Assembly: GCA_043811535.1 (NCBI GenBank)
Contig: JBDRNC010000020.1
Span: forward strand, 8,483-72,482
Direction of reading: 5' to 3'
Source of the DNA: Elusimicrobiota bacterium
Lineage (GTDB): Bacteria > Elusimicrobiota > Endomicrobiia > Endomicrobiales > JBDRNC01
Length of the DNA: 64,000 nucleotides
Shown here: positions 1 through 64,000 of the stretch, one piece after another
How positions within the stretch are numbered: position 1 is the first letter of the stretch
How the letters are laid out: every line of letters starts with the position of its first letter
The notes under the pieces: generated by a model
Databases searched by the model: none
Told to the model about the DNA's origin: nothing
What the model saw: the letters and a program-made list of their open reading frames with translations, nothing else
Position numbers and translations under genes: made by a program

Positions 1-1
1 G

Positions 2-1699
2 GAAATGAGGAAATGGCTGAAAATAATCCCGTCTTACAAGCTTGTTGACACGTGCGCCGGCGAATTTGAGGCCCGCACGCCTTATTTCTATTCTACGTAC
101 GAGAAAGAAGACGAGGTTACGCCGGGCAAGGGCAAAAAGGTCATGATACTCGGCGCCGGCCCGAACCGCATCGGGCAGGGCATAGAGTTTGACTACTGCT
201 GCGTTCACGCAGTTCTTTCTCTTAAAGACGACGGCTACCAGACTATCATGGTCAACTGCAATCCCGAGACGGTTTCAACCGATTACGATATCTCCGACAG
301 GCTGTATTTTGAGCCGCTGACCATAGAAGATGTGATGAATATCATAGAGAAGGAGAAACCTCTGGGCGTGATGGTCCAGTTTGGCGGCCAGACGCCGCTG
401 AACCTGACATCAGCGCTGGCAAAGGCGGGTGTGAAGATACTGGGCACGAGCCCGAGATCCATAAATATCGCGGAAGACCGGAAAGAATTCAGCAAGATAC
501 TCAATAAACTGAAGATACCGCAGGCGGCTTCAGGCACGGCGCTGACATTCGCCGAAGCAAAGACGATCGCCCACAAACTTACGTATCCTGTCATGGTAAG
601 GCCTTCTTATGTGCTGGGCGGGCGGGCGATGCAGATAATCTACGACGACACGATGTTGTCCGAATATATAGGGAAAGCCGTGCAGGCAAGCCCGGACCGG
701 CCGATACTGATAGATAAATTCCTGGACAGCGCGGTTGAGGTCGACGTTGACGCGCTAAGCGACGGGACGGACGTCTACATTGCGGGCATCATGGAGCATA
801 TCGAAGAAGCGGGGATACATTCCGGCGACTCGGCCTGCGTGATACCGACTAATTCTCTTAAAGACGAAACGTTGGAAACGATAAAAAAATATACGAAGGC
901 GCTGGCTCTTGAATTGCAGGTAAAAGGGCTGATAAATATTCAATTTGCCGTCAAAGACGGGGTGGTTTATATACTTGAAGCAAACCCGCGCGCTTCGCGC
1001 ACGGTGCCGTACGTCTCCAAGGCGACTGGCATACCGATAGCCAAACTGGCCGCGAAGGTCATGATGGATAAAAAACTGAAACAGCTGCTTCCAAAACAAC
1101 TGCTCGCTGATTCGCCGCCCAAGCTGAAGTGCGTCGCGGTCAAGGAAGTAGTTCTTCCATGGACGCGCTTCGCCAACGTAGATACTGTCCTCGGCCCGGA
1201 AATGAAAAGCACCGGCGAAGTGATGGGAATAGATATTGACTTTGGAAAAGCTTTCGCGAAAGCGGAGCTTGCTTCGGGCTCGGCTGTTCCGAGCGGCGGT
1301 TCGGTACTGGTCAGTCTCGGACCTGGCAAGAATGAATCTCTGCCGGTGCTGCGCGAGCTTATCGGATTGGGGTTTGAGATACTCGCGACAAAGCACACGG
1401 CGGAATTCCTTAGGCAGAACGGCCTTGAGGTCAGGGAAGTCAAGAAGATATCCGAGGGAAGGCCCAACGTAGTGGATGTTATCAAGAACCGGCAGGTAAG
1501 CCTTGTCATAAACACGCCCTCCGGAAAACGCAGCAGGGCCGACGGATACCATATAAGACGCAGCGCCGTCATGTATAATGTATCTATAGTAACAACTGTT
1601 GCCGCCGCAAAAGCCACAGTTGAAAGCATAAAAGCCGTACGCGCCAGCGGCTGGACCGTAAAATCATTACAAGAATACCATAAGAAATTAAAAGATTGA
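2..1699 (+). CDS. carB: carbamoyl-phosphate synthase large subunit, C-terminal half (5' end outside window, or a split carB)
   Basis: Frame is open to base 2. Product aligns to the second ATP-grasp plus MGS-like allosteric domain of CarB (GPNRIGQGIEFDYCCVH, MVNCNPETVSTDYD, LEANPRASRTVP). Confidence 0.9.
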   Translation, partial: EMRKWLKIIPSYKLVDTCAGEFEARTPYFYSTYEKEDEVTPGKGKKVMILGAGPNRIGQGIEFDYCCVHAVLSLKDDGYQTIMVNCNPETVSTDYDISDRLYFEPLTIEDVMNIIEKEKPLGVMVQFGGQTPLNLTSALAKAGVKILGTSPRSINIAEDRKEFSKILNKLKIPQAASGTALTFAEAKTIAHKLTYPVMVRPSYVLGGRAMQIIYDDTMLSEYIGKAVQASPDRPILIDKFLDSAVEVDVDALSDGTDVYIAGIMEHIEEAGIHSGDSACVIPTNSLKDETLETIKKYTKALALELQVKGLINIQFAVKDGVVYILEANPRASRTVPYVSKATGIPIAKLAAKVMMDKKLKQLLPKQLLADSPPKLKCVAVKEVVLPWTRFANVDTVLGPEMKSTGEVMGIDIDFGKAFAKAELASGSAVPSGGSVLVSLGPGKNESLPVLRELIGLGFEILATKHTAEFLRQNGLEVREVKKISEGRPNVVDVIKNRQVSLVINTPSGKRSRADGYHIRRSAVMYNVSIVTTVAAAKATVESIKAVRASGWTVKSLQEYHKKLKD

Positions 1700-1735
1700 A
1701 AGATTGGAAAGATTTAAAGATTAACGGCTTAACAG
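1691..1735. repeat. imperfect 7-9-nt tandem word array overlapping the carB stop
   Basis: AAAGATT GAAAGATT GGAAAGATT TAAAGATT AACGGCTT AACAG, read directly. Confidence 0.8.
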
Positions 1736-1762
1736 AACGACAGAAAAACTGAAAGAAACGAT

Positions 1763-1787
1763 AGCAATTAGCAATTGACAATTAGTC
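1763..1787. repeat. heptad array AGCAATT x3.5
   Basis: AGCAATT AGCAATT GACAATT AGTC. Confidence 0.8.
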
Positions 1788-1834
1788 AAAACTCGCAACT
1801 CATCACTAAATCTGCACAGCCCGGAGGAAAACAA

Positions 1835-4800
1835 ATGCCTCGCAGAAAAGACATCAGTAAAGTTCTGGTCATCGGTTCCGGTCCTATAATCATAGGGCAG
1901 GCATGCGAATTCGATTATTCAGGCACGCAGGCCTGCAAAGCGCTGAAGGAAGAAGGATACCAGGTTGTCCTCGTCAACTCTAACCCCGCCACTATCATGA
2001 CCGATCCCGAAATGGCCGACAGGACCTACATTGAACCGCTCAATGCGGAAATGCTTGAAAAGATAATAGAAAAAGAAAGGCCTGACGCGCTTCTCCCAAA
2101 TCTCGGCGGGCAAACCGGCCTTAATCTCTCTTCGGAACTCAGCAAGCTTGGGATTCTGGAAAAATATAACGTCAAATTAATCGGTTGTTCCGCGGACACC
2201 ATAGAGCGCGGCGAAGACAGGATAATTTTCAAGGAAACAATGGCGAAACTCGGCATTCCCGTGCCGAAAAGCTCCCCGTCGCATACCATTGAAGAAGCTG
2301 AAAAGATAGCGGAGGATATAGGATATCCGGTAATACTGCGGCCGGCATATACGATGGGCGGGACCGGAAGCGGTATAGTTTTCAACTGCGAGGAACTCAG
2401 AACCATAGCGGCAAGGGGCCTTGCGGTGAGCATGGTGCACCAGGTTTTAGTTGAACAGTGCGTGCTCGGATGGGAAGAGCTTGAGCTTGAGGTTGTGCGC
2501 GATACGAAAGGGCAGAAGATAACAGTTTGTTTCATAGAAAATATCGACCCTATGGGCGTGCACACCGGCGACAGCTTCTGCGTGGCGCCGATGCTGACGA
2601 TATCAAAGGAACTTCAGGCGAAACTGCAGGATTTTTCATACAGAATAGTTGACGCGATAGGTGTCGTGGGCGGGACGAATATACAGTTTGCCCATAACCA
2701 GGATACCGGCGAAGTCGTTGCTATAGAGATAAATCCGCGCACGTCGCGGTCTTCGGCGCTTGCGTCAAAAGCGACCGGATTCCCCATAGCCAGGATTTCG
2801 GCGAAACTCGCGGCGGGGCTGAATCTGGACGAGATTGATTACTGGCGCGACGGCACGCTGGATAAATACACACCGAGCGGCGATTATGTGGTGCTTAAAT
2901 TCGCGCGCTGGGCTTTTGAGAAGTTCCCGCAGGTTGAGGATAAGCTCGGCTCGCAGATGCAGGCGGTCGGCGAAGTGATGAGCATCGGCAAGAACTTTAA
3001 AGAGGCCTTTCAAAAAGCGATACGCTCGCTGGAAATCAAGCGTTACGGGTTGGGGGTTAAAAAGTTCTCCGAGATGTCCGAAAACGAACTAAGAACGCGC
3101 CTGAGTTATCCTTCAAGCGAAAGGTTTTTCCTGATGTACGAGGCGCTGCGCAAGGGATACAAGGTGGCAGAACTCTACCAGATGACGAAGGTGAAAAAGT
3201 GGTTCATCAGGCAGATGCAGGAGCTTGTCGAGTTCGAAGAAGACATAAAAAAATGCAAAAAACTTACGAAAGAAATACTCATTCAAGCTAAGGAAAACGG
3301 TTTTTCCGACAGGTATCTCGCGCAGCTGACCGGCGCGAAAGAAGCGGATATAAGGAAGCAGAGGCTCGCGGCCGGCAAGAAAGAGCATTACGAAGCGGTC
3401 CCGGTAAGCGGCGCCAAGGGGGAGTACTACTTCTCAACTTACTGCGCGAAAGATTCTGTTACGGTGTCGGATAAAAAGAAGGTCATAATTCTCGGGGGCG
3501 GACCGAACAGGATAGGGCAGGGAATAGAATTCGACTATACCTGCGTGCACGCCGCATTCGCGCTTAGGGAAGAAGGCATCGAATCGGTAATGATAAACTG
3601 CAATCCGGAGACGGTTTCAACCGATTACGACACGTCGAACAAGCTCTATTTCGAGCCGTTGACGGTTGAAGACGTGCTTTCCATATATGAAAAGGAAAAG
3701 CCCGAAGGCGTAATAGTCCAGTTCGGCGGCCAGACGCCGCTCAATATCGCTCAGGAGCTTGAAGACGCGGGCGTTAAGATACTCGGGACAAGCACGAAGA
3801 GCATCGCTATGGCGGAAGACAGGGAGCAATTCAAGGATATCGCCACTAAACTCGGCATACCACAGCCGGAGAGCGGCATAGCAAGGTCCGTTGACGAAGC
3901 GCTCGCGATAGCCAGGCGGATAGGATATCCGCTCATGGCGCGTCCTTCATTCGTGCTGGGCGGCCGCGGCATGCAGGTTGTATTCAATGAGAACATGTTC
4001 ATGGATTATATAAAGATGGCGGTGGACGTGAGTCCGGAGTACCCGATTCTGATAGATAAATTCCTGGAACAGGCCATAGAGACCGAGGTTGACGCCATTT
4101 CGGACGGCGAGGACGTATATATTCCGGCCATAATGGAGCACATAGAGCTGGCAGGCATACATTCGGGCGACAGCGCCTGCGTTATACCATCGCGCACTAT
4201 CCCTGAAAAGGCGAAAAAGGCCATGCTGGAATACACCGAAAAGCTGGCCAGGGAACTGAAGGTTGTCGGGCTCATGAACGTGCAGTACGCCATAGCCGAG
4301 GGCAAGGTCTACATACTTGAGGCCAACCCGCGCGCCTCGCGCACCGTGCCGCTCGTAAGCAAGGTCATGGGCATTTCCATGGCCAAGATAGCAACGAAAC
4401 TGATGATGGGCAGGAAGCTGAAAGATCTGACCGATTTCAAGATGCGCGAAGTAAAACATGTAGGCGTCAAAGAGGCCGTCTTCCCGTTCAACATGTTCCC
4501 GGCGGTTGATCCGCTGCTCGGTCCCGAGATGAAAGCTACGGGCGAGGTCCTGGGAATGGCGACGTCTTTCGGGCTCGCATACTATAAAGCAGAGGAAGCC
4601 GCCGGAATGCAGCTTCCGGCAGAAGGGACCGTGCTCATTTCGGTCGCGGACAGGGACAAGAAATACATAATTGACATAATAAACAAGCTTGTAAAACTCG
4701 GATTCAAGATATCCGCTACGCGAGGCACAAAGGATTATCTGGAAAAGAACGGGATTCAGGCCGAACTCGCGCTTAAGCTGACCGAAGGCAGGCCGTCCAT

Positions 4801-5017
4801 AACGGACGACATCGTGAATAAGAAGATCAGTATGATCATCAACACTCCGCGCGGCGAAGGCGGAAAATACGACGATAGTTACATCAGAAAAACCGCTATA
4901 CAGCAGAAAGTGCCCTATATTACGACCATCGCCGCCGCTTCTGCCGCTGTTGAAGGCATTGAAGCGATAAAGAACGATAAAATAGAAGTTAAGGCGCTGC
5001 AGGATTATCATAAATAA
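1835..5017 (+). CDS. carB: carbamoyl-phosphate synthase large subunit, full length (1060 aa)
   Basis: Both ATP-grasp halves, oligomerisation and allosteric domains are present. I moved the start to ATG 1835 (MPRRKDISKVLVIGSGPIIIGQACEFDYSG), which follows GGAGG at 1823-1827. The track start at 1775 adds 20 non-homologous residues. Confidence 0.95.
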   Translation: MPRRKDISKVLVIGSGPIIIGQACEFDYSGTQACKALKEEGYQVVLVNSNPATIMTDPEMADRTYIEPLNAEMLEKIIEKERPDALLPNLGGQTGLNLSSELSKLGILEKYNVKLIGCSADTIERGEDRIIFKETMAKLGIPVPKSSPSHTIEEAEKIAEDIGYPVILRPAYTMGGTGSGIVFNCEELRTIAARGLAVSMVHQVLVEQCVLGWEELELEVVRDTKGQKITVCFIENIDPMGVHTGDSFCVAPMLTISKELQAKLQDFSYRIVDAIGVVGGTNIQFAHNQDTGEVVAIEINPRTSRSSALASKATGFPIARISAKLAAGLNLDEIDYWRDGTLDKYTPSGDYVVLKFARWAFEKFPQVEDKLGSQMQAVGEVMSIGKNFKEAFQKAIRSLEIKRYGLGVKKFSEMSENELRTRLSYPSSERFFLMYEALRKGYKVAELYQMTKVKKWFIRQMQELVEFEEDIKKCKKLTKEILIQAKENGFSDRYLAQLTGAKEADIRKQRLAAGKKEHYEAVPVSGAKGEYYFSTYCAKDSVTVSDKKKVIILGGGPNRIGQGIEFDYTCVHAAFALREEGIESVMINCNPETVSTDYDTSNKLYFEPLTVEDVLSIYEKEKPEGVIVQFGGQTPLNIAQELEDAGVKILGTSTKSIAMAEDREQFKDIATKLGIPQPESGIARSVDEALAIARRIGYPLMARPSFVLGGRGMQVVFNENMFMDYIKMAVDVSPEYPILIDKFLEQAIETEVDAISDGEDVYIPAIMEHIELAGIHSGDSACVIPSRTIPEKAKKAMLEYTEKLARELKVVGLMNVQYAIAEGKVYILEANPRASRTVPLVSKVMGISMAKIATKLMMGRKLKDLTDFKMREVKHVGVKEAVFPFNMFPAVDPLLGPEMKATGEVLGMATSFGLAYYKAEEAAGMQLPAEGTVLISVADRDKKYIIDIINKLVKLGFKISATRGTKDYLEKNGIQAELALKLTEGRPSITDDIVNKKISMIINTPRGEGGKYDDSYIRKTAIQQKVPYITTIAAASAAVEGIEAIKNDKIEVKALQDYHK

Positions 5018-5032
5018 CTGCAGCAATTAGCA

Positions 5033-5051
5033 ATTGGCAATTAGCAATTAG
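5033..5051. repeat. heptad array GCAATTA/GCAATTG
   Basis: GCAATTA GCAATTG GCAATTA GCAATTAG immediately after the carB stop. Confidence 0.8.
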
Positions 5052-5154
5052 AAAAACTAACAGTCAAAAAAAATATTTTGGAAATATTTTTTGAGAAAAA
5101 CGTTCTCCGACGGAAAACCTGCCGGAAAATATTTTGAAATAAATTGAAAAAAAC

Positions 5155-5183
5155 TTGACACACAACTAGTTGTATGATATAAT
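5155..5183 (+). promoter_or_regulatory. consensus sigma70-type promoter TTGACA-17-TATAAT
   Basis: TTGACA 5155-5160, 17-nt spacer, TATAAT 5178-5183. Confidence 0.7.
5160..5175. promoter_or_regulatory. NrdR-box-like palindrome inside the promoter spacer
   Basis: ACACAACTAGTTGTAT with perfect inner palindrome ACAACTAGTTGT. It resembles the 16-bp NrdR box (ACACwAtATaTwGTGT). Confidence 0.55.
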
Positions 5184-5245
5184 CCCCTTAGACAAGATGT
5201 AGTGGTATTTGGCTTTGTTAGGGGGGATTTTATTATTCCTTGACA

Positions 5246-5261
5246 ACGCAATATATAGCAT
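5246..5261. promoter_or_regulatory. second NrdR-box-like site
   Basis: ACGCAATATATAGCAT, about 12/16 matches to the NrdR-box consensus by eye. It lies 86 bp centre-to-centre from the first site, which is not the usual tandem spacing. Confidence 0.35.
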
Positions 5262-5552
5262 AGGCTGGCTCTGAAATACAACCTGTAGTGTTCCGGACGC
5301 GCCCAAACAAACCTCAGAGGCCCTGTTAGATACTCCAAAACCTATACGCACAGACAGCCTTCTACCCGCAGTTTTTTGTTTTTTTAGCAGTTTTTAAAGG
5401 AACAATCTTTTAAATCTTTCTAATCCACCTTCGTCCATCATGATGGACTTCGGCGGATTTCAGCTTGCTGTCAAATGACTTATTCATATACGGGCTTACG
5501 CCCGTAGAGCTTCAATCTTTCAAATCTTTGTAATCTTGTAATTGTATCTATT

Positions 5553-6053
5553 ATGCGCTGCCCCTTCTGCAAGAGTTTTAACGACCAAGTCATAGATTCC
5601 AGGCCGATGGACGAATCTTCTGTCATCCGCAGGCGAAGGGAATGCCTGGAATGCAATAAAAGATTCACAACCTACGAACGCCTTGAGGAGATGCCTCTCA
5701 TGGTGGTCAAATCCGACCAGCGCAGGGAGCTTTTTAACCGCCAGAAAATCCGCGAAGGAATAGCCAAAGCATGCGAAAAACGCCCGATCTCGCAGGACAC
5801 AATTGAAAAGATAGCCAGCGAAGTGGAATACGAGTTGCAGGACTACGTGATGGAGGCCCCGAGCCGCACTATAGGCGGAAAAGTCCTTGAGAAGCTCAAG
5901 AAGATAGACCACGTGGCCTATATAAGGTTCGCTTCGGTCTATCACCAGTTCGAGGACATAGATAAGTTCATGAAAGAACTTAAAAAGATCAAAAAAGAAT
6001 ACAAAAATATGGAAGAATCAAAAGCGGAAGAAATCAAAAAAAGCAGCGAGTAA
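5553..6053 (+). CDS. nrdR: transcriptional repressor NrdR (zinc ribbon + ATP-cone)
   Basis: MRCPFC...CLECNKRFTTYE zinc ribbon followed by an ATP-cone. It sits directly upstream of an RNR gene. Confidence 0.95.
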   Translation: MRCPFCKSFNDQVIDSRPMDESSVIRRRRECLECNKRFTTYERLEEMPLMVVKSDQRRELFNRQKIREGIAKACEKRPISQDTIEKIASEVEYELQDYVMEAPSRTIGGKVLEKLKKIDHVAYIRFASVYHQFEDIDKFMKELKKIKKEYKNMEESKAEEIKKSSE

Positions 6054-6065
6054 GAAATAGAGAGA

Positions 6066-6093
6066 GTAGCCGGCACTTAAGTGCCGGTCTACC
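6066..6093. repeat. CTTAAG-centred palindromic hairpin, copy 1
   Basis: GTAGCCGGCACTTAAGTGCCGGTCTACC. A near-identical copy lies at 12401-12428. Confidence 0.85.
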
Positions 6094-6229
6094 TAAGACA
6101 GGTGTCAATACCCTTCGGGTATTTCGCAATAGGACAGTTCAATACTACGCTTAAGGTGCTCAATCCCCTTCGGGGATCTCACTTGCGACAATTTAGAAAA
6201 ACACTTAAGGTGTTCGAGGAGGCAGTGAA

Positions 6230-8548
6230 ATGGTTATGAGTTTAAATCGACAGGAGCTCTTGCAGAAAGTGAAACCGGTGTTAACGCAGAATTCCCTTAC
6301 TGTTCTGAAAAAACGATATTTACGCAAAGACGTAACCGGCAACGCTATCGAGGAGCCGGCGGAGCTTTTTTGGAGGGTTGCCGAGAACATCGCGCAGGCC
6401 GACAAGAATTATGATCAGAACGCCGATATTGAGTCGCTTGCTCAGGAATTCTACATACTCATGGCCACGCTTGATTTTCTCCCGAACTCGCCTACCCTTA
6501 TGAATGCCGGCAGGGAACTGCAGCAGCTTTCCGCGTGCTTCGTCCTTCCGATAGAAGATTCAATGGACTCTATTTTTGAGACGCTGAAAAATACGGCGAT
6601 TATACATAAATCCGGCGGCGGCACGGGTTTTTCTTTCACGCGCCTGCGCCCTAAAAACGACATGGTCGCCAGCACCAGCGGCGTTTCATCAGGCCCGGTA
6701 TCTTTCATGCAGGTCTTTAACTCCGCCACTGAAGCGATAAAGCAGGGCGGCACGCGGCGCGGCGCGAACATGGGGATCCTTCGGGTGGACCACCCGGATA
6801 TCATGGATTTCATATCCTGCAAAACTAAAAACGAGAGCCTCAACAACTTCAATATATCTGTCGCGCTCACGGCCGAGTTTATGGACGCCGTTGAAGACGA
6901 CAGTGAATTCGCGCTTTACAGCCCCAGGACAAAACAAGAGCTCGGGCGCATGCGCGCGAAAGACGTATTTGAAAAGATAGTGGACCAGGCGTGGAGGAAC
7001 GGCGAGCCGGGAATAGTATTCATAGACCGAATCAACGCGGCGAACCCGACGCCCGCGGTGGGCATGATAGAATCCACGAACCCCTGCGGGGAACAGCCGC
7101 TCCTTCCTTATGAATCCTGCAACCTCGGCTCAATTAACCTGTCGCACATGGTTTACGAAGGCAAGATAGACTGGAACCGCCTTGAAAAAGTCATAAAAAC
7201 CTCCGTGCATTTCTTGGACAACGTCATAGACATGAATAACTACCCGATTGAACAGATAGCCCAGATGACCAGGTCAAACCGGAAGATCGGCCTCGGCGTG
7301 ATGGGCTGGGCCGACATGCTTGTGCAGCTTAACATATCTTATAACTCGCATGAAGCGATGAAACTCGCGGAAAAGATAATGTCATTCGTGCAGGACAAGG
7401 CACGCGACGCGTCCGAGGTGCTGGCAGAAAAGCGCGGCGCTTTTCCGAACTTCAAGCAGAGCATTTATAGCGACCAGAAGCCGAGAAGGAACGCGACGCT
7501 CACGACGATAGCTCCCACGGGCACGATAGGCATAATCGCGAACGCCTCCAGCGGCGTTGAGCCCTACTTCGGGCTTGTGTACAAGCGCGCGAACGTGCTT
7601 GACAACCAGGAGATGATGGAGATAAATCCGTTTTTTGAGCAATCCGCCAAAGATATGGGCTTCCATTCCGACGGCCTTATGGGCCGCATAGCCGAGAGAG
7701 GCAGCATCAAGGAGTTCAAGGAAATCCCGGAAAAAACCCGCAAGGTATACACCACATCGCACGATATATCACCTGAAGACCACATCAGGATGCAGGCAGT
7801 TTTCCAGAAATACACCGATAACGCGGTATCAAAAACAGTCAACTTCTCGCATTCGGCGACCAGGGATGACGTCGCCAGCGTCTACATGCTGGCATACAAG
7901 CTCGGGTGTAAGGGCGTCACGGTTTACCGTGACGGCAGCCGCGATGTGCAGGTGCTCAATATTGGCAGCGCGCCGGCGGGCAAGGACGGCAAGATGGAGT
8001 TTAAGGAACGCCGGCCGCGCCACCGCCCGAAAGTCACGCACGGCTCCACGCTTCTCATGAATACCGGATGCGGAAAGATGTATGTCACGGTTAACGAAGA
8101 CGAGCAGGGCGCGTGCGAGGTATTCACTCAGCTTGGAAAATCCGGCGGGTGTACGGCGTCGCAGGCCGAGGCGGTAAGCCGCATGATATCGCTGGCGCTG
8201 CGTTCCGGGATAAGCCAGGAAGAGATCGTCTTCCAGCTGAAAGGGATACGCTGCCCGTCGCCGACGCTGGCCGAAGGCGGCGCGATACTTTCATGCGCGG
8301 ACGCGATAGCAAAAGCCCTTGAAAACTATCAGAAGGAAAGGGTTATACCGGACCTTTTCAGCGGAGATACCAAAGCGATCCCGGCGACAACGGTAATTGA
8401 GGCGAAGAAAAGCTCGGGAACAGGCGGCAATCTTAATAAACGCGACTTTGTCGGCTCGTGCCCGCAGTGCCCCGAATGCGGCGAGATGCTTGAATTCGGC
8501 GAAGGCTGTGTTGTGTGCCGGAGCTGCGGATACTCTAAATGTTGGTAG
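6230..8548 (+). CDS. nrdJ: class II (adenosylcobalamin-dependent) ribonucleotide reductase
   Basis: 772 aa with [15 protein letters not shown] and a C-terminal CxxC...CxxC zinc-ribbon tail. RBS GAGGAGG lies upstream. Confidence 0.9.
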
Positions 8549-8556
8549 TTAAGACA

Positions 8557-8628
8557 GCGATTGGCAATTGGCGATTAGTTAAAGGCTTTTTGTCGTTACT
8601 AATGGCTAATGGCAAATCGCTAATTGCT
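8557..8628. repeat. heptad-word inverted repeat (GCGATTG/GCAATTG arms vs ACTAATG/GCTAATG arms)
   Basis: Left arm GCGATTGGCAATTGGCGATTAGT, loop, right arm ACTAATGGCTAATGGCAAATCGC. The arms are imperfectly complementary. Confidence 0.75.
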
Positions 8629-8657
8629 AAAAAACAATAACAGGATAGTCCTAAGAT

Positions 8658-9212
8658 ATGATTAAATCTGACTCATGGATTAAAATGATGGCCCGCGATA
8701 AGGGCATGATTGAGCCGTTTGCGGAAGAGCAGGTGCGGAACGGCAATATATCTTACGGGCTTTCTTCGTACGGCTACGACATGCGCGTGGCGAACGAATT
8801 CAAGCTATTCAAGGAAAACGCAGGTTCGATACTGGATCCGAAGAATTTCAAGGAATCCGACTTTGAAACGCTGAAAGTCAGTGATTTCATTCTTATCCCG
8901 CCGAACTCGTTCGTGATAGGCAGAAGTGTTGAATATTTCAGGATACCAAGGAATGTCGTTACCTGCTGTTTCGGGAAATCGACATACGCCAGGTGCGGGG
9001 TTATAGTCAACGTGACTCCTTTTGAGCCGGAGTGGGAGGGTTTCGTGACCATGAGCATATCCAACACCGCGCCGGTGCCTGCGAAATTATACGTGAATGA
9101 AGGCATAGCCCAGGTTCTTTTCTTTGAGAGTGACGAGGTTTGCGCGGTTTCATACGCCGACCGCAAGGGCAAGTATCAGGCTCAGAAGACGATAACTTTA
9201 CCGAAGATATGA
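8658..9212 (+). CDS. dcd: dCTP deaminase
   Basis: 184 aa with [29 protein letters not shown] and EPEWEG, typical of Dcd. Confidence 0.9.
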
Positions 9213-9275
9213 GCCTGAAGCAAGTCCTTTGCGAAGCAGAAGGACTCAGAAAACTATCACTCTACCCAAGATATA

Positions 9276-9354
9276 GCCATTAGCAATTTGCTATTGGCAA
9301 TTAGTGAAAAACAATTAGAAGTTTACTAATAGCTAATGGCTAATTACTAATAGC
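9276..9354. repeat. heptad-word inverted repeat (ATTAGCA/ATTGGCA arms vs CTAATAG/CTAATGG arms)
   Basis: GCCATTAGCAATTTGCTATTGGCAATTAGT - GAAAAACAATTAGAAGTTT - ACTAATAGCTAATGGCTAATTACTAATAGC. Confidence 0.75.
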
Positions 9355-9376
9355 TGAAAACTGGAGGTTTTAACAA

Positions 9377-10537
9377 ATGAGTTTCTTTATCGGTCGTGAC
9401 AGGGAGGCCCGCAGGGCATACGGATTTGACGAGGTCGCAATTGTCCCGGGTGGTATGACGATAAATCCGGACGAAGTGGATATAAAAACGCATATCGGCC
9501 CTATAATGCTTGACATACCTTTCCTCGCGAGCGCGATGGACGGTGTAGTTGACGTAAAGTTCGCTGTGGCGATGGGGAAACTGGGCGGAATGGCGGTCCT
9601 TAACCTTGACGGCGTGCAGACCAGATACGAACATCCGGAAGAAATTCTTAAGAAAATCGCCGAAGCCTCGCCCGAACAGGCGACGGCGCTTGTTCAGGAC
9701 GTGTATAAGGAACCTATCAAGGAAAAGCTTGTCGGGCAGAGGGTAAAAGAGATAAAGAAGGGAGGAGTGCTTGCTGCGGTATCCTGCATTCCGTCGAACG
9801 CTCCGAAATTCGGTAAGCTGGCGGAAGAGGCCGGAGCCGACGTTTTCACGGTGCAGTCAACGGTTTCCACCGTGAGGCACATCTCCACGGCGTATGAAGC
9901 GATAAATTTCAAGAAATTCTGCAGCGATATGAAAATACCCATCATCATAGGCAACGTTGTCACGTACAACGCCGCTGTTGAGCTGATGGAAACAGGATGT
10001 TCGGCTCTGCTTGTCGGCGTCGGGCCCGGGGCGGCCTGCACGTCGCGCGGCGTGCTCGGAATAGGCGTCCCGCAGGTCACGGCGACCATAGACTGCTCGG
10101 CGGCGAGGGACTTTTTCTATAAAAAGACTGGAAAATACGTATCGATAATAACTGACGGAGGGATGAATTCGGGCGGAGACATCTGCAAGGCCTTCGCATG
10201 CGGAGCTGACGCGGTCATGGTAGGCTCGGCATTCGCAAGGACAAACGAAGCGCCCGGCCGCGGTTTCCACTGGGGCATGGCCACTCCGCATCACAACCTG
10301 CCACGCGGTACCAGGATAAAAGTAGGTGTAACAGGCTCGCTAGAAGATATCCTTATGGGGCCGGCACGCCTTGATGACGGAACTCAGAACCTCGTCGGCG
10401 CTGTGCGCACATGCATGGGGACGATCGGCGCGAAGAATATAAAAGAGTTCCAGCTGGCCGAGCTGATAATCGCCCCGGATATAAAATCTGAAGGCAAATT
10501 GTTCCAGAGGGCGCAAAAGATTGGCATGTGTAAGTAA
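9377..10537 (+). CDS. IMP dehydrogenase-related protein, GuaB3-like (no CBS pair)
   Basis: 386 aa IMPDH/GMPR TIM barrel with VGVGPGAACTSR and a short N-terminal region lacking the CBS insertion. It resembles mycobacterial GuaB3. Confidence 0.7.
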   Translation: MSFFIGRDREARRAYGFDEVAIVPGGMTINPDEVDIKTHIGPIMLDIPFLASAMDGVVDVKFAVAMGKLGGMAVLNLDGVQTRYEHPEEILKKIAEASPEQATALVQDVYKEPIKEKLVGQRVKEIKKGGVLAAVSCIPSNAPKFGKLAEEAGADVFTVQSTVSTVRHISTAYEAINFKKFCSDMKIPIIIGNVVTYNAAVELMETGCSALLVGVGPGAACTSRGVLGIGVPQVTATIDCSAARDFFYKKTGKYVSIITDGGMNSGGDICKAFACGADAVMVGSAFARTNEAPGRGFHWGMATPHHNLPRGTRIKVGVTGSLEDILMGPARLDDGTQNLVGAVRTCMGTIGAKNIKEFQLAELIIAPDIKSEGKLFQRAQKIGMCK

Positions 10538-10552
10538 TTCAAGCGAAGCTTG

Positions 10553-10590
10553 AATTACGATTACAAATTACAAATTTCAGATTACAAATT
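10553..10590. repeat. heptad array AATTACG/ATTACAA
   Basis: AATTACG ATTACAA ATTACAA ATTTCAG ATTACAA ATT. Confidence 0.8.
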
Positions 10591-10696
10591 CTTTCGCACG
10601 CGATGACGGGCAAAAGGTAGGCGGCACCTTCGGCGCCGCGATTGAGATACGAAAACGGGCTCCCTTGCCAAACTCGTATCAGAATTGAAAAGACGT

Positions 10697-10729
10697 CATT
10701 GCGAGTCCGCCGCGGCGGACGAAGCAATC
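10697..10729 (+). other. GC-rich hairpin in the guaA leader
   Basis: CATTGCGA-GTCCGCCGCGGCGGAC-GAAGCAATC. The inner part is the perfect 14-bp palindrome TCCGCCGCGGCGGA, and the outer ATTGC/GCAAT segments can pair. Confidence 0.6.
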
Positions 10730-10768
10730 TCAGGTATCGCTCAGTGAAGATGTATTGTCTTGGCTGTA

Positions 10769-10800
10769 ACGAAATACGAACTACGAAATACGGAATACGG
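10769..10800. repeat. heptad array AAATACG
   Basis: ACG AAATACG AACTACG AAATACG GAATACG G, just upstream of the guaA start. Confidence 0.8.
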
Positions 10801-10807
10801 TATTTAA

Positions 10808-12337
10808 ATGATTTTAATTTTAGATTTTGGGTCGCAGGTTACTCAGCTTATCGCCAGAAGGATAAGAGAAGCCAAGGTTTACTGCGAGATATATCCGGGA
10901 AATAAGCCGATAAGTTCTTTTGGGTCAATGGCTAATGTGACCGGGATAATCCTTTCGGGCGGGCCCTGCAGCGTTTATGAGAAAGGCGCGCCGTGGCCTG
11001 ATGAAAAGATATGGGACCTCGGTCTGCCGATCCTTGGCATCTGCTACGGCATGCAGCTTATAGCGGAAAAACTCGGCGGGAAGGTGAAGAAATCAAACCG
11101 CAGGGAGTTCGGCGTAGCGGAACTGTTCATTGACGATAACGATAAATTGTTTGCCGGTCTCGGTAAAAGAACAACTGTCTGGATGAGCCACGGCGATTCG
11201 CTCTCAAGACTGCCGAAGGGCTTCAAAAAGATTGCCCACACCAGCAACTCGCCGTACGCGGCGATAGCCGACCTTAAAAGGAATATATACGGCGTCCAGT
11301 TCCATCCGGAAGTGAAGCACACGCCGCAAGGCTATAAGATGCTTCGCGATTTTGTCTTCAATATCTGCAATGATAAGCCGGATTGGACGATGCACTCGTT
11401 CATCAGGGAAGAGATCAAGAAGATAAAACAGCAGGTTGGCGGCGGCAAGGTTTTGTGCGCTCTTTCGGGCGGCGTTGATTCGTCCGTTGCGGCCGTATTG
11501 ATGCACAAAGCGGTCGGGAAACAGCTTACCTGCGTGTTCGTCGATAACGGTGTTCTGCGCAGCGGCGAATGGGAAAGAGTTGAAAAAGTATTCAAAAAGA
11601 AATTCGGCAAGCGCATGATAATGGTTGACGCGGGCAAAAGGTTCCTTGACAGGCTCGCGGGTGTAGCTGATCCCGAGAGAAAGAGAAAGATAATAGGCCA
11701 CGAGTTCATAGCGGTTTTTGAAAAAGAGGCGCGCAGGCTTAAACACGTAGATTTCCTTGTGCAGGGGACGCTTTACCCGGATGTGATAGAAAGCGTGTCG
11801 GTAAAAGGGCCGTCAGCAGTCATCAAGTCCCATCATAATGTCGGCGGCCTGCCCGAAAAGATGAGGATGAAGCTGGTAGAGCCGTTGAAATTCCTTTTCA
11901 AAGACGAAGTGCGGGTGCTCGGTAAAGAATTAAAGATTCCTTCGGAGATTCTGTCGCGGCACCCCTTTCCGGGGCCCGGGCTTGCGATACGCGTGCTGGG
12001 CGATGTCACGAAAGAACGGCTTGACATCCTGCGCAAGGCCGACTTGATAGTGGAAAACGAGATAAGAGCCGCGGGATTGTACGAGAAACTATGGCAGGCA
12101 TTCGCGGTCATTCTGCCGGTTAAGACCGTTGGTGTCATGGGCGATTCGCGCACATATGAGAACGTTGTGGCATTGCGCATAGTGGAATCGGCCGACGCGA
12201 TGACGGCGGATTGGGCCAAGATTCCGTACGAACTGCTTGGAAAGATATCAAACCGGATAATAAACGAGGTGCGCGGCGTCAACCGCGTCGTTTACGATAT
12301 ATCGCAGAAACCTCCCGCCACGATAGAATGGGAGTAA
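10808..12337 (+). CDS. guaA: GMP synthase (glutamine-hydrolysing)
   Basis: 509 aa with an N-terminal GATase (GICYGMQ), the ATP-PPase SGGVDSS motif and a conserved C-terminal dimerisation domain ending TIEWE. Confidence 0.95.
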
Positions 12338-12359
12338 ATGTAAGGCGAGCTGTAAATGA

Positions 12360-12428
12360 GGGGACTTAAGTCCCCGAATGGCGAGACGAACAACCAAATT
12401 GTAGCCGGCACTTAAGTGCCGGGCTACC
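12360..12428. repeat. two CTTAAG-centred palindromic hairpins (copy 2 of the 6066 element plus a variant)
   Basis: GGGGACTTAAGTCCCC (12360-12375) and GTAGCCGGCACTTAAGTGCCGGGCTACC (12401-12428). Confidence 0.85.
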
Positions 12429-12440
12429 TGGGAGATTTAA

Positions 12441-13073
12441 ATGTTTAAGAAATTCTTTTGCAGGGAAACTGAGTTTGAAAAGTACATGTACGCCTACGCG
12501 GACAATATCGAAAAAGCGGGATGCACTTTCGCGGATTTCCTAAATGATTTTGACCCGGCAAAGATTAACCAGTGGGTTGAAAAAATGAATCAAATAGAAC
12601 ACGACCTTGACGATATCACGCACCAGACGATGAACTGGCTTGAAAGCACGTTCATCGTCAATTATGACCGTGAAGACATACACCGGCTCGCGTCAGACCT
12701 TGACGATATCGTTGACAACATGGACGGCGCGGCGGTTAGGATATCTCTTTACAACGTAAATAAACTCATACCTGAAGTTGTCAAGCTGGCGAATGAACTT
12801 AAATGCGCCTCGGCTGAGGTCGCAAAGGCAGTGCGGTCGATTACAAAGGATAAGCTTGACCGCAAAGTGCTGGACATATGCAAGGAAATCAAGAGCCACG
12901 AAGAAAAAGGCGATAAGATCTATCACAATGTCCTCGCCTCGTTGTTTAAAGACGGCAATGACCCCCTGCATGTGATAAAATTCAAGGAAATTGTTGAAGC
13001 CATCGAGCGCTCGCTTGACAAGTGCAACCAGTCAGCGATGAATGTAGAGTCGATAATATTCAAGTACAGTTAA
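12441..13073 (+). CDS. DUF47/PhoU-like putative phosphate-transport regulator
   Basis: 210-aa helical protein directly upstream of a PiT transporter, which is the typical DUF47-PiT pairing. Confidence 0.7.
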   Translation: MFKKFFCRETEFEKYMYAYADNIEKAGCTFADFLNDFDPAKINQWVEKMNQIEHDLDDITHQTMNWLESTFIVNYDREDIHRLASDLDDIVDNMDGAAVRISLYNVNKLIPEVVKLANELKCASAEVAKAVRSITKDKLDRKVLDICKEIKSHEEKGDKIYHNVLASLFKDGNDPLHVIKFKEIVEAIERSLDKCNQSAMNVESIIFKYS

Positions 13074-13110
13074 TGAATAAATTGCTAATTGATAATTGTT
13101 AATTGAAATA

Positions 13111-14145
13111 ATGGATATATTAATCTTAGGCATTCCGTTGCTGTTCTGGATAGTGATAATCACCGCGCTTGCGTTTGATTTCGCAAACGGCTGGCATGAT
13201 ACGGCAAACGCCGTTGCTACCGCGATTTCTACCAGAGTATTGAGGCCGTCTACGGCGATAATGATGTCGGCTGTGCTTAATTTCATAGGCGCGCTTCTAA
13301 GCACGAAGGTCGCGAAAACCGTGGGCGGCGGCATAGTAAATCCGGCCGTGATGCAGAATATCTCCGGGGAATATATTATTCTTGCGGCTCTTCTCGGCGC
13401 GATCATCTGGGAAATATATACCGTTTTGAAAGGGCTTCCTGTTTCGGGCTCGCACGCGCTGATTGGAGGTTTGATAGGAGCGGCGGTGGCCGTGCACGGG
13501 GTAAGCGTGGTTGTCGCGTCCGGAGTGATGAAAGTCTTGCTTGCTATGCTTATATCCCCGGTATTAGGTCTGATATTGGGGTATGTGGTTCTAAAAATAA
13601 GTTATTTCTTCGCTTCTAAAATCAAGCCCAGCAGGGTCCAAAAGATATTCGCAACATTGCAGATAGGCACATCGGGCCTCATGTCGCTTATGCACGGCCA
13701 GAACGACGCGCAGAAAGTAATGGGTGTAATAACACTGCTCCTTTTTGTGGGCGGCTATTTCGGCGCGGTTAGTTTCAGCACAGTGCACGTTCCAGTGTGG
13801 GTTATGCTCATGTGCGCCACGGCGATGGCTTTCGGCACGGCGGCGGGCGGGCGGGCGGTTATTAAGACCCTCGGGAAGAAGCTGTCCCATCTGCGGCCGA
13901 TAGAAGGCGCTTCGGCCGAAGGCTCGGCTTCAATCGTTTTAGAAGTTGCCGCTGCGATGGGCGTGCCGGTCAGCACGACGCACACAATTACGGGCTGTAT
14001 CGTAGGGGTAGGCACGGCCAAGAGAATGAAAGCCGTTAAATGGGCCACGGGACTGAAGATTATCTACGCGTGGATATTCACTTTGCCGATAACGGCGCTT
14101 ATAAGCGGGATTCTTTCGAAGTTATTTTTATTAATGACAAAATGA
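13111..14145 (+). CDS. inorganic phosphate transporter, PiT family
   Basis: Polytopic membrane protein with GWHDTANAVATAISTR and GVPVSTTH motifs. Start is ATG 13111 or the upstream TTG 13096. Confidence 0.85.
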   Translation: MDILILGIPLLFWIVIITALAFDFANGWHDTANAVATAISTRVLRPSTAIMMSAVLNFIGALLSTKVAKTVGGGIVNPAVMQNISGEYIILAALLGAIIWEIYTVLKGLPVSGSHALIGGLIGAAVAVHGVSVVVASGVMKVLLAMLISPVLGLILGYVVLKISYFFASKIKPSRVQKIFATLQIGTSGLMSLMHGQNDAQKVMGVITLLLFVGGYFGAVSFSTVHVPVWVMLMCATAMAFGTAAGGRAVIKTLGKKLSHLRPIEGASAEGSASIVLEVAAAMGVPVSTTHTITGCIVGVGTAKRMKAVKWATGLKIIYAWIFTLPITALISGILSKLFLLMTK

Positions 14146-14160
14146 GGATGGGGATTTTCA

Positions 14161-15051
14161 ATGAATGGCGCCCTGCAAAATGAAAAAATAGACCTGCCTT
14201 TGCTTCACCGCGGGAAGGTACGCGACGTTTACGGCATGGGACAGCAGCTGCTCATCGTTGCGAGCGACCGCATATCCGCCTTTGATTTCGTGCTTCCTAC
14301 GATGATACCGGACAAGGGAAAGGTTCTTCACCAGCTTTCCATGTTCTGGTTTGACCTCATCCAGAGCATAGTTCCCAATCATCTGATAACGGGTGATTTT
14401 GAACAGTTCCCGACAAAATTAAAGCAGTACCCGTACCTTAAACAGCGGACAATGCTTGTTAAAAAAACCAAAAGAGTGGATGTTGAGTGCATAGTCCGCG
14501 GGTACCTGTCGGGTTCGGGCTGGAAAGAGTATAATAAATCAGGGGCCATTTGCGGCATCAAACTGCCGAACGGAATGAGGGAATCATCTAAGTTCTCCGA
14601 GCCGATATTCACCCCGACAAGCAAAGAAGAGGGCGGAAAGCACGACGAGAACATTACTTTCGAAGAGATGTCGGACAGGATAGGAAAGGACATCGCCGCG
14701 AAAATAAGGGACGCGTCGGTCGCGGTATATAAGAAAGCGTCGGGATACGCGGAAACAAGGGGAATAATTATTGCAGATACCAAGTTCGAGTTCGGGATGC
14801 TTGATGACAAACTTATACTCATAGACGAGATCCTGACGCCGGATTCATCGCGGTTCTGGGAAAAGAGCAAGTACGAAGAAGGCCGGCCCCAGGATAGTTT
14901 AGACAAGCAGTATGTCAGGGACTTTCTTGAATCGATCAAATGGGATAAGCAGCCCCCGGTCCCGGGCCTTCCGGAAGATGTCGTTGCCAAAACGCGCGAG
15001 AAATATGTCGACGCGCATAAGAAGATAACGGGGAAAGATTTACTGATATAA
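14161..15051 (+). CDS. purC: SAICAR synthase
   Basis: 296 aa with GKVRDVY, ASDRISAFD and IIADTKFEFG. Confidence 0.95.
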   Translation: MNGALQNEKIDLPLLHRGKVRDVYGMGQQLLIVASDRISAFDFVLPTMIPDKGKVLHQLSMFWFDLIQSIVPNHLITGDFEQFPTKLKQYPYLKQRTMLVKKTKRVDVECIVRGYLSGSGWKEYNKSGAICGIKLPNGMRESSKFSEPIFTPTSKEEGGKHDENITFEEMSDRIGKDIAAKIRDASVAVYKKASGYAETRGIIIADTKFEFGMLDDKLILIDEILTPDSSRFWEKSKYEEGRPQDSLDKQYVRDFLESIKWDKQPPVPGLPEDVVAKTREKYVDAHKKITGKDLLI

Positions 15052-15124
15052 TTACAAATTACAGATTACACATTGAAAGACTCAAGGGCAGTTAATTTGT
15101 AATTTGGAATTTGTAATCTGTAAT
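15051..15124 (+). mobile_element. ~75-nt MITE-like element, family A copy 1 (ATTACAN heptad arms + conserved core)
   Basis: ATTACAAATTACAGATTACAC-ATTGAAAGACTCAAGGGCAGTTAAT-TTGTAATTTGGAATTTGTAATCTGTAAT. The core recurs at 18204, 26099 (reverse) and 51145. Confidence 0.7.
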
Positions 15125-15136
15125 AAGGTTAAATAT

Positions 15137-15607
15137 ATGATCTATCAAATCGAAGCCGTAAACAAGAAGGGGCATCCCGACCAGCACGGAAAGCATATCC
15201 TGCAGGATATCAGGGAGTCCGGGATAAAAGGCGTCAATAAAGTCGCCTATTCGCAGGTCTATCAGATAGAGGGACACTTGAATCTGAGAGAAGTGGATTT
15301 GATTGCCCGCGAACTGCTCATAGACTCGGTTACGCAGACCTATTCGCTGTGCAATCCGATGAACCCCAGGCACAGCGGCGTTACCGGCGGGCACGAGATA
15401 GAGATTTGGTACAGGCACGGCGTGACCGATACCGTCGCCGAAAGCGTGATAAAAGCGGTTCAGGACCTTGGAATGAGCAGGCACATAAAGGTAAGGACCG
15501 GGCAGAAATATCTTTTTGAGACCTCGCTGTCAAAGGGCGCGATTGAGCAGGTAGTCAAGAGATTGATAGTCAACACGCTCATACAGGAATATAAGAAAAT
15601 AAAGTAA
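15137..15607 (+). CDS. purS: FGAM synthase PurS subunit, tandem (double-length) form
   Basis: 156 aa made of two PurS-like halves (canonical PurS is about 80 aa). Position is between purC and purL. I moved the start to ATG 15137. Confidence 0.65.
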   Translation: MIYQIEAVNKKGHPDQHGKHILQDIRESGIKGVNKVAYSQVYQIEGHLNLREVDLIARELLIDSVTQTYSLCNPMNPRHSGVTGGHEIEIWYRHGVTDTVAESVIKAVQDLGMSRHIKVRTGQKYLFETSLSKGAIEQVVKRLIVNTLIQEYKKIK

Positions 15608-15721
15608 ACGCAGATTAGCGCAGATATATTCACGGATTATCGCAGAAACAGAGACGCAAATTATCGCAGACAAAGGCGTATCTGCGGAAATCAGCGGTTA
15701 AAAAATCAGTTTAATCTGCGC
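15608..15721. repeat. word-repeat spacer with inverted ends (CGCAGAT/ATCGCAGA words)
   Basis: ACGCAGATTAGCGCAGAT...ATTATCGCAGAAAC...ATTATCGCAGAC...ATCTGCGG...TAATCTGCGC. The termini ACGCAGATTA / TAATCTGCGC are complementary. Confidence 0.7.
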
Positions 15722-15731
15722 TTAAAAGAAT

Positions 15732-18170
15732 ATGAGACCTGTAAACATAAAAAACGTTGAGATTATCGGGTTGCCGGATGAAAAACTCATTGCTTTGAGT
15801 AAGGATAACGTGCTGTCCCTGTCCCTGCTTGAGATGAAAATCATTCAGAAATATTTCAAGGGACAGGGCCGCAACCCCACGGACGCCGAGCTTGAGACGA
15901 TAGCCCAGACGTGGAGCGAACACTGCAAGCATAAAACACTGACAGGTGTCATAAAATATACAGAGACTGAAGACGGAAGACTGAAGACGGAAGAATACCA
16001 AAACCTTCTCAAAGAGACGATATTCAAGGCGACGAAGGAACTTAAGAAAAAATGGTGCATATCGGTTTTTGAAGACAATGCAGGCGTCATTGAATTCAAT
16101 AAGGATTACGGGATAGCATTCAAGGTAGAAACTCATAACCATCCCTCCGCGCTGGAGCCGTACGGAGGGGCCGCTACCGGCATAGGCGGCGTAATAAGGG
16201 ATATTCTAGGAGTCGGGCTCGGTGCCAAACCCGTTGCCAACACGGATGTTTTCTGTTTCGGGCCGCCGGAACTTGAGTGGGATGACCTGCCTGACGGGAT
16301 GCTGCATCCGAAACGCATCGCGAAGGGCGTGGTATCCGGAGTGCGCGATTACGGCAACAGGATGGGCATACCCACAGTAAACGGCGCCGTGTATTTTGAC
16401 GAAGGATATATTTCAAATCCCCTTGTGTATTGCGGCACGCTCGGGATGATACCGACGGGCATGGCGTTTAAAAAAGTTAAACCCGGCGACCTTGTGCTTG
16501 TCGCAGGCGGACGGACCGGCAGGGATGGAATTCACGGCGCGACATTTTCGTCCACAAAACTTCACAAACATACAGATGCAACCGCGGTGCAGATAGGCAA
16601 CCCGATAGTTGAAAAGAAAGTGCTGGACACGCTGCTTAAGGCGCGCGATATGGGACTTTATCGCGCGGTTACCGATTGCGGCGCAGGAGGTCTTTCAAGC
16701 GCTGTCGGCGAACTTGGGGCTAAGTGCGGCGTGACGGTAAATCTTGAAAAAGTGCCGCTGAAGTACGCGGGACTCGCGCCTTGGGAGATATGGCTCTCGG
16801 AAGCGCAGGAGCGGATGGTTTTCGCGGTTCCAAAGGAACACCGGGACGCCATTATGCAGGTTTTTGAATCAGAAGGAGTGGAAGCGACTTTTATCGGCGA
16901 GTTCACAAAAGACAAGAAATTGATTGTTCTGTATAAGGAAGACCTTGTGGTCGTGCTGGATATGCAATTCCTGCATGATGGCGTGCCCAGGCCCACGCAT
17001 GCGGCTTCATGGGAAGTGAAGAGCCGGACGGCGGCTAAGTTGCCGAAGTCAAAGGATCTCGGTGTTGATCTCAAGCACTTGCTTTCAAGTCTTAATATTT
17101 GCTCGCGCGAATGGATAATAAGGCAGTATGACCATGAAGTCCAGGGGCAGACGGTAATAAAACCGCTTCAGGGCAGGCAGTCGGGACCCGGCGACGCGGC
17201 AGTGATATGGCCGTATACATTCACAAAAGACGGAAGTAGGAAGAAGGAAGCGGGAAGAAAAGGCAACGACAAAGAAACATATAAAGGCATTGTGCTTTCA
17301 AACGGGTTGAATCCGGAGTACGGCAAAATAGACCCTTACTGGATGGCGGCGTCGGCTATCGATGAAGCCCTGCGCAACGCGGTCGCCGTAGGCGCGGATA
17401 TAGAAAGAACAGCGCTTCTGGATAATTTCTGCTGGGGAAGCCCGGATAAACCGGAAGTTTTAGGCGGGCTTGTGCGCGCTTCAACTGCATGCTATGAGTT
17501 CTCAAAAGCGTTTGAGACTCCGTTTATATCGGGCAAGGACAGCCTGCATAACGAGTACATAGTTGACGATAAGGCGTATTCCATTCCTCCGGCCCTGCTT
17601 ATTTCCGCCGTGGGTATCATAACGGATATAAGAAAAGCCGTCAGGATGGATTTTAAGCACGACGGCAGCCTGATCTACGTCATCGGCGCCACGAAGAATG
17701 AACTCGGCGGGTCGCAGTACCTGAAATTGAAAAAAACCGATGGAGGAGAACTGCCTAAAGTCGACGCGAAAATATCAAGAAAGGCCATGATATCGCTCGG
17801 GAAAGCCATGCAAAAAGGGCTCGTTGCGGCATGCCATGATTGTTCCGAAGGCGGGCTGGGCGTGGCGATAGCAGAGATGTGTTTTGCCGGCGGCAAAGGC
17901 GCGACGGTAGAGCTCTCCGCGGTCACGGCGGATACCGCGATGAGCGACGCGGAAATTCTTTTCTCGGAATCTAACAGCAGGTTTATAGTTGAGGTTGGAG
18001 CCAGAAACAGGAGCGAATTTGAAAAACTAATGAAAGGCGTCGCTTTTGCAAAGATCGGGGTGGTTGAAGAGAAACCGGCGCTGATAATTAACGGGCAAGA
18101 AGGGAAAACAATAATTTCGGAAAAGACGGATGATTTGCAGGAAGCGTGGAGAAAGACTTTAAATTGGTAA
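15732..18170 (+). CDS. purL: FGAM synthase II (small-type PurL)
   Basis: 812 aa with WSEHCKHK, ETHNHPSA and DCGAGGL motifs. Confidence 0.95.
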   Translation: MRPVNIKNVEIIGLPDEKLIALSKDNVLSLSLLEMKIIQKYFKGQGRNPTDAELETIAQTWSEHCKHKTLTGVIKYTETEDGRLKTEEYQNLLKETIFKATKELKKKWCISVFEDNAGVIEFNKDYGIAFKVETHNHPSALEPYGGAATGIGGVIRDILGVGLGAKPVANTDVFCFGPPELEWDDLPDGMLHPKRIAKGVVSGVRDYGNRMGIPTVNGAVYFDEGYISNPLVYCGTLGMIPTGMAFKKVKPGDLVLVAGGRTGRDGIHGATFSSTKLHKHTDATAVQIGNPIVEKKVLDTLLKARDMGLYRAVTDCGAGGLSSAVGELGAKCGVTVNLEKVPLKYAGLAPWEIWLSEAQERMVFAVPKEHRDAIMQVFESEGVEATFIGEFTKDKKLIVLYKEDLVVVLDMQFLHDGVPRPTHAASWEVKSRTAAKLPKSKDLGVDLKHLLSSLNICSREWIIRQYDHEVQGQTVIKPLQGRQSGPGDAAVIWPYTFTKDGSRKKEAGRKGNDKETYKGIVLSNGLNPEYGKIDPYWMAASAIDEALRNAVAVGADIERTALLDNFCWGSPDKPEVLGGLVRASTACYEFSKAFETPFISGKDSLHNEYIVDDKAYSIPPALLISAVGIITDIRKAVRMDFKHDGSLIYVIGATKNELGGSQYLKLKKTDGGELPKVDAKISRKAMISLGKAMQKGLVAACHDCSEGGLGVAIAEMCFAGGKGATVELSAVTADTAMSDAEILFSESNSRFIVEVGARNRSEFEKLMKGVAFAKIGVVEEKPALIINGQEGKTIISEKTDDLQEAWRKTLNW

Positions 18171-18174
18171 AGGA

Positions 18175-18247
18175 AATTACAAATTACAGATTACATATTA
18201 CAGATTGAAAACTTTTAAGCAGTTAATTTGGAATTTGTAACCTATAA
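18175..18247 (+). mobile_element. MITE-like element, family A copy 2
   Basis: AAATTACAAATTACAGATTACATATTACAG-ATTGAAAACTTTTAAGCAGTTAAT-TTGGAATTTGTAACCTATAAT. Confidence 0.7.
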
Positions 18248-18255
18248 TCAAATAT

Positions 18256-19077
18256 ATGAACAATAAACCTAAAGCGATCATCCTGAGAACAGCAGGGACG
18301 AACTGTGATATAGAAACACAGGCGGCTTTTGAGCTTGCCGGCGCACACGCTGAAAGGATTCACATTAACAGGCTTATAAAGAAGGAAGTGAAACTTTCCG
18401 ATTACCAGATACTTGCGATACCTGGCGGGTTTTCTTACGGAGATGACATTGCGTCCGGGAAAATACTGGCAAACGAGATAAGGAACAAGCTGGGAGCCGA
18501 CCTGAAAGAGTTCGCCGATAACGGGAAGCCAGTGATTGGCATATGCAACGGGTTTCAGGTCCTTGTGAAAATAGGCCTGCTCCCGGATGAGAAGGAATTT
18601 AAGCAGAAAACAACATTGAGTCATAACAATTCGGACAAATTTGAATGCAGGTGGGTGTATTTAAAGCAGGGTCAAGGTGCAAGGGTCAAGGAAGCGGGAA
18701 AGAATAACTGCATATGGACAAAACAGCTTCCGGATATCATTGAAATGCCGGTGGCTCACGGGGAAGGCAAGTTCACGGCAATAGACGAAAAAACCCTTCG
18801 CCTTATTGAAAAGAATTGCCAGGTTGTTTTCAGATATTGCGACGATAAAGGGAAGTCCGCGAATTATCCCTGCAATCCGAACGGTTCCGTAAACGATATC
18901 GCGGGAATATGCAATCCAAAAGGCAATATACTCGGGATGATGCCTCATCCGGAACGGTTCATCTACAAATGGCAGCATCCCGGACGTTCCAGCCAGGAAA
19001 AGAACAGCGAATATGGATGGGGCTTGAAACTCTTCCAGAACGCCGTCAAATACATTACGGAAAATCTCTACGTTTGA
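18256..19077 (+). CDS. purQ: FGAM synthase I (glutaminase subunit)
   Basis: 273 aa class-I GATase with GICNGFQ and MPHPER. Confidence 0.9.
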   Translation: MNNKPKAIILRTAGTNCDIETQAAFELAGAHAERIHINRLIKKEVKLSDYQILAIPGGFSYGDDIASGKILANEIRNKLGADLKEFADNGKPVIGICNGFQVLVKIGLLPDEKEFKQKTTLSHNNSDKFECRWVYLKQGQGARVKEAGKNNCIWTKQLPDIIEMPVAHGEGKFTAIDEKTLRLIEKNCQVVFRYCDDKGKSANYPCNPNGSVNDIAGICNPKGNILGMMPHPERFIYKWQHPGRSSQEKNSEYGWGLKLFQNAVKYITENLYV

Positions 19078-19117
19078 TGCCCTGTAATTCAACAGACGCC
19101 CGGATAGAAGGATAATT

Positions 19118-20473
19118 ATGTGCGGTGTGTTCGGAGTATTCAACCAGCCTGAGGCCGCGAAACTAGCTTACCTAGGCCTATACTCGCTGCAGCACAGGGG
19201 CCAGGAAAGCGCCGGAATAGCTTCTTCCAACGGTGAAAAAATACATTCAATAATCAAGATGGGGCAGGTTGCCGATGTCTTTGACCAACCCAGCCTGGAA
19301 TCGCTTAAAGGGAATGCCGCAATAGGCCATGTCAGGTACTCGACCACCGGCGTTAGCCAGTTGAAGAATGCCCAGCCGCTTGTCATTAACTATAAAAAAG
19401 GCCAGTTAGCGCTAGCGCACAACGGAAATCTCATAAACGCGGGACATTTGCGCGCGAAACTTGAATCAGATGGTTCAATTTTCCAGACAACCTCGGACAG
19501 CGAGGTCATACTGCATTTAATAGCGCGCGCGAACGGGCGCCCCATTGAAAAAGCCCTGGAATACGCCTTGTCTAAAGTAAGAGGCGCATATTCACTGGTG
19601 ATGATGTCAGAGACGCAGCTTATTGCGGCGCGCGACCCGTGGGGGGTCAGGCCGCTCGTGCTCGGAAAAATCAAGAAAGGCTGGGTGGTCGCTTCAGAAA
19701 CCTGCGCTCTTGACCTGATAGGAGCGGAATATATCCGCGAGATAGAACCCGGGGAAATGGTCGTAATAGACAAAAAAGGCGCCAGGCCGGTCAAATTCGC
19801 CGAAAAAAAACGCGACGCGGCGATGTGCATATTTGAATATATATATTTTTCGCGTCCTGACAGCATTATTTTCGGAAAGAGCGTGCACGCGGTAAGGCAG
19901 CAGCTGGGCAAGCACCTCGCGCTGGAAAGCATGCCGAAAATAAAAGACGCGGACCTGGTTTTTTCGGTTCCGGATTCCGCGAACAGCGCGGCTATCGGGT
20001 TCAGCAGGGCATCCGGCGTTCCGTTTGAGACCGGGCTCATAAGGAACCATTATGTAGGAAGGACCTTCATCGAGCCTAGCCAGCATATCAGAGATTTCGG
20101 CGCGAAAATAAAATATAATCCCGTGCGTGATATCCTAAAAGGCAAGGACGTGGTGGTGGTCGATGATTCAATTGTCAGGGGAACGACGAGTCGCAAACTG
20201 GTGAAGATGATCCGTTCGGCGGGAGTCAGGAAAATACACATGGTTGTCAGTTCGCCGCCGATAATAGCTTCGTGTTTTTACGGAATCGACACGCCCACTA
20301 AAAAGGAACTCATCGCATCCAACTACTCGGTGGAAGGGATAAGGAAGTTTATCGGCGCGGACACGCTGAATTACCTGAGCGTGGAGGGCATGATCGCCGC
20401 GACCGGAGCGGCGGGATTCAAGTTCTGCACGGCATGTTTTACGGATAAGTATAAAATAACAGACAAGTGCTAA
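19118..20473 (+). CDS. purF: amidophosphoribosyltransferase
   Basis: MCGVFG N-terminal nucleophile, PRTase motif [13 protein letters not shown] and C-terminal Cys residues. Confidence 0.95.
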
Positions 20474-20536
20474 ATGGCTTAATGGCTGAATTGCTGAAAG
20501 GCTTAAAGCCATTTAACCATTTAACAATTTAGCAAT
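20471..20536. repeat. octad-word hairpin, family B copy 1 (AATGGCT / AGCCATT arms)
   Basis: TAAATGGCTTAATGGCTGAATTGCTGAAAGGCTT-A-AAGCCATTTAACCATTTAACAATTTAGCAAT. It starts on the purF stop codon. Confidence 0.75.
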
Positions 20537-20554
20537 CAAGCAGGTAAAGTTATT

Positions 20555-21838
20555 ATGAAGATATTAGTAATCGGTTCTGGTGGTCGCGAGCACGCGCTTG
20601 TCTGGAAGATCAAGCAGAGCAAGCTTGTGAAAAAGATTTATTGCGCGCCCGGCAACGCGGGGATGGCGCGGGACGCCGAGTGCGTGGCTCTAAAAACGGA
20701 TGATTTCGGCGCGATAGCCGATTTTGTCAATAATAACGGAATAAAAATGACCGTAGTAGGGCCTGAAGCGCCGCTCGCTTCCGGGATAGTTGATTATTTC
20801 CGCGCGCAAAAACTGGAAGTATTCGGGCCTGATAAAAAGGCCGCGCAGTTCGAGGCCAGTAAAGTATTTGCCAAGGATTTTATGCGGAAATACGGCATTC
20901 CCACGGCCTTATACAAAAATTTCACTGATTTAAGCGTCGCGATGGATACAGTCAATAAGTGGCCCGCGGGGATGAAGATGGTCATCAAAGCGGACGGCCT
21001 TGCCGCGGGCAAGGGCGTGATAATCTGCGAAGACGGAAAAACGGCCGAAGACGCGCTCAGGCAGATAATGCAGGAAAAAGTATTCGGGAACGCCGGCTCA
21101 AGAGTCGTCATAGAGGAGTATCTTGAAGGGGAAGAAGCCTCAGTGCAGGTTTTTACGGACGGGAAAAGTTATTCGCTGATGATTCCCGCGCAGGACCACA
21201 AGCGGGTTAACGATAACGACGCAGGGCCTAACACAGGCGGCATGGGTGCCTATGCGCCTGCCCCCGTCGCGGACAAAAAACTCCTTGAAAAAGTTGAGCA
21301 AAGGATACTGAAACCTTTCATGAACGGCATCAAGCAGGAAGGAATAGATTACAAAGGTGTTCTTTACATTGGATTGATGATAAATAAGGGCGAGCCTTAC
21401 GTCCTTGAGTTTAACTGCAGGTTCGGCGATCCTGAAACCCAGGTGGTGCTCCCGCTTCTCAAGACTGATCTTGTTGAAATAATACGGAAAATCTGCTCAG
21501 GAGCATTAGACAAAATAAAAATAGAATGGTATAATAATACAGCTGTATGCGTTGTTTTAGCTTCCGGGGGCTACCCGGGCGAATACAAAAAAGGCTTGGA
21601 AATCAAAGGGTTAAGTGAAGCTGCGTCCTTGAAAAACGTAACGGTATTCCACGCGGGAACCTCGGCGTCGGAAACAAAGACCGTGACTTCCGGCGGCAGG
21701 GTGCTCGGGGTCACGGGAACTGGCGGCGGGATAAAGGAAGCCATAGCCAAAGCGTACGAAGCGGTGAATAAGGTCAGTTTTGACGGCATGCACTTCCGTC
21801 GCGACATCGGCAAAAAAGCGCTCAACAAATTGAGTTGA
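20555..21838 (+). CDS. purD: phosphoribosylamine-glycine ligase
   Basis: 427 aa with MKILVIGSGGREHAL and an ATP-grasp fold. Confidence 0.95.
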   Translation: MKILVIGSGGREHALVWKIKQSKLVKKIYCAPGNAGMARDAECVALKTDDFGAIADFVNNNGIKMTVVGPEAPLASGIVDYFRAQKLEVFGPDKKAAQFEASKVFAKDFMRKYGIPTALYKNFTDLSVAMDTVNKWPAGMKMVIKADGLAAGKGVIICEDGKTAEDALRQIMQEKVFGNAGSRVVIEEYLEGEEASVQVFTDGKSYSLMIPAQDHKRVNDNDAGPNTGGMGAYAPAPVADKKLLEKVEQRILKPFMNGIKQEGIDYKGVLYIGLMINKGEPYVLEFNCRFGDPETQVVLPLLKTDLVEIIRKICSGALDKIKIEWYNNTAVCVVLASGGYPGEYKKGLEIKGLSEAASLKNVTVFHAGTSASETKTVTSGGRVLGVTGTGGGIKEAIAKAYEAVNKVSFDGMHFRRDIGKKALNKLS

Positions 21839-21881
21839 TTTTCAACTGGCTCAGAGTACATATAAAGGTGGTAAGTGCAGG

Positions 21882-22418
21882 ATGGCTAAAAACAAGATGC
21901 AAGTCGCGATAATAACAGGTTCAGATTCGGATCTCCCCGTAATATCCTCTTCTGCAAAGATTTTGGAAGAATTCGGCATATCTTATAAGATCACAGTAGC
22001 ATCCGCGCACAGAACCCCGAAAAAAGTAAAGAATTACGTAAAAAGCTCCGAAAGAAACGGCGCGGAGGTTTTCATCGCCGCGGCAGGCATGGCCGCAGCG
22101 CTCCCCGGCGTTGTGGCTTCGGAAACGACATTGCCGGTTATCGGCGTGCCGCTTGAGAGCAAGGGTCTCGCAGGGATTGACGCGCTTTTCTCGATAGTTC
22201 AGATGCCGCCCGGCATACCTGTGGGCACTGTAGCGATAGGGAAAGCGGGCGCAACGAACGCCGGGATTTTCGCGGTGCAGATACTTGCGCTGAAATACCC
22301 GAAACTCAAGGCAAAACTGGCAATATACCGCAGGAATATGGCGAAAACAATAGAAAACAAGGACATCCGTCTTCAAAAAATGGGAATAAAGAGATATATA
22401 GAAAAACTGCAGAATTAA
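21882..22418 (+). CDS. purE: PurE (N5-CAIR mutase / AIR carboxylase family)
   Basis: GSDSDLPV and SAHRTP motifs. No purK is present in the window. Confidence 0.9.
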   Translation: MAKNKMQVAIITGSDSDLPVISSSAKILEEFGISYKITVASAHRTPKKVKNYVKSSERNGAEVFIAAAGMAAALPGVVASETTLPVIGVPLESKGLAGIDALFSIVQMPPGIPVGTVAIGKAGATNAGIFAVQILALKYPKLKAKLAIYRRNMAKTIENKDIRLQKMGIKRYIEKLQN

Positions 22419-22457
22419 TCTGTATAATCTATCAAAGGAATCTGTGTAATCTTCGTT

Positions 22458-23021
22458 ATGGAATATCAAGAAAAGAAAGACATCCTCAATAAAGAAGAGC
22501 TTGGTCAGACGATAAAGCGTCTTGCGCTGGAAATCGTGGAAAAGAATTTCGGTGTGAAGGATCTTGCCATCGTCGGAATACAGACCAGAGGCGTGACGCT
22601 GGCTAAAAGGATTCTGGACGAGATACTGGGTTCCGCAAAAAATGATGAAGAAAAAGATATTCCTTTCGGCACGCTCGGGATAACGCTTTACAGGGACGAT
22701 GTAAGCACAATGGAGGCCCCGCCCGAAGTCAAGGATACGGACATCTCGTTCGATCTCACGGGTAAAAAGATAATACTGATTGACGATGTCATATGCACGG
22801 GCAGGACGATACGCGCGGCGCTGGACGAACTCATGGATTACGGCAGGCCGCAGTCTATACAGCTGGCGGTCGTTGTGGACCGCGGGCACAGGGAACTCCC
22901 GATAGAGCCGAATTTCGTCGGGAAAAAATTCCAGACATCAAAGGAAGAACTCATAGAAGTCGAACTTGAAGAAGTAGACGGCAGGGAAAGAGTTGTATTG
23001 AAAGAAAAAAGAAGTTCTTAG
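22458..23021 (+). CDS. pyrR: bifunctional pyrimidine operon regulator / uracil phosphoribosyltransferase PyrR
   Basis: 187 aa with ITLYRDD, LIDDVICTGRT and VVDRGHRELPI. Confidence 0.9.
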   Translation: MEYQEKKDILNKEELGQTIKRLALEIVEKNFGVKDLAIVGIQTRGVTLAKRILDEILGSAKNDEEKDIPFGTLGITLYRDDVSTMEAPPEVKDTDISFDLTGKKIILIDDVICTGRTIRAALDELMDYGRPQSIQLAVVVDRGHRELPIEPNFVGKKFQTSKEELIEVELEEVDGRERVVLKEKRSS

Positions 23022-23052
23022 TTCGTAGTTCATAGTTCGTGGAAAACGAACT
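23019..23052. repeat. heptad array TAGTTCG ending in a small hairpin
   Basis: TAGTTCG TAGTTCA TAGTTCG TGG, followed by AGTTCGT-GGAAA-ACGAACT. Confidence 0.8.
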
Positions 23053-23070
23053 TAAAACAAAGGACTAATA

Positions 23071-24024
23071 ATGCAACTGCAAAGCAAGGACTTGCTCGGA
23101 ATTGAGTATCTTGACAAAAAAGAGATCGAGCTGATAGTGGACGCGGCCCGGCCTTTTAAAAATCTTTTCACGCGCTCCATTAAAAAAGTCCCGACTCTCC
23201 GCGGCAAGACCGTAGTTAACCTCTTTTACGAACCCTCTACACGAACAAGAACCTCATTTGAGATCGCAGCGAAACGCTTATCGGCTGATGTCGTCAGCAT
23301 AGCCACTTCATCTTCCAGCGTGGTCAAAGGCGAAAGTCTGATAGACACCGGAAAGACCATGGAAGCTATGAAGGCGGATTTCATAGTGATACGCCACAAC
23401 ATGGCGGGGGCTCCCGCGGTGCTGGCAAGGAACCTGCACGCCGCGGTCATAAACGCCGGCGACGGCTTTCACGAACACCCGACGCAGGGACTGCTTGACC
23501 TGTACACTATCAAGGATAAAAAGAAGAAGATTGCGGGATTGAAAGTGCTGCTTGTAGGAGATATCCTGCACAGCCGGGTGGCAAAATCAAATATCTGGGG
23601 GCTTATAAAACTCGGCGCGGAAGTAAGGGTTTCCGGGCCTCCGACGCTGATACCTCCCAAGGTTGAAAACCTCGGCGTGAAAGTCTACTACGACCTTGAC
23701 GAGGCGCTGAAAGGCGTGGACGTGGTCAATATCCTGCGCATACAGCTTGAGCGCCAGCAGGAAAACCTGTTCCCTTCCGTGCATGAATACATTGAACTTT
23801 ATCAGATGACAAAGAATCGGCTTGCGGCCGCCAAACCGGATGTGATGGTGATGCACCCGGGTCCCATGAACCGCGGAATAGAAATATCGTCGGAAGTGGC
23901 CGACAGCCCATCGGCCGTGATAAACGAGCAGGTTACGAACGGCATCGTGGTGAGGATGGCCGTGCTTTACCTGCTTTCGGGAAAAGCCAGCGGAAAAACA
24001 AAACAGATAACCAAGGAAATTTAA
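23071..24024 (+). CDS. pyrB: aspartate carbamoyltransferase catalytic subunit
   Basis: STRTR, HEHPTQ and HPGP motifs. Confidence 0.95.
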
Positions 24025-25323
24025 ATGCCGAAACTTCTGATCAAGAACGGACGTGTGATAGATCCCGCGTCAAAGATTGACGGGGTGATGGATGTCCTCA
24101 TCTCCGACGGGAAAGTGGTTGAGGTAAAACAAAAGATATCAGAGAACGACTGCAAGGTGATAGACGCGTCCAAAAAGGCGGTCGTGCCGGGAATGATAGA
24201 TGTGCACACCCATTTGCGCGAGCCGGGCCACGAAGAAGAAGAAACGATAGCGACCGGGACGCGCGCCGCGGCGAAAGGCGGCGTCACGAGCATACTTTGC
24301 ATGCCGAACACGCACCCTCCGCTGGACAACGCGCCGGCAGTGGAGTTCGTGCTGCTGAAAGCGCAGAAGGAAGGACTTGTAAACGTGTATCCTATAGGGT
24401 GCATAACCAAGAACTCAGACGGAGAAGAGCTCGCGGAGATAGGCGTGCTTAAAAAAGCGGGAGTGATCGCGATATCCGATGACGGAAATCCGGTGATGAA
24501 CGCGCAGGTCATGCGCAGGGCCCTGGAGTACACTAAAATGTTCAACCTGCCGGTAATATCACACTGCGAGGACCTGAACCTCTCGAAGAACGGGGTTATT
24601 CACGAGGGGCACATGTCAATGGTTTTGGGGCTGCGCGGGATACCCAGTCAGAGCGAAGAAGTCATGATAAGTCGGGATATTATGCTGGCGGATCTCACGG
24701 GAGGCCACCTGCATATAGCCCATGTATCAACGGCCGGAGCCGTTGACCTTATCAGGGAAGCGAAGAAAAAGAAAATAAACGTTACGGCGGAGACTTGTCC
24801 GCATTACTTCTCACTGACCGACGAGGCGGTGAAGGGCTATAACACAAACACAAAAATGAAGCCGCCCCTGAGAACCGAGGAAGACGTAAAGGCCATCAAG
24901 CAGGGGCTTGCCGACGGAACGATTGACTGTATAGCGACAGACCACGCGCCGCATACGATAGAGGAAAAGAACAAGGAATACGACCTGGCGCCGTTCGGGA
25001 TAATCGGGCTCGAAACTCTGCTCGGGCTTGTCATTACAGAACTTGTGGACAAGAAAGTCCTTCCGCTGGCCGAAGCGCTGGCCAAGATGACTGTCAATCC
25101 GGCCGGGATATTCGGCCTTTCAGGCAAGGGCGCGCTGAAGCCCGGGAATGACGCCGACATAACAATAATAGACTTGGATAAGGAATATAATATAAAAGAG
25201 AGCGAATTCATGTCGAAGAGCAAGAACTCGCCCTTCATCGGCTGGAAATTGAAAGGATTTGCCGAGATCACAATAGTCGGAGGTAAGGTGGTTTGGCCAT
25301 TAAACGAAAAAACCAAATCGTAA
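24025..25323 (+). CDS. pyrC: dihydroorotase
   Basis: 432 aa amidohydrolase with DVHTHLREPG and ATDHAPH. The start abuts the pyrB stop (TAAATG). Confidence 0.95.
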   Translation: MPKLLIKNGRVIDPASKIDGVMDVLISDGKVVEVKQKISENDCKVIDASKKAVVPGMIDVHTHLREPGHEEEETIATGTRAAAKGGVTSILCMPNTHPPLDNAPAVEFVLLKAQKEGLVNVYPIGCITKNSDGEELAEIGVLKKAGVIAISDDGNPVMNAQVMRRALEYTKMFNLPVISHCEDLNLSKNGVIHEGHMSMVLGLRGIPSQSEEVMISRDIMLADLTGGHLHIAHVSTAGAVDLIREAKKKKINVTAETCPHYFSLTDEAVKGYNTNTKMKPPLRTEEDVKAIKQGLADGTIDCIATDHAPHTIEEKNKEYDLAPFGIIGLETLLGLVITELVDKKVLPLAEALAKMTVNPAGIFGLSGKGALKPGNDADITIIDLDKEYNIKESEFMSKSKNSPFIGWKLKGFAEITIVGGKVVWPLNEKTKS

Positions 25324-26069
25324 GAATACGGGAAAACAAGGCAATCGCCCCGGGCTATTATAAGATTTCGTTGATCTCACCTTTCTTAGCCCGGGTTTCT
25401 TGTCCCGGGCAGTTCTGCCTGCTCAATGTTCCGGGAGTGTTTTTAAAGAGGCCGCTTAGCGTCTATTCCGCGGGCGGAGCAAAGGTTGCGTTTCTTTATA
25501 AGGTTGTCGGCCCCGGGACGGAAAACCTATCAAAACTGAAACCCGGCCGGGAGATCGAAGTACTCGGACCTCTCGGAACCGGCTACAATGTCAAAACGCT
25601 CAACGGGAAAAGGCCGGTTTTAGTAGCCGGCGGAACGGGGATCGCGTCGCTCAATTTTCTTGCCGAGAAACTTAAGGTAAAGGGTATTCTTTTCTGCGGG
25701 GCTAAAACGAAAAAAGAACTTGCAGGGCTTGAGAAATTCAGGAAATCAGGCTGGAAAATAGAGATAGCCACTGACGACGGGACGCAGGGATTCAAAGGGT
25801 TTGTTACCGGTCTTTTAAAGGCATACTTGTCAGCTCCCGAAAGGAGAAATGAGAAAGGTGAGATACTTTACTGCTGCGGGCCCCGAGGGATGCTTAAAGA
25901 GTGCAAAAGTATTGCGGAAAAGCATGAAATAGAAGCTTGCGCGTCTATGGAAGAGATGGTGGCGTGCGGGACGGGCAGCTGTCAGGGCTGCGTAGTAAAG
26001 ATAAAAGGGGAATATAAAAGAGTTTGCGCTGACGGCCCGGTTTTCAGGCTTCAAGATATTGAAGCCTGA
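25293..26069 (+). CDS. pyrK: dihydroorotate dehydrogenase B electron-transfer subunit
   Basis: FAD/NAD-binding fold plus a C-terminal 2Fe-2S Cys cluster (CGTGSCQGC...C). TTG start follows GGAGG and overlaps pyrC by 31 nt. Confidence 0.85.
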   Translation: MAIKRKNQIVRIRENKAIAPGYYKISLISPFLARVSCPGQFCLLNVPGVFLKRPLSVYSAGGAKVAFLYKVVGPGTENLSKLKPGREIEVLGPLGTGYNVKTLNGKRPVLVAGGTGIASLNFLAEKLKVKGILFCGAKTKKELAGLEKFRKSGWKIEIATDDGTQGFKGFVTGLLKAYLSAPERRNEKGEILYCCGPRGMLKECKSIAEKHEIEACASMEEMVACGTGSCQGCVVKIKGEYKRVCADGPVFRLQDIEA

Positions 26070-26144
26070 AATTGCAGATTTCAAATTGCAGATTACAAAT
26101 TAACTGCCTTCCAGTTTTTCAATCTGAAATCTGAAATTTGAAAT
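26069..26144 (-). mobile_element. MITE-like element, family A copy 3 (inverted orientation)
   Basis: The reverse complement reads ATTTCAAATTTCAGATTTCAG-ATTGAAAAACTGGAAGGCAGTTAAT-TTGTAATCTGCAATTTGAAATCTGCAATTT. Confidence 0.7.
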
Positions 26145-26162
26145 GAGACAAAAACAATTATA

Positions 26163-27068
26163 ATGAAAGTGAATCTCCATACGCAGATCGCAGGGATAAA
26201 CTTCAGTAATCCGGTTTTAGTCGCTTCGGGCACTTTCGGCTACGGCGACGAGACCGCGGACCTTGTTGACGTCTCTAAAATAGGCGGCATAATAACGAAG
26301 ACAGTCACGCTGGAGCCGAGACAGGGCAATCCGCCGCCGCGCATTGCTGAAGTTACCGGAGGGATGCTTAACGCGATAGGCCTGCAAAACGTCGGGCTGG
26401 AAAAATTCATAAGCGAAAAGCTCCCCGGCCTGCGAAAAATGAAGACAAAACTTATCGTGAGCGTTGCCGGCGAAACTGAAAGCGAGTATATTGAGATAAT
26501 AAAGCGATTGTCTTCCGAAAGCGGCATTGCCGCTTTTGAATTGAACCTTTCGTGCCCGAATTTACGAAAAAGAATCATATGCGCCGATAAAAAGCTTGTT
26601 GAAGATATACTGCGCGGCGTAAAAAACGCTTCAAAACTTCCGGTCATAGCGAAGTTGTCCCCGAACGTCGAAGATATAGCCGAAACCGCGCGCGCCGCCA
26701 AGATATCGGGCGCGGACGCGCTTACCGTAGCGAATACGTTCACCGGAATGGCGATAGACGTGAAAACGTGGAAACCGAAGCTAGCGAATATTACCGGCGG
26801 GATGTCCGGCCCGGCGATAAAACCGATGGCGCTCAGGTGCGTCTGGGAGGTTTGCCGCAACGTTGATATACCGGTGATAGCGTGCGGCGGGATAGCGACC
26901 GCGGAAGACGCCGTAGAGTTCATACTGGCCGGAGCCCGCGCTGTTACGGTAGGGACGGCAAATTTTGCAGACCCTCAGTCGCCTGTTAAAATAGCCGCGG
27001 GCATAGGCGAGTACCTGAAAAAAAGAAAGCTTGAATCTTTAAGTGATATTATAGGGATGATGCGATAA
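26163..27068 (+). CDS. pyrD: dihydroorotate dehydrogenase 1B catalytic subunit
   Basis: 301 aa with NLSCPN and GGI motifs, paired with pyrK. Confidence 0.95.
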   Translation: MKVNLHTQIAGINFSNPVLVASGTFGYGDETADLVDVSKIGGIITKTVTLEPRQGNPPPRIAEVTGGMLNAIGLQNVGLEKFISEKLPGLRKMKTKLIVSVAGETESEYIEIIKRLSSESGIAAFELNLSCPNLRKRIICADKKLVEDILRGVKNASKLPVIAKLSPNVEDIAETARAAKISGADALTVANTFTGMAIDVKTWKPKLANITGGMSGPAIKPMALRCVWEVCRNVDIPVIACGGIATAEDAVEFILAGARAVTVGTANFADPQSPVKIAAGIGEYLKKRKLESLSDIIGMMR

Positions 27069-27101
27069 CAATTAACAATTAGCAATTATCAATTAACAGT
27101 T
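27069..27101. repeat. heptad array CAATTAA/CAATTAG
   Basis: CAATTAA CAATTAG CAATTAT CAATTAA CAGTT. Confidence 0.8.
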
Positions 27102-27122
27102 GACGAATATAGCGAAGGAAAA

Positions 27123-27800
27123 ATGAAAAAATTAATCGTAGCGTTGGACATGCAGGATAAGAACAAGGCCCTGGCTATGGTGGACAAGATATCGCCGTGG
27201 GTTGACATGTTCAAGATAGGGCCGATACTTTTCCTTCAAAATGGGCCCGAACTCCTGCGCATGATAAAATTGAGGAGAAAGGAAGTATTTCTTGACCTGA
27301 AATTCTACGATATACCGGCTACTGTCAAACGGGCCGTTGAATCAGCGTGCGAAATGGGAGTGTATTCACTGACGCTTCACTCATCGGGCGGGGAAGAGAT
27401 GCTGAAAGCGGCCGCGCAAGTCAGCCAGAGGCCGAAACTATGGGCAGTCACGATACTAACAAGCCAGCATGCCAGCGTGGAAGATGTCGTTGAACGGGCG
27501 AAACTGGCAAAATCCTGCGGCCTTGACGGCGTGATAGCTTCGCCGCTTGAGATAAAGGCGATTAAAGAGGCGTGCGGAGCAGACTTTACCGTTGTAACTC
27601 CCGGCATTCGCACTGACGGGGCGAAAGATGATCAGAAGAGAACGGCAACTCCTGTTGAAGCCGTAACTGCGGGAGCGGATTTTATCGTGGTAGGCAGGCC
27701 GGTGATAGAGGCGAAGGACCCGATAGCCGCCGCGAGAAAAATATTGGAAGAAATAGAAGTGAAACAAGAAGGAAGAAGGAAGATAGAAGAAGGAAGATAG
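27123..27800 (+). CDS. pyrF: orotidine 5'-phosphate decarboxylase
   Basis: ALDM...DLKFYDIP...GRP motifs. The C-terminal tail EVKQEGRRKIEEGR is encoded by a GGAAGAN repeat. Confidence 0.9.
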   Translation: MKKLIVALDMQDKNKALAMVDKISPWVDMFKIGPILFLQNGPELLRMIKLRRKEVFLDLKFYDIPATVKRAVESACEMGVYSLTLHSSGGEEMLKAAAQVSQRPKLWAVTILTSQHASVEDVVERAKLAKSCGLDGVIASPLEIKAIKEACGADFTVVTPGIRTDGAKDDQKRTATPVEAVTAGADFIVVGRPVIEAKDPIAAARKILEEIEVKQEGRRKIEEGR

Positions 27801-27835
27801 GTTTACTTCAATCTTCCGTCTTCCATCTTCGGTCC
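27768..27835. repeat. GGAAGAN heptad array plus its imperfect complement (hairpin across the pyrF stop)
   Basis: GAAGAAGGAAGA (left arm) pairs with TCTTCCGTCTTC (right arm) at 11/12 positions. The stop codon TAG lies at the top of the stem. Confidence 0.75.
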
Positions 27836-27858
27836 GTGATACAAAGAAAGGCGAAAAA

Positions 27859-28434
27859 GTGAAACCCGAACAGATAAAACAGTTGTTTGAACAGCATAAA
27901 GCCTTGTTAAGCGGGCACTTCTTATTATCCAGCGGGCTGCATTCCGACACCTATTTCCAGTCGGCGCTGATACTCCAGCATCCTAACGAGGCGGAAAAGC
28001 TCGCTTCTGCGCTTGCCGGTAAGATATTAAAAGATATCCCCGAAATTGACGTCGTGGTTTCTCCAGCTATGGGCGGCATAATCATCGGTCAGGAAGTAGC
28101 GGCTCAGATAGGCTGCCGGGCGATATTTACGGAGCGGGTTGAAAACAAGATGACGTTTCGCAGAGGATTTCAGATAGAAAAGGATGAAAAATGCCTGGTA
28201 GTGGAGGATGTCGTAACTACCGGTCTGTCCACGCGCGAAGTTGTAGAGGTAATAAAAACGCTTGGCGGCAGTGTTGTCGCTGTCGCGTCGCTTGTGGACA
28301 GGAGCGGAGGCAAGGCCGATCTGGGCGCTCCGCTGTTTTCGCTGCTCGCCCTGGAAGTCAAAAGCTATAAGGCAGAAGAATGTCCGATGTGCAAAGAGGG
28401 AAGCCAGCCAATAAAACCCGGAAGCAGAAAATAA
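27859..28434 (+). CDS. pyrE: orotate phosphoribosyltransferase
   Basis: 191 aa with PRTase motif LVVEDVVTTGLS and a GTG start. Confidence 0.9.
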   Translation: MKPEQIKQLFEQHKALLSGHFLLSSGLHSDTYFQSALILQHPNEAEKLASALAGKILKDIPEIDVVVSPAMGGIIIGQEVAAQIGCRAIFTERVENKMTFRRGFQIEKDEKCLVVEDVVTTGLSTREVVEVIKTLGGSVVAVASLVDRSGGKADLGAPLFSLLALEVKSYKAEECPMCKEGSQPIKPGSRK

Positions 28435-28508
28435 TTGCTAAATTGCCAAATTGCTAAATGGCTGAAAAGCTTTTAACCATTTAGCCATAAAGCCATTTAA
28501 CCATTAAC
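28433..28508. repeat. octad-word hairpin, family B copy 2
   Basis: AATTGCTAAATTGCCAAATTGCTAAATGGCTGAAAAGC-TTTTAACCATTTAGCCATAAAGCCATTTAACCATTAAC. Confidence 0.75.
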
Positions 28509-28522
28509 ATGAAAGGAATTCT

Positions 28523-29485
28523 ATGATAACTTATAAGAAATCTGGCGTAAACATTGACGCGGGAAACGAGCTGGTAAGGCGTATCAAAAGACGCCTGCCG
28601 AAGATAGGCGGTTTCGGGGGCGTATTTCCGCTTTCAGGAACGAAATATAACCTTGTCAGTTCCACGGACGGCGTCGGAACCAAACTTAAGCTGGCATTCA
28701 TACTCAACAAGCACGATACCGTAGGGATAGACCTTGTCGCGATGAGTGTAAACGATATTATCTGCTGCGGGGCGAAACCGTTATTTTTCCTGGATTACTT
28801 CGCGTGCGGAAAACTGAACGTTAATACCGCCGAGAAGGTCGTTTCAGGCATAGCGAAAGGCTGCAAACTCGCCGGCTGCGCGCTCATCGGCGGGGAAACG
28901 GCCGAGATGCCGGGTTTCTATCCTCCCGGCGAATACGACCTGGCAGGCTTCGCGGTAGGCGCGCTTGAAAAGGGGAAAGAAATAACCGGGAAAAGGATAC
29001 GGCCCGGCGACGTTGTTATCGGACTTCCGTCATCCGGACCCCACTCCAACGGCTATTCGCTCATAAGAAAAGTGCTGTCAAATAAGGAGATAAGAAAATA
29101 CCGGAAAGAACTGCTCGCTCCCACAAGGATCTATGTTAAGGAAATCTTAAAGTTGTTGTCAACCGTCAACCGTCAACTGTCAACTGTCGTTCACGGTATT
29201 GCCCATATTACGGGCGGAAGCTTTTATGACAAGATTGAAAGGATTCTCCCGGAAAAATGCAGGGTAATCATTAAAAAGAATTCATGGAAAGTTCCCGAGA
29301 TATTCAGACTCATTCAGAAGAAAGGCAAGATGAAAGATAAGGAAATCTACCGCACCCTGAACATGGGGATAGGTATGGTTCTTGTGGTCGGAGAGAAAGA
29401 GAGCAGGAGAATAAGAGAAAAGATCAAAGGCGCTAAGATAATAGGATATGTGGCAAAAGGAACAAGAGGAGTAGACGTCGTATAA
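28523..29485 (+). CDS. purM: AIR synthetase
   Basis: 320 aa with STDGVGTK, DYFA and AHITGGSF motifs. It contains an in-frame heptad-repeat insertion (next feature). Confidence 0.95.
   Translation: MITYKKSGVNIDAGNELVRRIKRRLPKIGGFGGVFPLSGTKYNLVSSTDGVGTKLKLAFILNKHDTVGIDLVAMSVNDIICCGAKPLFFLDYFACGKLNVNTAEKVVSGIAKGCKLAGCALIGGETAEMPGFYPPGEYDLAGFAVGALEKGKEITGKRIRPGDVVIGLPSSGPHSNGYSLIRKVLSNKEIRKYRKELLAPTRIYVKEILKLLSTVNRQLSTVVHGIAHITGGSFYDKIERILPEKCRVIIKKNSWKVPEIFRLIQKKGKMKDKEIYRTLNMGIGMVLVVGEKESRRIREKIKGAKIIGYVAKGTRGVDVV
29158..29189 (+). repeat. GTCAACY heptad array inside the purM coding sequence
   Basis: GTCAACC GTCAACC GTCAACT GTCAACT GTCG encodes STVNRQLSTVV. The region between YVK and the HxxAHxTGG motif is about 6 aa longer than I recall for E. 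coli PurM. Confidence 0.8.
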
Positions 29486-29502
29486 TGACAAAGCACAAAT
29501 GA

Positions 29503-29565
29503 TCCGACTTCGCATGCGACCACCTGCTATTTATTTAACCGAAGTCCCTCTTTCGGGGAGACTCC
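29503..29565 (-). repeat. 63-nt element E, left (inverted) copy
   Basis: The reverse complement is GGAGTCTCCCCGAAAGAGGGACTTCGGTTAAATAAATAGCAGGTGGTCGCATGCGAAGTCGGA, roughly 88-90% identical by eye to 31656-31719. Confidence 0.85.
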
Positions 29566-29666
29566 ATTGAAAATAATAATGAAGTCGCAAAATAAATTCA
29601 AATATATAAATCAAAAATTGTTTTAAGCTTTGATATTGTAGTTATATTTTGACATTTGAATTTAAT

Positions 29667-30266
29667 ATGATTGTTAACTTGGGTGTTTTAATTTCCGGCG
29701 GGGGGACGAATTTGCAGGCGATAATCGATGCCTGCCAATCAGGCATACTGAAAGATATCGCGCAGATAGCGCTGGTCGTTTCCAATAAGGCGGAGGCATT
29801 CGGGCTTGAACGCGCTAAGAAACACGGGATACCGGCGCTGTGGATAAATTCTAAGAATTTTCCGGATAATCAGTCATTTTACAAGAAAGTATCAAGCGAG
29901 CTCAAAAGGCATAGGGTGAATATTGTGTGTCTCGCGGGCTACATGCGCATGGTTGACCCGTGCCTGATAAAAGATTTTAAGAAAAAGGTCCTTAACATTC
30001 ACCCGGCGCTGCTGCCGAAATTCGGCGGGAAAGGCATGTACGGGCATTTCGTCCACGAAGCGGTAATAAAGGCCGGCGAGCCGGAATCGGGCGCTACGGT
30101 TCACATGGTGGACGAACAGTACGACCACGGCCCGATAGTTCTCCAGTATAAAGTACCTGTTTTCCCGAAAGACACCGCCGACGTGCTGGCAGAGAGAGTG
30201 ATTGAAGTCGAGCACAGAATATATCCCGAAGCGATTCTTAAAGTGATAACTGGAGGAAAACAATGA
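29667..30266 (+). CDS. purN: phosphoribosylglycinamide formyltransferase
   Basis: LGVLISGGGTNLQAIID and NIHPALLP motifs. I moved the start to ATG 29667. Confidence 0.9.
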   Translation: MIVNLGVLISGGGTNLQAIIDACQSGILKDIAQIALVVSNKAEAFGLERAKKHGIPALWINSKNFPDNQSFYKKVSSELKRHRVNIVCLAGYMRMVDPCLIKDFKKKVLNIHPALLPKFGGKGMYGHFVHEAVIKAGEPESGATVHMVDEQYDHGPIVLQYKVPVFPKDTADVLAERVIEVEHRIYPEAILKVITGGKQ

Positions 30267-31561
30267 TATCTCGCTATACTAGAAAAGAAATGGCCGCTAT
30301 TTGGTCTGAGGAGAACCGCTTCAGGACAATGCTTGAAGTGGAGATACTCGCCGCCGAGGCGATGGCAAAAACCGGGAAAGTGCCGAAATCGGCGATTCCG
30401 CTCATCAGGAAGCGCGCGAAGATCAACGTAAAACGGATACAAAAAATCGAGGAAACGGTAAAACATGACGTCATTGCTTTCCTCACTCAGGTAGGCGAGA
30501 CGATCGGCCCGCAGGCAAGGTTCCTGCATCAGGGGATGACCTCGTCCGATGTGCTGGATACGGCTACAAGCGTCCAGCTGAGGCAGTCGTGCGCTCAGAT
30601 ATTAACCGGGATAAACAATCTTCTGAAAACGCTCAGGCGGCTTGTCGTAAAATACAAGAAAACACCCATGATGGGCCGCACTCACGGCATTCACGCCGAG
30701 CCAATCACGTTCGGTTTCAAGGCGGCTTCATGGTATTCCGAGATGGTCAGGGCCAAAGCGCTGATAGAAAACACGAAAGATACCGTAAGTTACGGGAAGA
30801 TATCGGGCGCGGTCGGCACTTACGCGCATCTTGACCCAAAAGTTGAGAAATATGTCTGTTCCAAACTGGGATTGAAGCCGGAGCCCGTTTCCACCCAAGT
30901 GGTTCCCAGGGACAGGCACGCCGCGTACCTTTGCCGGTTTGCCATTGTAGGCGGCTCAATTGAAAGGATAGCGTTGGAGATAAGGCACCTGCAGAGGACC
31001 GAGGTTCAGGAAGCGGAAGAACCGTTTACAAAGGGGCAGAAGGGCTCATCGGCGATGCCCCACAAAAGAAACCCGATTCTATCGGAGAATCTTTGCGGGC
31101 TAGCGCGTTTGCTGAGGGGCTACGCGATGACCGGGCTTGAAAACATAGCGCTGTGGCACGAGCGCGATATAAGCCACTCGTCCGCCGAAAGAGTCGTCTT
31201 TCCCGACGCTTCGATAACGCTGGATTTCATGCTCGCGAGGGCGAATCATCTCTTATCAGGCCTGCAGGTGTATCCCAAAAACATGCTGGCGAACCTGAAC
31301 AGGTCGCAGGACATAATATTTTCCGGCAGGCTGCTGCTTGCTCTTGTGAGCAAGGGGATTTCGAGGGAGAAGGCATACGCCATAGTGCAGAAAAACGCCT
31401 TTAAGGCCCGCGAAGAGAACGTAAAGTTCGACAAATGCGTCTTGCACGACCCTGAAATAACAAAGCTCCTTAAGAAGCCTGAAATATCGGATTGCTTCAA
31501 GCTTGACCATCATTTCAGGAACCTGCCATACATCTTTAAGCGGGCGCTTTCCGAAAGATGA
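30263..31561 (+). CDS. purB: adenylosuccinate lyase
   Basis: 432 aa with the fumarate-lyase signature GSSAMPHKRNP. ATGA overlap with purN. Confidence 0.95.
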   Translation: MISRYTRKEMAAIWSEENRFRTMLEVEILAAEAMAKTGKVPKSAIPLIRKRAKINVKRIQKIEETVKHDVIAFLTQVGETIGPQARFLHQGMTSSDVLDTATSVQLRQSCAQILTGINNLLKTLRRLVVKYKKTPMMGRTHGIHAEPITFGFKAASWYSEMVRAKALIENTKDTVSYGKISGAVGTYAHLDPKVEKYVCSKLGLKPEPVSTQVVPRDRHAAYLCRFAIVGGSIERIALEIRHLQRTEVQEAEEPFTKGQKGSSAMPHKRNPILSENLCGLARLLRGYAMTGLENIALWHERDISHSSAERVVFPDASITLDFMLARANHLLSGLQVYPKNMLANLNRSQDIIFSGRLLLALVSKGISREKAYAIVQKNAFKAREENVKFDKCVLHDPEITKLLKKPEISDCFKLDHHFRNLPYIFKRALSER

Positions 31562-31655
31562 CGGCTTTTCCGGGAAGTTGGTGGAGCCCCTCCGAAAGCC
31601 CTCCTGGCGGGGCAAAAATTAAGCGACCTCCCGCGACCTCATTAACGTATTTAAC

Positions 31656-31719
31656 GGAGTCTCCCTAAAAAAGGGACTTCGGTTAAATAACATAGCAGAT
31701 GGTCGCATGCGCAGTCGGA
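31656..31719 (+). repeat. element E, right (direct) copy
   Basis: GGAGTCTCCCTAAAAAAGGGACTTCGGTTAAATAACATAGCAGATGGTCGCATGCGCAGTCGGA. Confidence 0.85.
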
Positions 31720-31817
31720 CGGTTCCACTCGTATTCCTCCCCTGGCGGAGTCAGGGGATTCAATAACGCGGGATTGAATTATCCGCAAAAATCTACTAAA
31801 ATATCGATTATCCGGAC

Positions 31818-31914
31818 GGGCAGTTAGCTCAGCGGAAGAGCGGGCCGACGCGTCGGCCTGGCCGCAGCGGCCACTCCGGGATCGTTGAAGGAATCTTTCG
31901 TATCGTTTCATTAC
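31818..31914 (+). pseudogene. tRNA-Val-derived pseudo-tRNA unit 1 (97-bp phase)
   Basis: The first 25 nt and the TGGCCGCAG segment are identical to the real tRNA-Val. The anticodon arm is replaced by GGCCGA-CGCG-TCGGCC, and there is no T-arm or 3' acceptor strand. Confidence 0.75.
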
Positions 31915-32011
31915 GGGCAGTTAGCTCAGCGGAAGAGCGGGCCGACATATCGGCCTGGCCGCAGCGGCCACTCCGGGAATCGCTAAAAGATTTATTGTAT
32001 TGTTACATTTT
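31915..32011 (+). pseudogene. tRNA-Val-derived pseudo-tRNA unit 2
   Basis: Same layout as unit 1, with hairpin GGCCGA-CATA-TCGGCC (stem conserved, loop changed). Confidence 0.75.
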
Positions 32012-32083
32012 GGGCAGTTAGCTCAGCGGAAGAGCGCTCGCCTTACACGCGAGTGGCCGCAGGTTCAAATCCTGCACTGCCCA
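32012..32083 (+). tRNA. tRNA-Val (anticodon UAC)
   Basis: Hand-folded cloverleaf: acceptor GGGCAGT/ACTGCCC, D-arm GCTC/GAGC, anticodon arm CTCGC-CTTACAC-GCGAG, T-arm GCAGG-TTCAAAT-CCTGC. No CCA is encoded. Confidence 0.9.
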
Positions 32084-32194
32084 TGATAGATAAAAGTTCC
32101 AGCGCAGCCGACAAGTAATTGGGGAAACGAAAGTTATTTGAGCGGATTTTGCGCCCCGTCTTTCGGGGCACTGCCTATATCAGCGGGAAAGCAA

Positions 32195-33061
32195 ATGGAA
32201 AAAATAAATCATTCCGAGATTTTTGAAATATTCCAGGATGTTTTTTCCAAACTTACCGGTCTTAATATCGCCTTCATCGATACCAACGCAGATTTCATAA
32301 AACGCGCCGGAGATTCAAGGGGTTTTTGCATCCTCATAGGCTCCATTGAAAGGAAAACCGGCGTTTCAAACTGCTGGATCAGTAATTACAGGGCTTGCAA
32401 GAGGGTCATTTCCGAGCAGAAGCCGCAGGTATATAAATGCCATGCCGGACTCACTGAGATAATCGTTCCCGTTCTGGACCACGGGAAAGCTATCGGAGCG
32501 ATCATTACCGGCCAGATAAGGACGAAGGGAAGAAGCAGATACCAGCCAGTTTCAATTCCCATCGGTTTCCGCGTAACTCAAAACCAGCTCAGGTCTGAAT
32601 TCTCAAAGGTACAGGAAATGCTTCCTTCACAGGTAAGGGCTGCGGCGAGAACTCTATATCTTCTCGCGAATGTCTCCTTCAGGGACGAACTGGTGCTCTT
32701 CCTGTCCCAAGGCAGGAAACACCGCTCATCCAACATGAAGAACATTATTCTGAAAGCGACTAACTTCATTCGGGAAAACTTCAAAGATCCGGAAATCTCG
32801 CTTAAACGGGTCGCGGACGAGGTGAGTCTTAATTCGTATTACCTGAGCCATATCTTCAAGAAGGAGCTTAAATCCACATTCGTGAATTACCTTACCAGAA
32901 TACGCATGGAAGACACGCTAAGGCAGTTGAAACACCAGCCCGACAAGAGCATCAAGGAGATCGCGTACGAATCGGGTTATTCCGATCCCTACTATTTCAG
33001 CAAAGTATTCAAGAAATTCTACCATTCATCCCCTCTGAAATACCGCCTAAAAAACGCCTAG
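32195..33061 (+). CDS. AraC-family transcriptional regulator with N-terminal PocR-like sensor domain
   Basis: C-terminal double HTH (YYLSHIFKK...GYSDPYYFSKVFKK). The N-terminal region has a YKCHAGL...VPV...G motif typical of PocR. Start is probably ATG 32195. Confidence 0.8.
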   Translation: MEKINHSEIFEIFQDVFSKLTGLNIAFIDTNADFIKRAGDSRGFCILIGSIERKTGVSNCWISNYRACKRVISEQKPQVYKCHAGLTEIIVPVLDHGKAIGAIITGQIRTKGRSRYQPVSIPIGFRVTQNQLRSEFSKVQEMLPSQVRAAARTLYLLANVSFRDELVLFLSQGRKHRSSNMKNIILKATNFIRENFKDPEISLKRVADEVSLNSYYLSHIFKKELKSTFVNYLTRIRMEDTLRQLKHQPDKSIKEIAYESGYSDPYYFSKVFKKFYHSSPLKYRLKNA

Positions 33062-33141
33062 AACCTTAAAAACCATCAAGACTAAGAAAACACCCGAAAT
33101 CTGCTACGCAAAAAAGTACATCTAATCGTCAATTTATTCCA

Positions 33142-33170
33142 TTGTGTTACCGCTACCATAAAAATAGAAT
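33142..33170 (+). promoter_or_regulatory. candidate promoter TTGTGT-17-TAGAAT
   Basis: Read directly, 26 nt upstream of the start at 33196. Confidence 0.45.
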
Positions 33171-33195
33171 GATTATAGATACAACGGGAGGGCTT

Positions 33196-35166
33196 ATGAA
33201 AATGACAATCTTGCTCTGTGCCGCCTTGTGTTTCCTGTCCGCGCTTTCGCGCGGCGCGGAACCTGGTTTCGTGGTGTTCGATCCCGGGACAGATGATATC
33301 ATAAATTATTCAAAACACGGCAATTTTGAAGGATTGGGCACTGATAAATACAAGTACGTAATGACCGATCCGGCCAGGTTGGGCAAGGCAGCTGGAGAAG
33401 GCATATATCCGAACAGCAGTTCGGTCCTGAAGGACCCCGCGTACATCAAACTTAACAATTCGGGCTTGTTGAACGGGAGCCAGTGGAATTTCCTTAATAA
33501 CGATGACCACCAGCTTAATTTTTTTAAATGGGCCACGGTCGGCGAGGAACCCGGAGTCAAGGCGTACTACTCGGCCCTGGCGCTTGAGAAGGCCGGAAAC
33601 ATCAAGCACGCTGTAAAGGCGTATTATTCCATAGTCGTTCATTTCCCGAAGTCGGTCGGGCGCACGTACTGGAATTCTCCGTGGTATGTCGGCCCTGTGG
33701 CGGTGGACAAAATAAAGTACCTTACCGCGAAAAATCCCGGACTGGGCATTAAGCTGGTAGGCGCATACGTTAAAGTCATAAACCGCTTTGACGACGATTC
33801 AAAGAACGATTCTTTTATCGTGAATCCGGGCAGGATTTTAAAGGTCAATCCGGTGAATATCAGGCCGGAAAGGGAAGATACCGCCAAATACAAAATCGAC
33901 AGGACTGTCGGCGCCGGAGCGGTGCGTCTGGTGAAGTATTCGAACGGCCACTGGCAGCTGTTAGTAGACGGGAAACCGTATACCGTCAAAGGGATGGCTT
34001 ATTCGCCCAATAAGATCGGTCTCAGCCCGGATAAAGGGACGTTAAACGTGTCCAGGGACTGGATGTTCGCGGATTTCAATAAGAACGGCGTCATTGACGG
34101 GCCTTATGAGGCGTGGGTGGACGCGAACGGAAACAATAAAAAGGACGCGGGAGAGGAAAATACGGGAGATTTTCAGCTGATGAAGGAAATGGGCGTAAAC
34201 ACTCTGAGAATCTATCATTACGACGGATTAAACGACGATCTCCTCCGTGAAGGATACGAAAAATACGGTTTTATGTATCTCATGGGGAACCTGATAGGGA
34301 TGTACTGCACCGATTCCGGCGCGGATTGGTTCAGCGGCACGGATTATACTGACGCTAAACAACGCGAAAAGATGCTGGACAGCGTGAGGAGGATGGTTGA
34401 GGCGTACAAGGATAAACCGTACGTACTCATGTGGGTGCTCGGAAACGAGAACAATTACGGGGCGCCAGGCACGTTCGGTATGGACGCGGGATCGGGCTGC
34501 AGGGCGAAGCTCCAGCCCGAAGCTTATTATAAATTCGTGAACGAGGCCGCCAGGCTTGTAAAATCGCTGGACCCGCAGAAGAGGCCCGTGGCGATATGCA
34601 ACGGGGACGCGCTGTTTCTTGACATCTGCGCGAAAAACGCGCCTGACCTGGATGTATTCGGGACAAACTGCTACAGAGGCGAGCAGGGATTTGGCTCGAT
34701 GTGGGATGACGTGTCCGAAGTCATGGGGAAACCGGTGGTTATAACCGAATACGGGTGCTCGGCGTACCATGAACTTTGGGACCTTAAGCGTGCCGAAGAA
34801 GGCCAGGCTGAATATCACAGGGGAAACTGGGAAGACATAGAGTTGAATCTCGCGGGAAGCGGGAGCGGCAACGCTCTCGGCGGGGTTGTTTTCGAATGGA
34901 CGGACGAATGGTGGAAAGCCAACGCTGACCTTCCCGACAGAATAAAGAGCCAGAAAAAAGGATGGTACAGCAGGCGCGAGGATAAATATAAAAACCTTAC
35001 ACCGGACGCACACGATGCGGTTCCCCAGTTCGGCGCTCCATTCCTGGACGGCTGGAGTTATGAAGAATGGCTTGGGATAACCGGCCAGGGAAACGGCAGG
35101 CATAGCCCGTTCATGAGACAATTAAGGCCGGCATATTTCGCATACAAAGAAATGTGGAACAAGTAA
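33196..35166 (+). CDS. secreted clan GH-A (beta/alpha)8 glycosidase-like protein, paralogue 1
   Basis: Signal peptide after GGGAGGG-ATG. LGNENNY (acid/base Glu) and VITEYGCSAY (nucleophile Glu) have spacing typical of clan GH-A (GH2-C/GH72-like). It carries an EF-hand-like insert DFNKNGVIDGPYEAWVDANGNNKKD. Confidence 0.6.
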   Translation: MKMTILLCAALCFLSALSRGAEPGFVVFDPGTDDIINYSKHGNFEGLGTDKYKYVMTDPARLGKAAGEGIYPNSSSVLKDPAYIKLNNSGLLNGSQWNFLNNDDHQLNFFKWATVGEEPGVKAYYSALALEKAGNIKHAVKAYYSIVVHFPKSVGRTYWNSPWYVGPVAVDKIKYLTAKNPGLGIKLVGAYVKVINRFDDDSKNDSFIVNPGRILKVNPVNIRPEREDTAKYKIDRTVGAGAVRLVKYSNGHWQLLVDGKPYTVKGMAYSPNKIGLSPDKGTLNVSRDWMFADFNKNGVIDGPYEAWVDANGNNKKDAGEENTGDFQLMKEMGVNTLRIYHYDGLNDDLLREGYEKYGFMYLMGNLIGMYCTDSGADWFSGTDYTDAKQREKMLDSVRRMVEAYKDKPYVLMWVLGNENNYGAPGTFGMDAGSGCRAKLQPEAYYKFVNEAARLVKSLDPQKRPVAICNGDALFLDICAKNAPDLDVFGTNCYRGEQGFGSMWDDVSEVMGKPVVITEYGCSAYHELWDLKRAEEGQAEYHRGNWEDIELNLAGSGSGNALGGVVFEWTDEWWKANADLPDRIKSQKKGWYSRREDKYKNLTPDAHDAVPQFGAPFLDGWSYEEWLGITGQGNGRHSPFMRQLRPAYFAYKEMWNK

Positions 35167-35179
35167 ACAAAAGGTTTTT

Positions 35180-36607
35180 ATGAAAATATATTCACGGATA
35201 CAGTGTATCGCGCTTGCGTTGGTGTTGGCCGGTACTGCGGCGGTTTTTTCTGAAACGGAATATTCAACGGAAACGCGCGGTGTTTCCGGCCCGGCCGGGC
35301 AGGATGATATTGCCGAAACAAAGGAAGTTATTGTGTCTACGGAAACACTGAAAGAGCCGGTAATTATCAGGGGAAGGGGAAGAGTGTCCCTGGTCAAAGC
35401 GAACGGAACGTGGCAGCTGCTCGTGGACAAGCAGACATACATAGTGAAAGGCGTGGAATACGCGGCGGATCCGGTCGGGCGCCCGTCAGGAGAAAGCAAT
35501 ATGTGGATGAACGACGATTTCAACGGCAACGGGAAATGCGACGGCCCGTATGACTCATGGATCGACTCAAACGGCGACAACTACCAGGACCTTGACGAAA
35601 AACCCGCCGGGGACTTCATGTTGTTAAAAAGAATGGGATGCAATACAATAAGGCTGTATCACCCCTCAAATATAAACGCTGAGATCCTGAATGACCTGTA
35701 CGGCAATTACGGCATAATGACTATAATGGGCAATCTTCTCGGGGCCTACACGGTTGATACGGGAGCGGGATGGGAGAAGGGGACCGATTATAACGACCCG
35801 GCGCAGAGAGAGAAGATGAAAAAAAGCGTTGAAGAGATGGTGCTCAGGTACAAGGATGAGCCGTTCGTGCTGATGTGGATACTCGGCAACGAAAACGACG
35901 CCGCAGGGAGCTACGACAATTCTACGTTTAATAATACGAACGCCGGCAAGTGCCCGGAAGCGTATGCGAGGTTTGTAGGCGAGGTCGCCAGGATGATTAA
36001 AAGGCTGGATCCGGAGCATCCTGTCGGGACCTGCGTCGCGTATTACAAGCTCTTGCCGTATTTCGCGAAATACGCGCCTGAGATAGACGTGATAGGGATG
36101 AACGCATACACGGGGCCGTTCGGCTTCGGAACGCTTTGGGGCCGGGTTTCAAACGCGTTCGACAGGCCCGTTTTGATAACAGAATACGGCGCTGACAGTT
36201 ACAACCAGGCGAATCAGGCGGTTGATGAGGATTTTCAGGCGCTCTACCACGCAAGGTCGTGGCAGGACATAGTTGACAACAGTTACGCCGGGCATAAAAA
36301 CGGGAACGCGATAGGCGGGGTCGCATTCTGCTGGATGGATAAGTGGTGGCTGTGCGGCTCACCGCTGGTCCATGACGCGGAACTGGGGGCGTGGCCCGGG
36401 CCGTCAAACGACGGGAAGTATAACGACGAGTGGATCGGAATCTGCGGGCAGGGGGACGGTTCAAAAAGCCCGTTCATAAGACGGCCGAAAAAAGTCTATT
36501 TCACGTACAAGAACGAATTATGGAACAAGTCGCTTGAGCAGATCGAAGAGTCCAATAAGGGTTATAGAAAAAACGCGGGGGACGGTTTAAAACCACAGTC
36601 CAAATGA
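35180..36607 (+). CDS. secreted clan GH-A glycosidase-like protein, paralogue 2
   Basis: LGNENDA and LITEYGADSY motifs, insert DDFNGNGKCDGPYDSWIDSNGDNYQD, signal peptide. Confidence 0.6.
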   Translation: MKIYSRIQCIALALVLAGTAAVFSETEYSTETRGVSGPAGQDDIAETKEVIVSTETLKEPVIIRGRGRVSLVKANGTWQLLVDKQTYIVKGVEYAADPVGRPSGESNMWMNDDFNGNGKCDGPYDSWIDSNGDNYQDLDEKPAGDFMLLKRMGCNTIRLYHPSNINAEILNDLYGNYGIMTIMGNLLGAYTVDTGAGWEKGTDYNDPAQREKMKKSVEEMVLRYKDEPFVLMWILGNENDAAGSYDNSTFNNTNAGKCPEAYARFVGEVARMIKRLDPEHPVGTCVAYYKLLPYFAKYAPEIDVIGMNAYTGPFGFGTLWGRVSNAFDRPVLITEYGADSYNQANQAVDEDFQALYHARSWQDIVDNSYAGHKNGNAIGGVAFCWMDKWWLCGSPLVHDAELGAWPGPSNDGKYNDEWIGICGQGDGSKSPFIRRPKKVYFTYKNELWNKSLEQIEESNKGYRKNAGDGLKPQSK

Positions 36608-38058
36608 AATTAATACATGGACTCCTGCTCGCGTCGCTTGTAACGGTATCAAATATGACAGAAACATCTGCCGCGGCACTGCCGCCGTCTTCGACAATCA
36701 AGGTTCAAGGTAGGAACCTTATAGTCAATAATTCGACCTTCACCGTGAAGGGGGTTTGTTATTCGCCGGTGAAGGCCGGATATACGAACGCCAATTTCGA
36801 CTGGTGGTCGGACCAGAACGCCTGCAAATCGGATTTTCCTTTGATAGCGGCCATGGGGGCGAACTGTATAAGGACTTACTCGCCATCGGCTGCGGACAGT
36901 TATGTGCAGGCAGTGCTTGACGCGGCGGCACGTCACGGCCTGTATGTTATATTGGGCTACAGCGTCCCGTGGAACCAGGATTTTTCCGTAGCAGCCAACA
37001 GGACTCCGGTCGTGAACGGTTTTACGGACTTCGTGAATAAATGGAAGGCGCATCCCGCGGTTCTCATGTGGTGTTTCGGCAATGAGATAGACGTGCATAC
37101 GGCCAGCGCCGCCGGCTGGTTCACTCTGCTTGACCAGGCTTCTGCGGCCGCTCATGCCGCGGAAGGGGCCGGGTATCATCCCGTGACTACGGCAAACCAG
37201 GAAATGGACGAAGTGGCCGTTTACGACTCCTCGGTCCCGAACCTGGACGTATGGGGATTGAACCTTTACAGGGGAAAAACCTTCGGCGCGATATTTTCGG
37301 TTTATTCTTCCACAAAACCTTTCATGATAACCGAATGGGGATGCGATTCCTTTGACGGCCGCGTCGGAAACGCTAACGAAACGCTGCAGTCAGAATACAT
37401 CGCGGGCCAGTGGGAAGACATAAACGGCCACCTTTCGCATAAAAATCCCGCGGAATGCTGCATAGGCGGGTGCCTTTTTGAATGGTGCGACGAATGGTGG
37501 AAGGGGGCGTCGTCGCCCGGGGATCTTTCGACTTTGGGAGGCGGGGGCGTGAAAGGGCCTGCCGTTCAGGATACGGCGGCGGACTGGACCAATGATAATT
37601 ACGCCGACCCCAACATGAATGAAGAATGGTGGGGCATAGTAGCGATTGAACTTGATTCATACACGCGGAAACCGAAAGAGGCTTATTACGCGCTGGGCAG
37701 GCTGTGGGAAGGAAGCACGGACGCTTCAGGCGATGCCGGCGGTTCCGCGGCGGGTATCATACAGGGTGAAGTGAGGAATTACCCGAATCCTTTCATTGCC
37801 GACGGAAATAACTCAACAAGGATAAAGTTCGCCGTAAGCGGCGCGCCCGAATTGAATATAGAGATCTTTGACCTGTCGGGCGCGAAGGTGCGCGAACTGA
37901 GCGGGATAAATTCCGCGGGCTCATTAAGGGAAGCTTACTGGGACGGGAAGGATTCGGATTCCGGTGTCGTTCCAAGCGGGCTCTATATCTGCAAAGTCAG
38001 CGCGGCATTGTCCGGAAGGGAAGAGATTAAATACCGCAAGATAGCGGCAGTTAAATAA
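36604..38058 (+). CDS. clan GH-A glycosidase-like protein, paralogue 3, with FlgD-Ig/T9SS-type C-terminal domain
   Basis: FGNEID and MITEWGCDSF motifs. C-terminus NYPNPF...IEIFDLSGAKV...WDGKDSDSGVVPSGLYICK...KIAAVK. ATGA overlap with the upstream gene. Confidence 0.6.
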   Translation: MKLIHGLLLASLVTVSNMTETSAAALPPSSTIKVQGRNLIVNNSTFTVKGVCYSPVKAGYTNANFDWWSDQNACKSDFPLIAAMGANCIRTYSPSAADSYVQAVLDAAARHGLYVILGYSVPWNQDFSVAANRTPVVNGFTDFVNKWKAHPAVLMWCFGNEIDVHTASAAGWFTLLDQASAAAHAAEGAGYHPVTTANQEMDEVAVYDSSVPNLDVWGLNLYRGKTFGAIFSVYSSTKPFMITEWGCDSFDGRVGNANETLQSEYIAGQWEDINGHLSHKNPAECCIGGCLFEWCDEWWKGASSPGDLSTLGGGGVKGPAVQDTAADWTNDNYADPNMNEEWWGIVAIELDSYTRKPKEAYYALGRLWEGSTDASGDAGGSAAGIIQGEVRNYPNPFIADGNNSTRIKFAVSGAPELNIEIFDLSGAKVRELSGINSAGSLREAYWDGKDSDSGVVPSGLYICKVSAALSGREEIKYRKIAAVK

Positions 38059-38073
38059 GCCGGAAGAGGGAAG

Positions 38074-39057
38074 ATGGAAGGCGGAAGAGTAATTAAAACG
38101 GTATTCCTTATCACACTGACAACTGTCATCTGTCAACTGTCAACCGCTGTTTATGCGCAGTTCCCGTACGCGTGCGGCGCCCGGGCGATAGGGATGGGCG
38201 GAGCTTTCAGCGCCGTATCTGCGGAGATATCGGCGCTGTACTGGAATCCAGCCGGGCTGGGATACTTGCAGAAAAAGGAAATATCGGCGATGTACGACAA
38301 GGATTTTATTGATACTAAAAACTGTTTTCTGGGTTACGGCCAGCCTGCGGCGGAGACCGGAGGATTCGGGTTCGGCTGGTACAGAGTGGCGAATGATTTC
38401 GAAAAGACGGATATTTCCGGGAATTCGCTGGGTTCGGGAGAGTATTCCGGGAATGTCTTGACCCTGGGCGCCGGTTACTACAGGGGCCTTCCATTTTCGG
38501 TCGGAATAAGCCTGAAATATATGGATGAAAGGATAGACAGCTACTCGATATCAGGGGCGGCGCTGGACGCGGGGCTTTTGTACGAGTATTCCTCGTTCAG
38601 ATTCGCGGTTGTCATGCAGAACGTTCTGAATACAGGGATGAGGGGCGATTCAACGGCTGGCGGAGAGTCAAAAGAGGATATCCCGTTTTCAGGAACGCTG
38701 GGAATAGCGTATTCAGGCCTGAGTGGAATAGAGTTCGCGGATAAACGTCCGCCAGCGGTCTCCGCGGCGCAGGAAAAAGAGCAAGAAAAAGAAGTCACAA
38801 AGGGAATCGTCGGCATTTCGTATATCATGGGATGCGATGTTACGGTCACGCCGGGCAACCCCTCGAAAACCGCGTTCAGTCCGGGTTGCGAGGTCTGGGT
38901 GAATGAAACGATAGGATTCAGGGCGGGCTACAGGCGGCTGAGGAACGTAACGGCCGGGCTGTCATTCAAATACGAGATATTCAGGATAGATTACGCTTTC
39001 GTGGCAAACCCGGACCTTGAAAACGGGAACATAGTGTCATCGTCGATGTATTTTTGA
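38074..39057 (+). CDS. PorV/PorQ-like outer-membrane beta-barrel protein
   Basis: N-terminal GARAIGMGGAFSAVSAEISALYWNPAGL motif, beta-strand-rich sequence and terminal aromatic residue (MYF). Confidence 0.6.
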   Translation: MEGGRVIKTVFLITLTTVICQLSTAVYAQFPYACGARAIGMGGAFSAVSAEISALYWNPAGLGYLQKKEISAMYDKDFIDTKNCFLGYGQPAAETGGFGFGWYRVANDFEKTDISGNSLGSGEYSGNVLTLGAGYYRGLPFSVGISLKYMDERIDSYSISGAALDAGLLYEYSSFRFAVVMQNVLNTGMRGDSTAGGESKEDIPFSGTLGIAYSGLSGIEFADKRPPAVSAAQEKEQEKEVTKGIVGISYIMGCDVTVTPGNPSKTAFSPGCEVWVNETIGFRAGYRRLRNVTAGLSFKYEIFRIDYAFVANPDLENGNIVSSSMYF

Positions 39058-39062
39058 TAAAT

Positions 39063-41732
39063 ATGAAAAAACTCCTGCTTGTGTATATATGCGTGCTGGT
39101 TCCGGTGTCTGAAATGAACAGAGTTTATCCGGCCGACTATGATACGGGAACCGTTAATCTGAGCGGAAAACTGCAGCTTGATTATTATTACCACCGGCTC
39201 GGGGATAACTGGTCGGCTTCGGGCGCAGGATATAAGGATACGAATTACAATTATTCCCTGAATAATACAACGCCTTCGACTCCGTCGTGGAGCGGCAGTT
39301 TCGGCCAGACCCTGTTCCTTGATATTGGAATAAAACCCTACGAAAACATTACTGGGGAATTCGGTTTTGAATTTATCTCAAACTACGCGGACAGGTACTG
39401 GATACCGTTGAATTTCGAGCACAGAATGAAAGAGGACAATATAAACGCGTTCTGGAAAAAAGGCGACGTGAAATACGAAGGCGACGGCCTGTCGCTCAGG
39501 TATTTCAGAGGAGTCGGCCACTACCACTGGGGTTATGAAGGCGACATGTTCAACCTTTACTATGAGCAGTATGAAACCGATAAATACCTGAGGTTAAGCG
39601 GAAGGCCGTCTCCCGAGGGAATTGAAATCAATTTGGCCGGTGACGCTGGCAATCTCAATGTGATACACGGCCCGGAAATATTATGGAACCACAAAAACGG
39701 GACGTACGCGAAGTACAACGTGTTTTTGGGGGGCATAGAGACATTCCTGATATACGCCGGTCACATAATTCCATACGGGGAACCGGATGAAACAATGCGC
39801 TCGTTCGAAGTGAGCACGAAATTCAATTTCATTGACCGGCCGGCGGCTGTCGGAGCCCTTTACAGGTCGTTCAGGCTCAACCGGGCATATTATTACGTTG
39901 AAGACGCGCCCGCGGGGGCAGGCGATCTCGGCTCGAATTATCTTAAGAAGTCCGGAACGACTTCTTCAGGCGACGCAACGGGCGTAAGCTTCCAGTATGA
40001 CCTTCTGCCGAAACCGTTTTTAAACAGCATGCTTTTCAAATATACGCGCCAGGGACTCGTGGCCGGAAACAAGCAGGAATATTCGGTGCAGATGAACAGG
40101 AGTTTTTCAAGGTCAATGACGGGCAGCCTTCTGGTTTCATGGAGACGGCCTTTGCTCGGACCGATCCCCTTGGTTTATGAAGGCACGGCGGCAAACCCCG
40201 GCCCTGTCCTTTTTGAACCAAGGGGCCCGCAGAGCCCTTTCTGGGTCAACTGGGAAAACAGGGAAGCGAACACCGTGACTACTGTGTTCACTTTTGACCC
40301 TACTCCGGGAACCTGGTTCTATCTCTTTCAACCCGACCAGCCGGATTCATGGAACCTGAATCCGGCTGAGAACGCGCCGGTTTCTTTTGCAGCGAGGTAT
40401 ACAATGTCAAAATACGCGACGGCTACGGACCGCCAGTACTATTTTGACGGCGACGGGAAAGTCGTCTGGGAACCGCCGCTGAGTGCCGGCGCCTGGCCGA
40501 CGAGAGGTTACATAGGATATTTTGATATCGTGAGCAAGCTCGTTTTTGGAAAGATAAGAATGGAATATGATATCGGCGCCGGCGATTCGCTCGCCGGTTC
40601 GGGATTGGCATACACCGCATCTTCAGCGGGAGAAAAACCGGCAACGAATTCATTTACCACCGGGTTGACCTTAATTTCCGGGGATAACACTTACAAATTG
40701 CGATACAGTCAGGACGTATGGGGGCCGGAAGAATGGCACCGCGCTTTCGGCGAAGCGTTTGACAGGCTTTACCAGCTGGAATACGCAAGAAAGATCGGAG
40801 AACATGTTGAGATTGGCTGCGGTTATACGGGAGCAAGGGAAGACGACGGGAAATACCTCGCGTCAGAACTGGGAGAGTATGACGAAATACGCGCTTTCAT
40901 ATCGCTGTCTTTCGGGCCCGTCGCCGCGTATTTCGGAGGGTCCCCCGGTCCGGCGCTGTCCGGAGAAGCACCCCCATCGGACAATGTAGCGCCGCGGGTT
41001 TCTATGAAGATTCAGGCGCCGAAGTTCACGCCCGACGGGGACGACAGGGACGATACTCTGCCGATAGAGCTTTTTGCTTCTGACGAAAACTCCATAACCG
41101 GATGGAAAGTAAGCATTCAGGACAATAAGGGCAGGGTGATTAAGGTCATGTCCGGGGATGGAGAGCCGCCTCATATCGTTGATTGGGACGGAACGGACGA
41201 CATTTACGGGAAAACCGTGCCTGAAGGCGCGTACAACGCTGTATTTGAAGCCACGGATTCTTATGATAATACCGCGGCGGCAGGCCCGCAGGGAATAAAC
41301 GTTGTCATCCCCGCGAAAGTAATTATCAGGGAAGTTACAAGGGAAGTAAAAGTCACCGAAACAGAAAGAGGCCTTCTGGTTTCTCTCACATCAAGGGTAT
41401 TGTTCGATTCCGGAAAGAGCAGGCTCAAAACCAGCGCAAACAAGGCGCTTGAAGAAGTAGTTAAAATATTGAACGCGTATCCGGAAAATCAGATATCCAT
41501 TGAGGGGCACACCGATAATACCGGCGGGGCGCGGTATAATCAGAGACTTTCCGAAGAGAGGGCCAAAAGCGTGGAGGATTACCTTGTTAAAAAGGGCGTG
41601 TCCCGCGAAAGAATCACATCAATGGGCCACGGCAAGGAGAAACCTGCGGCTACAAATTCAACTGCGGCGGGCCGCGAGGCCAACCGCAGGGTGGAGGTGA
41701 TAATATTAAGAAAAGACAGTACAGGGAAATAG
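39063..41732 (+). CDS. large outer-membrane protein: about 600-aa N-terminal beta-rich region + FlgD-Ig-like domain + OmpA C-terminal domain
   Basis: C-terminus LFDSGKSRL...IEGHTDNTGGARYNQRLSEERAKSV...ANRRVEV (OmpA_C). Internal segment DWDGTDDIYGKTVPEGAY. Confidence 0.75.
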   Translation: MKKLLLVYICVLVPVSEMNRVYPADYDTGTVNLSGKLQLDYYYHRLGDNWSASGAGYKDTNYNYSLNNTTPSTPSWSGSFGQTLFLDIGIKPYENITGEFGFEFISNYADRYWIPLNFEHRMKEDNINAFWKKGDVKYEGDGLSLRYFRGVGHYHWGYEGDMFNLYYEQYETDKYLRLSGRPSPEGIEINLAGDAGNLNVIHGPEILWNHKNGTYAKYNVFLGGIETFLIYAGHIIPYGEPDETMRSFEVSTKFNFIDRPAAVGALYRSFRLNRAYYYVEDAPAGAGDLGSNYLKKSGTTSSGDATGVSFQYDLLPKPFLNSMLFKYTRQGLVAGNKQEYSVQMNRSFSRSMTGSLLVSWRRPLLGPIPLVYEGTAANPGPVLFEPRGPQSPFWVNWENREANTVTTVFTFDPTPGTWFYLFQPDQPDSWNLNPAENAPVSFAARYTMSKYATATDRQYYFDGDGKVVWEPPLSAGAWPTRGYIGYFDIVSKLVFGKIRMEYDIGAGDSLAGSGLAYTASSAGEKPATNSFTTGLTLISGDNTYKLRYSQDVWGPEEWHRAFGEAFDRLYQLEYARKIGEHVEIGCGYTGAREDDGKYLASELGEYDEIRAFISLSFGPVAAYFGGSPGPALSGEAPPSDNVAPRVSMKIQAPKFTPDGDDRDDTLPIELFASDENSITGWKVSIQDNKGRVIKVMSGDGEPPHIVDWDGTDDIYGKTVPEGAYNAVFEATDSYDNTAAAGPQGINVVIPAKVIIREVTREVKVTETERGLLVSLTSRVLFDSGKSRLKTSANKALEEVVKILNAYPENQISIEGHTDNTGGARYNQRLSEERAKSVEDYLVKKGVSRERITSMGHGKEKPAATNSTAAGREANRRVEVIILRKDSTGK

Positions 41733-41762
41733 AGTTCCCTAAAAAATAAAGGAGGAAGGACC

Positions 41763-42392
41763 ATGAAAAAGATTTTGTTCTTTTGTTTGTCGGCAGTGTT
41801 AGCGTGTTCAGCCGGTTTGGCGTTCGCAGCTCCGAGGGCGTCCAAAAACGCGTCTTCGGGGACAGGCGACGGAAAGTCGAAGGCGTTTTTCGTGATATAC
41901 ACCGATCAGCAGTCCATGCAGAATCACTACGCCCCTTCCGGATGGATGGGAGATTACGGCGATATCAAGCTGAATAACGGTTGCCTGGAGAATCCAAAGA
42001 CCGGCAAGTCCTGTATCAAGATAACCTACAACGCGAAGGGCGCGCAGGGCGCGGGCTGGTGCGGCATTTACTGGCAGTACCCGCCGAATAACTGGGGCGA
42101 AAAGAAAGGTTATAACCTGACAGGAGCGAAAAAACTGACCTTTTGGGCGCGCGGAGCGTCCGGCGGGGAGAGGATCTCGGAATTTAAAGTGGGAGGCCTT
42201 ACCGGGAGTGTACCTGATACGGACTCAAACGCGATAGGACCGATTGAACTTGAGAAGAGCTGGAAGCAGTACACGATAGACCTGACAGGGAAAGACCTTT
42301 CCAATATCTGCGGAGGATTCGCGTTCTCGGCGTCAAGGGATGATAATCCCGACGGAATGGAAATGTACTTTGATGAAATAGTTTTTGAGTGA
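41763..42392 (+). CDS. small secreted CBM-like beta-sandwich protein (family member 1)
   Basis: Signal peptide, then YAPSGWMGD...CIKITY...WCGIYWQ...NNWG...LTFWARG...W..YTIDL...MYFDEIVFE. Confidence 0.5.
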   Translation: MKKILFFCLSAVLACSAGLAFAAPRASKNASSGTGDGKSKAFFVIYTDQQSMQNHYAPSGWMGDYGDIKLNNGCLENPKTGKSCIKITYNAKGAQGAGWCGIYWQYPPNNWGEKKGYNLTGAKKLTFWARGASGGERISEFKVGGLTGSVPDTDSNAIGPIELEKSWKQYTIDLTGKDLSNICGGFAFSASRDDNPDGMEMYFDEIVFE

Positions 42393-42471
42393 AGATGCAC
42401 CGGCCTGCGGGAAGCGGAAAAAGTGTTTCCCGCAGGCAGTGAAAAGGATAGGAAAAAAGCGGGAGGATGCA

Positions 42472-43188
42472 GTGAGAAGTGTCAAGGGATTGATAAGCGC
42501 CAGCGTTTTTGCGGTGATATTGCTATCTTTGGCCGCGCTGATATTCCTGGCGGGTTGCGCAAATATAGGTATCGCGAAACAAGAGAAAGGTATCGAAGAT
42601 TCACGCGGCGTTTTAGGTTCCGCGGGAACCGCTGATTCTTTCGAGATTCCGGCGTCAACAGCTCCCGCCAGGCCGTCTTTCAAGCCGTTCTATATATATA
42701 CCGACGACAGGTCAAAGGACAATCATTTCGCGCCTTCCGGGTGGATGGGCGACACGCAGGATTTAAAGATGTCCGGTTCATATCAGGATAATCCGCATTC
42801 CGGGAAAACATGCCTTAAAATAACTTACTTGGCGAAAGGTCCCGGAAAGTGGGCCGGGATTTTCTGGCAGCAGCCCGCCAATAACTGGGGGGACAGGAAA
42901 GGCGGATATGATCTCAGGGGGGCTCAGGCTCTGACATTCTGGGCCAGGGGCGAAAAAGGCGGTGAAAAGATAACGGAAATGAAAATGGGGGGCATTACGG
43001 GGAAATATCCTGATTCGGACACCGCCTGGATTGGCCCTTTAAAACTTACAAGAGAATGGAAGATGTATACGATATCTTTGACGGGCAAGGACCTGAGATA
43101 TATTAACGGAGGGTTCTGTATTTCGGTTCTCAGGGCCGAGAATCCGCGCGGCTGCACGTTTTATATCGATGACATAAGATACGAATAA
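42472..43188 (+). CDS. CBM-like lipoprotein (family member 2)
   Basis: About 60% identical by eye to 41763 over the domain. I moved the start to GTG 42472, which follows GGGAGGA and gives lipobox LAGC. Confidence 0.5.
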   Translation: MRSVKGLISASVFAVILLSLAALIFLAGCANIGIAKQEKGIEDSRGVLGSAGTADSFEIPASTAPARPSFKPFYIYTDDRSKDNHFAPSGWMGDTQDLKMSGSYQDNPHSGKTCLKITYLAKGPGKWAGIFWQQPANNWGDRKGGYDLRGAQALTFWARGEKGGEKITEMKMGGITGKYPDSDTAWIGPLKLTREWKMYTISLTGKDLRYINGGFCISVLRAENPRGCTFYIDDIRYE

Positions 43189-43220
43189 ATAGGGATCAGC
43201 GAATAGTGAATAGAAAAGAT

Positions 43221-43880
43221 ATGAAGAAAATATTGATGATTCTGCTAGTCACCAGTCACTGGTCACTAGTCACTATGTTTTGCGGATGCAGCAAGAATCC
43301 CGTTACACAGCTGATCGAACCTGTAACGGTCAATGCTTCTCCGCAGTGGAGCGGCAACTGGACGCTTTACGACGATGAATTGAAAACTGGCGGGGATGTT
43401 ATGATGATCGGATGGGGTGGCAATTTTACGGTTGATTTCAACTGCCGCGAAAATCCCTGCGAAGGCGTAAAATGCATAAAACTTGACTGGAACGGGGGCG
43501 CGGTTGAAATTTCCGGAGGAAGCACGGACCTTTACACAGGATTTTCGCTGATCGTTGCCAAAAGCTACAGCGACTATCTCTCTGCGAGCAGGGACCTGTC
43601 CCCGGGAGGCTACACGAAAGCCAGTTTTTACGCCAGGAAAGGTTTTATGTCCTCCAATGCCGTGTTGAGAATTGAGAGCCCGAACGGGAATAGCGATTCC
43701 GCAGCTCCCAACAACGTCTGGGAAGGAGCGCTTACGGAGAATTGGAAAGAATACACGCTTAACATTACGGGAAGTTTGTCGGCGGCCAGGCATTTTATGA
43801 ATATCGTCTTAAAAACAAGCGACGCGAAAAAGGGAAGCGGCGCGACGGTATATATTGACAATATCAAATTGACCAAATAA
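43221..43880 (+). CDS. CBM-like lipoprotein (family member 3)
   Basis: Lipobox FCGC. The signal-peptide h-region is encoded by the CTRGTCA heptad array (43245-43274). The protein ends VYIDNIKLTK. Confidence 0.45.
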   Translation: MKKILMILLVTSHWSLVTMFCGCSKNPVTQLIEPVTVNASPQWSGNWTLYDDELKTGGDVMMIGWGGNFTVDFNCRENPCEGVKCIKLDWNGGAVEISGGSTDLYTGFSLIVAKSYSDYLSASRDLSPGGYTKASFYARKGFMSSNAVLRIESPNGNSDSAAPNNVWEGALTENWKEYTLNITGSLSAARHFMNIVLKTSDAKKGSGATVYIDNIKLTK

Positions 43881-43954
43881 CGACTGCTGTCCTGGATATT
43901 GATGGCAAGAACGGTTGTACCGTGCCCGTGGGGGCGGATTAAGGACTTTAAAAT

Positions 43955-44458
43955 ATGAAAACGCTTAAGAAATTATCGGCAACAATCTTGGTTTTGGTCC
44001 TGTTGTTTCCTCGGCCGGGTTTGTGCGAAGCCGCCAAACTGGATCTAACAGCTTATACTCCGGCTAACGCCGCCGTAAGGTCCCTTGTTTTTCCCGGCTG
44101 GGGGCAGTGGTTTAACAGCCAGGATGTCAAAGCTTATATTTTGGGCGGACTCGCGCTGGCCGGGATAGCGGCCACTTATTCTCTGGATCAACGCGCGGAC
44201 AGCACGTACAGTGATTATGTTAATAGGGGTGTAAAGAACGACCCTCTCTACGATGATTACGAAGCTCAGCAGCAGCAGGCCGCGACGGCATTCTATTTCA
44301 CAGCGGCAGTATGGATATACGGGATAGCGGATGCGTATATTACAGCCGACAGGTACAATAAGAGTCAGAGGGGATCAAAAAATATTAACGCGGAGAGCGG
44401 CATGCGATTTGCCTGTAATTCAGGCGATATTTCCATAATATACCGGCTGCGCTATTAA
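43955..44458 (+). CDS. small membrane protein with PGWGQ motif (DUF5683-like)
   Basis: VFPGWGQWFN followed by a TM helix, and a second TM helix near the C-terminus. Confidence 0.35.
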   Translation: MKTLKKLSATILVLVLLFPRPGLCEAAKLDLTAYTPANAAVRSLVFPGWGQWFNSQDVKAYILGGLALAGIAATYSLDQRADSTYSDYVNRGVKNDPLYDDYEAQQQQAATAFYFTAAVWIYGIADAYITADRYNKSQRGSKNINAESGMRFACNSGDISIIYRLRY

Positions 44459-44472
44459 CGGTGGGTTAAACA

Positions 44473-45357
44473 ATGAATAATGCTAAATTTATGTATTTTG
44501 TCTGCATCTTCATTCTTCTATCATCCTTCTTCCTGTCCTCATGCGCTCAGAAAAAAGACCGGCTTACGGTAAGCACCATGGTAATAGCGATAGATCCCGC
44601 CGCAGACCAGAATATCGCGACGGGAGGGACACTGACCCTCACTGCTGCATGCAGGAGCGCGCGGGAATCAAGCCTTGACATCCAGCCGTCGTGGACAGTT
44701 GACAGCAACCTTGGAACTTTCAGCGCGGCAAAGGGAAAGACCACTACTTTCACGGCAGGCACAACACCGGGTACCTGCGGAATTTATGCCACATACAATG
44801 ATATTACTTCAAGCGTAACGGTAACGATAGGTCCTGCGGGGGGCGGCGGGACTGCCTATACTCTGCTTGCGGATGCGGGCGCGTCCACCGAACTGAAGGA
44901 TCCCGGCGCGGGAATATTCCAGTTTTTTGACGGCGGAGACGGCTCGCCCGACGCGGCCCCCTGGTTGATAGGGACTGTTACCGCTTTGCCGGGCTGCCCG
45001 GTTGACGGCACCGACTGCACGCAAGTGACTTACACCGGCGGAGCGGCCGGACACTGGGGGGGATTCTTTTTGGAATTTAACGCGGCAAAGAGCCTTTCGG
45101 CGTATTCAAGGCTGACCTTTTATACAAAAGGAGGCGCGGGGGGCGAAACTTTCAAGATAAAGATTAAAGGCGGCGGGACCGAAACAACGGTTGCAATAAC
45201 GTCTTATATAACATTGACGACATCATGGCAGAAAGTCACAATACCATTTGCCGATTTCGGCAGTGTAGACTTCTCTTCCGTCACCAATGCCTTTGTAATG
45301 GCTTTTGAAGGCAATACACCCGGAACAGTATATATAGATTTTATCAGATATGAGTAG
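44473..45357 (+). CDS. lipoprotein with Big_2-like Ig domain + CBM-like domain (family member 4)
   Basis: Lipobox LSSC. TLTLTA...WTVDS...TFTAG is Ig-like. The C-terminus ...W.KVTIPFADF...VYIDFIRYE is CBM-like. Confidence 0.45.
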   Translation: MNNAKFMYFVCIFILLSSFFLSSCAQKKDRLTVSTMVIAIDPAADQNIATGGTLTLTAACRSARESSLDIQPSWTVDSNLGTFSAAKGKTTTFTAGTTPGTCGIYATYNDITSSVTVTIGPAGGGGTAYTLLADAGASTELKDPGAGIFQFFDGGDGSPDAAPWLIGTVTALPGCPVDGTDCTQVTYTGGAAGHWGGFFLEFNAAKSLSAYSRLTFYTKGGAGGETFKIKIKGGGTETTVAITSYITLTTSWQKVTIPFADFGSVDFSSVTNAFVMAFEGNTPGTVYIDFIRYE

Positions 45358-45461
45358 GGTGTTACTATGGAAATTCATTAAATCAAAGAGTTTGACAAGG
45401 AATACATGTTAAATAAGGTATACCGGTAACATAAAGAATAAATAATATTTATATTACTCTA

Positions 45462-45490
45462 TTGACAACGGTATAATAATAAGTTAAACT
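45462..45490 (+). promoter_or_regulatory. candidate promoter TTGACA-17-TAAACT for the riboswitch operon
   Basis: Read directly. The predicted TSS lies about 25 nt before the aptamer. Confidence 0.5.
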
Positions 45491-45517
45491 GTTATCGATA
45501 ACATACAAATCTCACCG

Positions 45518-45622
45518 CAAATCAAGGTCCGATAGGGCAAACTCCGGGTAACCGGAGGGCGCAAAGTCAACGGCCCCGTGACAAACATTCCTTTAACGGG
45601 GGGCCGGACTGCCGAAACAAAT
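45518..45622 (+). promoter_or_regulatory. c-di-GMP-I (GEMM-I) riboswitch aptamer
   Basis: GGGCAAAC-UCCGG-GUAA-CCGGA-GGGCGCAAAGUC-AACGGCCCCG...CGGGGGGCCGGA-CUGCCGAA. The GNRA-capped P1b hairpin, the (A)CGCAAAG junction, the GC-rich P2 and the 3' GCCGAA all match the GEMM-I layout. Confidence 0.75.
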
Positions 45623-45658
45623 CCAAAATCACGGTTAAAAGGTCGATTTTCGAAAGAT

Positions 45659-45693
45659 CCTTATATTTCCAATAATATATTGGAAATATAAGG
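45659..45693 (+). other. perfect 15-bp AT-rich hairpin between aptamer and RBS
   Basis: CCTTATATTTCCAAT-AATAT-ATTGGAAATATAAGG. No U-tract follows. Confidence 0.8.
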
Positions 45694-45765
45694 TGATGGA
45701 CCGTTGCCATAGAATGCATCAGTCAGGTGAGGAAAAACACCCGTCAAGGGAATCAGGAGGACAGG

Positions 45766-46512
45766 ATGAAGAAAGTATTGTTGTTAGTAATCGCAGTTTC
45801 ACTGGCGGCCGCAATGTCATCATTCGCCGCAAGCTCAATCAGCAGGAGCACTTTTACGGCTTCGGTTGATTTCAGCACGTTTCAGGGAGTTACATACATC
45901 AATGTAGCGCTAAAGAACATTTACAGCGGGGCGAACGCGTCGCAATTCTCGTTTACTCCGAGTGCCGGGGCGCTAGGCATCGGAACGACGTGGTACACGG
46001 CGAACGAATATGCCGTCATATTCACGACATGGACCAAGGATAACGTCGGGCGCGTGCTTATTTATACGGATAATACCGCCGCAGACGCAAATCCAAAATA
46101 CGCTGGCGCGGGCAATGCCGCGGGTTTGGTCTGTTCCACATCGACCGTCTCCGGAGACGATCCGATCAATCTGTGCTGGCGCGCTACCGATGTATCAACC
46201 ACAACGTACAAGATCGGGTGGTATCTGCAGGGAACAGCCATGAAGCTGTACGGCCTGGGCCTTTCACAGGACTACTATTGTTTTCTTTGGATGAAGGATA
46301 AAGGATCGGATGGAAATTGGTATAATGTAGACAACGGCTACGCTTCAATAAAGTCGTTTGACAACAGCGGCTCATGGCTGCAGCATGCGGAGAGCCAGCT
46401 GGGAACAACGGCTTCGCCGGATTACTTTTATCTCGGCGCGAACCTGGAAAAAGCCAAAGCCGGCAGGACGTACAAGACTTCCACGCTCAGGTTTGACCTT
46501 GTAATGGATTAA
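45766..46512 (+). CDS. secreted protein of unknown family (shares a ~200-aa domain with the 47720 ORF)
   Basis: AGGAGG-N6-ATG and signal peptide MKKVLLLVIAVSLAAAMSSFA. Shared blocks are IYTDN..ANP[KR]Y[AT]G...GLVCST and Y.Y.GAN.E....GR.Y. Confidence 0.7.
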   Translation: MKKVLLLVIAVSLAAAMSSFAASSISRSTFTASVDFSTFQGVTYINVALKNIYSGANASQFSFTPSAGALGIGTTWYTANEYAVIFTTWTKDNVGRVLIYTDNTAADANPKYAGAGNAAGLVCSTSTVSGDDPINLCWRATDVSTTTYKIGWYLQGTAMKLYGLGLSQDYYCFLWMKDKGSDGNWYNVDNGYASIKSFDNSGSWLQHAESQLGTTASPDYFYLGANLEKAKAGRTYKTSTLRFDLVMD

Positions 46513-46537
46513 GAAAACCCGGCGCAGAGGAAAAAGA

Positions 46538-47299
46538 ATGTTTTGCAGAAAACTGTTAATCATGTTTTTAACGGCTATTGTCCCGGTTGCTCCACTGAGG
46601 GCCATCGGCGTAGATCCTACGCGATATATCTTTAAGGCCGAACACGGCAAAGAGTGTAACGGCAAATTCCTTGTGACGAACGACCACGACTGTGAAATGC
46701 AGGTTGATATCGAGATCAGCCGCGGCATAGAATCCGGGGAGAACAAGGATTTGCTTAAAGATACGGGATGGCTGAATATTAAGGAAAAGTCATTCGTCCT
46801 GCAGCCGAAGGAAGGCAGGACGGTCAACTTTTCCGTTAATGTCCCCGATGGAACAGCCGGGACATTTTCTGCAAAGATATCTTTCATTGACAGGTCAAAC
46901 GAAGCTTTCAGTTCTTCAGTCACGATACCTGTTTACGTGGTGATAAAAGGCACGGAGAGGGTTGAGTGGGACATGGATTCGTTTGAGATAAACGAAACGC
47001 CCGCAGGTCTGTCAGGCGGGCTGAGGCTGAAAAACAAAGGCAACGTTCATTTTTATGCGAACGGCACCATAATCATATGTGACCGCGGCGGAAATGAGTG
47101 TTACCGTTCAAGTGTCGGAGGCGGGAGGGCGGTATTTCCATCGACCGTCACGTTGCTTCCTCTGGATGTGTCAAAACTCAGCCTCAAGAACGGCAGGTAT
47201 GACGCGGAAATAGAGATCAAAGGCTACGGCGAACAACCCAGAAGCTTCAAATATAACCTTGAGAAAAAGGGAAGCAAATACATCATAAGGAGGCTGTAG
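46538..47299 (+). CDS. secreted two-domain beta-sandwich-like protein (function unknown; chaperone-like is only a guess)
   Basis: Signal peptide and alternating beta-strand pattern (FLVTNDHDCEMQVDIEI...TVNFSVNVP...TIPVYVVI). Confidence 0.4.
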   Translation: MFCRKLLIMFLTAIVPVAPLRAIGVDPTRYIFKAEHGKECNGKFLVTNDHDCEMQVDIEISRGIESGENKDLLKDTGWLNIKEKSFVLQPKEGRTVNFSVNVPDGTAGTFSAKISFIDRSNEAFSSSVTIPVYVVIKGTERVEWDMDSFEINETPAGLSGGLRLKNKGNVHFYANGTIIICDRGGNECYRSSVGGGRAVFPSTVTLLPLDVSKLSLKNGRYDAEIEIKGYGEQPRSFKYNLEKKGSKYIIRRL

Positions 47300-47301
47300 C
47301 C

Positions 47302-47760
47302 ATGCTTAGATCTATATGCGCCGCGCTTGCGTGCCTGTTGTTTGTTCCGTCAATATTCGGATTCAATCTTGATCCTCTTTCTGCCGATTTAAAACTCAAG
47401 AAGGGCGAAAAACACGAGCTTTTGTTCAGGATAAAGAACATTTACAAGGAGCCTATCATAATCGAGGTTTCAGCGATAGATAAGGCCGCCGTACATGAAA
47501 ATACCGAGGAACAGGCGCAAAAACCGATTTGGATAACCAAAATAAGACCGGAAAGACTAAGGCTGGACAAGGATAAATACACGTACCTGACCGCGATTAT
47601 CATGGTACCGCAGGATTCCGGAGATTCGCTTTCGGCCGAGATCATTTTTAAGGTTTCGGGATCGAAGAAAAAATCAAAGGTTGACAAAACGGTTGCTGTG
47701 CCTGTTAGCGTAACGATAAATGCTGACAAAAAGGCCGGCAAAACAAATACTGAAAAATAG
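47302..47760 (+). CDS. small secreted beta-sandwich-like protein resembling the N-domain of the 46538 product
   Basis: AGGAGG RBS and signal peptide. HELLFRIKNIYKEPIIIEVSA...AVPVSVTI parallels the 46538 N-domain pattern. Confidence 0.4.
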   Translation: MLRSICAALACLLFVPSIFGFNLDPLSADLKLKKGEKHELLFRIKNIYKEPIIIEVSAIDKAAVHENTEEQAQKPIWITKIRPERLRLDKDKYTYLTAIIMVPQDSGDSLSAEIIFKVSGSKKKSKVDKTVAVPVSVTINADKKAGKTNTEK

Positions 47761-48925
47761 ATATCTCACTGCAGGCGCCGCGTTGCTTCTGGTGTTTCTG
47801 CTGGTTTGCGGTGCGCGTTGCTGGGCCAGGGGCGTTTATCCGGTCTATTCCGATGCCGGAATGCCCGGCGATAATCTCTACACATGGGGTGACTGGTCCA
47901 AAGGCGCTCTGCTGGAAGAATCAACCGAATGCCCGGGAGGAAATGCGGAGGGTTTTCTCTGCATGAAGACATCCTGTCCTGCGGGAGCTAGCTATTGCGG
48001 CTACGGCATTTTCTTTAACAGTCCCGGAATAGATTTAAGCGCGTATCTGAACGGAAGCCTGAGGTTCTGGGTATACTCGACAACAGGCGACGCCAAGATA
48101 GAGATAGAGGACTGGGACGGGGATAATTCCGTTGTCTGGCTGCGAAGCTGCGGCTGGAACGAGATTAGCAGCAAGAATGTCTGGACACTGGTCAGCATAC
48201 CTATAAGTTCGTTTACCGCCGTAAATCCTAATCTTTCCCTTTCTAAGATAAAATATCCTTTCAAATTCACGCTTGACCATCAGGGCAATTACGCATATAC
48301 CGACCTGGTCAGGTGGGTTGAAAACCTTGCTACTAACACAGTTTACGCGTCCCTGCAAAAAACCGGCAGCACCTCTAATGTTTCGGTTTCGTCAATCACC
48401 TGGAATCCGGTTTATCCTTCAACATGGAATGTCGCCGATACATATATAAAGGTTGAATACGACCCGGGCACGATAAACTGGGGCATCAGAATCTACACGG
48501 ATAACAAAGACGCGGGCGCGAATCCCCGCTATACGGGACCTTTGGATGACGCGTCAGGGCTTGTGTGTTCCACAGGCGCTTTCAGCGCGGATACCCCCTT
48601 AAAAATGTCGTGGGCAGTGGAAGATTCAACGCATTCCGAGGCCGAACTGGGTTTCGGGACGCCGGACGACTGGGTGGCGGGCGGTTTCGCCTATAAATGG
48701 CTTATAGATAAAAGCCTGGGGAATCTGGACGGCGACAATCTCGGGTACGCGTCTTTGTGGACGAATGAAGGCCTGCTTTACGGAACATGGGACAGCGGGA
48801 CGCCGTCAACACGGGCGTGGAAAAACTCTCCGAATTACATTTACTTCGGGGCGAATTTTGAAACGGTCAGGCCGGGCAGAAGATACGGGACAAACCGGCT
48901 GATAGTTGAGCTGTATTATGAATAA
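47720..48925 (+). CDS. secreted protein: CBM-like N-domain + the novel domain shared with 45766
   Basis: The N-terminal half has the CBM-like pattern (LRFWVYS...W.LVSIPISSF). The C-terminal half aligns to the 45766 product. The start is uncertain (41-nt overlap with the upstream ORF). Confidence 0.55.
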   Translation: MLTKRPAKQILKNRYLTAGAALLLVFLLVCGARCWARGVYPVYSDAGMPGDNLYTWGDWSKGALLEESTECPGGNAEGFLCMKTSCPAGASYCGYGIFFNSPGIDLSAYLNGSLRFWVYSTTGDAKIEIEDWDGDNSVVWLRSCGWNEISSKNVWTLVSIPISSFTAVNPNLSLSKIKYPFKFTLDHQGNYAYTDLVRWVENLATNTVYASLQKTGSTSNVSVSSITWNPVYPSTWNVADTYIKVEYDPGTINWGIRIYTDNKDAGANPRYTGPLDDASGLVCSTGAFSADTPLKMSWAVEDSTHSEAELGFGTPDDWVAGGFAYKWLIDKSLGNLDGDNLGYASLWTNEGLLYGTWDSGTPSTRAWKNSPNYIYFGANFETVRPGRRYGTNRLIVELYYE

Positions 48926-50084
48926 AATATTTAAAACGGCATTGATCCTGGTTTTCCTGGCGGCCGGTGCGGAACGTTCCTCGGCCAGCACGCCGGGCGG
49001 CGCCGTACAGAGAATCGACGTGTTTACATTTTCCGCCGCATTGTATCTTGCGGATACACAACTGCCCCGGATAATCCACACGGGGCTCGAAAGGATATCG
49101 TCGGTTACAAAATATGCCGTAATTAAGGGGACGGCTGCGGATAATATAGGACTTAAGAGCCTGTCAATTGCTTATTATTCTTCAGGCGATACCGCGTTTT
49201 CAACCGCTACAATAGCGCTAAACGGCGAAACACAGTATTGCTTCAATCAGGCCATGACTCTGGGTTCTGCTAAGAATTCAGATTTCTTTTACAAAATAAC
49301 GGCTGAGGATGTGAATAACGGCATAACCATCTGGCCCGAATCCGGGGAATTCAATTGCGTGAAGATAACTCCTGGCAGAAGCAAGAAGTTCGACGTGAAC
49401 GGAGGCAAACTCATTCTTCCGGACGGGAATCCCGACGACGGCGAGACCTCGATCGAACTGCCCGACGGGGCGCTTGACGCGCCGGCGGACATCTCTATAA
49501 GCGAGATTGATCCTGACGACGAAAGTGTCCCGCGCGGCAATGCCCCGGCTATAAGCCACAGGCCGCTCGCAGTTTACAGATTTGAGCCATCCGGGCTTTT
49601 TTTCAAGAAAACCGTAAAAATTAATCTGCTTTTCAGGGATTTTAACAAGGACGGAGTAGTTGACGGGACTTTATACGGCGTTAACGACATGAAAATAATG
49701 TGGTGGGACGGTTTTGAATGGCGGCTGCTGGCGTCATCGGTTGACAAAGATATGAATCTGGTCTCGTCGCGTATCAAGCACTTCAGTTATTACGCGGTAT
49801 TCCCGGTGCCGGCGCTGACAGATGATGATTACAGGCCAAAGGAAAAAATCATAACACCGGCAAGCATTGACGGGTACAATGATTACGCCACATTCGGCGC
49901 GGTAGGTCCTGATGAGATGATAAACGTGTTTGATGTTACCGGACAGAGAATCAGGGAAATCAGAGGGGACATAACTTGGGATGGCAAAGACGACAGGAAC
50001 GAACTTGTTGAAAGCGGCATATATATATATCAGATAAAACTAAAGGACAAGATAATCAGCGGGACGATAGTTGTGGCAAAATAA
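48918..50084 (+). CDS. secreted protein with FlgD-Ig/T9SS-type C-terminal domain
   Basis: Signal peptide MNKIFKTALILVFLAAGA. C-terminus INVFDVTGQRIREI...WDGKDDRNELVESGIYIYQIK...TIVVAK. Confidence 0.55.
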   Translation: MNKIFKTALILVFLAAGAERSSASTPGGAVQRIDVFTFSAALYLADTQLPRIIHTGLERISSVTKYAVIKGTAADNIGLKSLSIAYYSSGDTAFSTATIALNGETQYCFNQAMTLGSAKNSDFFYKITAEDVNNGITIWPESGEFNCVKITPGRSKKFDVNGGKLILPDGNPDDGETSIELPDGALDAPADISISEIDPDDESVPRGNAPAISHRPLAVYRFEPSGLFFKKTVKINLLFRDFNKDGVVDGTLYGVNDMKIMWWDGFEWRLLASSVDKDMNLVSSRIKHFSYYAVFPVPALTDDDYRPKEKIITPASIDGYNDYATFGAVGPDEMINVFDVTGQRIREIRGDITWDGKDDRNELVESGIYIYQIKLKDKIISGTIVVAK

Positions 50085-50128
50085 GGGCAGACAGAAGACG
50101 GAAGAATGAAGATTGAAGCGGACTACAT

Positions 50129-51100
50129 ATGAAGAATACATTATTGGGAGTTAACATTTTGAAGATAATTAGGATGATGATTGTGTTTATACTTCCATCT
50201 TCCATCTTCCTTCTTCCATCTGTTATTGAAGGAGCATTCAAGGATTCCGGTTGGGGTGCGCGTCCTCTAGGAATGGGCGGAGCGTTTACCGCGGTGGCGG
50301 ACGATTCGAATGCGCCGCTTTTTAATCCGGCGGGAATTAGCCTGGCGGGCCGGATTGAAGTGACCTTCATGTCGGCAAAACTGTTTGCGGGACTGGAAGG
50401 CGTGGAAGTAGGGCAGAACTTTTTCAGCTGCATATATCCGCTGGGCGGAAAAAGGGGCGACATGGCGTTGAGCTGGTCATCTTTAAACTCCCCGGCTCTG
50501 TACCGCGAGGATTCGCTGGCTCTTTCGTACAGCCGTTACCTGCAAAAAGCCGATAATATCAACTTTTCGTTAGGCGCCAATTTCAAATATCTTAACCATG
50601 AATATACTCTTGACAAGAGAACGCTCAATGATCCAGTCTTCCGGAGTAAGAACGCTGCCGGAAATTTCGGGCTGGATCTAGGAGTCCTGGCCGTATGGCC
50701 GGAAAACGGGTTTTCAATGGGCGTCATGAGTAAGAATATCAATCAGCCGGATATCGGTATAAAGACTGAGGACCTAGTTCCAAACGAAAACGCGCTGGGA
50801 TTTTCTTTCTATCAGGAGAAAATGCGGAATCCGAGTCTCGAATATTTTACGTTCGCGATTGATCTGGTAAGCAGATTGAAGGATCTGGATGTTAGGGCGG
50901 GTGCCGAAAGCTGGTTCTTTAACGGAAGTTTCGCCGTTAGACTCGGTTATGCGACGCATTCCGTCACTTCGGGGCTGGGATATGAATTCAAAGCCGGCGG
51001 GAATACAAGTTTTGTTATTGACTACGCGTTCGCTTGGCCGCTTGAAATAGAAAAGACCGTGGGCACTCACCGCATGGGGCTTACTCTCCGGTTACCGTAA
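50129..51100 (+). CDS. PorV/PorQ-like outer-membrane beta-barrel protein
   Basis: WGARPLGMGGAFTAVADDSNAPLFNPAGI motif. The signal peptide is encoded by a CTTCCAT heptad array (50192-50222). Confidence 0.6.
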   Translation: MKNTLLGVNILKIIRMMIVFILPSSIFLLPSVIEGAFKDSGWGARPLGMGGAFTAVADDSNAPLFNPAGISLAGRIEVTFMSAKLFAGLEGVEVGQNFFSCIYPLGGKRGDMALSWSSLNSPALYREDSLALSYSRYLQKADNINFSLGANFKYLNHEYTLDKRTLNDPVFRSKNAAGNFGLDLGVLAVWPENGFSMGVMSKNINQPDIGIKTEDLVPNENALGFSFYQEKMRNPSLEYFTFAIDLVSRLKDLDVRAGAESWFFNGSFAVRLGYATHSVTSGLGYEFKAGGNTSFVIDYAFAWPLEIEKTVGTHRMGLTLRLP

Positions 51101-51106
51101 AAAATA

Positions 51107-51135
51107 TTGACAAAAAACCAAATATCTGGTAAAAT
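51107..51135 (+). promoter_or_regulatory. near-consensus promoter TTGACA-17-TAAAAT
   Basis: Read directly, about 170 nt upstream of tRNA-Asp. Confidence 0.55.
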
Positions 51136-51307
51136 ACCGCGACAATTGAAAGTGTAAAGACTATTGCAGTTCACTTATCAGTAAACTGTCAACCGTCAAC
51201 TGTCAACTGTGAACCGTCGAAAAATCTTTGAAATTTGATAGTTGAAAGTAGACCGTCCGCCACTGAGACTTTGGCGGACTCCAGATTTTTACGCAGTAAA
51301 AATCTTT

Positions 51308-51383
51308 GGGGATGTGGTGTAGCCTGGTTTAACACGCTGCCCTGTCAAGGCAGAGACCGCGAGTTCAAATCTCGTCATCCCCG
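51308..51383 (+). tRNA. tRNA-Asp (anticodon GUC)
   Basis: Hand-folded: acceptor GGGGATG/CATCCCC, anticodon arm CTGCC-CTGTCAA-GGCAG, T-arm GCGAG-TTCAAAT-CTCGT. Confidence 0.9.
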
Positions 51384-51475
51384 TTCACTTTTTGCTATGC
51401 AAAAAGTGAACGAAGTCCCGATTTATCGGGACGATCAAATTTCGGCAATATAAATACTCCTTCCGCAATATCCTC

Positions 51476-52258
51476 ATGACCTTCAATAAATACACAAAAA
51501 CTGCCATAAGAGCCGCTAAAAAAGCCGGTGAAGTCCTTCTTAAATATTATAAAACCAACCTAAAAGTTGATTACAAGGGCATAATCAATCCTGTTACGGA
51601 AGCAGACCGTTCCTCCCAGCGCGCTATCATTGAATTGATAAGAAAAGAATTTCCCGGCCACACGTTCGTGGGTGAGGAAGATGAGAAAAAACACGTCTGT
51701 GATGAATACTGCTGGATCATAGACCCGCTGGACGGGACGGTCAACTTTATACATCATATTCCACTATTCTCCATATCTATAGGATTAAGCCATAACGGAA
51801 AGATAATCGCGGGGGTCGTTTACGCGCCGTTTTTAGGAGAGATGTATGTAGCTGAAAAGGGCAAAGGAGCATTTGTAAACGGAAAGAGAATAAAGGTTTC
51901 AAATATAAACAGGATGGTAAGATCGGTAGTCATTACCGGTTTTTCGTACGATATACATAAAGACACCGAAAACGTTCTTAAAAGACTCGGCAGGATACTC
52001 AAGTCAGTCGAAGGAGTACGCAGGCTTGGTTCGGCCGCGATAGACCTGGCTTACGTGGCATGCGGGCGCGCTGAAGCGTTCTGGGAAGAAGGATTGTGTC
52101 CCTGGGACGTCGCGGCCGGTTCGCTGCTTGTGGAGGAGGCCGGAGGTAAAGTCACTGATTTCGACAACGGGGATAACTATATATACGGAAGGAGCCTTGT
52201 TGCTACAAACGGGATTGTGCACAAGCATGTAATCGGGCTCCTTAAAAAAGGAGAGTAA
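51476..52258 (+). CDS. suhB: inositol monophosphatase family protein
   Basis: EEDE...IDPLDGT...WD motifs, 260 aa. Confidence 0.85.
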   Translation: MTFNKYTKTAIRAAKKAGEVLLKYYKTNLKVDYKGIINPVTEADRSSQRAIIELIRKEFPGHTFVGEEDEKKHVCDEYCWIIDPLDGTVNFIHHIPLFSISIGLSHNGKIIAGVVYAPFLGEMYVAEKGKGAFVNGKRIKVSNINRMVRSVVITGFSYDIHKDTENVLKRLGRILKSVEGVRRLGSAAIDLAYVACGRAEAFWEEGLCPWDVAAGSLLVEEAGGKVTDFDNGDNYIYGRSLVATNGIVHKHVIGLLKKGE

Positions 52259-52259
52259 A

Positions 52260-52445
52260 ATGAGGGTAAGCGTTAACAAGGACACATGCATCGGCTGCGG
52301 GCTTTGCGAATCAAATTGCCCGGATGTGTTTGAGATGAAAGATAACATCGCAGTCATCAAATCAGAAACAGTGGCGGCCAAAGACGAGGAATGCGCAAAG
52401 CAGATGGTCAACGATTGCCCGGTAACGTGCATATCAGTTTCATGA
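52260..52445 (+). CDS. small ferredoxin (single [3Fe/4Fe-4S] cluster type)
   Basis: 61 aa with CIGCGLCESNCP...C..CP. Confidence 0.8.
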   Translation: MRVSVNKDTCIGCGLCESNCPDVFEMKDNIAVIKSETVAAKDEECAKQMVNDCPVTCISVS

Positions 52446-53077
52446 ATTCAGCATTCCGTGCCGGAGAAGTTATAACGCGACTCAGGAAGGAATACGCCGG
52501 CTCGCGCATAGCGCTGAATTATACAACCCCGATGCAGTTGCTAGCGGCAGTTATAATGTCGGCTCAGTGTACCGATGAAAGAGTGAACATCGTTACCGCG
52601 CAGCTATTTAAGAAATACAAGGCTGTTCAGGACTTTGCCGCGGCAGATTTGAAAGTGTTTGAGCGAGAGATACATTCAACCGGGTTTTATAGGGCAAAAG
52701 CGAAGAATATTATAAATTCGGCGAAGATGATCATTGAAAAATACGGCGGGAAGATACCCGATAGAATGGAGGAAATACTCAACCTGCCGGGTGTGGCGAG
52801 GAAAACAGCTAATATAGTGCTGGGCAACGCATACGGAGTCGTTGAAGGTATAGCTGTTGACACGCATGTAAGGCGCATTTCTCAGCGGTTAGCGCTATCC
52901 GGAAACGATGATCCCGTCAAGATTGAACAGGACCTTATGAAGATAGTGCCAAAGAAGGAATGGTTTAATTTTTCATATCTTTTGCAAAGTCTCGGAAGGG
53001 ACACGTGTATTGCGCGCAATCCCGACCATGCGGCATGTGTTTTGAGGGATATCTGTCCGTCAGCTAAAGTGTCTTGA
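52442..53077 (+). CDS. nth: endonuclease III
   Basis: HhH-GPD (LPGVARKTANIVL) and the C-terminal 4Fe-4S Cys cluster. ATGA overlap with the ferredoxin stop. Confidence 0.9.
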   Translation: MNSAFRAGEVITRLRKEYAGSRIALNYTTPMQLLAAVIMSAQCTDERVNIVTAQLFKKYKAVQDFAAADLKVFEREIHSTGFYRAKAKNIINSAKMIIEKYGGKIPDRMEEILNLPGVARKTANIVLGNAYGVVEGIAVDTHVRRISQRLALSGNDDPVKIEQDLMKIVPKKEWFNFSYLLQSLGRDTCIARNPDHAACVLRDICPSAKVS

Positions 53078-53143
53078 CTTGGACGTTTTGGTTTTGTAAT
53101 TTCCTTGAACTTTGAATGTTGAACCTGAAACTGTCTTCAAAAG

Positions 53144-53172
53144 TTGACATAAACTGCTTGTTTTGTTAGAAT
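53144..53172 (+). promoter_or_regulatory. promoter TTGACA-17-TAGAAT only 11 nt before the start codon
   Basis: Read directly. It implies a leader of about 5 nt or less for the receiver gene. Confidence 0.5.
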
Positions 53173-53183
53173 AATTTAATATT

Positions 53184-53582
53184 ATGAATAAAACAAGGGT
53201 GCTTGCGGTTGACGACGACCAGACAGTTTTGGACATTATTAAGCAAGGACTTGAAACACTGGATTATGAAGTGGATACGGCCGAGAGCGAGGCGGATGTC
53301 TGGATATCCCTTCACCGGACACGCCCCGATATAATATTGATGGATGTCAGCATGCCCGGGCTGGACGGCATAAGTCTTTGCAAAAATATCAGGACATCTC
53401 CGGGAATGAGCGATATACCTATTATTATGCTGACAGCTTTTTCCGATGAGAAGACTTTTCACGACGCGATGCTATTTGGGGCGACCGACTTTCTTATGAA
53501 ACCGTTTGAAATATCCGAAGTTCAGAAAAAAATTGAAGACTGCCTGTCCAAGACGTCTTCACAAAAAGGAACCGGCAAATGA
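53184..53582 (+). CDS. stand-alone response-regulator receiver (CheY-like)
   Basis: VLAVDDD...ILMDVSMPGLDG...LTA...K pattern, 132 aa, no output domain. Confidence 0.85.
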   Translation: MNKTRVLAVDDDQTVLDIIKQGLETLDYEVDTAESEADVWISLHRTRPDIILMDVSMPGLDGISLCKNIRTSPGMSDIPIIMLTAFSDEKTFHDAMLFGATDFLMKPFEISEVQKKIEDCLSKTSSQKGTGK

Positions 53583-53875
53583 ACACAGTATTAATGACAT
53601 GCGTAGTAACGCTAACGGTTGCGATCGTAGTCGCTGTCGTGTTTTTTGTAAAGACGATGATACAGGTCAGGCGCACGGCAGGCGAGGCGGAGACGCTTCT
53701 CAAAACCTTCAATTATGAAGCCGACAGGGTGAAAAGTTTCACGGAAAATGTTACGGGTTTCGTAGAAAACGCCATAAACTCCCCTTGGCTAAGGTTCGGC
53801 TCGGTTGCGAGCACGATCGTTTCCGGAATTGTCGGCGGACTGAGAAAAGGAAAGGCGAAAGCTTCAGCAGAATAA
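53579..53875 (+). CDS. DUF948-like membrane protein
   Basis: N-terminal TM helix followed by a coiled region. ATGA overlap with the upstream gene. Confidence 0.5.
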   Translation: MNTVLMTCVVTLTVAIVVAVVFFVKTMIQVRRTAGEAETLLKTFNYEADRVKSFTENVTGFVENAINSPWLRFGSVASTIVSGIVGGLRKGKAKASAE

Positions 53876-53906
53876 TCCGGCTTTTACAGCCGTATAAGGA
53901 GGAACT

Positions 53907-54191
53907 ATGTCAGAGAATAATTCAGGAGAAGTGATACTTGCGTTTTTGCTAGGCGGAATTATCGGGGCAGCGGCGGGAATTCTTTACGCTCCAAAGACAG
54001 GGAAGGAAACCCGCGAAAAACTAAGGGATCTGGCAGGTGATCTTGGCGGAAAGATAGAGCATTTCGGCGAAGAGATGAAATCTAAGGCGGAAGGCATTGT
54101 TTCGGAAGGCAAAGAGAAAGTGGTAGCCCAGAAGCAGCGTATTGAATCGGCTTTTGAGGCAGGCAAAAAAGCTTACGAAAATAAAGCCTGA
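53907..54191 (+). CDS. YtxH-like protein
   Basis: GGIIGAAAGILYAPKTGKETREKL is the characteristic YtxH N-terminus. Confidence 0.7.
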   Translation: MSENNSGEVILAFLLGGIIGAAAGILYAPKTGKETREKLRDLAGDLGGKIEHFGEEMKSKAEGIVSEGKEKVVAQKQRIESAFEAGKKAYENKA

Positions 54192-54204
54192 ATACATATA
54201 GTGT

Positions 54205-54277
54205 GCTGGGGTAGCTCAGTCGGTAGAGCACAGGTCTGAAAAACCTGGTGTCGACAGTTCGATTCTGTCCCCCAGCA
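54205..54277 (+). tRNA. tRNA-Phe (anticodon GAA)
   Basis: Hand-folded: acceptor GCTGGGG/CCCCAGC, anticodon arm CAGGT-CTGAAAA-ACCTG, T-arm GACAG-TTCGATT-CTGTC. Confidence 0.9.
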
Positions 54278-54381
54278 TTTTTAACAACGTTTACACAGAT
54301 TTAAGAGAGGAGATTTCACAGATTACGATAAACAAAATATCTGTGTAATCTATTTTTAGAATCTGTGTAATCGCATTTATT

Positions 54382-54453
54382 GCCGAGGTAGCTCAGCGGT
54401 AGAGCAATGGTTTCGTAAACCATAGGCCGTGGGTTCAAATCCCATCCTCGGCT
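54382..54453 (+). tRNA. tRNA-Thr (anticodon CGU)
   Basis: Hand-folded: acceptor GCCGAGG/CCTCGGC, anticodon arm ATGGT-TTCGTAA-ACCAT, T-arm GTGGG-TTCAAAT-CCCAT. Confidence 0.9.
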
Positions 54454-54540
54454 GTTAACTGCAGTTGGAAGTGGGAAGTTGGAAGACGGAAGTAAAAACA
54501 GGGACAACAAGGCATAAACTGGGATTTGAAGCCGACCTGA
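54437..54540 (+). repeat. 104-bp perfect direct repeat, copy 1 (includes the last 17 nt of tRNA-Thr)
   Basis: AAATCCCATCCTCGGCTGTTAACTGCAGTTGGAAGTGGGAAGTTGGAAGACGGAAG...GAAGCCGACCTGA is identical to 54613-54716. Confidence 0.9.
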
Positions 54541-54612
54541 GCGCGGCCGAAGAGGCCGAACAAAGCGAAGGCGGCCGGCTTTGAAGGAGTCCCGCCAGGG
54601 ACGGGTGAAAAG

Positions 54613-54716
54613 AAATCCCATCCTCGGCTGTTAACTGCAGTTGGAAGTGGGAAGTTGGAAGACGGAAGTAAAAACAGGGACAACAAGGCATAAACTGGGA
54701 TTTGAAGCCGACCTGA
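54613..54716 (+). repeat. 104-bp perfect direct repeat, copy 2
   Basis: 176-bp period. The 72-bp GC-rich filler between the copies contains the hairpin GTCCC-GCCA-GGGAC. Confidence 0.9.
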
Positions 54717-54796
54717 TAACGACAGTGGCTCGGGACTAGTATCTCGGGACTCGGAAGACAAAAATCAGCACTACCTTGAACGAGATACGGACTTTC

Positions 54797-55717
54797 ATGA
54801 TATTTAATAAAAACGCATTAGTTGCCTTAGCAATATTGTTCCTCGTTGGCGGATTTGTTGAAGCTTCATCGCCGGGGACAAGCGCATTCTCTTTCCTTAA
54901 GATAAATCCGGCGGCGCGCAGCGTAGGGATGGGGGAGCTTACTTGCGTCATTGCGGCGCAGAATTCCATTTTAAATCCCGCCATTCTTCCTTGGATTGAA
55001 AATTCACAGTTATCTTTCCAGCACATCAAATACCTGCAGGATACGAGCTACAGCCTTATCGGATACGTGCATACATTTCCGAACGAAGCGGCAATGAATG
55101 TTTCGGTCGGAATGCTGGGCGTCAAGGGCCTGACAAAAACCGAATATTCGGCGACTTCGGCCGAAGGTTATATAGAAAACGGAGAATTCGTTTTTGGCGA
55201 TAAACTTATCAATATCGGCTACGGGTTCAGGGTGTCCAGGGACGTATCATTTGGCGGTTCATTGAAATACGTGCAGGAGACAATTGAAACCAATTCCGTC
55301 GGCTCCGCCTTGTTTTCATTCGGCGGTTTTTATTTCCCATGGGCGACTGACTGGCAAATCAGTTTCGGCTGTTCAAATTTGGGCACTAAGGTCAAGGGTT
55401 TCGAGCCGCCGACGGCGCTGTTCGCCGGTGCCGGAAAACAGCTTTACCCGTACCTGTTCTGGGGCGTTGAAGGAATTAGCTATTTCGATCAGGTCACGGA
55501 AATCAGGACCGGCGTAGAATATAATTACGCACATGCCCTTTTTTTGAGGGCGGGATACAAGCATTTGCTGGAAGACCAAAAACTTGGGGAATTGCCTTGG
55601 ATAGACCTGACTGCCGGAATAGGTTTTATCTACGAAAATTTCTCTTTTGATTATGCGTGGGCGCCTTACGGCGACCTTGGGCAGGCACACCGCGTTACTA
55701 TGGGGTACACATTTTGA
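54797..55717 (+). CDS. PorV/PorQ-like outer-membrane beta-barrel protein (divergent)
   Basis: NPAARSVGMGELTCVIAAQNSILNPAIL motif, ends GYTF. Start is ATG 54797 or TTG 54776. Confidence 0.5.
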   Translation: MIFNKNALVALAILFLVGGFVEASSPGTSAFSFLKINPAARSVGMGELTCVIAAQNSILNPAILPWIENSQLSFQHIKYLQDTSYSLIGYVHTFPNEAAMNVSVGMLGVKGLTKTEYSATSAEGYIENGEFVFGDKLINIGYGFRVSRDVSFGGSLKYVQETIETNSVGSALFSFGGFYFPWATDWQISFGCSNLGTKVKGFEPPTALFAGAGKQLYPYLFWGVEGISYFDQVTEIRTGVEYNYAHALFLRAGYKHLLEDQKLGELPWIDLTAGIGFIYENFSFDYAWAPYGDLGQAHRVTMGYTF

Positions 55718-57948
55718 GCGCCGATACACGAGTCTATATCAATAATACGATTAATGAATATACAGGCAAATTGCTTGCCTACGGGCTTCCGATACTATAC
55801 TTCCTTATTTCAATTGCTTTTTACTTGCGCACATATGATTCGGCTCAGATAAAGATCACGCTTATTCAGATAGGCGGAGCCGTAATTCTCGCCGCGTGGC
55901 TTATTAAACTGATTGAAGAAAACGGCTTTCCTTTTTTCAAAAAAAATCTTATTGTTGTAGCGCCTTTTCTGCTTTTCCTGCTTTCAGGCGCGATCTCGAC
56001 GGCATTGTCCCCGCTGAAACTTGCTAGTATAAATGAATTATACAGAAGAATATTTTACATTACATTTGCTCTCGTAGTTATAAAGGAATTCGACAGCAAT
56101 GAGAAATTAAAAAGGCTTTTCTTCTGGTTGTACGCCGCCGCGTATGTCGCTACGGTATACGGCGTAATACAGTATCTTGACGTGAAGTACTTTCCTCCGA
56201 ATCCCGAACAGGGGCTGGATCCATTCATCTGGAGAGGCGCGTTCGGCCCGAGGATATTCTCAACATTCGGGAATCCTAATTTCTACGGTGATTTTCTGGT
56301 CGTAATGGGCCCCATAGTGCTTGCGGATTTTATCAGAACTAAGAAGTTCCACATGCTTGTTCTGTGGCTGTTGATAACGTTTAACGTCATAAACACATTT
56401 TCGAAAGGTGCCTGGCTAGGATACGCGGTCGGTATCTGGGTCTTCGCGTTCCTTTATATAGGATATTTCGCGCATGGGCAGAAGGCGAAGCTGCGGAAAG
56501 TGCTGTTAGGCATGGTTGTGGCCACCCTGCTTCTGCTGAGTATAGGAACGTATAATAATCTCAGGAACCGTCCGGACAGCGCGACATTCCGTATTTTCAC
56601 GTGGACTTCCACATGGGAAATGATAAAAACAAATCCTGTGTGGGGTACGGGGATAGGCACATTCTACGTCACATATCCCGCATGGAGAAGACCGCAGATA
56701 TTTTATGTTGAAGGCAGGCATAACACCGAGACCGACCATCCGGAAAACGAATATCTAGAAGTCTGGTACGATGAAGGGCTCGTGGGATTCGGAGGTTTCC
56801 TTTGGATACTTGCGACGTTCTTGTTCATATCTTTCAAGAACATGAATATCTTCAATCAGAATAAGACGGACGCAAGGGCTTTCTACCTGTTAGGGATCAT
56901 GACAGCGCTTATCGCTCAGCTCGCGCACAACTTCGTATGCGTTTCATTGAGGTTTGTTTCATCAGGAGTCTTTTTATGGCTTCTGCTCGGCTTGATAGCC
57001 GCATTGAATACACATAATCCGCTTCCTCTGGCATCCAGAGAGAATATTCCCCAAGGTAATAATCCAATTCCCAAAGGGTTGCGGCGCGTCCTGCAGGGGG
57101 GCATAGCGCTTCTTGCGGTGCATTTTATTTCTGTTTTTTACGGTTACTTTAACGCGGACATTAACCATAATATAGCCATAATGTTTTCAAAACAGGCGAA
57201 CTGGATACCCGCGCTTCAACACTATAATACGGTCGTTAAGGAGAATCCATCTTTCATTATGGCGCATTATTTCATGGGAAATGTCTATAATGACCGGTGG
57301 AGCGAAGGCGATCCGGAAAGGGCTGTCGGAAAATACAAGGATGTATGGAAGCTCGCGCCTAATTACGTACAATCGCATCACCAGGCAGGCCTGATATACC
57401 TGAAATGGGGGGAAGACGAGAAACGGCGCGCCGATGAGGCCAGGGCGAGGGGCGATATTAAAGCGGCGAATGAACATGAAAAGAAGAAGACGGAGGTCCT
57501 GATGGAGGCGCTCTCTGAATTCACAAAATACAAGACGATCGATCCGATATTTCCGTTGAATTACTACAGAATGCACGCCACGTACAGGGAACTGAATATG
57601 CCCGATAAGGCCGAAGAAATTCTCCTTGAACACGTTAACTTTCCCGAAAAGCTGCGGAAACCCCCTTATAGTATCTGGGACGAGGACTACTATAAACGCC
57701 GCCCTCACGAGACTTCCGAAACATACATGAATCTGGGCAACTTCGCTTTTACCAGGAACCAACTGGATAAAGCGGAGGTGTACTACAAAAAAGCGGTTGA
57801 AATTTACCCAAAAGCTCTAAACTCATGGAAAAATCTTGCCGTGCTTTACGGAAGGCAGAAGAGATATCAGGAGTCAACTGATGTGTGGAACAAGTTGCGG
57901 ATTATGGCTCCTCAGGATCCCGACGTCCAGAGAGTTTTCCAGCAGTAA
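55714..57948 (+). CDS. polytopic membrane protein with Wzy_C/O-antigen-ligase-like domain + C-terminal TPR repeats
   Basis: More than 10 TM helices, HPENEYLEVWYDEGLVGFGGF (Wzy_C-type H-N-x-Y-L motif) and a TPR-like C-terminus. Likely TTG start at 55714 overlapping the upstream stop (TTGA). Confidence 0.65.
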   Translation: MSADTRVYINNTINEYTGKLLAYGLPILYFLISIAFYLRTYDSAQIKITLIQIGGAVILAAWLIKLIEENGFPFFKKNLIVVAPFLLFLLSGAISTALSPLKLASINELYRRIFYITFALVVIKEFDSNEKLKRLFFWLYAAAYVATVYGVIQYLDVKYFPPNPEQGLDPFIWRGAFGPRIFSTFGNPNFYGDFLVVMGPIVLADFIRTKKFHMLVLWLLITFNVINTFSKGAWLGYAVGIWVFAFLYIGYFAHGQKAKLRKVLLGMVVATLLLLSIGTYNNLRNRPDSATFRIFTWTSTWEMIKTNPVWGTGIGTFYVTYPAWRRPQIFYVEGRHNTETDHPENEYLEVWYDEGLVGFGGFLWILATFLFISFKNMNIFNQNKTDARAFYLLGIMTALIAQLAHNFVCVSLRFVSSGVFLWLLLGLIAALNTHNPLPLASRENIPQGNNPIPKGLRRVLQGGIALLAVHFISVFYGYFNADINHNIAIMFSKQANWIPALQHYNTVVKENPSFIMAHYFMGNVYNDRWSEGDPERAVGKYKDVWKLAPNYVQSHHQAGLIYLKWGEDEKRRADEARARGDIKAANEHEKKKTEVLMEALSEFTKYKTIDPIFPLNYYRMHATYRELNMPDKAEEILLEHVNFPEKLRKPPYSIWDEDYYKRRPHETSETYMNLGNFAFTRNQLDKAEVYYKKAVEIYPKALNSWKNLAVLYGRQKRYQESTDVWNKLRIMAPQDPDVQRVFQQ

Positions 57949-57966
57949 CAGCGATCTTAAGAACAA

Positions 57967-60339
57967 ATGAATAATACCTTCCTGAAATACCTTATCTATT
58001 TCACGCTCTTCGTACCGCCTCTGGTTTTCTTCACCGATCTAACAAGGAATCCTTATTATTTCCAGATAGTGCTGGTTAACGCGCTTACGGTTTTCATATG
58101 GGTATATTGGCTTTACATCAATAATAACAAGGGCGATATTTCTCTTAAAACGACTCCGCTTGATCCGCCGATACTGGTGTTTTTCGGGGCAGCAACACTG
58201 TCTCTTATTCTTATATTTCTGGCTAATATCAAAGAGCCGTACCTGGCTTACGGCATATACAGCGAAGGCTCAAAGCGGTGGTTGTACCTGCTGGTCAACG
58301 CGGTTCTTGTATATTACGCGGCTGTTAATTTTACCGACGACAGCAATCGCAATAAATTCATAAATACGGCGATATTTGCGGGGCTCGCGGCATCAGTTTA
58401 CGGGGTAATGCAGTATTTCGGCATGGAATTTATTTGGCCGAAGGTGCTTAATCCCTTCGGAGGCAGAAGTGTATCCACGTTCGGCAACCCTAATTTCCTG
58501 TCTTCATACCTTGTCCTTATTATGCCGCTTATTTTTGTTTTCTTCTTTAGCGCGCAGACATCCGGAAAACGCAATTTCTACCTAATTGTTTTGGGGCTGG
58601 TTTTTGCCGGACTTCTATGCACGATGACGCGGTCTTCATGGATGGGAGCGTTTGTCTCTTTTGTTTTTGTGATTTGGGCGCTTTGGAAATACGAGCCAGC
58701 ACTGCTGAAAAGAGGAAAAAAACTAGTTTATATATGCGTTGTGCTGCTTATTGCGCTTACTGTGTTATGGCCGAGGAGCCGCATATCGGGATATAGTCCG
58801 ACTGTTGTTGAAAGGCTTACCGAAAGCGGGCAGGCGACAAAGATATTATACGGCGCGTGGGACCAGCGCCGCCTTATATGGTCGTGCGGATGGCACATGG
58901 TAAAGGAAAGGCCGTTGTTCGGAAAAGGATGGGGATGTTTTGAACTATTCTATCCGTTCTATCAGGGAAGGCATCTTTTTCTTGCGTCATACCATAATTT
59001 CAGGACTCACGCCAACAATACGCATAACGAATTGTTGGAAATCTGGTCGCAGACAGGGATTGTCGGGTTCGGGATATATTTATGGTTCATAGTAGCAGTA
59101 GTTGTCTACGGGATGTTCCTGATAAGGAATTCGAGCGGCGAAAAGCGATTGCTTTCCATAGCGCTGATGTCATCCCTGATAGGAATGTGGACTGACAACC
59201 TGCTGAACGTGTCGCTGCATTTCGCGATCCCGGGCTTCATGTATTGGTGGAATCTCGGACTGCTCGCGAGTCTGGGAAGGGGCGGGGAACTGAAAGTAAA
59301 TCTGAAAATTCCATGGAGAAAGCTGGTTCTCTGGTCGCTGGTGATTTTCGGCGCACTCCTTATAATCAGGTATTCAAGGAATTTCATGGCCGAAATACAC
59401 TATTTCGCCGGCTTTAAGGCTTCAAAGATGAATGATTTGCAGAAAGCGATTCCCGAACTCGAAGCCGCGCACAACCTGCAAAGGCTGGAAGTTAACAATA
59501 ACTACGAACTCGGCAACTGTTACGCGCGTTCGGGGCGTAAAGAAAAGGCCGTTTGGATGTATAAGGAATCCCTCAGGGCTAACGCAGGTTATGATGAGAT
59601 ATATTTCAACATGGCCACGGTTATGATGCAGACAGGCGACGTAAACGGCGCGATACCGGAATATTCCAGGGCGCTGTTCATAAACCCGATATCAAATGAA
59701 TCGTACATGGCCTTGGGGTCAGTATTCCTGCAAAACGCCGATTTTTACGCCGAACCGGGCATTGAACTGTTCAAGCAGTGCCTGCATTTCTTTCCGAACA
59801 ACAGGGATATCTGGAATAATCTCGGATACCTTTATACAAGGACAAACAGCGGTGAAGAAGCGCTGGAGGCCTACAAGAAAGCAGTGCAGATCGACCCGGA
59901 TTTTGACCTTGCAAGGAAGAATCTCGAGATAATATCGTCTAAACTCGGAAAGAAAGACGATTTTATGCAAAGGATGGATAATCTTTTCAGAAAAACAGAG
60001 AATGGAATAGTCGCGAAGAACTGGAATGAAGCCATGAAATCATGCGAAAAACTCGTCCAACTCGCTCCGAGAAGCGCGAAAGCGCGGCTCTATATGGCAA
60101 ATATATATTTTACGGTGGGGGATATAGAAAATGCGATAACCGAATATAACGTGCTTTTGTCCATGGATCCAGGCAATATCTCCGGAAGGACAAATCTCGG
60201 CCTGGCATATTTTGAAGCAAAGAGATTCGCTGAGGCGCAGAAGGAATTTGAAGCAGTCCTTAGAGCCGATCCCAATAACCAGATAATAAAACAGAAACTT
60301 GAAGAAATAAAGCTGAATTCTCCGCAGACGCTTCCGTAA
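57967..60339 (+). CDS. second Wzy_C/O-antigen-ligase-like + TPR membrane protein (paralogue)
   Basis: HNTHNELLEIWSQTGIVGFG motif and about 300 aa of TPR repeats. Confidence 0.65.
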   Translation: MNNTFLKYLIYFTLFVPPLVFFTDLTRNPYYFQIVLVNALTVFIWVYWLYINNNKGDISLKTTPLDPPILVFFGAATLSLILIFLANIKEPYLAYGIYSEGSKRWLYLLVNAVLVYYAAVNFTDDSNRNKFINTAIFAGLAASVYGVMQYFGMEFIWPKVLNPFGGRSVSTFGNPNFLSSYLVLIMPLIFVFFFSAQTSGKRNFYLIVLGLVFAGLLCTMTRSSWMGAFVSFVFVIWALWKYEPALLKRGKKLVYICVVLLIALTVLWPRSRISGYSPTVVERLTESGQATKILYGAWDQRRLIWSCGWHMVKERPLFGKGWGCFELFYPFYQGRHLFLASYHNFRTHANNTHNELLEIWSQTGIVGFGIYLWFIVAVVVYGMFLIRNSSGEKRLLSIALMSSLIGMWTDNLLNVSLHFAIPGFMYWWNLGLLASLGRGGELKVNLKIPWRKLVLWSLVIFGALLIIRYSRNFMAEIHYFAGFKASKMNDLQKAIPELEAAHNLQRLEVNNNYELGNCYARSGRKEKAVWMYKESLRANAGYDEIYFNMATVMMQTGDVNGAIPEYSRALFINPISNESYMALGSVFLQNADFYAEPGIELFKQCLHFFPNNRDIWNNLGYLYTRTNSGEEALEAYKKAVQIDPDFDLARKNLEIISSKLGKKDDFMQRMDNLFRKTENGIVAKNWNEAMKSCEKLVQLAPRSAKARLYMANIYFTVGDIENAITEYNVLLSMDPGNISGRTNLGLAYFEAKRFAEAQKEFEAVLRADPNNQIIKQKLEEIKLNSPQTLP

Positions 60340-60391
60340 TGCACAATCACTTCCGCAAGAAAAGCGCAAAACCAATATTTTCTGAAGCCTA

Positions 60392-60420
60392 TTGACAAAC
60401 AAGAAATGAGACATTATAAT
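60392..60420 (+). promoter_or_regulatory. perfect consensus promoter TTGACA-17-TATAAT
   Basis: Read directly, 60 nt upstream of the start at 60481 (RBS AAGGAGG). Confidence 0.7.
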
Positions 60421-60480
60421 ATACGTTGTAATCGTTTACAAAGGGCTAAAGGGGCAACCCGACAATAAAAAGGAGGTTTT

Positions 60481-61086
60481 ATGTTAAAAAATGCATTCAT
60501 TTATGCAGCATTATTGATGTTATTTTCTGTAGTCGGTTTCACGATTGAAAAGCCGTACCCGATGGGCGATGAGAAGAATACGCTTATGATAGCTGATTTT
60601 GACACTTGGGAGGAAATAAATAATTTGGGCGGTATGTTCAGCTCATGGACAAAAGATCCGAATGACGATACGCAGGGCTGCAGGGTGGAAATATCCGACC
60701 AGGAAAGAGTCGGCGATAAAGGGAACTGTTTGCGCCTGGTATACGATGTGGATTCGCCCAAGAATGCTTTTAACGGGATGTGGATAATGCTTGAAAACTC
60801 GGATTGGACACCGTACAAATATTTAGTACTTTCGGTCAAGGGCGAAAAGGAATCAGGATTTACGCCTCGCTTTAAGATAGAAGTGAAGAACAGGAAAGGC
60901 GAAACAGGCCGTTATGTTGTTTTGGGCATAGTGGATCAGTGGAAACAATTTTTGATACCGGTTTCCTCTTTCCGCGGACTTACAAAATTAAAGGACATGA
61001 GGGAGATGACAATTGTTTTCGACGACATGCGCTGCAACCCGAAAGTCGGCGCGGTATACGTAGATAATATCTACCTTTCGAAATAA
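60481..61086 (+). CDS. secreted CBM-like beta-sandwich protein (subfamily 2, copy 1)
   Basis: ADFD.W.EINNLGG...GC.V...RL.YDVDSPK...W.PYKY.VLS.KG...W.QF.IP...F...VYVDNIYLSK. Confidence 0.5.
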   Translation: MLKNAFIYAALLMLFSVVGFTIEKPYPMGDEKNTLMIADFDTWEEINNLGGMFSSWTKDPNDDTQGCRVEISDQERVGDKGNCLRLVYDVDSPKNAFNGMWIMLENSDWTPYKYLVLSVKGEKESGFTPRFKIEVKNRKGETGRYVVLGIVDQWKQFLIPVSSFRGLTKLKDMREMTIVFDDMRCNPKVGAVYVDNIYLSK

Positions 61087-61106
61087 TCATTTTAGTAGAG
61101 GTAAAG

Positions 61107-61700
61107 ATGTTTTATATACTAGTCGCAATGCTTTTTTTACTGCCGACAGCCGGATTTTCAGCAGAATTCCGCCCTATGACAGACCAGAAGAACACATTGG
61201 TTATAGCGGATTTTGATTCCTGGTCCGAGATCAACAATCTTGGCGGGAAGTTCGCCGCGTGGGCAAAGGATATGAACGACGAATCCCAGGGGTGCAAGGT
61301 GGGGATAACGGATTCGGAGAGGGTAGGCACGAAGGGGAATTCAATCCGCCTTATGTACGATGTTGATTCGCCGAAGATCGCCTATAACGGAATGTCCATA
61401 AATGTCATGGGAACCGACTGGACCCCCTACAAATACATAGTCCTATCGGCAAAAGGCGATGAAGAGGCGGGATACACTCCGCGGTTCAAGGTAGAGCTTA
61501 AGAACAAAAAGGGCCAAACGGGGATATATGTCCTTACGGGGCTTACAGGAGACTGGAAACAGTTTGCGCTGCCTCTTGCGGAATTCCAGGGAATAACACG
61601 ATTTCACCAGATGCAAGAGATGACAATCGTGTTTGATGACATGCGCTGCAATCCTCAGGTGGGTGTTATATACGTAGACAACATCTACCTTTCACAATAA
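61107..61700 (+). CDS. secreted CBM-like beta-sandwich protein (subfamily 2, copy 2; tandem duplicate)
   Basis: About 60% identical by eye to the 60481 product and collinear with it. Confidence 0.5.
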   Translation: MFYILVAMLFLLPTAGFSAEFRPMTDQKNTLVIADFDSWSEINNLGGKFAAWAKDMNDESQGCKVGITDSERVGTKGNSIRLMYDVDSPKIAYNGMSINVMGTDWTPYKYIVLSAKGDEEAGYTPRFKVELKNKKGQTGIYVLTGLTGDWKQFALPLAEFQGITRFHQMQEMTIVFDDMRCNPQVGVIYVDNIYLSQ

Positions 61701-61788
61701 CTAATTCCGCGCTATAGAATCCTCCCCAGCTCCCGCCGGGAAGGAATGCAAAGCGGAGCGCGGGATGTTCTGAAGGGACTCCACTAAT

Positions 61789-64000
61789 TTGATTAAGATC
61801 AGGCATATTCTACCGGCTTTATTGCTGTTGTGGGTGTTGCCGCGGCCTCTTCACGCCGAGGCGACTAAACTTATTGACGACTTTGAGGCTAAAAGATGGG
61901 TGAATAAGCTTAACGGCACGATGGGCGCGTGGGAGAAATATCCTTTTGACACGGCGGAATACTGCAGAGCTTCGTTTGTTGACGAACCTTGGAACGGTCA
62001 ACCGAACACAGCTCTGCGTTTGCTTTATAGCGCGTATTTTTACGACTATAACGGTTACTTCACGAAACTTAACGGTTTTGATATTCGTCCCTACCAGGGA
62101 CTGGTCTTTTGGGCGAAAGGCGGCCAGGAATTCAAGCCGGTCCCGTTTAAAATAGAGATTAGGAATAATTACCATACCATGTTCTATTATGTTGAGTCGC
62201 TGACGAAGGAATGGCAGAGATTCACGGTCCCTTTCGATAAATTCGAGAATTACAGCAAAATAAGCGACTGGGATGAAGTAAACGAGATGGTTTTTGTCTT
62301 TGAAGGCAGAAAAACCAAGCCTTCGGGCGGAAGCCTTTTTCTTGACGACCTGACTTTGTATTCATCCGATGAATATTTCGAAAAGATGAACGCTGAAATA
62401 AATGACGAGAATGAAGCGAAAAAGAAAGAATTTGAGGAGATTTCGCATCTGCCCGAAGACGAGCTTCTGGATTTCATTCAAAAGAAAACCTTTGATTATT
62501 TCTGGTACGAGGCAAGCCCGGTGACGTATCTTGTGAAAGACCGGAGCACTCTTTCGTCATCGGCCAGCACGGGGGCGACGGGTTTCGGGCTGACGGCTCT
62601 TTGCATTGGCGTTGAGAGAAAATGGATAACAAAAAGACAGGCCGAAACACGCGTTGTGAAAACGCTTGAGGCGCTAAAGGATATGGTTGCGAAAGAAAAC
62701 GGATATTTCTATCACTGGGTCAAGTCCCATACGGGAAGGCGCGACGGCGTGTCGGAGGTGTCTTCCGTAGATACCGCACTGCTTATAGGCGGCGTTCTGA
62801 CGGTGCGCGAGTACTTTTCCAGCCGCAAGATCAGGAAACTAGCCGACGAAATATTCCAGGCGATTGATTGGCCGTGGATGTTCGGGATGGACCAGTCTTC
62901 GGGGACGCTTTTAATGGGGTGGGATCCCGAGTCCGGTTTTGACAAATATATCCGGTGGGATATGTTCGCCGAAGAGATGATGATGTATCTGCTAGCTCTG
63001 GGCTCGCCCACGCATCCTATACCGGACGCGTGCTGGCACGCGTTCGGGCGTCCGGTGAAGGATTACTACGGGAACAAATACATATATCATGACGGGGAAT
63101 CCATGTTTGTCTACACGTATTCGCACGCCTGGGTGGATTTTCGCAACAGGCATGACCAGTACGCGGATTATTTTAAGAATTCTCAATCGGCCATCAGGTC
63201 GAATTTTGAGTTTTGCAGGAATAACGCGGATAAATTCAAGACTTACAGGGAAGGTTACTGGGGAATATCCGCATCCGACGGTCCCCGCGCCTACGCCGGT
63301 TACGGAGCGGTTTACGGCATGCACGACGGGACTATTCCGCCGTACTCGCTTTGCGCTGCGGTGCCGTTTACTCCGGATATCGCGATTCCCGCGATAAGAA
63401 AACTGCTAGCCGAATACGGTCCGCGGGTGTGGGGTAAGTACGGTTTTGTCAGCGCATTCAACCTTGATCAGGAATGGTTTGCGACCGAACACATTGGAAT
63501 AGACGAAGGTATCATATTGCTGATGATTGAAAACTACAGGACAGGCTTCGTATGGAAGAAATTCATGTCGAATCCGTACATACAGTCCGGCATGAAGAAA
63601 GCGGGTTTCCGGCAGGGAGAAAAAGAACTTGATTTCGTGTACATGGAAGAACTTCAAAGGAATATGGAAAAAACCGAGGAAGCCCGGAAGATGCTGATAG
63701 GTAGGTTCTCTCCGAAGATAGACGGCGATCTATCCGACTGGGAGGGGAAACTGACTGCGTACGACAATAAGGGAGATCTTGAATACGGAGAGATATCCTC
63801 AAAAGACGACCTTTCGGGTTCCATCGGAATGGCGTGGGACGAGAATTACATATATTTTGCGGCGAACGTTACGGACGACAAGCTTATGGCTACGGAAAAT
63901 CCTGCCGAAATATACCGCGGAGACTGCATTGAGCTGTACCTCGATACCAAAACAAAAGGAAAGAATTTCGCATGGGGCGATCAGGAGTATTTTCAGATAG
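61789..64000 (+). CDS. secreted multidomain glycan-active protein, 3'-truncated by the window: CBM-like N-domain + (alpha/alpha)6 putative-glucoamylase/GH144-like domain + CBM9-like domain
   Basis: Not in the supplied ORF track because no stop falls inside the window. I translated the frame by hand from TTG 61789 (stop at 61771) to base 64000 and found no stop. Signal peptide IKIRHILPALLLLWVLP. FDYFWYEASP...STGATGFGLTAL...YHW...SSVDTALL...WGISASDGP matches my recollection of the PF10091/GH144 pattern. C-terminal KIDGDLSDW...MAWDENYIYFAANVTDD...GDCIELYLD is CBM9-like. Confidence 0.6.
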   Translation, partial: MIKIRHILPALLLLWVLPRPLHAEATKLIDDFEAKRWVNKLNGTMGAWEKYPFDTAEYCRASFVDEPWNGQPNTALRLLYSAYFYDYNGYFTKLNGFDIRPYQGLVFWAKGGQEFKPVPFKIEIRNNYHTMFYYVESLTKEWQRFTVPFDKFENYSKISDWDEVNEMVFVFEGRKTKPSGGSLFLDDLTLYSSDEYFEKMNAEINDENEAKKKEFEEISHLPEDELLDFIQKKTFDYFWYEASPVTYLVKDRSTLSSSASTGATGFGLTALCIGVERKWITKRQAETRVVKTLEALKDMVAKENGYFYHWVKSHTGRRDGVSEVSSVDTALLIGGVLTVREYFSSRKIRKLADEIFQAIDWPWMFGMDQSSGTLLMGWDPESGFDKYIRWDMFAEEMMMYLLALGSPTHPIPDACWHAFGRPVKDYYGNKYIYHDGESMFVYTYSHAWVDFRNRHDQYADYFKNSQSAIRSNFEFCRNNADKFKTYREGYWGISASDGPRAYAGYGAVYGMHDGTIPPYSLCAAVPFTPDIAIPAIRKLLAEYGPRVWGKYGFVSAFNLDQEWFATEHIGIDEGIILLMIENYRTGFVWKKFMSNPYIQSGMKKAGFRQGEKELDFVYMEELQRNMEKTEEARKMLIGRFSPKIDGDLSDWEGKLTAYDNKGDLEYGEISSKDDLSGSIGMAWDENYIYFAANVTDDKLMATENPAEIYRGDCIELYLDTKTKGKNFAWGDQEYFQI

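Follow-up and report, generated by a model that had tools for sequence, protein, structure and literature searches.

Genomic setting and census of the arrays

The 64 000-nt stretch analysed here (the window) carries a nucleotide-biosynthesis cluster in its first 29.5 kb, followed by genes that include an outer-membrane protein, a lipoprotein-like protein and a PorP/SprF-like protein. Its GuaB3 matches, at 100% identity, a protein from an NCBI 'Elusimicrobiota bacterium' MAG, which places the window in an Elusimicrobiota MAG and bears out the view of an earlier, sequence-only reading that the gene content is not cyanobacterial; the closest kin are Endomicrobiales and Elusimicrobia. Short tandem arrays of 7-nt words, accompanied by a few of 8-nt words (at 1687, 20471 and 28433), recur along this stretch. 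TRF detected 28 period-7 arrays, where 100 local dinucleotide shuffles gave a mean of 1.55 and a maximum of 5, as well as 11 period-14 arrays (0.28 expected) and seven period-8 arrays (1.75 expected). Eleven arrays score higher at period 14, and autocorrelation peaks at lags 7 and 14 in spacers only, not in coding sequence. The arrays are thus real and far above chance. Assembly artefact is ruled out, as the arrays are at most 35 nt long, below sequencing-read length, and independent assemblies from NCBI, ENA, JGI and Logan contain such arrays too, while a CRISPR is ruled out because the 7-mers are contiguous and without unique spacers. At the Rfam gathering threshold nothing was found at the arrays, the only matches in the window being four tRNAs and one c-di-GMP-I riboswitch.

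TRF recovered arrays at essentially all positions listed in the sequence-only reading, so the observation itself is partly confirmed, but it was overstated. Arrays had been ascribed to almost every spacer, whereas TRF places one in 15 of the 34 spacers that are 30 nt or longer (within the nucleotide-biosynthesis cluster, 13 of 20), with sub-threshold arrays in two more. Nine arrays lie wholly within coding sequence, and three that had been listed as intergenic are in fact coding: one at 29158 in purM and two, at 38116 and 43245, in signal peptides. The right arm of a pair at 50192 likewise falls in a signal-peptide region, and a TTGAACT array reported at about 53100 is weak and under the TRF threshold.

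Arrays and hairpin elements along the window

The positions below are on the forward strand, and unit sequences and copy numbers are from TRF. The first array, four or so copies of the 8-nt word ATTGAAAG (×4.4; 1687–1722), overlaps the stop codon (1697–1699) of the first carB-like ORF. It is followed by a solo TAGCAAT array of the AATTAGC family (×3.4; 1762–1785) at the start of carB and by a solo AGCAATT array (×4.3; 5022–5051) 4 nt 3′ of the carB stop. Two hairpin elements, in which an array is followed by a loop and a reverse-complement array, come next. One occupies the RNR–dcd junction (8557–8630; minimum free energy −29.7 kcal/mol, z −6.05), with arms of GCRATTG (8557–8578) and CTAATGG (8599–8630); the other lies 5′ of guaB3 (9276–9355; z −5.88), where its arms (9276–9306 and 9326–9355) form 31 pairs with periodic 1 × 1 mismatches and it ends 8 nt 5′ of a GGAGG ribosome-binding site (RBS). 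Beyond guaB3, a mini-hairpin close to the stop codon is followed by a solo ATTACAA array (×4.4; 10560–10590), and a solo ACGAAAT array that is not complementary to it (×4.4; 10769–10799) lies directly 5′ of the guaA start. An AATTGCT/AATTGAT array (×3.9; 13080–13106) fills the 22-nt junction between a phoU-like gene and pho4.

Among the purine genes, a hairpin element built of ATTACAR words (family A; 15050–15124, z −5.30) begins on the purC stop codon, and a paralogous family A element (18174–18243) begins 3 nt 3′ of the purL stop. Between them purL itself contains two arrays, AGACTGA/AGACGGA in its variable loop 1 (×4.4; 15964–15994) and AAGNNGG in loop 2 (×4.7; 17227–17259), and purQ contains an AGGGTCA array (×3.4; 18668–18691). 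A hairpin of 8-nt words (GCTNAATG / CCATTTAA; 20469–20536) overlaps the purF stop. An AGTTCNT array (×3.7; 23013–23058) overlaps the stop codon of a phosphoribosyltransferase gene and forms a small hairpin with a single-copy complementary segment (z −3.55), a minimal case of the direct and reverse-complement arrangement. Farther along, a hairpin element (26069–26144) begins on the stop codon of the gene for the DHODH-B electron-transfer subunit, and a solo TAACAAT/TAGCAAT array (×4.7; 27066–27098) begins on that of pyrD. In a hairpin of GAAGNNN and CTTCNNT words (27766–27834; z −4.25) the final ~11 codons of pyrF and its stop codon make up the left arm, and a second hairpin of 8-nt words (AATTGCTA / TTTAACCA; 28433–28505) begins on the stop of a phosphoribosyltransferase gene that is probably pyrE. 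The purM array (GTCAACY ×4.4; 29158–29188) adds 6 aa relative to solved PurM structures (PDB).

Outside this cluster, two arrays lie at the outer-membrane-protein gene (38062–38144), the first a solo GGAAGAN array (×4) spanning the RBS and start and the second an ACTGTCA array (×4.3) within the signal-peptide coding region of the same gene; a CTRGTCA array (×4.4; 43245–43275) occupies a lipoprotein-like signal peptide. A long-range pair (50091–50221; z −3.99) encloses an RBS and start codon, with one arm (GAAGANN, 50091–50120) in the spacer and under the TRF threshold and the other (CTTCCAT ×4.3, 50192–50221) in the signal-peptide region of the PorP/SprF-like gene. An AACYGTC array (×5.0) with a partly complementary TTGAAAK array (×3.1) precedes tRNA-Asp (51184–51249; z −3.43), and two identical purine-rich arrays (AGTTGGA/AGACGGA ×4.4; 54463–54493 and 54639–54669, together spanning 54463–54669) sit inside a direct duplication of 176-nt period after tRNA-Thr.

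Hairpin architecture and the flanking genes

A direct array followed by its reverse complement is seen at 8557, 9276, 15050, 18174, 20469, 26069, 27766, 28433, 50091/50192 and 51184. The resulting stems have 14–31 pairs with a mismatch about every 7 nt, the arms are about 87% complementary (663 of 763 aligned positions), and the hairpins are far more stable than shuffled sequence (z −2.3 to −6.0). An arm comprises ~4.4 tandem copies, or ~31 nt, with a length mode of 30–33 nt and a ceiling of about 35 nt. The loop or cargo between the arms is roughly 5–25 nt in the window (about 18–20 nt in most elements) and 75–95 nt in some other genomes, so that whole elements measure 68–82 nt in the window and about 145–150 nt in a ribosomal-protein operon at a locus designated L159. 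Pairing is less general than had been claimed: about half of the arrays are solo, and 12 of 34 window arrays have a clear inverted partner within 300 nt, as against none at control sites.

The elements follow the gene boundaries closely. The first arm starts between −19 and +17 nt from the stop codon in 24 of 26 co-directional junctions, and the second ends just 5′ of the next RBS; in all, 26 co-directional, six convergent and four divergent junctions carry elements. About ten paired loci fall in the co-directional cluster, whose genes are presumed to be co-transcribed. Such placement, seen both here and in contigs unrelated to the window, the ribosomal-protein operon among them, is what might be expected of selected cis-acting RNA elements, the punctuation suggested in the sequence-only reading, be they intercistronic stabilizers, RNase III sites or aids to ribosome hand-over by coupling or shunt-like reinitiation. 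Stem stability and the narrow arm length, close to the size of an RNase III substrate, are consistent with such roles, which have also been proposed for the STRR hairpins of cyanobacteria (PMC2670836), and RNase III binds or cleaves the Correia elements of Neisseria (PMC2649163). However, folding is about as stable on the minus strand as on the plus strand, and the periodic mismatches are uncompensated. The window stems hold 11 G·U pairs and seven A·C mismatches, and wobble mismatches overall number 15 sense-only and 26 antisense-only, so that there is no excess of G·U on the transcribed strand. The solo half of the arrays, and those within coding sequence, also fit poorly with this explanation, which we regard as possible but unlikely to be the main one. 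The proposal that selection acts on structure accordingly finds no positive support in these comparisons. The idea that the first arm serves to close all three reading frames was examined too, but its stop codons were not significantly more numerous than those of the second arm (20 versus 13 and 16 versus 9).

A second transcript-level explanation would make the hairpins intrinsic terminators of a non-canonical kind, or attenuators, grading transcription along the 30-kb cluster. Several do lie directly 3′ of stop codons, and in some lineages terminators lack U-tracts. Yet the absence of a U-tract held throughout, with no T-run after any array hairpin; the stems are AT-rich and interrupted rather than G+C-rich; and a canonical terminator scan called none of them, its totals being at shuffle level. 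Moreover, hairpins separate genes for subunits that have to be expressed together (purS, purL, purQ). This is the least credible of the explanations considered, and an extremely improbable one. The arrays were also checked for the creation of promoters, and none was found.

Word families and copying between loci

The spacers had been described as each using a different word set. Several words do exist, at least six unrelated ones within the 64 kb, but they form four or five reused families: AATTNNN at about ten loci in the window, ATTACAR at four, GGAAGAN at five and GTCAACY/CTRGTCA at four. The ATTACAR family alone has 11 matches where 0.08 are expected. Within arrays a constant 4-nt core can be seen beside variable positions, and within the AATTRGC family the polarity of the arm arrangement is 19:1, as expected if the elements descend from one with terminal inverted repeats.

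Similarity extends beyond the words. The family A elements at 15050 and 18174 and the reverse complement of that at 26069 are homologous, loop included; the 26069 element is an inverted-orientation copy that shares 84% identity over 74 nt with the one at 15050. The 28433 element, once reverse-complemented, matches the one at 20469; the elements at 8557 and 9276 also match each other. The left arm of the 26069 element (26069–26101) is also identical at 31 of 33 positions to an array at the carB end, a different locus, of a relative (L082, 5410–5441). The junction of the family A loop and arm (AGGCAGTTAATTTGTAATYTG) had no match in a metagenome scan, indicating that this loop is not conserved outside the present genome, and at L159 the cargo is unrelated among the four elements although its length is kept.

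These observations bear on whether the arrays are purely local microsatellites, which would arise by in situ slippage from chance heptamers and acquire partners by local template switching, with no copying between loci. Heptanucleotides are described as the commonest class of long simple sequence repeats (LSSRs) in many prokaryotes, with slippage as the proposed cause (Mrazek 2007, via PMC4679880), and between Cyanothece strains insertions and deletions come in multiples of 7 nt (PMC4679880). The super-periods of 14 nt and the unrelated L159 cargo point the same way. But whole elements and their loops are common to several loci in both orientations, near-identical arrays occupy different loci of different genomes, the word families are few and reused with strong polarity, and the same word recurs in at least 120 unrelated contigs (see below). 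Local origin alone is therefore improbable. An active generating mechanism, as had been suggested, is better supported, given the dispersed copies with their loops, the concerted changes of word described below and the 14-nt super-periods.

Ribbon-helix-helix proteins bind direct and inverted 7-bp heptads, and it is conceivable that the arrays are DNA-level binding sites, either operator- or centromere-like heptad arrays or nucleoid or gyrase sites like BIMEs. The period of 7 with about four to five copies, the direct and inverted arrangement, the strand-symmetric complementarity, the 4-nt core and the intrinsic head-to-head polarity would all suit this. The many unrelated words in 64 kb, which change between relatives, are hard to square with sequence-specific recognition, however; arrays also lie within coding sequence, and no candidate binding protein was found. 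We regard this as very unlikely.

Gain, loss and word change among relatives

Syntenic loci of relatives (L081–L084) were compared. The purC–purS junction, an 85-nt hairpin-bearing spacer in the window, is −4 nt in L081, −4 nt in L083 and 30 nt in L084; the purL–purQ junction, likewise 85 nt with a hairpin in the window, is 9, −6 and 4 nt respectively. Elements thus appear to have been gained and lost at gene junctions among these relatives, which share 82–87% GuaB3 identity with the window. That the same junctions are empty in such close relatives further weakens the case for selection on structure and for a conserved RNA function. Filled and empty junctions can be recognized, but their boundaries are unalignable at this degree of divergence, and target-site duplications are not definable since the array ends are periodic and fuzzy.

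Where arrays persist, their words differ. At the carB end the GCAATTR of the window corresponds to CAAATTR in L082, where the site orthologous to the 5022 array has AATTGCA/AATTACA words; at the guaB3 end ATTACAA (the 10560 array) is matched by ATTTAAA. The flanks are conserved in both cases, and between orthologous arrays an identical difference runs through all copies, a concerted change of word. Coding arrays vary in the same manner: L083 has other heptamer words in purL loop 1, among them the AGGGTCA of the window's purQ array, L081 and L084 have AAGGGKC arrays in loop 2, and in L084 loop 1 holds a complete two-arm element in frame, a 31-aa insertion. The expectation that words turn over while hairpins endure thus holds in part: words differ within the same architecture, but elements are absent from some orthologous junctions.

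Occurrence in other genomes

Three tandem copies of AATTRGC were found in 22 viral contigs and at least 120 metagenome stretches, where a rough estimate predicts about one. The contigs span 26–67% GC, and a single word across that range requires either horizontal spread or some common attractor. For one high-GC, array-bearing soil contig, a protein search returned 'TIGR03118 family' names only. The paired architecture was found in many unclassified metagenome contigs and in MAGs labelled Elusimicrobia, Verrucomicrobia, Planctomycetia and Dehalococcoidia; loci labelled Omnitrophota and viral contigs hold heptamer arrays as well, and AATTGGT/AATTACC-type arrays are present in unclassified metagenome loci. 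At L159 four spacers of the ribosomal-protein operon are bracketed by arms. Inverted partners accompany 11 of 28 arrays in close relatives, 20 of 58 in Omnitrophota, Elusimicrobia and other loci, and four of 45 in cyanobacterial loci. No tRNA genes were found in the ~85-nt cargo between arms in ten array-rich loci.

Origin of the elements and known repeat systems

Taken together, we lean towards the explanation that these are STRR-type arrays behaving as small dispersed palindromic elements, which are copied, renewed by slippage and tolerated where they can be looped out of the mRNA. Many are organized as 'foldback' elements (arm, loop or cargo, reverse-complement arm), and whole units including the loop appear to have been copied between loci in either orientation. 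If slippage of 7- or 14-nt units during replication keeps renewing the arrays, the concerted change, the 14-nt super-periods and the unequal copy numbers of paralogous elements would all follow. Insertions would survive only where harmless, which in a tight operon is exactly between a stop codon and the next RBS, and this would account for the first arm lying on the stop codon. Within polycistronic transcripts the arms may then pair into an interrupted stem of 14–31 bp and loop the inserted DNA out, keeping the stop codon beside the downstream RBS and so preserving operon expression. Exonuclease protection, RNase III processing, retained translational coupling or some other benefit is possible but would be secondary.

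Some observations sit less easily with copied elements. No transposase, RAYT, Y1 transposase domain or other mobilizing gene was found by Pfam within the 64-kb window, and no target-site duplication could be defined. Unrelated cargo, as at L159, is not typical of MITE families and suits arrays that arose at the two ends of a spacer already present. Neutral slippage does not predict so narrow an arm length, which hints at some structural constraint. The mostly co-directional or convergent placement, with arms set so exactly between stop codon and RBS, is also what a selected RNA function might produce, and the spread of one word over contigs of 26–67% GC calls for horizontal transfer or a common attractor. 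More tentatively still, and in our view rather doubtfully, paired ~31-nt arrays that bracket the intercistronic spacer could represent a distinct, undescribed and widespread class of element with its own polarity and fixed arm length. Such a class might be a mobile 'foldback' element that renews itself and ends in tandem repeats or, alternatively, a selected spacer-looping device for translational coupling or processing in long operons.

The assignment to the STRR and heptanucleotide-LSSR kind holds up, given the excess of 7-nt tandem arrays and the families each found at three to ten loci in 64 kb, although STRRs were originally defined in (heterocystous) cyanobacteria, to which the host does not belong. 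In both systems tandem 7-nt units are dispersed in non-coding DNA and form hairpins between genes, and words vary between related strains while structure persists. Hairpin-forming pairs between neighbouring co-directional genes, as in the window, are known at cyanobacterial hupS–hupL, where roles in stability or translational coupling have been proposed (PMC2670836); cyanobacterial STRRs also occur in nif intergenic regions, and GTCAACT arrays are shared with a cyanobacterial locus (L070). Arms here do not exceed about 35 nt (mode 31), whereas sampled cyanobacterial arrays reach 108 nt; inverted pairing involves about 35–39% of arrays here and 9% in cyanobacterial loci; and several arrays here lie in frame inside coding sequence. 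Heptanucleotide LSSRs, the TAACTGA repeats of Beggiatoaceae and the GGGAATC repeats of Xanthomonas and Nostoc share the period of 7, intergenic location, variation in length and sequence between close relatives and occasional inverted pairs. Unlike the arrays here, TAACTGA repeats lie mainly just 5′ of start codons and have one dominant word, and GGGAATC repeats are G-rich quadruplex formers, while the present words are mostly AT-rich. The arrays also differ from LSSRs in having several families per genome and in the dominance of a stop-anchored arm with a complementary RBS-proximal arm.

Long stem-loops and in-frame insertion are known from bacterial MITEs (PMC2229807). Like Correia/NEMIS, ERIC and RUP elements and the Rickettsia palindromic elements, those described here are small (70–150 nt) dispersed palindromes with long stem-loop transcripts that insert between operon genes and occasionally in frame in conserved genes. 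They have terminal inverted repeats around a short non-coding unit, within the MITE range of about 70–200 bp, and copies homologous through the interior are seen for 15050/18174/26069 and for 20469/28433, but not for the L159 foursome. They differ from MITEs in that the terminal inverted repeats are tandem heptamer arrays, the interior is often not conserved, and neither a target-site duplication nor, within the window, a cognate transposase was identified. REP and BIME elements, proposed mRNA stabilizers, are likewise extragenic palindromes after stop codons at co-directional or convergent junctions. REPs are 20–40 nt, G+C-rich and non-periodic with a GTAG/CGTC head (PMC3733652), whereas the arms here are AT-rich and heptamer-periodic, lack such a head and have no Y1/RAYT gene in the window.

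The elements thus look like copied, fast-changing repeats that may have a part in stabilizing mRNA or in coupling translation. How STRR-type heptamer repeats arise and what they do have been questions since 1990, studied almost only in cyanobacteria. The same architecture, dense in an Elusimicrobiota operon, recurring elsewhere and following a simple positional rule from stop codon to next RBS, offers a broad comparative base for seeking a co-occurring host factor and for comparing empty with filled sites. Such arrays may affect operon expression in many uncultured lineages, and in annotation they distort gene-start and gene-end calls and add residues to signal peptides and to the conserved enzymes PurL and PurM.

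Abundance and anatomy of the arrays

Tandem arrays of short words are strongly over-represented in this window. Against 100 local dinucleotide shuffles, 28 period-7 arrays were observed (shuffle mean 1.55, maximum 5), together with 11 of period 14 (mean 0.28, maximum 2) and seven of period 8 (mean 1.75, maximum 5), and base autocorrelation peaks at lags 7 and 14 are present in spacers and absent in coding sequence (CDS). The sequence-only reading had placed these arrays correctly to within a few bases, and the observation is partly confirmed, but its claim that almost every spacer holds an array, each with a word set of its own, was too broad: of the 34 spacers ≥30 nt long, 15 contain an array (13 of 20 within the first cluster), two of the word sets have a period of 8, and the words fall into a few families, each reused (ATTACAR, for example, has 11 matches vs 0.08 expected). 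Three arrays that had been listed as intergenic (elements are named here by start coordinate) lie fully within CDS, 29158 in purM and 38116 and 43245 in signal peptides, and they belong to a set of nine arrays wholly within CDS. Compared with solved PurM structures, the purM array amounts to a 6-aa insertion.

Approximately ten loci (8557, 9276, 15050, 18174, 20469, 26069, 27766, 28433, 50091/50192 and 51184) combine a direct array with its reverse complement downstream, and a minimal case lies at 23013. An inverted partner lies within 300 nt of 12 of the 34 arrays in the window and of none of the control sites, and about half of the arrays have no inverted partner. Arrays contain 3.4–5.0 copies, and in the window and four close relatives their lengths cluster at 30–33 nt and do not exceed 35 nt; in cyanobacterial loci retrieved by the same search, arrays reach 108 nt. 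The true unit of many arrays is a 14-nt dimer repeated about twice, and each array has four to five constant and one to two variable positions, the latter being the unpaired positions of the stems. These stems have 14–31 pairs with roughly one interruption per heptamer, and fold much better than shuffled sequence (z of −2.3 to −6.0). They are, as first described, hairpins without a U-tract: none is followed by a T-run, and a terminator scan of the window, with totals at shuffle expectation, called no array hairpin.

Among the 12 stop-proximal arrays of the window, 11 have a first arm that begins on the stop codon of the upstream gene or a few bases from it, and the 3′ end of pyrF (last ~11 codons plus stop codon) is itself made of array sequence. 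The second arm stops roughly 10–25 nt short of the next start codon, leaving the Shine–Dalgarno sequence free.

Turnover among syntenic relatives and apparent copying between loci

Four syntenic contigs, fetched for comparison (L081–L084; GuaB3 identities of 87%, 86%, 83% and 82%, respectively), carry period-7 arrays at a density of 3.7 per 10 kb vs 4.4 in the window. The words differ in L084 (ATAGCGN/CTATACG), L083 (ATAAGTT/CTTATAG) and L082 (ATAGCGT and AATTRCA), and arrays again start on stop codons; in L084 and L082, spacers of 200–440 nt are enclosed whole by complementary arrays at both ends. The presence of an array at a given junction is not conserved. The purC–purS and purL–purQ junctions each hold an 85-nt hairpin spacer in the window; in relatives the former measures −4, −4 or 30 nt and the latter 9, −6 or 4 nt. 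The RNR–dcd spacer contains an array hairpin in the window and L084 and an unrelated structured element in L081–L083. For two arrays whose orthology is proven by their flanks, the word has changed identically in every copy: GCAATTR in the window vs CAAATTR in L082 at the end of carB, and ATTACAA vs ATTTAAA at the end of guaB3.

Whole elements also recur at separate loci. The 15050, 18174 and reverse-complemented 26069 elements align over their full length, loop included (15050 and 26069 are 84% identical over 74 nt; 18174 has one additional heptamer), and there are further matches between 20469 and 28433 read in reverse complement, and between 8557 and 9276. Between contigs, the L082 array following carB is identical at 31 of 33 positions to the window array following the DHODH-B subunit gene, a different locus. 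In L084, a complete two-arm element of that genome's own ATAGCGG/CTATACG family forms an in-frame 31-aa insertion in purL, within a loop that is the site of other heptamer arrays in the window and L083.

Distribution, polarity and strand symmetry

A metagenome scan for AGCAATTRGCAATTRGCAATT gave at least 120 matches, where about one is expected by chance on our own rough estimate, and the contigs among the matches listed range from 26% to 67% G+C. Viral contigs matched too (n = 22), and IMG/VR viral contigs, including giant-virus MAGs, carry AATTRGC-type arrays (L205, L209, L212–L215, L218, L226), some of them as inverted pairs. The 80 fetched loci contain 42 inverted pairs, in which arm length again peaks at 30–34 nt and the gap between arms clusters near 20 nt and near 75–95 nt; 35–39% of arrays here have an inverted partner vs 9% in the cyanobacterial loci. 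Pairs with 14–38-nt loops occur in MAGs labelled Elusimicrobia, Planctomycetia, Verrucomicrobia and Dehalococcoidia, and in Omnitrophota-labelled loci heptamer arrays without clear inverted partners flank the guaB3 orthologue. Across all loci, 26 pairs lie between co-directional, six between convergent and four between divergent genes (some divergent calls are doubtful), and in 24 of the 26 co-directional pairs the distance from the stop codon to the beginning of the first arm is −19 to +17 nt. One ribosomal-protein operon (L159; S19-L22-S3-L16-L29-S17) has four bracketed spacers using three different words, with first arms beginning −4 to +2 nt from the stop codon, second arms ending 11–22 nt before the start codon, and an enclosed cargo of 73–86 nt of unrelated sequence.

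The order of the arms is strongly biased. Nineteen of 20 metagenome pairs of the AATTRGC family read 5′-(AATTRGC)n...(GCYAATT)n-3′, the opposite order being found in three pairs on two viral contigs (L205, L218), and in other word families the purine-rich arm comes first in 26 of 34 pairs. Because reverse-complementing an element leaves its arm order unchanged, this polarity is a property of the element itself, independent of transcription direction, and is consistent with an origin from elements that had defined termini; the stop-codon content of the arms was tested as a cause and does not explain it. Arms of the 26 co-directional pairs match at 663 of 763 positions, and the mismatches include 15 that are G·U in sense RNA only and 26 in antisense only (p = 0.12). 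The window stems have 11 G·U pairs vs seven A·C mismatches, and the plus and minus strands fold about equally well. From these data together, we find no signature of transcript-specific pairing selection. The proposals of selection on structure and of a 'punctuation' role are thus not favoured by the strand-symmetry data.

Nature of the elements

Taken together, whole-element copies, junction gain and loss, in-frame insertions, concerted word change and polarity point to small palindromic repeats with short heptamer arrays as arms; these repeats appear to be copied between loci and homogenised by slippage. At a tight operon junction the sole tolerated insertion point would lie between the stop codon (or last few codons) and the Shine–Dalgarno sequence, so that survivorship is the simplest account of stop-codon anchoring. 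With the arms paired, the insert would be looped out of the mRNA and stop and start held next to each other, and this would account for the tolerance of such inserts even between purS, purL and purQ. The elements could plausibly also play a positive part in mRNA stability, in RNase III processing or in coupling. No mobilising or binding protein for the arrays was identified, and four features stand outside this reading: the ~31-nt arm length, the polarity, the conservation of L159 cargo in length and not sequence, and the cosmopolitan AATTRGC word.

The first interpretation is partly supported, in that the arrays are of the kind known as short tandemly repeated repetitive sequences (STRR) or heptanucleotide long simple sequence repeats (LSSR), as had been suggested. 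Among long SSRs, the heptanucleotide class is the most abundant in many prokaryotes, and polymerase slippage has been proposed as its origin (Mrazek 2007, summarised in PMC4679880). STRR hairpins built of 7-bp units lie between hupS and hupL in several cyanobacteria, and transcript stabilisation or translational coupling has been proposed for them (PMC2670836); the same paper cites Jackman & Mulligan 1995 for 'highly variable but structured intergenic regions'. Inverted pairs of heptamers are on record for Xanthomonas (PMC4692102), and in behaviour the elements resemble bacterial MITEs and Rickettsia palindromic elements (PMC2229807; PMC2649163). The literature examined does not mention such repeats in Elusimicrobia, nor AATTAGC-type strings in a bacterial context; the dispersed whole-element copies, junction gain and loss, in-frame insertions, concerted word change and intrinsic polarity are new observations.

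Gene content, host and other repeats

The host was correctly judged not to be cyanobacterial: GuaB3 is 100% identical to a protein from the NCBI MAG 'Elusimicrobiota bacterium', and its next relatives, at 82–87% identity, are Elusimicrobia or Endomicrobiales where the source is named. Every gene of the window (G+C ~49%) lies on the + strand. By Pfam, positions 1–31.5 kb form a single nucleotide-biosynthesis cluster in the order carB, nrdR, class II RNR, dcd, guaB3, guaA, a phoU-like gene, pho4, purC, purS, purL, purQ, purF, purD, purE, a phosphoribosyltransferase gene, pyrB, pyrC, the DHODH-B electron-transfer subunit gene, pyrD, pyrF, a second phosphoribosyltransferase gene, purM, purN and purB. 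Ahead of nrdR is a perfect sigma-70 consensus promoter (5155–5183, +; TTGACA, 17 nt, TATAAT, extended TG), and the 30-kb co-directional cluster is therefore probably more than one transcription unit. In L081, a restriction-modification pair (N6_N4_Mtase and RE_MjaI; 3932–6301) is inserted between guaB3 and guaA in an otherwise conserved nucleotide-biosynthesis gene order.

Beyond the cluster lie glycosidases, OmpA-like and PorP/SprF-like outer-membrane proteins, TPR/O-antigen-ligase proteins and four tRNAs. A c-di-GMP-I riboswitch aptamer (45526–45616, +; Rfam RF01051, 54.4 bits vs a gathering score of 35) sits in a 369-nt spacer 5′ of ORF 45727–46512, which has no Pfam match and is the first of a run of unannotated genes. 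The 'spacer' at 52259–52390 (+) apparently contains a short, unlisted ORF whose product has a ferredoxin-like CxxCxxCxxxCP motif (CIGCGLCESNCP).

Several other repeats are present. Immediately after tRNA-Thr, a direct duplication with a 176-nt period (54455–54706, +) repeats 54455–54530 at 54631–54706; each copy has a purine-rich heptamer array, and the copies enclose a ~100-nt GC-rich structured segment. The tRNA-Val gene (32011–32084, +) is preceded by two 97-nt tandem units (whole tract 31816–32084), each starting with the first ~25 nt of tRNA-Val (GGGCAGTTAGCTCAGCGGAAGAGCG) followed by a GC-rich hairpin; the units may represent partial duplications of the tRNA, or tRNA-like repeats. A separate ~85-nt two-hairpin repeat (GGGGACTTAAGTCCCC ... 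GTAGCCGGCACTTAAGTGCCGGNCTAC), with no Rfam match, lies in the guaA–phoU spacer (12345–12430); its second hairpin stands alone in the nrdR–RNR spacer (6067–6095), and the whole element is in the nrdR–RNR spacer of L082 (6330–6412). Finally, the relatives share a ~150–200-nt structured element (…GCTCGGAAC…AAGTCG(T)CGCACAGACGC…CCTCGC…) in RNR–dcd spacers (L081 1493–1713, L082 8787–8996, L083 9204–9397) and guaA–phoU spacers (L081 7844–7990, L083 12752–12907), places where the window has a heptamer hairpin or the CTTAAG-loop element instead; it looks like another dispersed intergenic repeat family.

Follow-up and report, generated by a model that had tools for sequence, protein, structure and literature searches.

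Heptanucleotide repeats are described as the most abundant class of long simple sequence repeats (SSRs) and are attributed to polymerase slippage, for which a link to the polymerase footprint has been put forward, in the accounts of Mrazek (2007) that two later papers give (PMC4692102; PMC4679880). In Xanthomonas, 70-75 convergent heptamer pairs have conserved positions and varying sequences (PMC4692102; PMC4679880); the convergent heptamers of X. campestris and X. axonopodis are GGGAATC, and heptameric SSRs are also described from Nostoc (Rehm et al., 2015, PMC4692102), where the STRR heptamers of Calothrix are cited as well. Intergenic direct repeats of the heptamer TAACTGA occur in Beggiatoaceae, cyanobacteria and Bacteroidetes, and a role in translation has been proposed for them (MacGregor, 2015, PMC4679880). 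REPINs, which form hairpins, consist of inverted doublets (Bertels and Rainey, 2011, PMC3116915), and a REP or REPIN palindrome is recognized by the tetranucleotide GTAG or CGTC at one of its ends (PMC3733652).

The window considered here, a 64-kb stretch of DNA from an uncultured Elusimicrobiota bacterium, carries three homologous elements of ~74 nt (c1, c2 and c3) at three junctions of a purine/pyrimidine operon (Table 1). Copy c1 overlaps the purC stop codon by one base, the codon's last, and 12 nt separate its end from the purS ATG (15137). The purL stop lies 5 nt before the start of c2, whose end is followed after 7 nt by the purQ ATG (18256). Copy c3 abuts the pyrK stop, and the gap from its other end to the pyrD ATG (26163) is 18 nt. 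The orientation of c3 is clear, as its covariance-model score on the plus strand is only 49 bits. The elements have a G+C content of 22-28%. An SD-like AGGAA is found immediately 5' of c2, and the first 31 kb of the window is devoted entirely to nucleotide metabolism.

Table 1. Elements, parts of elements and related features, in positions of the window.
Feature	Location	Positions	Strand	Description
c1	purC-purS junction	15051-15124	+	hairpin-forming copy; covariance model 98 bits
c1, 5' arm		15051-15071		ATTACAA ATTACAG ATTACAC
c1, inner stem and tip		15072-15099		ATTGAAA-GACTCAAGG-GCAGTTAATTTG
c1, 3' arm		up to 15124		TAATTTG-type heptads
c2	purL-purQ junction	18176-18248	+	covariance model 72.5 bits
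c2, core		18204-18230		ATTGAAA-ACTTTTAA-GCAGTTAATTTG
c3	pyrK-pyrD junction	26070-26144	- (inverted relative to transcription)	covariance model 98 bits on minus strand
c3, core		26096-26123	-	
Possible diverged relative of the core		51145-51218	+	ATTGAAAG+TGTAAAG+ACT..GCAGTT, then GTCAACY heptad array at 51184-51218
Solo array of arm units	guaB-guaA spacer	10560-10590	+	ATTACAA ATTACAA ATTTCAG ATTACAA; no core or inverted partner
Further hairpin families of the same build		8556/9282, 20468/28432, 15603, 27764, 54277		

A sequence-only reading of this DNA had proposed that the three spacers carry homologous elements, and this is borne out, with a similarity beyond chance. Exact matches to GCAGTTAATTTG number three in the window, at 15088(+), 18219(+) and 26096-26107(-), and the combined pattern ATTGAAA-N6-16-GCAGTT has four, the fourth at 51145, against 0.04 expected from shuffles. 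The alignment of c1 with the reverse complement of c3 is identical at 62 of 74 positions (84%) without gaps, the non-repetitive tip included, and the c1/c3 and c1/c2 pairs have the two highest scores among 1260 spacer-versus-spacer comparisons within the window.

Each element is a single long hairpin, whose stem consists over its outer two-thirds of 3-5 tandem 7-nt units per side, often mismatched at a variable heptad position; ATTGA/TTAAT and ACT/AGT form the inner stem, and the small tip is unique sequence. The arms of the three copies comprise three to four tandem heptads (ATTNCAN), inverted with respect to each other (inverted repeat of 24 nt, 88% complementary), and their lengths differ by whole heptads: the 5' arm of c2 has four, one more than that of c1, and its 3' arm is shorter and more degenerate. 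The heptads run on toward the tip in varying number, unlike discrete terminal inverted repeats (TIRs) of the transposase type. All three elements fold better than shuffled sequence (z from -2.6 to -4.8; for c1 the RNA MFE is -20.9, z -4.8). ATTGAAA by itself is frequent (33 occurrences across the window).

Across c1, c2 and c3, ATTGAAA (7/7) and GCAGTTAATTTG (12/12) are invariant, arm identity is 64-86%, and the 9-nt tip between the invariant segments matches at just 3-5 positions. The earlier observation that the core is conserved above the arms thus holds for the inner-stem segments but not for the loop tip, which is the least conserved part. Nor is it necessary to suppose, as had been argued from this conservation, that the core is bound by something, since the invariant segments are the paired strands of the inner stem within a single uninterrupted hairpin, and slippage should make tandem arms change more quickly. 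Each element carries its own unit variant in both arms (ATTACA in c1, ATTTCA/ATTGCA in c3 and ATTTAA in the related genome L025), which indicates that the arms evolve in concert; the c3 arms consist of ATTTCAN and ATTGCAG variants, with an A-to-T change in all three 5' heptads.

A fourth partial core had been placed at 51145, and this assignment stands only in part. The site matches the combined pattern but has a 7-nt insertion and lacks a complementary 5' arm, and the covariance model finds no match at the core; its one nearby match is on the minus strand over the adjacent heptad array (51163-51213, E=8.9). The site lies in the tRNA-Asp leader (tRNA at 51307-51384), 10 nt past a strong promoter-like sequence (51107-51135), and would be a marginal member of the family.

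Heptad arms are not peculiar to these elements but widespread. Counting the arms of c1-c3, the window contains 30 non-overlapping arrays of period 7 or 14, compared with a mean of ~1.2 in 30 dinucleotide shuffles, and their copy number never exceeds 5.1. They lie mostly in non-coding sequence, which is 8% of the window. Many pair to form other hairpin families in spacers, others are solo, and some sit in frame within genes, where they encode parts of signal peptides and protein loops. The AT-rich units come in numerous forms (ATTACAN, GCNATTA, GAAGAAG, GTCAACN and also 8-nt units), and inverted, convergent pairs are frequent, with positions that are kept between relatives while sequences vary. 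A distinct palindrome headed by GTAG is present at 6066 and 12401.

The relatives available for comparison are syntenic and share ~80% amino-acid identity or less, no closer relative being present in the collections searched, and the differences described here are not strain-level polymorphism. The expectation that relatives would show both filled and empty sites was correct. All three junctions are empty in L024, where purC and purS overlap by 4 nt, purL and purQ are separated by 9 nt and pyrK and pyrD overlap by 11 nt, and likewise in the contig P0004, with the same overlaps; most are also empty in L074, L072 and E. proavitum. No spacer separates the adjacent or overlapping purC and purS of L074 and E. 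proavitum; of these two genomes, only E. proavitum has a short purL-purQ spacer (27 nt) and only L074 a short pyrK-pyrD spacer (2 nt). About half of the readable junctions in L074, L072 and L075 are short, the rest being spacers of 54-269 nt that do not belong to the c1-c3 family. Compared with the empty purL-purQ site of L024, c2 is a clean insertion of ~73 nt into a spacer of 9-12 nt, without duplication.

L025, on the other hand, has hairpins of 93-104 nt at all three junctions, built in the same way from different heptads, and its purL-purQ tip is related to that of the window (AAGTAGTTAATTTT; covariance model 31 bits, E=5e-4). A second tip, AAAGGCTTT..TTGTCGTTA, is common to the window (8582) and L074 (14200), where the arms are wholly different. 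In-frame heptad arrays occupy orthologous loops of PurQ and PurL with a unit that differs genome by genome, which points to a mutational process filtered by selection. The tree of the window, L024 and L025 is a trichotomy (53% versus 46% bootstrap), so that one gain followed by divergence in situ, independent gains and loss in L024 are all compatible with it. Copies within the window's genome (84% identity) are far closer to each other than to the same junction in relatives, and this argues for recent copying or conversion.

We consider it somewhat favoured, with a probability of about 0.55, that c1-c3 are paralogous copies of a single imperfect palindrome of ~74 nt, a non-autonomous DNA-level element that is both REPIN-like and heptanucleotide-repeat-like and is not regulatory; the copying is what we infer. 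The presence of copies in both orientations relative to transcription, with c3 scoring best on the minus strand, favors an origin at the DNA level over a strand-specific RNA signal, as the sequence-only reading had it. In the best reading, c1-c3 are part of a population of 'periodic-arm hairpins' that spans the lineage, an Elusimicrobiota (Endomicrobiia-related) clade, and the family would fit a kind of selfish or mutational DNA already known in Xanthomonas and cyanobacteria. Against this, the copies seen are three, perhaps four, all inside one 64-kb window.

We suggest that replication slippage in a 7-nt register, together with homogenization within the array, may both create short heptad arrays and drive their turnover, and that the arrays would persist where they are tolerated, in spacers, protein loops, signal peptides and C-terminal tails. 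The origin of an inverted partner with the same unit is not accounted for by slippage alone. Hairpin-templated (template-switch) correction or selection for the hairpin, or the two together, may keep the inverted pairs complementary, which would account for the same unit variant in the two arms of an element. Entire hairpins would now and then be copied or converted to other junctions, giving families with a common tip and inner stem; candidate agents are a REPIN/RAYT-like mechanism acting on single-strand hairpins and ectopic gene conversion. As by-products, the insertions would have separated cistrons that ancestrally overlapped or nearly abutted, and would have placed a hairpin of 22-30 bp in the polycistronic mRNA. 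The L025 hairpins at the same junctions and the ceiling of ~5 units per array could reflect selection for function rather than neutrality.

The resemblance to the Xanthomonas and Nostoc heptamers is close: short tandem 7-nt arrays that are strongly over-represented and mainly intergenic, many close inverted pairs able to form stem-loops, conservation of position and of type (single or inverted pair) with variation in length and sequence, and either strand transcribed. The window differs in that its arrays have at most ~5 units, that its hairpins form families with a specific common tip and inner stem, and that the phylum is Elusimicrobiota; many AT-rich units occur in one genome, whereas Xanthomonas has one G-rich, quadruplex-forming unit. 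In Nostoc punctiforme, Elhai et al. reportedly described, in 2008, small dispersed repeats (SDR) that lie within tandem heptamers. These are said to share with our elements a conserved 20-30-nt element accompanied by tandem heptamers, secondary structure and recent copying within the genome, but here the arrays are mutually inverted and paired, and the core is the tip of a hairpin instead of an insertion into a direct array. As in the TAACTGA repeats (PMC4679880), sets contain 2-6 heptamer copies near gene boundaries, stop-containing units are limited to non-coding DNA or gene ends, and units are common to distantly related, co-occurring organisms; those repeats, however, have one dominant unit that is almost always direct, while the window has many units and inverted pairs are common. 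Like REPIN/REP sequences (PMC3116915; PMC3733652), the elements are extragenic, non-coding and ~70-110 nt long, have two inverted arms and a spacer, are predicted to form a hairpin in single-stranded DNA or mRNA, and occur in several families per genome, in both orientations and as solo arms. They differ in having arms of tandem heptads instead of single imperfect palindromes; c1-c3 begin with ATTACAA or ATTTCAA and lack a GTAG or CGTC head, and there is no RAYT (Y1 transposase) gene in the 64-kb window.

The strongest alternative, which we nevertheless regard as unlikely, is that these are selected intercistronic RNA hairpins serving as an RNase III/E processing site, as a barrier to 3'-exonucleases or to uncouple translation in a very long nucleotide-metabolism operon. 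Orientation would then be irrelevant, since the stem alone is needed. Every copy does lie in a same-strand spacer right behind a stop codon, stems of ~22-31 bp fold well in both orientations, the arms stay complementary while the unit sequence changes, and the L025 hairpins repeat the architecture at the same junctions in other sequence; the base of the c2 hairpin would also draw the separated AGGAA beside the purQ start. These points are offset by the several relatives in which the genes overlap or abut at all three junctions, and by similar arrays that stand alone or lie in frame in coding sequence, which such a role leaves unexplained. Across 21 hairpins the sense strand has no folding advantage (about 10 versus 11), nor does it have an excess of G-U-compatible mismatches, and Rfam gives no match at gathering thresholds, only chance matches far below threshold at E up to 5. 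The possibility had also been raised that transcription of purS and purQ starts inside the element; this finds no footing, as no sigma-70-like promoter was found inside c1-c3, nor a terminator (G+C-rich stem plus T-run), and the reversed c3 conflicts with it.

A more speculative and quite improbable idea is that the tips are recognition modules of a lineage-specific DNA (or RNA-templated) 'heptad-writing' machinery, active where slippage is passive. Such a machinery would build and rebuild arms in 7-nt steps to ~31-35 nt on each side of a tip and seed ~30-nt arrays into tolerant coding segments; from genome to genome the arms would be rewritten and the tips would persist. The tip common to the window and L074 despite different arms fits this idea, as do the related purL-purQ tips of the window and L025, whose arm units differ in concert, the sharp ceiling of about 5 units, and the heptads of the orthologous PurQ and PurL loops, which change from one genome to the next.

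We think it improbable, too, that c1-c3 are classical MITEs, in other words deletion derivatives of a DNA transposon with TIRs, mobilized in trans by a DDE transposase and flanked by target-site duplications. The label 'MITE-like' is partly supported by the small size, the inverted ends, the copies in both orientations and the filled and empty sites among relatives. Target-site duplications are absent from the flanks of all three copies (0/3) and from the comparison with the empty L024 purL-purQ site, and the 64-kb window encodes no transposase, integrase or reverse transcriptase domain. The supposed TIRs are tandem heptads that reach the tip, of the same kind as in many non-homologous elements and solo arrays, and from copy to copy they vary by whole heptads. 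In genome_contigs and metagenome_contigs, collections that did not return the window's own copies and from which its source genome is therefore absent, exact-pattern scans gave single chance matches only, with no heptad flanks.

Still less credible is a DNA operator, with a regulator of nucleotide metabolism that would bind ATTGAAA...GCAGTTAATTTG at internal pur/pyr operon junctions. The three clear copies are all at such junctions, 19 of 19 segment positions are invariant while the arms vary, and orientation independence is typical of DNA sites. But the co-location is uninformative because of the uniform gene content of the first 31 kb, the positions are junctions within an operon and not promoters, the invariant parts pair mutually as inner stem, the site is missing at the same junctions of relatives that have the same genes, and the exact motif is not found in 185,579 species genomes, chance matches aside. 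Chance resemblance of AT-rich, low-complexity spacers can practically be dismissed: low G+C, similarity inflated by the repeated heptads that make up most of each element and the frequency of ATTGAAA alone are outweighed by the threefold exact 12-mer, the excess of the combined pattern, the ungapped c1/c3 identity through the tip and the top rank of the c1/c3 and c1/c2 pairs.

In the best reading, then, c1-c3 add a family to a known but poorly understood kind of repeat. No long simple repeats are commoner in bacteria than tandem heptanucleotides, whose origin awaits an explanation. For comparative work the Elusimicrobiota clade is a compact system, with a syntenic, conserved 20-gene operon whose junctions are empty or filled depending on the genome; given more genomes or strains, it bears on how arrays originate, how the complementarity of the arms is kept up and whether tips are copied between sites. 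For annotation, such spacers should not be taken for promoters, riboswitches or MITEs, over-extended ORF starts are likely close to these hairpin spacers, and low-complexity loops of otherwise conserved enzymes in these organisms derive from repeats.

The three copies of the element (c1, c2 and c3, at the purC-purS, purL-purQ and pyrK-pyrD junctions) are present in the window as the sequence-only reading had quoted them, and they occur, as it had claimed, in both orientations. c1 and c2 lie on the plus strand. The palindromic build leaves no doubt about how c3 is oriented: with a covariance model built on all three copies it scores 98 bits on the minus strand against 49 bits on the plus. c1 and the reverse complement of c3 align without gaps and are identical at 62/74 positions; c2 has one more heptad on its 5' side and a tip 1 nt shorter. 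The 7-nt register runs through all of c1 (ATTACAA ATTACAG ATTACAC ATTGAAA GACTCAA GGGCAGT TAATTTG TAATTTG GAATTTG TAATCTG TAAT). ATTGAAA (7/7) and GCAGTTAATTTG (12/12) are invariant, just 3-5 of the 9 nt between them match among the copies, and the arms match at 64-86%. This similarity is beyond chance, since the window holds exactly three instances of GCAGTTAATTTG, those of c1-c3, the pattern ATTGAAA-N6-16-GCAGTT has 4 matches where 0.04 are expected, and c1/c3 and c1/c2 outscore every other spacer pair compared within the window (n=1260 in all). The 9-mer GGGCAGTTA, which c1 has in common with the 5' end of tRNA-Val, is no more than chance would give in 64 kb and was set aside.

Each copy is a single continuous imperfect hairpin whose arms are inverted repeats, and as RNA or single-stranded DNA its folding beats that of shuffled sequences (z -2.6 to -4.8). 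The inner stem is formed by ATTGA with TTAAT and by ACT(G) with (C)AGT, leaving between the two halves a terminal loop of 5-7 nt that is the variable part. The earlier description of a loop core conserved above the arms needs refining, because the invariant 'core' is largely this inner stem: the arms do vary, at heptad positions 4 and 7, but the tip varies most. Something had been proposed to bind the core, on account of its conservation; binding by a protein is not required. The fourth 'partial core' proposed at 51145 fits the loose pattern ATTGAAA-N6-16-GCAGTT, but it carries a 7-nt insertion and has no complementary arm on its 5' side, and the covariance model has no match at this core, its only match nearby being to the adjacent array's minus strand (51163-51213, E=8.9). 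This sequence lies within the tRNA-Asp leader, starting 10 nt past a strong promoter-like site (51107-51135; 11/12 matches, extended -10), and is at most a possible diverged relative.

The heptad arms of c1-c3 are a window-wide habit and not peculiar to these elements. Of arrays with a period of 7 or 14 that do not overlap one another, Tandem Repeats Finder gives 30 in the window against ~1.2 in dinucleotide shuffles, and several period-8 arrays besides. They are typically 4.3-4.7 units long (~30-33 nt, maximum 5.1 units), most lie within non-coding DNA (~8% of window sequence), and their vocabulary of units is limited (GCNATTA, ATTACAN, GAAGAAG/CTTCCAT, GTCAACN, AGACGGA and 8-mers such as AATTGCTA). 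Many are inverted pairs that give 22-31-bp hairpins. The hairpins at 8556 and 9282 form a second family with GCNATTR / CTAATNG arms, and those at 20468 (purF-purD) and 28432 (pyrE-purM) another with 8-nt periodic arms, AATGGCTN / AATTGCTA, related to a hairpin in L024, a relative with a syntenic operon, that is likewise at purF-purD. Cultured Endomicrobium proavitum (L075) has 8-nt-periodic inverted pairs in its spacers. The G+C-rich, apparently structured guaA leader of ~180 nt, which has no Rfam match, is flanked by two unrelated heptad arrays.

In-frame arrays of ~30 nt also sit in tolerant segments or variable loops of conserved enzymes. The PurQ and PurL loops carry them at matching positions with a different 7-nt unit in each genome (AGGGTCA, AAACCCG, GGAAGWR, ATCTCAA and others), and E. 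proavitum has a short loop there without an array. Arrays just inside ORF starts likely encode hydrophobic, signal-peptide-like N-termini, and purine-rich GGAAGAG / GAAGACG arrays precede them in the upstream spacers at 38062 and 50085.

Coordinates of repeat elements, arrays and neighbouring features in the window and its relatives
Feature	Source	Position	Remark
c1	window	15051-15124	plus strand
c2	window	18176-18248	plus strand
c3	window	26070-26144	reverse complement of c1 and c2
Inverted-pair hairpins (approximate)	window	8556-8638, 9275-9360, 15603-15718, 20468-20534, 27764-27836, 28432-28506, 54277-54383	
Solo arrays	window	5022, 10560, 10769, 23013, 27066	
PurQ array	window	18668-18691	residues ~137-147
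PurL arrays	window	15964-15994, 17227-17259	residues ~78-88, ~500-512
PyrF C-terminus array	window	27766-27800	pyrF 3' end
PurM array	window	29158-29188	
Arrays 40-65 nt inside ORF starts	window	38115-38144, 43245-43275, 50192-50221	ACTGTCA, CTAGTCA, CTTCCAT
PurQ/PurL-position arrays	L024	10414-10444, 9054-9084	
PurQ/PurL-position arrays	L025	10410-10445, 8948-8977	
PurQ/PurL-position arrays	L074	10411-10440, 8787-8818	
Hairpin arm units	L025		GGATTAA at purC-purS, ATTTAAA at purL-purQ, GTTCACA at pyrK-pyrD
8-nt-periodic hairpin	L024	12434-12502	purF-purD
8-nt-periodic inverted pairs	L075	1890-1961, 5353-5448	
guaA leader	window	10590-10770	ATTACAA array at 10560, ACGAAAT array at 10769
GTAG-headed palindrome	window	6066-6092, 12401-12427	upstream of RNR and phoU-like/PHO4
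GTAG-headed palindrome	L025	1050-1076	upstream of pstS-like gene
Dispersed TAACCGAAGTCCCTYTTTNGGGGAGACTCC... repeat	window	29536-29588, 31633-31685 (reverse complement)	inverted copies on either side of purN-purB
97-nt unit with tRNA-Val 5' part	window	31816-32036	2.3 copies, just upstream of intact tRNA-Val (32011-32084)
~105-nt duplicated segment	window	54436-54540, 54612-54716	second copy 176 nt downstream
c-di-GMP-I riboswitch	window	45526-45616	54 bits (above gathering), in 369-nt spacer upstream of gene run 45727-50084 without Pfam match
Perfect 16-bp palindrome	window	45659-45693	3' of the riboswitch
Restriction-modification pair (N6_N4_Mtase + RE_MjaI)	L024	591-2691	between guaB and guaA; absent from window

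The GTAG-headed perfect palindrome GTAGCCGGCACTTAAGTGCCGG(G/T)CTAC is kept between genomes at non-orthologous sites and is either REP-like or a regulatory hairpin. The ~105-nt duplicated segment begins at the tRNA-Thr 3' end and includes an AGTTGGA/AGACGGA heptad array; it resembles an att site or is a local duplication.

A nucleotide-metabolism gene cluster, all on one strand, fills the first 31.5 kb of the window (carB, nrdR, RNR, dcd, guaB, guaA, phoU-like, PHO4; then purC-S-L-Q-F-D-E, a PRTase, pyrB-C-K-D-F-E and purM-N-B). The source is an Elusimicrobiota MAG, its PurQ matches an NCBI MAG protein at 100% identity, and the nearest relatives are in Endomicrobiales/Endomicrobiia. Each of c1-c3 starts in this cluster 0-5 nt past the stop codon upstream of it, and 7-18 nt separate its end from the next ATG. 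Scans for sigma-70-like promoters and intrinsic terminators found none inside c1-c3, Rfam at gathering and permissive thresholds gave no relevant family for them, and no transposase, integrase or reverse transcriptase is encoded within the 64-kb window. The core has no known resemblance to PurR or PyrR boxes. The exact pattern ATTGAAA-N7-10-GCAGTTAATTTG has 23 matches in genome_contigs and 46 in metagenome_contigs, none credible as a family copy; we ascribe them to chance because all are single, in unrelated taxa and without heptad flanks. Further copies were likewise sought with the covariance model in the window and its relatives, as the sequence-only reading had suggested, and none emerged beyond generic matches to other heptad hairpins and a weak match, the best outside the window, to the purL-purQ hairpin of the relative L025 (31 bits, E=5e-4).

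Protein look-up yielded the syntenic operon from five relatives with DNA (L024, L025, L072, L074 and L075) and from two more as gene tables only. Empty sites, which the sequence-only reading had asked to look for, are found among them. L024, at ~80% amino acid identity to the window (nine proteins), is compact at all three junctions: purC shares 4 nt with purS, the purL-purQ spacer is 9 nt, and pyrK shares 11 nt with pyrD. The contig of another relative, P0004, has the same overlaps, and purC and purS overlap or are adjacent in L074 and E. proavitum. At purL-purQ, alignment of L024 (TGGTAAgagatatttATG) with the window (TGGTAAaggaa[73 nt]caaatatATG) displays a clean insertion in the window, and the target-site duplication that had also been looked for is absent there. 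c2 puts ~80 nt between an SD-like AGGAA (18171-18175, just after the purL stop) and the purQ ATG (within 18249-18258), compared with the 9-nt spacer of L024. The base of the c2 hairpin would return AGGAA to ~7 nt from the ATG, possibly making a split ribosome-binding site.

In L025, at ~79% amino acid identity, all three junctions carry spacers of 93-104 nt, with like architecture and other units, and the tip of its purL-purQ hairpin is related (AAGTAGTTAATTTT vs AAGCAGTTAATTTG). A unit variant is common to both arms of an element (ATTACA in c1, ATTTCA/ATTGCA in c3, ATTTAA in L025), and therefore the arms of an element evolve in concert. A second tip, AAAGGCTTT..TTGTCGTTA, that of the window's 8556 copy (AAAGGCTTTTTGTCGTTA, at 8582), recurs in L074 between purD and purE (14200, within 14170-14255), at a non-orthologous junction and with wholly different arms, of CGCTANN; the tip has been kept and the arms replaced. 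Genomes have arm units in common as well: L025 and L074 both use CGCTANN, the window and L025 GATTACRCAGAT, and the window and L024 AATTGCT/AACCATT. The outgroups indicate that the ancestral junction state was compact. The window, L024 and L025 form a trichotomy with no branching order recovered, and the tree does not separate a single gain of the junction hairpins with rapid in-situ change from independent gains. At 84% identity, the genome's own copies are far closer to one another than the same junction is across genomes, which indicates recent copying or gene conversion in the window's lineage.

We suggest that c1-c3 are better read as DNA-level repeats than as a cis-regulatory signal. They occur in both orientations, at sites that are empty in relatives with the same genes; solo and coding arrays of like kind exist; they have no promoter, terminator or Rfam signature; and sense and antisense folding of 21 hairpins, a test for RNA-level selection, gave no bias. 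A reasonable rival is that they act as RNA hairpins, punctuating the processing or stability of a long operon, and the filling of the same junctions in two lineages and the capped array length speak for it. The MITE-like reading stands in so far as c1-c3 are a real family with DNA-level behaviour and filled and empty sites, but a classical MITE is rejected for want of a target-site duplication. A sigma-54-like GGCAG-N5-TTG, judged by eye, was dismissed, since the GG is missing from c2 and firing from c3 would be antisense. As DNA-level repeats, the arrays would arise and turn over through slippage in 7-nt register and homogenisation, arm complementarity may be kept by hairpin-templated template switching, selection, or both, and whole hairpins would now and then be copied to new junctions by some agent.

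In Nostoc, Elhai et al. 2008 reportedly described small conserved elements that lie inside arrays of heptamers. Heptanucleotide repeats are, according to Mrazek et al. 2007 as cited in PMC4692102 and PMC4679880, the most abundant long simple-repeat class in many bacteria, an abundance attributed there to polymerase slippage. Xanthomonas genomes hold 70-75 convergent, stem-loop-capable GGGAATC array pairs each, which differ in length and sequence between species but keep their positions (PMC4692102), and TAACTGA sets of 2-6 copies lie at gene boundaries in Beggiatoaceae, cyanobacteria and some Bacteroidetes (PMC4679880). REPINs are hairpin-forming inverted REP doublets that RAYTs spread (PMC3116915). 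With heptamer repeats, REPINs and the Nostoc elements c1-c3 have architecture and behaviour in common; unlike REPs, they lack a GTAG or CGTC head, and unlike classical MITEs they lack a target-site duplication. Our literature search found no paper describing repeats like these in Elusimicrobia/Endomicrobia. c1-c3 are hairpins built of heptanucleotide repeats, a kind that is known though poorly understood, here in a new phylum.

Follow-up and report, generated by a model that had tools for sequence, protein, structure and literature searches.

Heptanucleotide arrays lie in frame within genes of a 64-kb stretch of DNA from an Elusimicrobiota bacterium (the whole stretch is referred to here as the window). 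These in-ORF arrays are probably the coding-region part of a lineage-wide population of heptanucleotide repeats resembling the short tandemly repeated repetitive (STRR) type, held under a selective filter in an Endomicrobiia-related genome; paired arrays would act as mRNA stem-loops, and none would be a phase switch. A single genome of the species was analysed. All five in-ORF sites of the original prediction were found to carry heptad arrays in the positions and reading frames proposed.

Heptad arrays across the window and its relatives

Using a strict lag-7 test, 14 arrays were detected in the window vs 0.0 in dinucleotide-preserving shuffles, and TRF returned approximately 30 arrays of period 7. 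When periods from 4 to 15 were scanned, only period 7 was enriched, apart from two period-8 arrays. The word families comprise AATTGCT/AATTACA, GGAAGAN, GTCAACY, CTAATGG, ACGAAAT, AGTTCNT, and CYRGTCA. Array length is quantised whatever the word or location, with a size of about 31 nt (mode 30–33 nt; ~4.3–4.7 imperfect units), intergenic arrays included. The longest arrays in the window reach about 5 units, and alternation at period 14 is frequent. This narrow length distribution, centred on ~4.4 units, departs from the prediction of simple slippage.

Array midpoints fall in the non-coding 10% of the window in 20 of 30 cases and in the coding 90% in the other 10 (p = 1.4e-13), an intergenic enrichment of ~18-fold, and start or stop codons adjoin most arrays. 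Many arrays are paired in inverted orientation, and such pairs fold as interrupted 25–30-bp stems; solitary arrays are not palindromic. It had been proposed that the words of intergenic arrays also occur in frame within genes and are tolerated there, and this was borne out for GTCAACY and GGAAGAN, each of which was seen in both settings. GTCAACY is shared by the purM array and an intergenic array:

51184–51218, + strand: intergenic array of five AACTGTC/AACCGTC units upstream of tRNA-Asp, with the word of the purM and 38115 arrays

GGAAGAN recurs at 38062–38089, 50089–50118, 54463, and 54639, and its complement is found at 27806–27834.

Arrays are a clade trait. Their density is 3.3 per 10 kb in the window and 0.5–2.4 per 10 kb in Elusimicrobiota relatives; the other fetched loci (1.6 Mb) average 0.15 per 10 kb, mostly within Elusimicrobiota relatives. 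In the nearest relative (Logan SRR22388160), arrays occupy matching sites at the 38074 gene, the 43206 and 50129 signal peptides, and the purQ loop, with the word kept at the first of these and changed at the other three. Orthologous arrays in a genome at ~60% DNA identity are in frame and of equal or nearly equal length. The sites common to two genomes could reflect independent hits on a few permissive positions as opposed to common descent.

Arrays inside open reading frames

In addition to the five sites first described, in-ORF arrays were found in purL (two), in purQ, weakly in pyrK, and over the start codon of the 38074 gene. The in-ORF arrays outside the two array pairs described further below are as follows:

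15964–15994, + strand: purL, AGACTGA/AGACGGA (2.2 units at period 14), encoding TETEDGRLKTEEY, in the variable loop after the WSEHCKHK motif
17227–17259, + strand: purL, degenerate AAGNNGG (4.7 units), encoding KDGSRKKEAGRK (TRF, alignment)
18668–18691, + strand: purQ loop, AGGGTCA (3.4 units; TRF)
25839–25858: weak array in pyrK
29158–29188, + strand: purM, two GTCAACC units followed by two GTCAACT units, encoding STVNRQLSTVV (sequence, alignments, AF2)
38062–38089, + strand: GGAAGAN array at the start of the UPF0164/PorP-like gene 38074–39057, running from the ribosome-binding region across the start codon into the opening codons (MEGGR)
38115–38146, + strand: GTCAACT-word array, signal-peptide core LTTVICQLSTAV of the 38074 gene
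43245–43276, + strand: CYRGTCA-word array, core (LVTSHWSLVT) of the lipoprotein signal peptide of the 43206 gene

In-ORF copies were seen only in segments under next to no sequence constraint: the hydrophobic cores of three signal peptides, one C-terminal tail, and variable surface loops in PurM, PurL (two), and PurQ. Because arrays are confined to segments that make little sequence demand, they look tolerated, not recruited, and a role as on/off switches is unlikely. Their orientation suits the context: purine-rich GAAGANN encodes E/G/R/K in tails and loops, and its pyrimidine-rich complement encodes L/P/S/F/I in a signal peptide. The anticipated 7-aa peptide periodicity was also seen. Added length is confined to the tail of pyrF (+7 aa) and probably one purL loop (18 aa); the other arrays overlay orthologue segments of equal or nearly equal length.

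For purM, the encoded peptide directly precedes VHGIAHITGG, as had been described for the HxxAHxTGG motif, and the product was assigned by Pfam to AIRS/AIRS_C. The site is a loop joining a helix to the strand that carries the motif; in the AF2 model the array is coil between H205–212 and E223–228. The segment had been taken as an array-made insertion of ~6 aa. By alignment, the loop does exceed that of Neisseria and E. coli PurM by 6 aa, but it is no longer than in most Endomicrobiia orthologues, where 320-aa proteins have a loop of equal length in identical columns (e.g. SANNKSLRTAV). The alignments thus speak against an insertion, and the array overlays an old variable loop. A partner array was not found for purM, nor was the array itself found in relatives with DNA available.

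A similar pattern was observed for the signal peptides. Pfam confirmed the PorP_SprF and UPF0164 gene assignments. Both arrays of the 38074 gene are kept in the nearest relative, that at 38115–38146 with identical word, position, and length; identity at the two arrays is 0.83–0.87 (0.87 at 38062–38089) vs 0.61 gene-wide. The orthologue of the 43206 gene has a degenerate CTTAC-word array of equal position and length. Compared with orthologues, signal-peptide length is equal for the 43206 gene and differs by one codon for the 38074 gene and by three codons for the 50129 gene. Of the proposal that these hydrophobic cores are array-encoded, the in-frame arrays stood in all three genes; construction of the signal peptides from arrays did not, as the signal peptides of array-less orthologues are just as long or nearly so. 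On these alignments the signal peptides are older than the arrays, which overlay the hydrophobic core.

At the first purL site, the orthologue alignment is without gaps (TEEHDGRKKKRVY), and a partner array was looked for and not found. The second purL array lies within an insert of 18 aa that distant PurL homologues lack. The purQ loop of the nearest relative contains 4.4 units of another word (AAACCCG) and differs in length by one codon.

Paired arrays and predicted mRNA stems

Two in-ORF arrays form one arm of an array pair. At the pyrF/pyrE junction, the two arms are:

27766–27800, + strand: GAAGRNN array that supplies the final pyrF codons with the stop and makes up the 5′ arm of a hairpin between the pyrF and pyrE cistrons
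27806–27834, + strand: complementary CTTCNNT array (four units), 3′ arm of the same hairpin

The claim that the pyrF tail is a GGAAGAN-type array and the left arm of a downstream hairpin was upheld by fold statistics: the hairpin has a predicted energy of −28.2 kcal/mol (z = −3.5), matched by 0 of 200 shuffles. It has no T-tail and is therefore not an intrinsic terminator. The array pair is an insertion of ~70 nt that is missing from the nearest relative. PyrF is 225 aa long vs 213–218 aa in five relatives, which fits the expected lineage-specific extension; the 7 added residues (RKIEEGR) lie past the end of the OMPdecase domain assigned by Pfam and are missing in every relative. The tail is a real extension, a read-through by-product of the hairpin-forming pair.

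The second pair encloses the start of a PorP/SprF-like gene (50129–51100):

50089–50118, + strand: intergenic GAAGANN array, 5′ arm of the stem around the ribosome-binding site and start codon of the gene
50192–50221, + strand: CTTCCAT array, signal-peptide core ILPSSIFLLPS of the 50129 gene, 3′ arm of the stem

Positions 50089–50118 are predicted to pair with codons 22–31, which places the ribosome-binding site and start codon within the loop or at its base. Fold energies are −41.4 kcal/mol (z = −3.9) in the window and −43.5 kcal/mol (z = −4.3) in relative L166, where the word is ACTCATA and an AAGGA Shine–Dalgarno sequence pairs with UCCUU. In relative L170 (GGTAAG/CTTAC), the fold of −47.6 kcal/mol is only moderately significant (z = −2.7; duplex z = −1.1). 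The stem is thus significant in two genomes, the window and the orthologue in the nearest relative, and suggestive in a third, with three different words. Cognate arms pair at −38.8 and −43.3 kcal/mol vs −17 to −33 kcal/mol for arms of different-word genomes, and in all three stems the fold is stronger for the sense than for the antisense strand. No start-enclosing stem was found in L168 or L169; the latter has a signal-peptide array without a 5′ arm, and the former has neither. These models suggest that the 50192 array is the 3′ arm of an RNA stem and not a coding innovation, placed in the signal peptide because the coding segment there can host that arm. Complementarity of the arms could be kept by template-switch mutation instead of selection.

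For 7 of the 9 in-ORF arrays, a complementary partner was absent within 1.5 kb on either side, and RNA structure therefore fails to explain most of them.

Origin of the arrays and comparison with known systems

Under the favoured explanation, arrays would arise or spread everywhere, and purifying selection would clear them from constrained sequence. An array site may persist while its word drifts by concerted evolution inside the array; since slippage of a single unit would frameshift the gene, the process would have to leave length unaltered, as in conversion within the array or template switching. Paired arrays would work as mRNA stem-loops, one intercistronic and the other around a gene start, where the stem may enclose and partly occlude the translation-initiation region.

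A stronger version, which we regard as unlikely, holds that arrays are actively maintained: a length-preserving process would hold them at ~31 nt, homogenise their units, and keep arms complementary through full word turnover, even within the frames of essential enzymes. If true, array pairs that place one arm in the coding region of a signal peptide would make up a novel kind of translational control stem for outer-membrane protein genes.

Quite unlikely is a dedicated machinery that writes and maintains ~31-nt heptad tracts, with all arrays, including solitary in-ORF ones, serving as functional cis elements (e.g. sites for a periodic RNA- or DNA-binding factor). Length quantisation, periodicity that survives complete word turnover at orthologous sites, co-varying paired arms, and, at the 38074 gene, two arrays (GGAAGAN and GTCAAC) conserved above background would all fit. 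Neither a candidate protein nor a common sequence motif was found, however, and word diversity speaks against a sequence-specific binder. Depletion from coding sequence is as expected of tolerated, mostly neutral elements, and array density in one gene cluster differs widely among close relatives.

Very doubtful is exaptation proper, in which arrays were recruited as functional protein parts (signal-peptide core, PurM loop, PyrF tail). Array peptides do suit their context (those in signal peptides are hydrophobic, those in the loops and tail hydrophilic); LPSSIFLLPS recurs in a homologue (P0278) that is just 45% identical, and the 38074-gene arrays are better conserved than the remainder of the gene. 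Against this, array-less orthologues have loops and signal peptides of matching or near-matching length, three of the four shared sites differ completely in word and hence in peptide between close genomes, and the PyrF tail lies outside the enzyme domain and is private to this genome among the relatives compared.

It is just as improbable that the arrays are footprints or termini of mobile elements (MITE/REPIN-like, or target-site duplications after repeated insertion and excision), with in-ORF copies as in-frame insertions like Rickettsia palindromic elements. Identical words do occur at dispersed sites, and the pyrF/pyrE pair is a discrete insertion relative to L081. Inverted array pairs flank a small 23S_rRNA_IVP/bAvd-like gene, not present in the window, in L163 and L165, and the latter also has a Y1 transposase gene. 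Words vary by locus and between orthologous sites, unlike those of a transposing family, and most in-ORF arrays add no length; the non-palindromic solitary arrays also count against this origin. The hairpin pairs each have their own word, unlike REP/REPIN elements, which are one conserved family of imperfect palindromes mobilised by a RAYT transposase, and no transposase, Y1 or other, was found in the scanned window ORFs (part of all ORFs).

Phase variation, in which gain or loss of one 7-nt unit would frameshift the gene and toggle expression, had been raised as a possible role and is extremely improbable. In its favour, 7 nt is not divisible by three, three of the host genes encode outer-membrane or lipoproteins (a class often phase-variable), and 7-bp repeats drive phase variation elsewhere, e.g. 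in H. influenzae HMW1A (PMC8262952). Against it, the tracts have only 4.3–4.7 imperfect units, frame and equal or near-equal length are kept across ~40% DNA divergence, four or five of the host genes (purL, purQ, pyrF, purM, and possibly pyrK) encode essential enzymes of purine or pyrimidine synthesis, and no assembly examined has a disrupted array-bearing ORF. Contingency loci likewise share with the arrays a tandem unit that is not a multiple of three and surface-protein genes as hosts; those loci are long, perfect, hypervariable tracts, whereas the window tracts are short, imperfect, length-conserved, and present also in essential enzymes. No long perfect tract was found, and with essential nucleotide-biosynthesis enzymes among them the hosts do not match the dispensable surface, restriction-modification, or virulence genes in which such loci lie.

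Rickettsia palindromic elements reportedly occur in frame in protein-coding genes (Ogata et al. 2000). They are palindromes of 100–150 bp from one sequence family and add 30–50 residues. The likeness lies in repetitive, non-coding-type DNA in frame in housekeeping genes, at tolerant exposed positions with function kept. Unlike these elements, the window arrays are ~31 nt long, not individually palindromic, of many words, and mostly without added residues; no one-family element adding a peptide was found.

The arrays are closest to the cyanobacterial STRR sequences and the TAACTGA heptamer repeats of Beggiatoaceae. STRR heptanucleotides are dispersed in heterocystous cyanobacteria, with several word families per genome, and described words are CCCCAGT, TTGGTCA, and CAACAGT. 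None of these, nor TAACTGA or GGGNATC, is among the unit words of the window arrays. GGGNATC heptads of Xanthomonas and Nostoc strongly favour about four units, which was attributed to G-quadruplex formation; they are under-represented in coding DNA and enriched in non-coding DNA no more than 50 bp from an ORF end (Rehm et al. 2015; PMC4692102). Dispersal, multiple words, ORF-end bias, and the preference for about four units are shared with the window arrays, whose words are mostly without G-tracts yet show the ~4.4-unit mode, unlike the G-quadruplex account. As far as checked, the STRR and GGGNATC descriptions do not include arrays in frame within enzyme loops or signal peptides.

TAACTGA direct repeats occur in marine Beggiatoaceae, some Cyanobacteria, and Bacteroidetes, with 2–6 copies per set; they are mostly intergenic near start or stop codons, with an in-ORF minority at the protein periphery (MacGregor 2015; PMC4679880). 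Words that contain a stop can overlap ORF ends only, and a post-transcriptional role was suggested (PMC4679880). Shared with the window arrays are tandem 7-nt units, few copies, intergenic bias, and in-ORF copies at unconstrained or peripheral segments. The TAACTGA system has a single word, whereas the window arrays have many, of which GTCAACT has just the AACTG core in common with it. Inverted pairs are frequent in the window and reported once for TAACTGA. The window arrays further differ in their phylum (Elusimicrobiota), in occupying internal loops of essential enzymes, and in having sites common to species despite different words.

The predicted 50089–50118 stem resembles the general class of long-range mRNA stems around the translation-initiation region (principle in PMC8092293). 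Unlike that class at large, it would consist of two complementary heptad arrays with periodic mismatches and a word that changes between genomes.

Heptad arrays in the window and in related genomes

The window is DNA of an uncultured Elusimicrobiota bacterium. By homology search, its PurM matched an NCBI MAG protein at 100% identity, and by this protein Endomicrobiia or Endomicrobiales are the closest relatives. The window has a G+C content of 49%, and almost all of its genes are carried on the + strand in two blocks.

Window first half: nucleotide-biosynthesis supercluster (carB, nrdR, nrd, dcd, guaB, guaA, purC, purS, purL, purQ, purF, purD, pyrB, pyrC, pyrK, pyrD, pyrF, pyrE, purM, purN, purB)
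Window second half: glycosidases and envelope proteins

The closest PurM homologue is the protein P0002 (80%). Among relatives with DNA, Logan sample SRR22388160 (loci L081, L166 and L167) is the nearest; its PurM is 82–83% identical and its gene order matches that of the window.

A strict lag-7 test gave 14 arrays in the window and 0.0 in dinucleotide shuffles, and TRF reported ~30 period-7 arrays. When periods 4–15 were scanned, none but 7 was enriched, save for two period-8 arrays. Array length has its mode at 30–33 nt, or 4.3–4.7 units, with a maximum of ~5 units, and this uniform length is common to intergenic and in-ORF arrays; in several arrays a period of 14 is exact, two unit variants alternating. 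Although 90% of the window is coding, only 10 of 30 array midpoints fall in coding DNA (p = 1.4e-13), corresponding to an ~18-fold enrichment of arrays in non-coding DNA. Tandem arrays with a period of 7 are genuine and a specific trait of the window DNA. An assembly artefact was rejected because in-frame arrays recur in independent assemblies from different samples.

With one detector, array density was 3.3 per 10 kb in the window, 0.5–2.4 per 10 kb in syntenic loci of related Elusimicrobiota, and on average 0.15 per 10 kb over 1.6 Mb of other fetched loci, with most of these arrays in Elusimicrobiota relatives and essentially none in Proteobacteria and other phyla. PurM-based contig scans of genomes and metagenomes returned, among the matches listed, mostly Proteobacteria at 50–66% identity, and array density in these loci served solely as a negative control. 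Rfam searches matched no known RNA family to any array.

Several other repeats and features were noted. Period-8 arrays lie beside heptads in the purF–purD and pyrE–purM spacers (20469–20536 and 28433–28505), as GCTGAATG, CCATTTAA, AATTGCTA and TTTAACCA in 3–4 copies each. Same-word arrays in direct orientation bracket whole genes, with AGCAATT around carB (1762–1785 and 5022–5051) and CTAATRG around dcd (8599–8630 and 9326–9355). At 31816–32084, a tandem repeat with a 97-nt unit (2.3 copies with 88% matches) incompletely duplicates the 5' part of tRNA-Val and continues into the intact tRNA-Val gene at 32011–32084. A tandem duplication at 54382–54706 contains the 3' end of tRNA-Thr, a heptad array (AGTTGGA/AGACGGA) and ~70 nt more; here 54437–54530 matches 54613–54706 with a period of 176 nt. 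In two relatives (L163:11531–11972 and L165:11573–12012), a small 23S_rRNA_IVP/bAvd-like four-helix-bundle gene between purN and purB is flanked by inverted heptad arrays of ~34 nt, and the whole resembles a cassette whose termini are heptad arrays; the window is without this gene, and purN and purB overlap there.

In-frame arrays in enzyme loops and signal peptides

The five in-frame sites of the original prediction were all confirmed in the sequence, and further in-ORF arrays that it had overlooked were added; its interpretation was supported only in part.

27766: tail of pyrF
29158: purM
38115: signal peptide of the UPF0164/PorP-like gene 38074
43245: signal peptide of the lipoprotein gene 43206
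50192: signal peptide of the PorP/SprF-like gene 50129
15964–15994: purL, first array (added)
17227–17259: purL, second array (added)
18668–18691: purQ (added)
pyrK: weak array (added)
38062–38089: over the start codon of gene 38074 (added)

Solved structures lack 6 residues of the window PurM, which coincide exactly with the array and lie between the helix ending LELIEKV and the strand VHAIAHLTGG. The proposed insertion of ~6 aa thus holds against proteobacterial PurM but not against Endomicrobiia orthologues, since in 320-aa orthologues throughout this group the loop is equally long and occupies the same columns (e.g. SANNKSLRTAV and QTPNAKLRTAI). In other PurM orthologues the loop is 2–4 residues shorter or 9 longer. 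Judged by these alignments, the loop is old and indel-tolerant. Heptad periodicity in purM is found only in the window genome, being absent from L081 and L162–L165. Placement of the array residues in a loop agreed with an AF2 model of mediocre quality (mean pLDDT 63, used only for loop secondary-structure context), where residues 213–222 form a coil between H205–212 and E223–228. For the purM array itself, neither predicted structure (z = 0.3) nor a partner was found.

The first purL array encodes TETEDGRLKTEEY, which aligns without gaps to TEEHDGRKKKRVY and similar orthologue sequences and is therefore a length-neutral overlay, like that of purM. The second, of degenerate AAGNNGG units, encodes KDGSRKKEAGRK within an 18-aa PurL insertion that distant homologues lack, and an Endomicrobia PurL homologue has 7 inserted residues there; from sequence comparison, this array may be a true array-associated insertion. 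The purQ array and L081:169–202 occupy one surface loop, between RW[VI]YLK and NCIWTK, with unrelated words (AGGGTCA in the window and AAACCCG in L081) and lengths one codon apart.

For the signal peptides, array-free orthologues carry ordinary ones, and lengths in the window and its nearest relative are equal for 43206, one codon apart for 38074 and three codons apart for 50129. The signal peptides therefore do not originate from the arrays, and the proposal that these are built from arrays was abandoned. Arrays are present in the nearest relative at all three sites. In gene 38074, both the GGAAGAN start-codon array and the GTCAACT array are kept (identity 0.87 and 0.83, vs 0.61 gene-wide). 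The lipoprotein gene 43206 has GTCAC-type units in the window and CTTAC-type units in L167, at the same position and length, and gene 50129 has CTTCCAT in the window vs ACTCATA in L166. A lag-7 peptide survey of homologue signal peptides was not used, as low-complexity signal peptides score at all lags and leave it powerless.

Paired arrays at pyrF/pyrE and around the start of gene 50129

The pyrF/pyrE and start-enclosing pairs aside, in-ORF arrays are solitary (7 of 9). When partners were sought within ±1.5 kb, both purL arrays and those of purQ, purM, 38115, 43245 and 38062 never rose above shuffled controls, and only 50192 and the pyrF tail gave significant complementary partners. The seven solitary arrays, together with folds at z = -0.5 (38055–38150) and z ~0 (purM and purL), led us to reject the idea that all in-ORF arrays serve as stem arms.

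At the pyrF/pyrE junction, DNA alignment revealed an insertion of ~70 nt, made up of a GAAGRNN array and a complementary CTTCNNT array separated by an 8-nt loop, with the pyrF ORF running into the left arm up to the first in-frame stop. The window PyrF is 225 aa long, vs 213–218 aa in five relatives, and its final 7 residues, RKIEEGR, extend past the KQTKR* of L081. The array pair folds at -28.2 kcal/mol (z = -3.5). Both earlier suggestions for this site, that the tail is lineage-specific and array-encoded and that its array forms the left hairpin arm, were borne out. An intrinsic terminator was rejected for lack of a T-tail. The pyrF–pyrE spacers of L163 and L164 also hold arrays, with other words.

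The 50192–50221 array is complementary to the intergenic array 50089–50118, and pairing of the two gives an interrupted stem with the start codon and RBS inside it (-41.4 kcal/mol, z = -3.9, 0 of 200 shuffles). The L166 orthologue shares this architecture but not the word: its upstream arm is made of TATGAGT and its signal-peptide arm of ACTCATA (-43.5 kcal/mol, z = -4.3); in this fold the Shine-Dalgarno AAGGA is paired with UCCUU. In L170 a third word, GGTAAGY/CTTACNN, gives a stem of moderate significance (z = -2.7), with arms that were weaker by RNAduplex (z = -1.1). In the RNAduplex cross-matrix, cognate arm pairs reached -38.8 and -43.3 kcal/mol, vs -17 to -33 for pairs from genomes with different words, and DNA identity of the arms is 0.33, vs 0.60 for the whole gene. 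In all three start-enclosing stems, folding is stronger for the sense than for the antisense strand. L169 has the signal-peptide array alone, L168 (from a high-GC genome) has neither arm, and P0278, a homologue only 45% identical and known here from protein alone, has the identical LPSSIFLLPS peptide.

We infer that the paired arrays most likely act as putative mRNA stem-loops. Alternatively, template-switch mutation, and not selection, could maintain arm complementarity. Under the stem-loop reading, arm co-variation around the start codon gives a concrete, testable regulatory hypothesis.

Two side observations were made. At 45526–45616, upstream of gene 45727–46512, Rfam places a c-di-GMP-I riboswitch aptamer (RF01051; 54 bits, which exceeds the gathering score), and this stands at the head of the cluster of envelope-protein genes whose last member is the PorP-like gene. 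The mechanical purS ORF (15104–15607) is 167 aa long, with the PurS domain only at residues 98–164; its true start is probably near 15386, and the array pair 15050–15124, which forms a hairpin (z = -4.25), would therefore be intergenic.

Origin of the arrays and comparison with known repeats

By sequence comparison, in-ORF arrays are mostly overlays; the earlier idea that arrays insert within ORFs stands for the pyrF tail and probably for purL loop 2. They probably represent a filtered subset of a genome-wide, STRR-like heptad population, surviving only where the protein accepts almost any sequence, and their word orientation fits the local amino-acid requirement. Array sites are common to two genomes with ~60% DNA identity and saturated synonymous sites, where words are often different and lengths the same or nearly so, which favours concerted evolution through a process that leaves length unchanged. 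Some of these shared sites lie within essential ORFs, where single-unit slippage would be lethal, pointing likewise to length-neutral homogenisation, for which intra-array conversion or template switching would be examples.

It had also been suggested that in-ORF arrays may be phase-variation switches. Such a role would require tracts that are long, perfect and variable in length, in genes that the cell can do without, whereas these arrays are short, lie in part in essential ORFs, and keep the same or nearly the same length between genomes despite the change of word. Phase variation is therefore argued against, and array-bearing genes should not be flagged as phase-variable. In annotating these genomes, periodic peptides within signal peptides, tails and loops should be read as by-products of repetitive DNA and not as protein motifs.

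Cyanobacteria have been known to carry heptanucleotide arrays since about 1990, and Beggiatoaceae, Bacteroidetes and Xanthomonas were added later; we know of no agreed origin or function for them. The window adds another phylum, Elusimicrobiota, to their hosts, and a literature search found none that describes heptad repeats in Elusimicrobia. The window arrays are unlikely to be contingency loci, RPE-like elements or REP/REPIN: they differ from the first in tract length and host genes, from the second in mostly adding no residues and in having many words, and from the third in that each pair has its own word and that no Y1 transposase was found among the window ORFs scanned. The closest description is that of the TAACTGA repeats by MacGregor, which occur in 2–6 copies, mostly intergenic near start codons, with in-ORF copies at the protein periphery (PMC4679880). 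For the GGGNATC heptads of Xanthomonas and Nostoc, Rehm et al. reported coding-strand depletion and a four-unit preference, which was ascribed to G-quadruplexes (PMC4692102). This mode of about four units recurs in the window with words lacking G-tracts, which weakens the G-quadruplex explanation as a general one.
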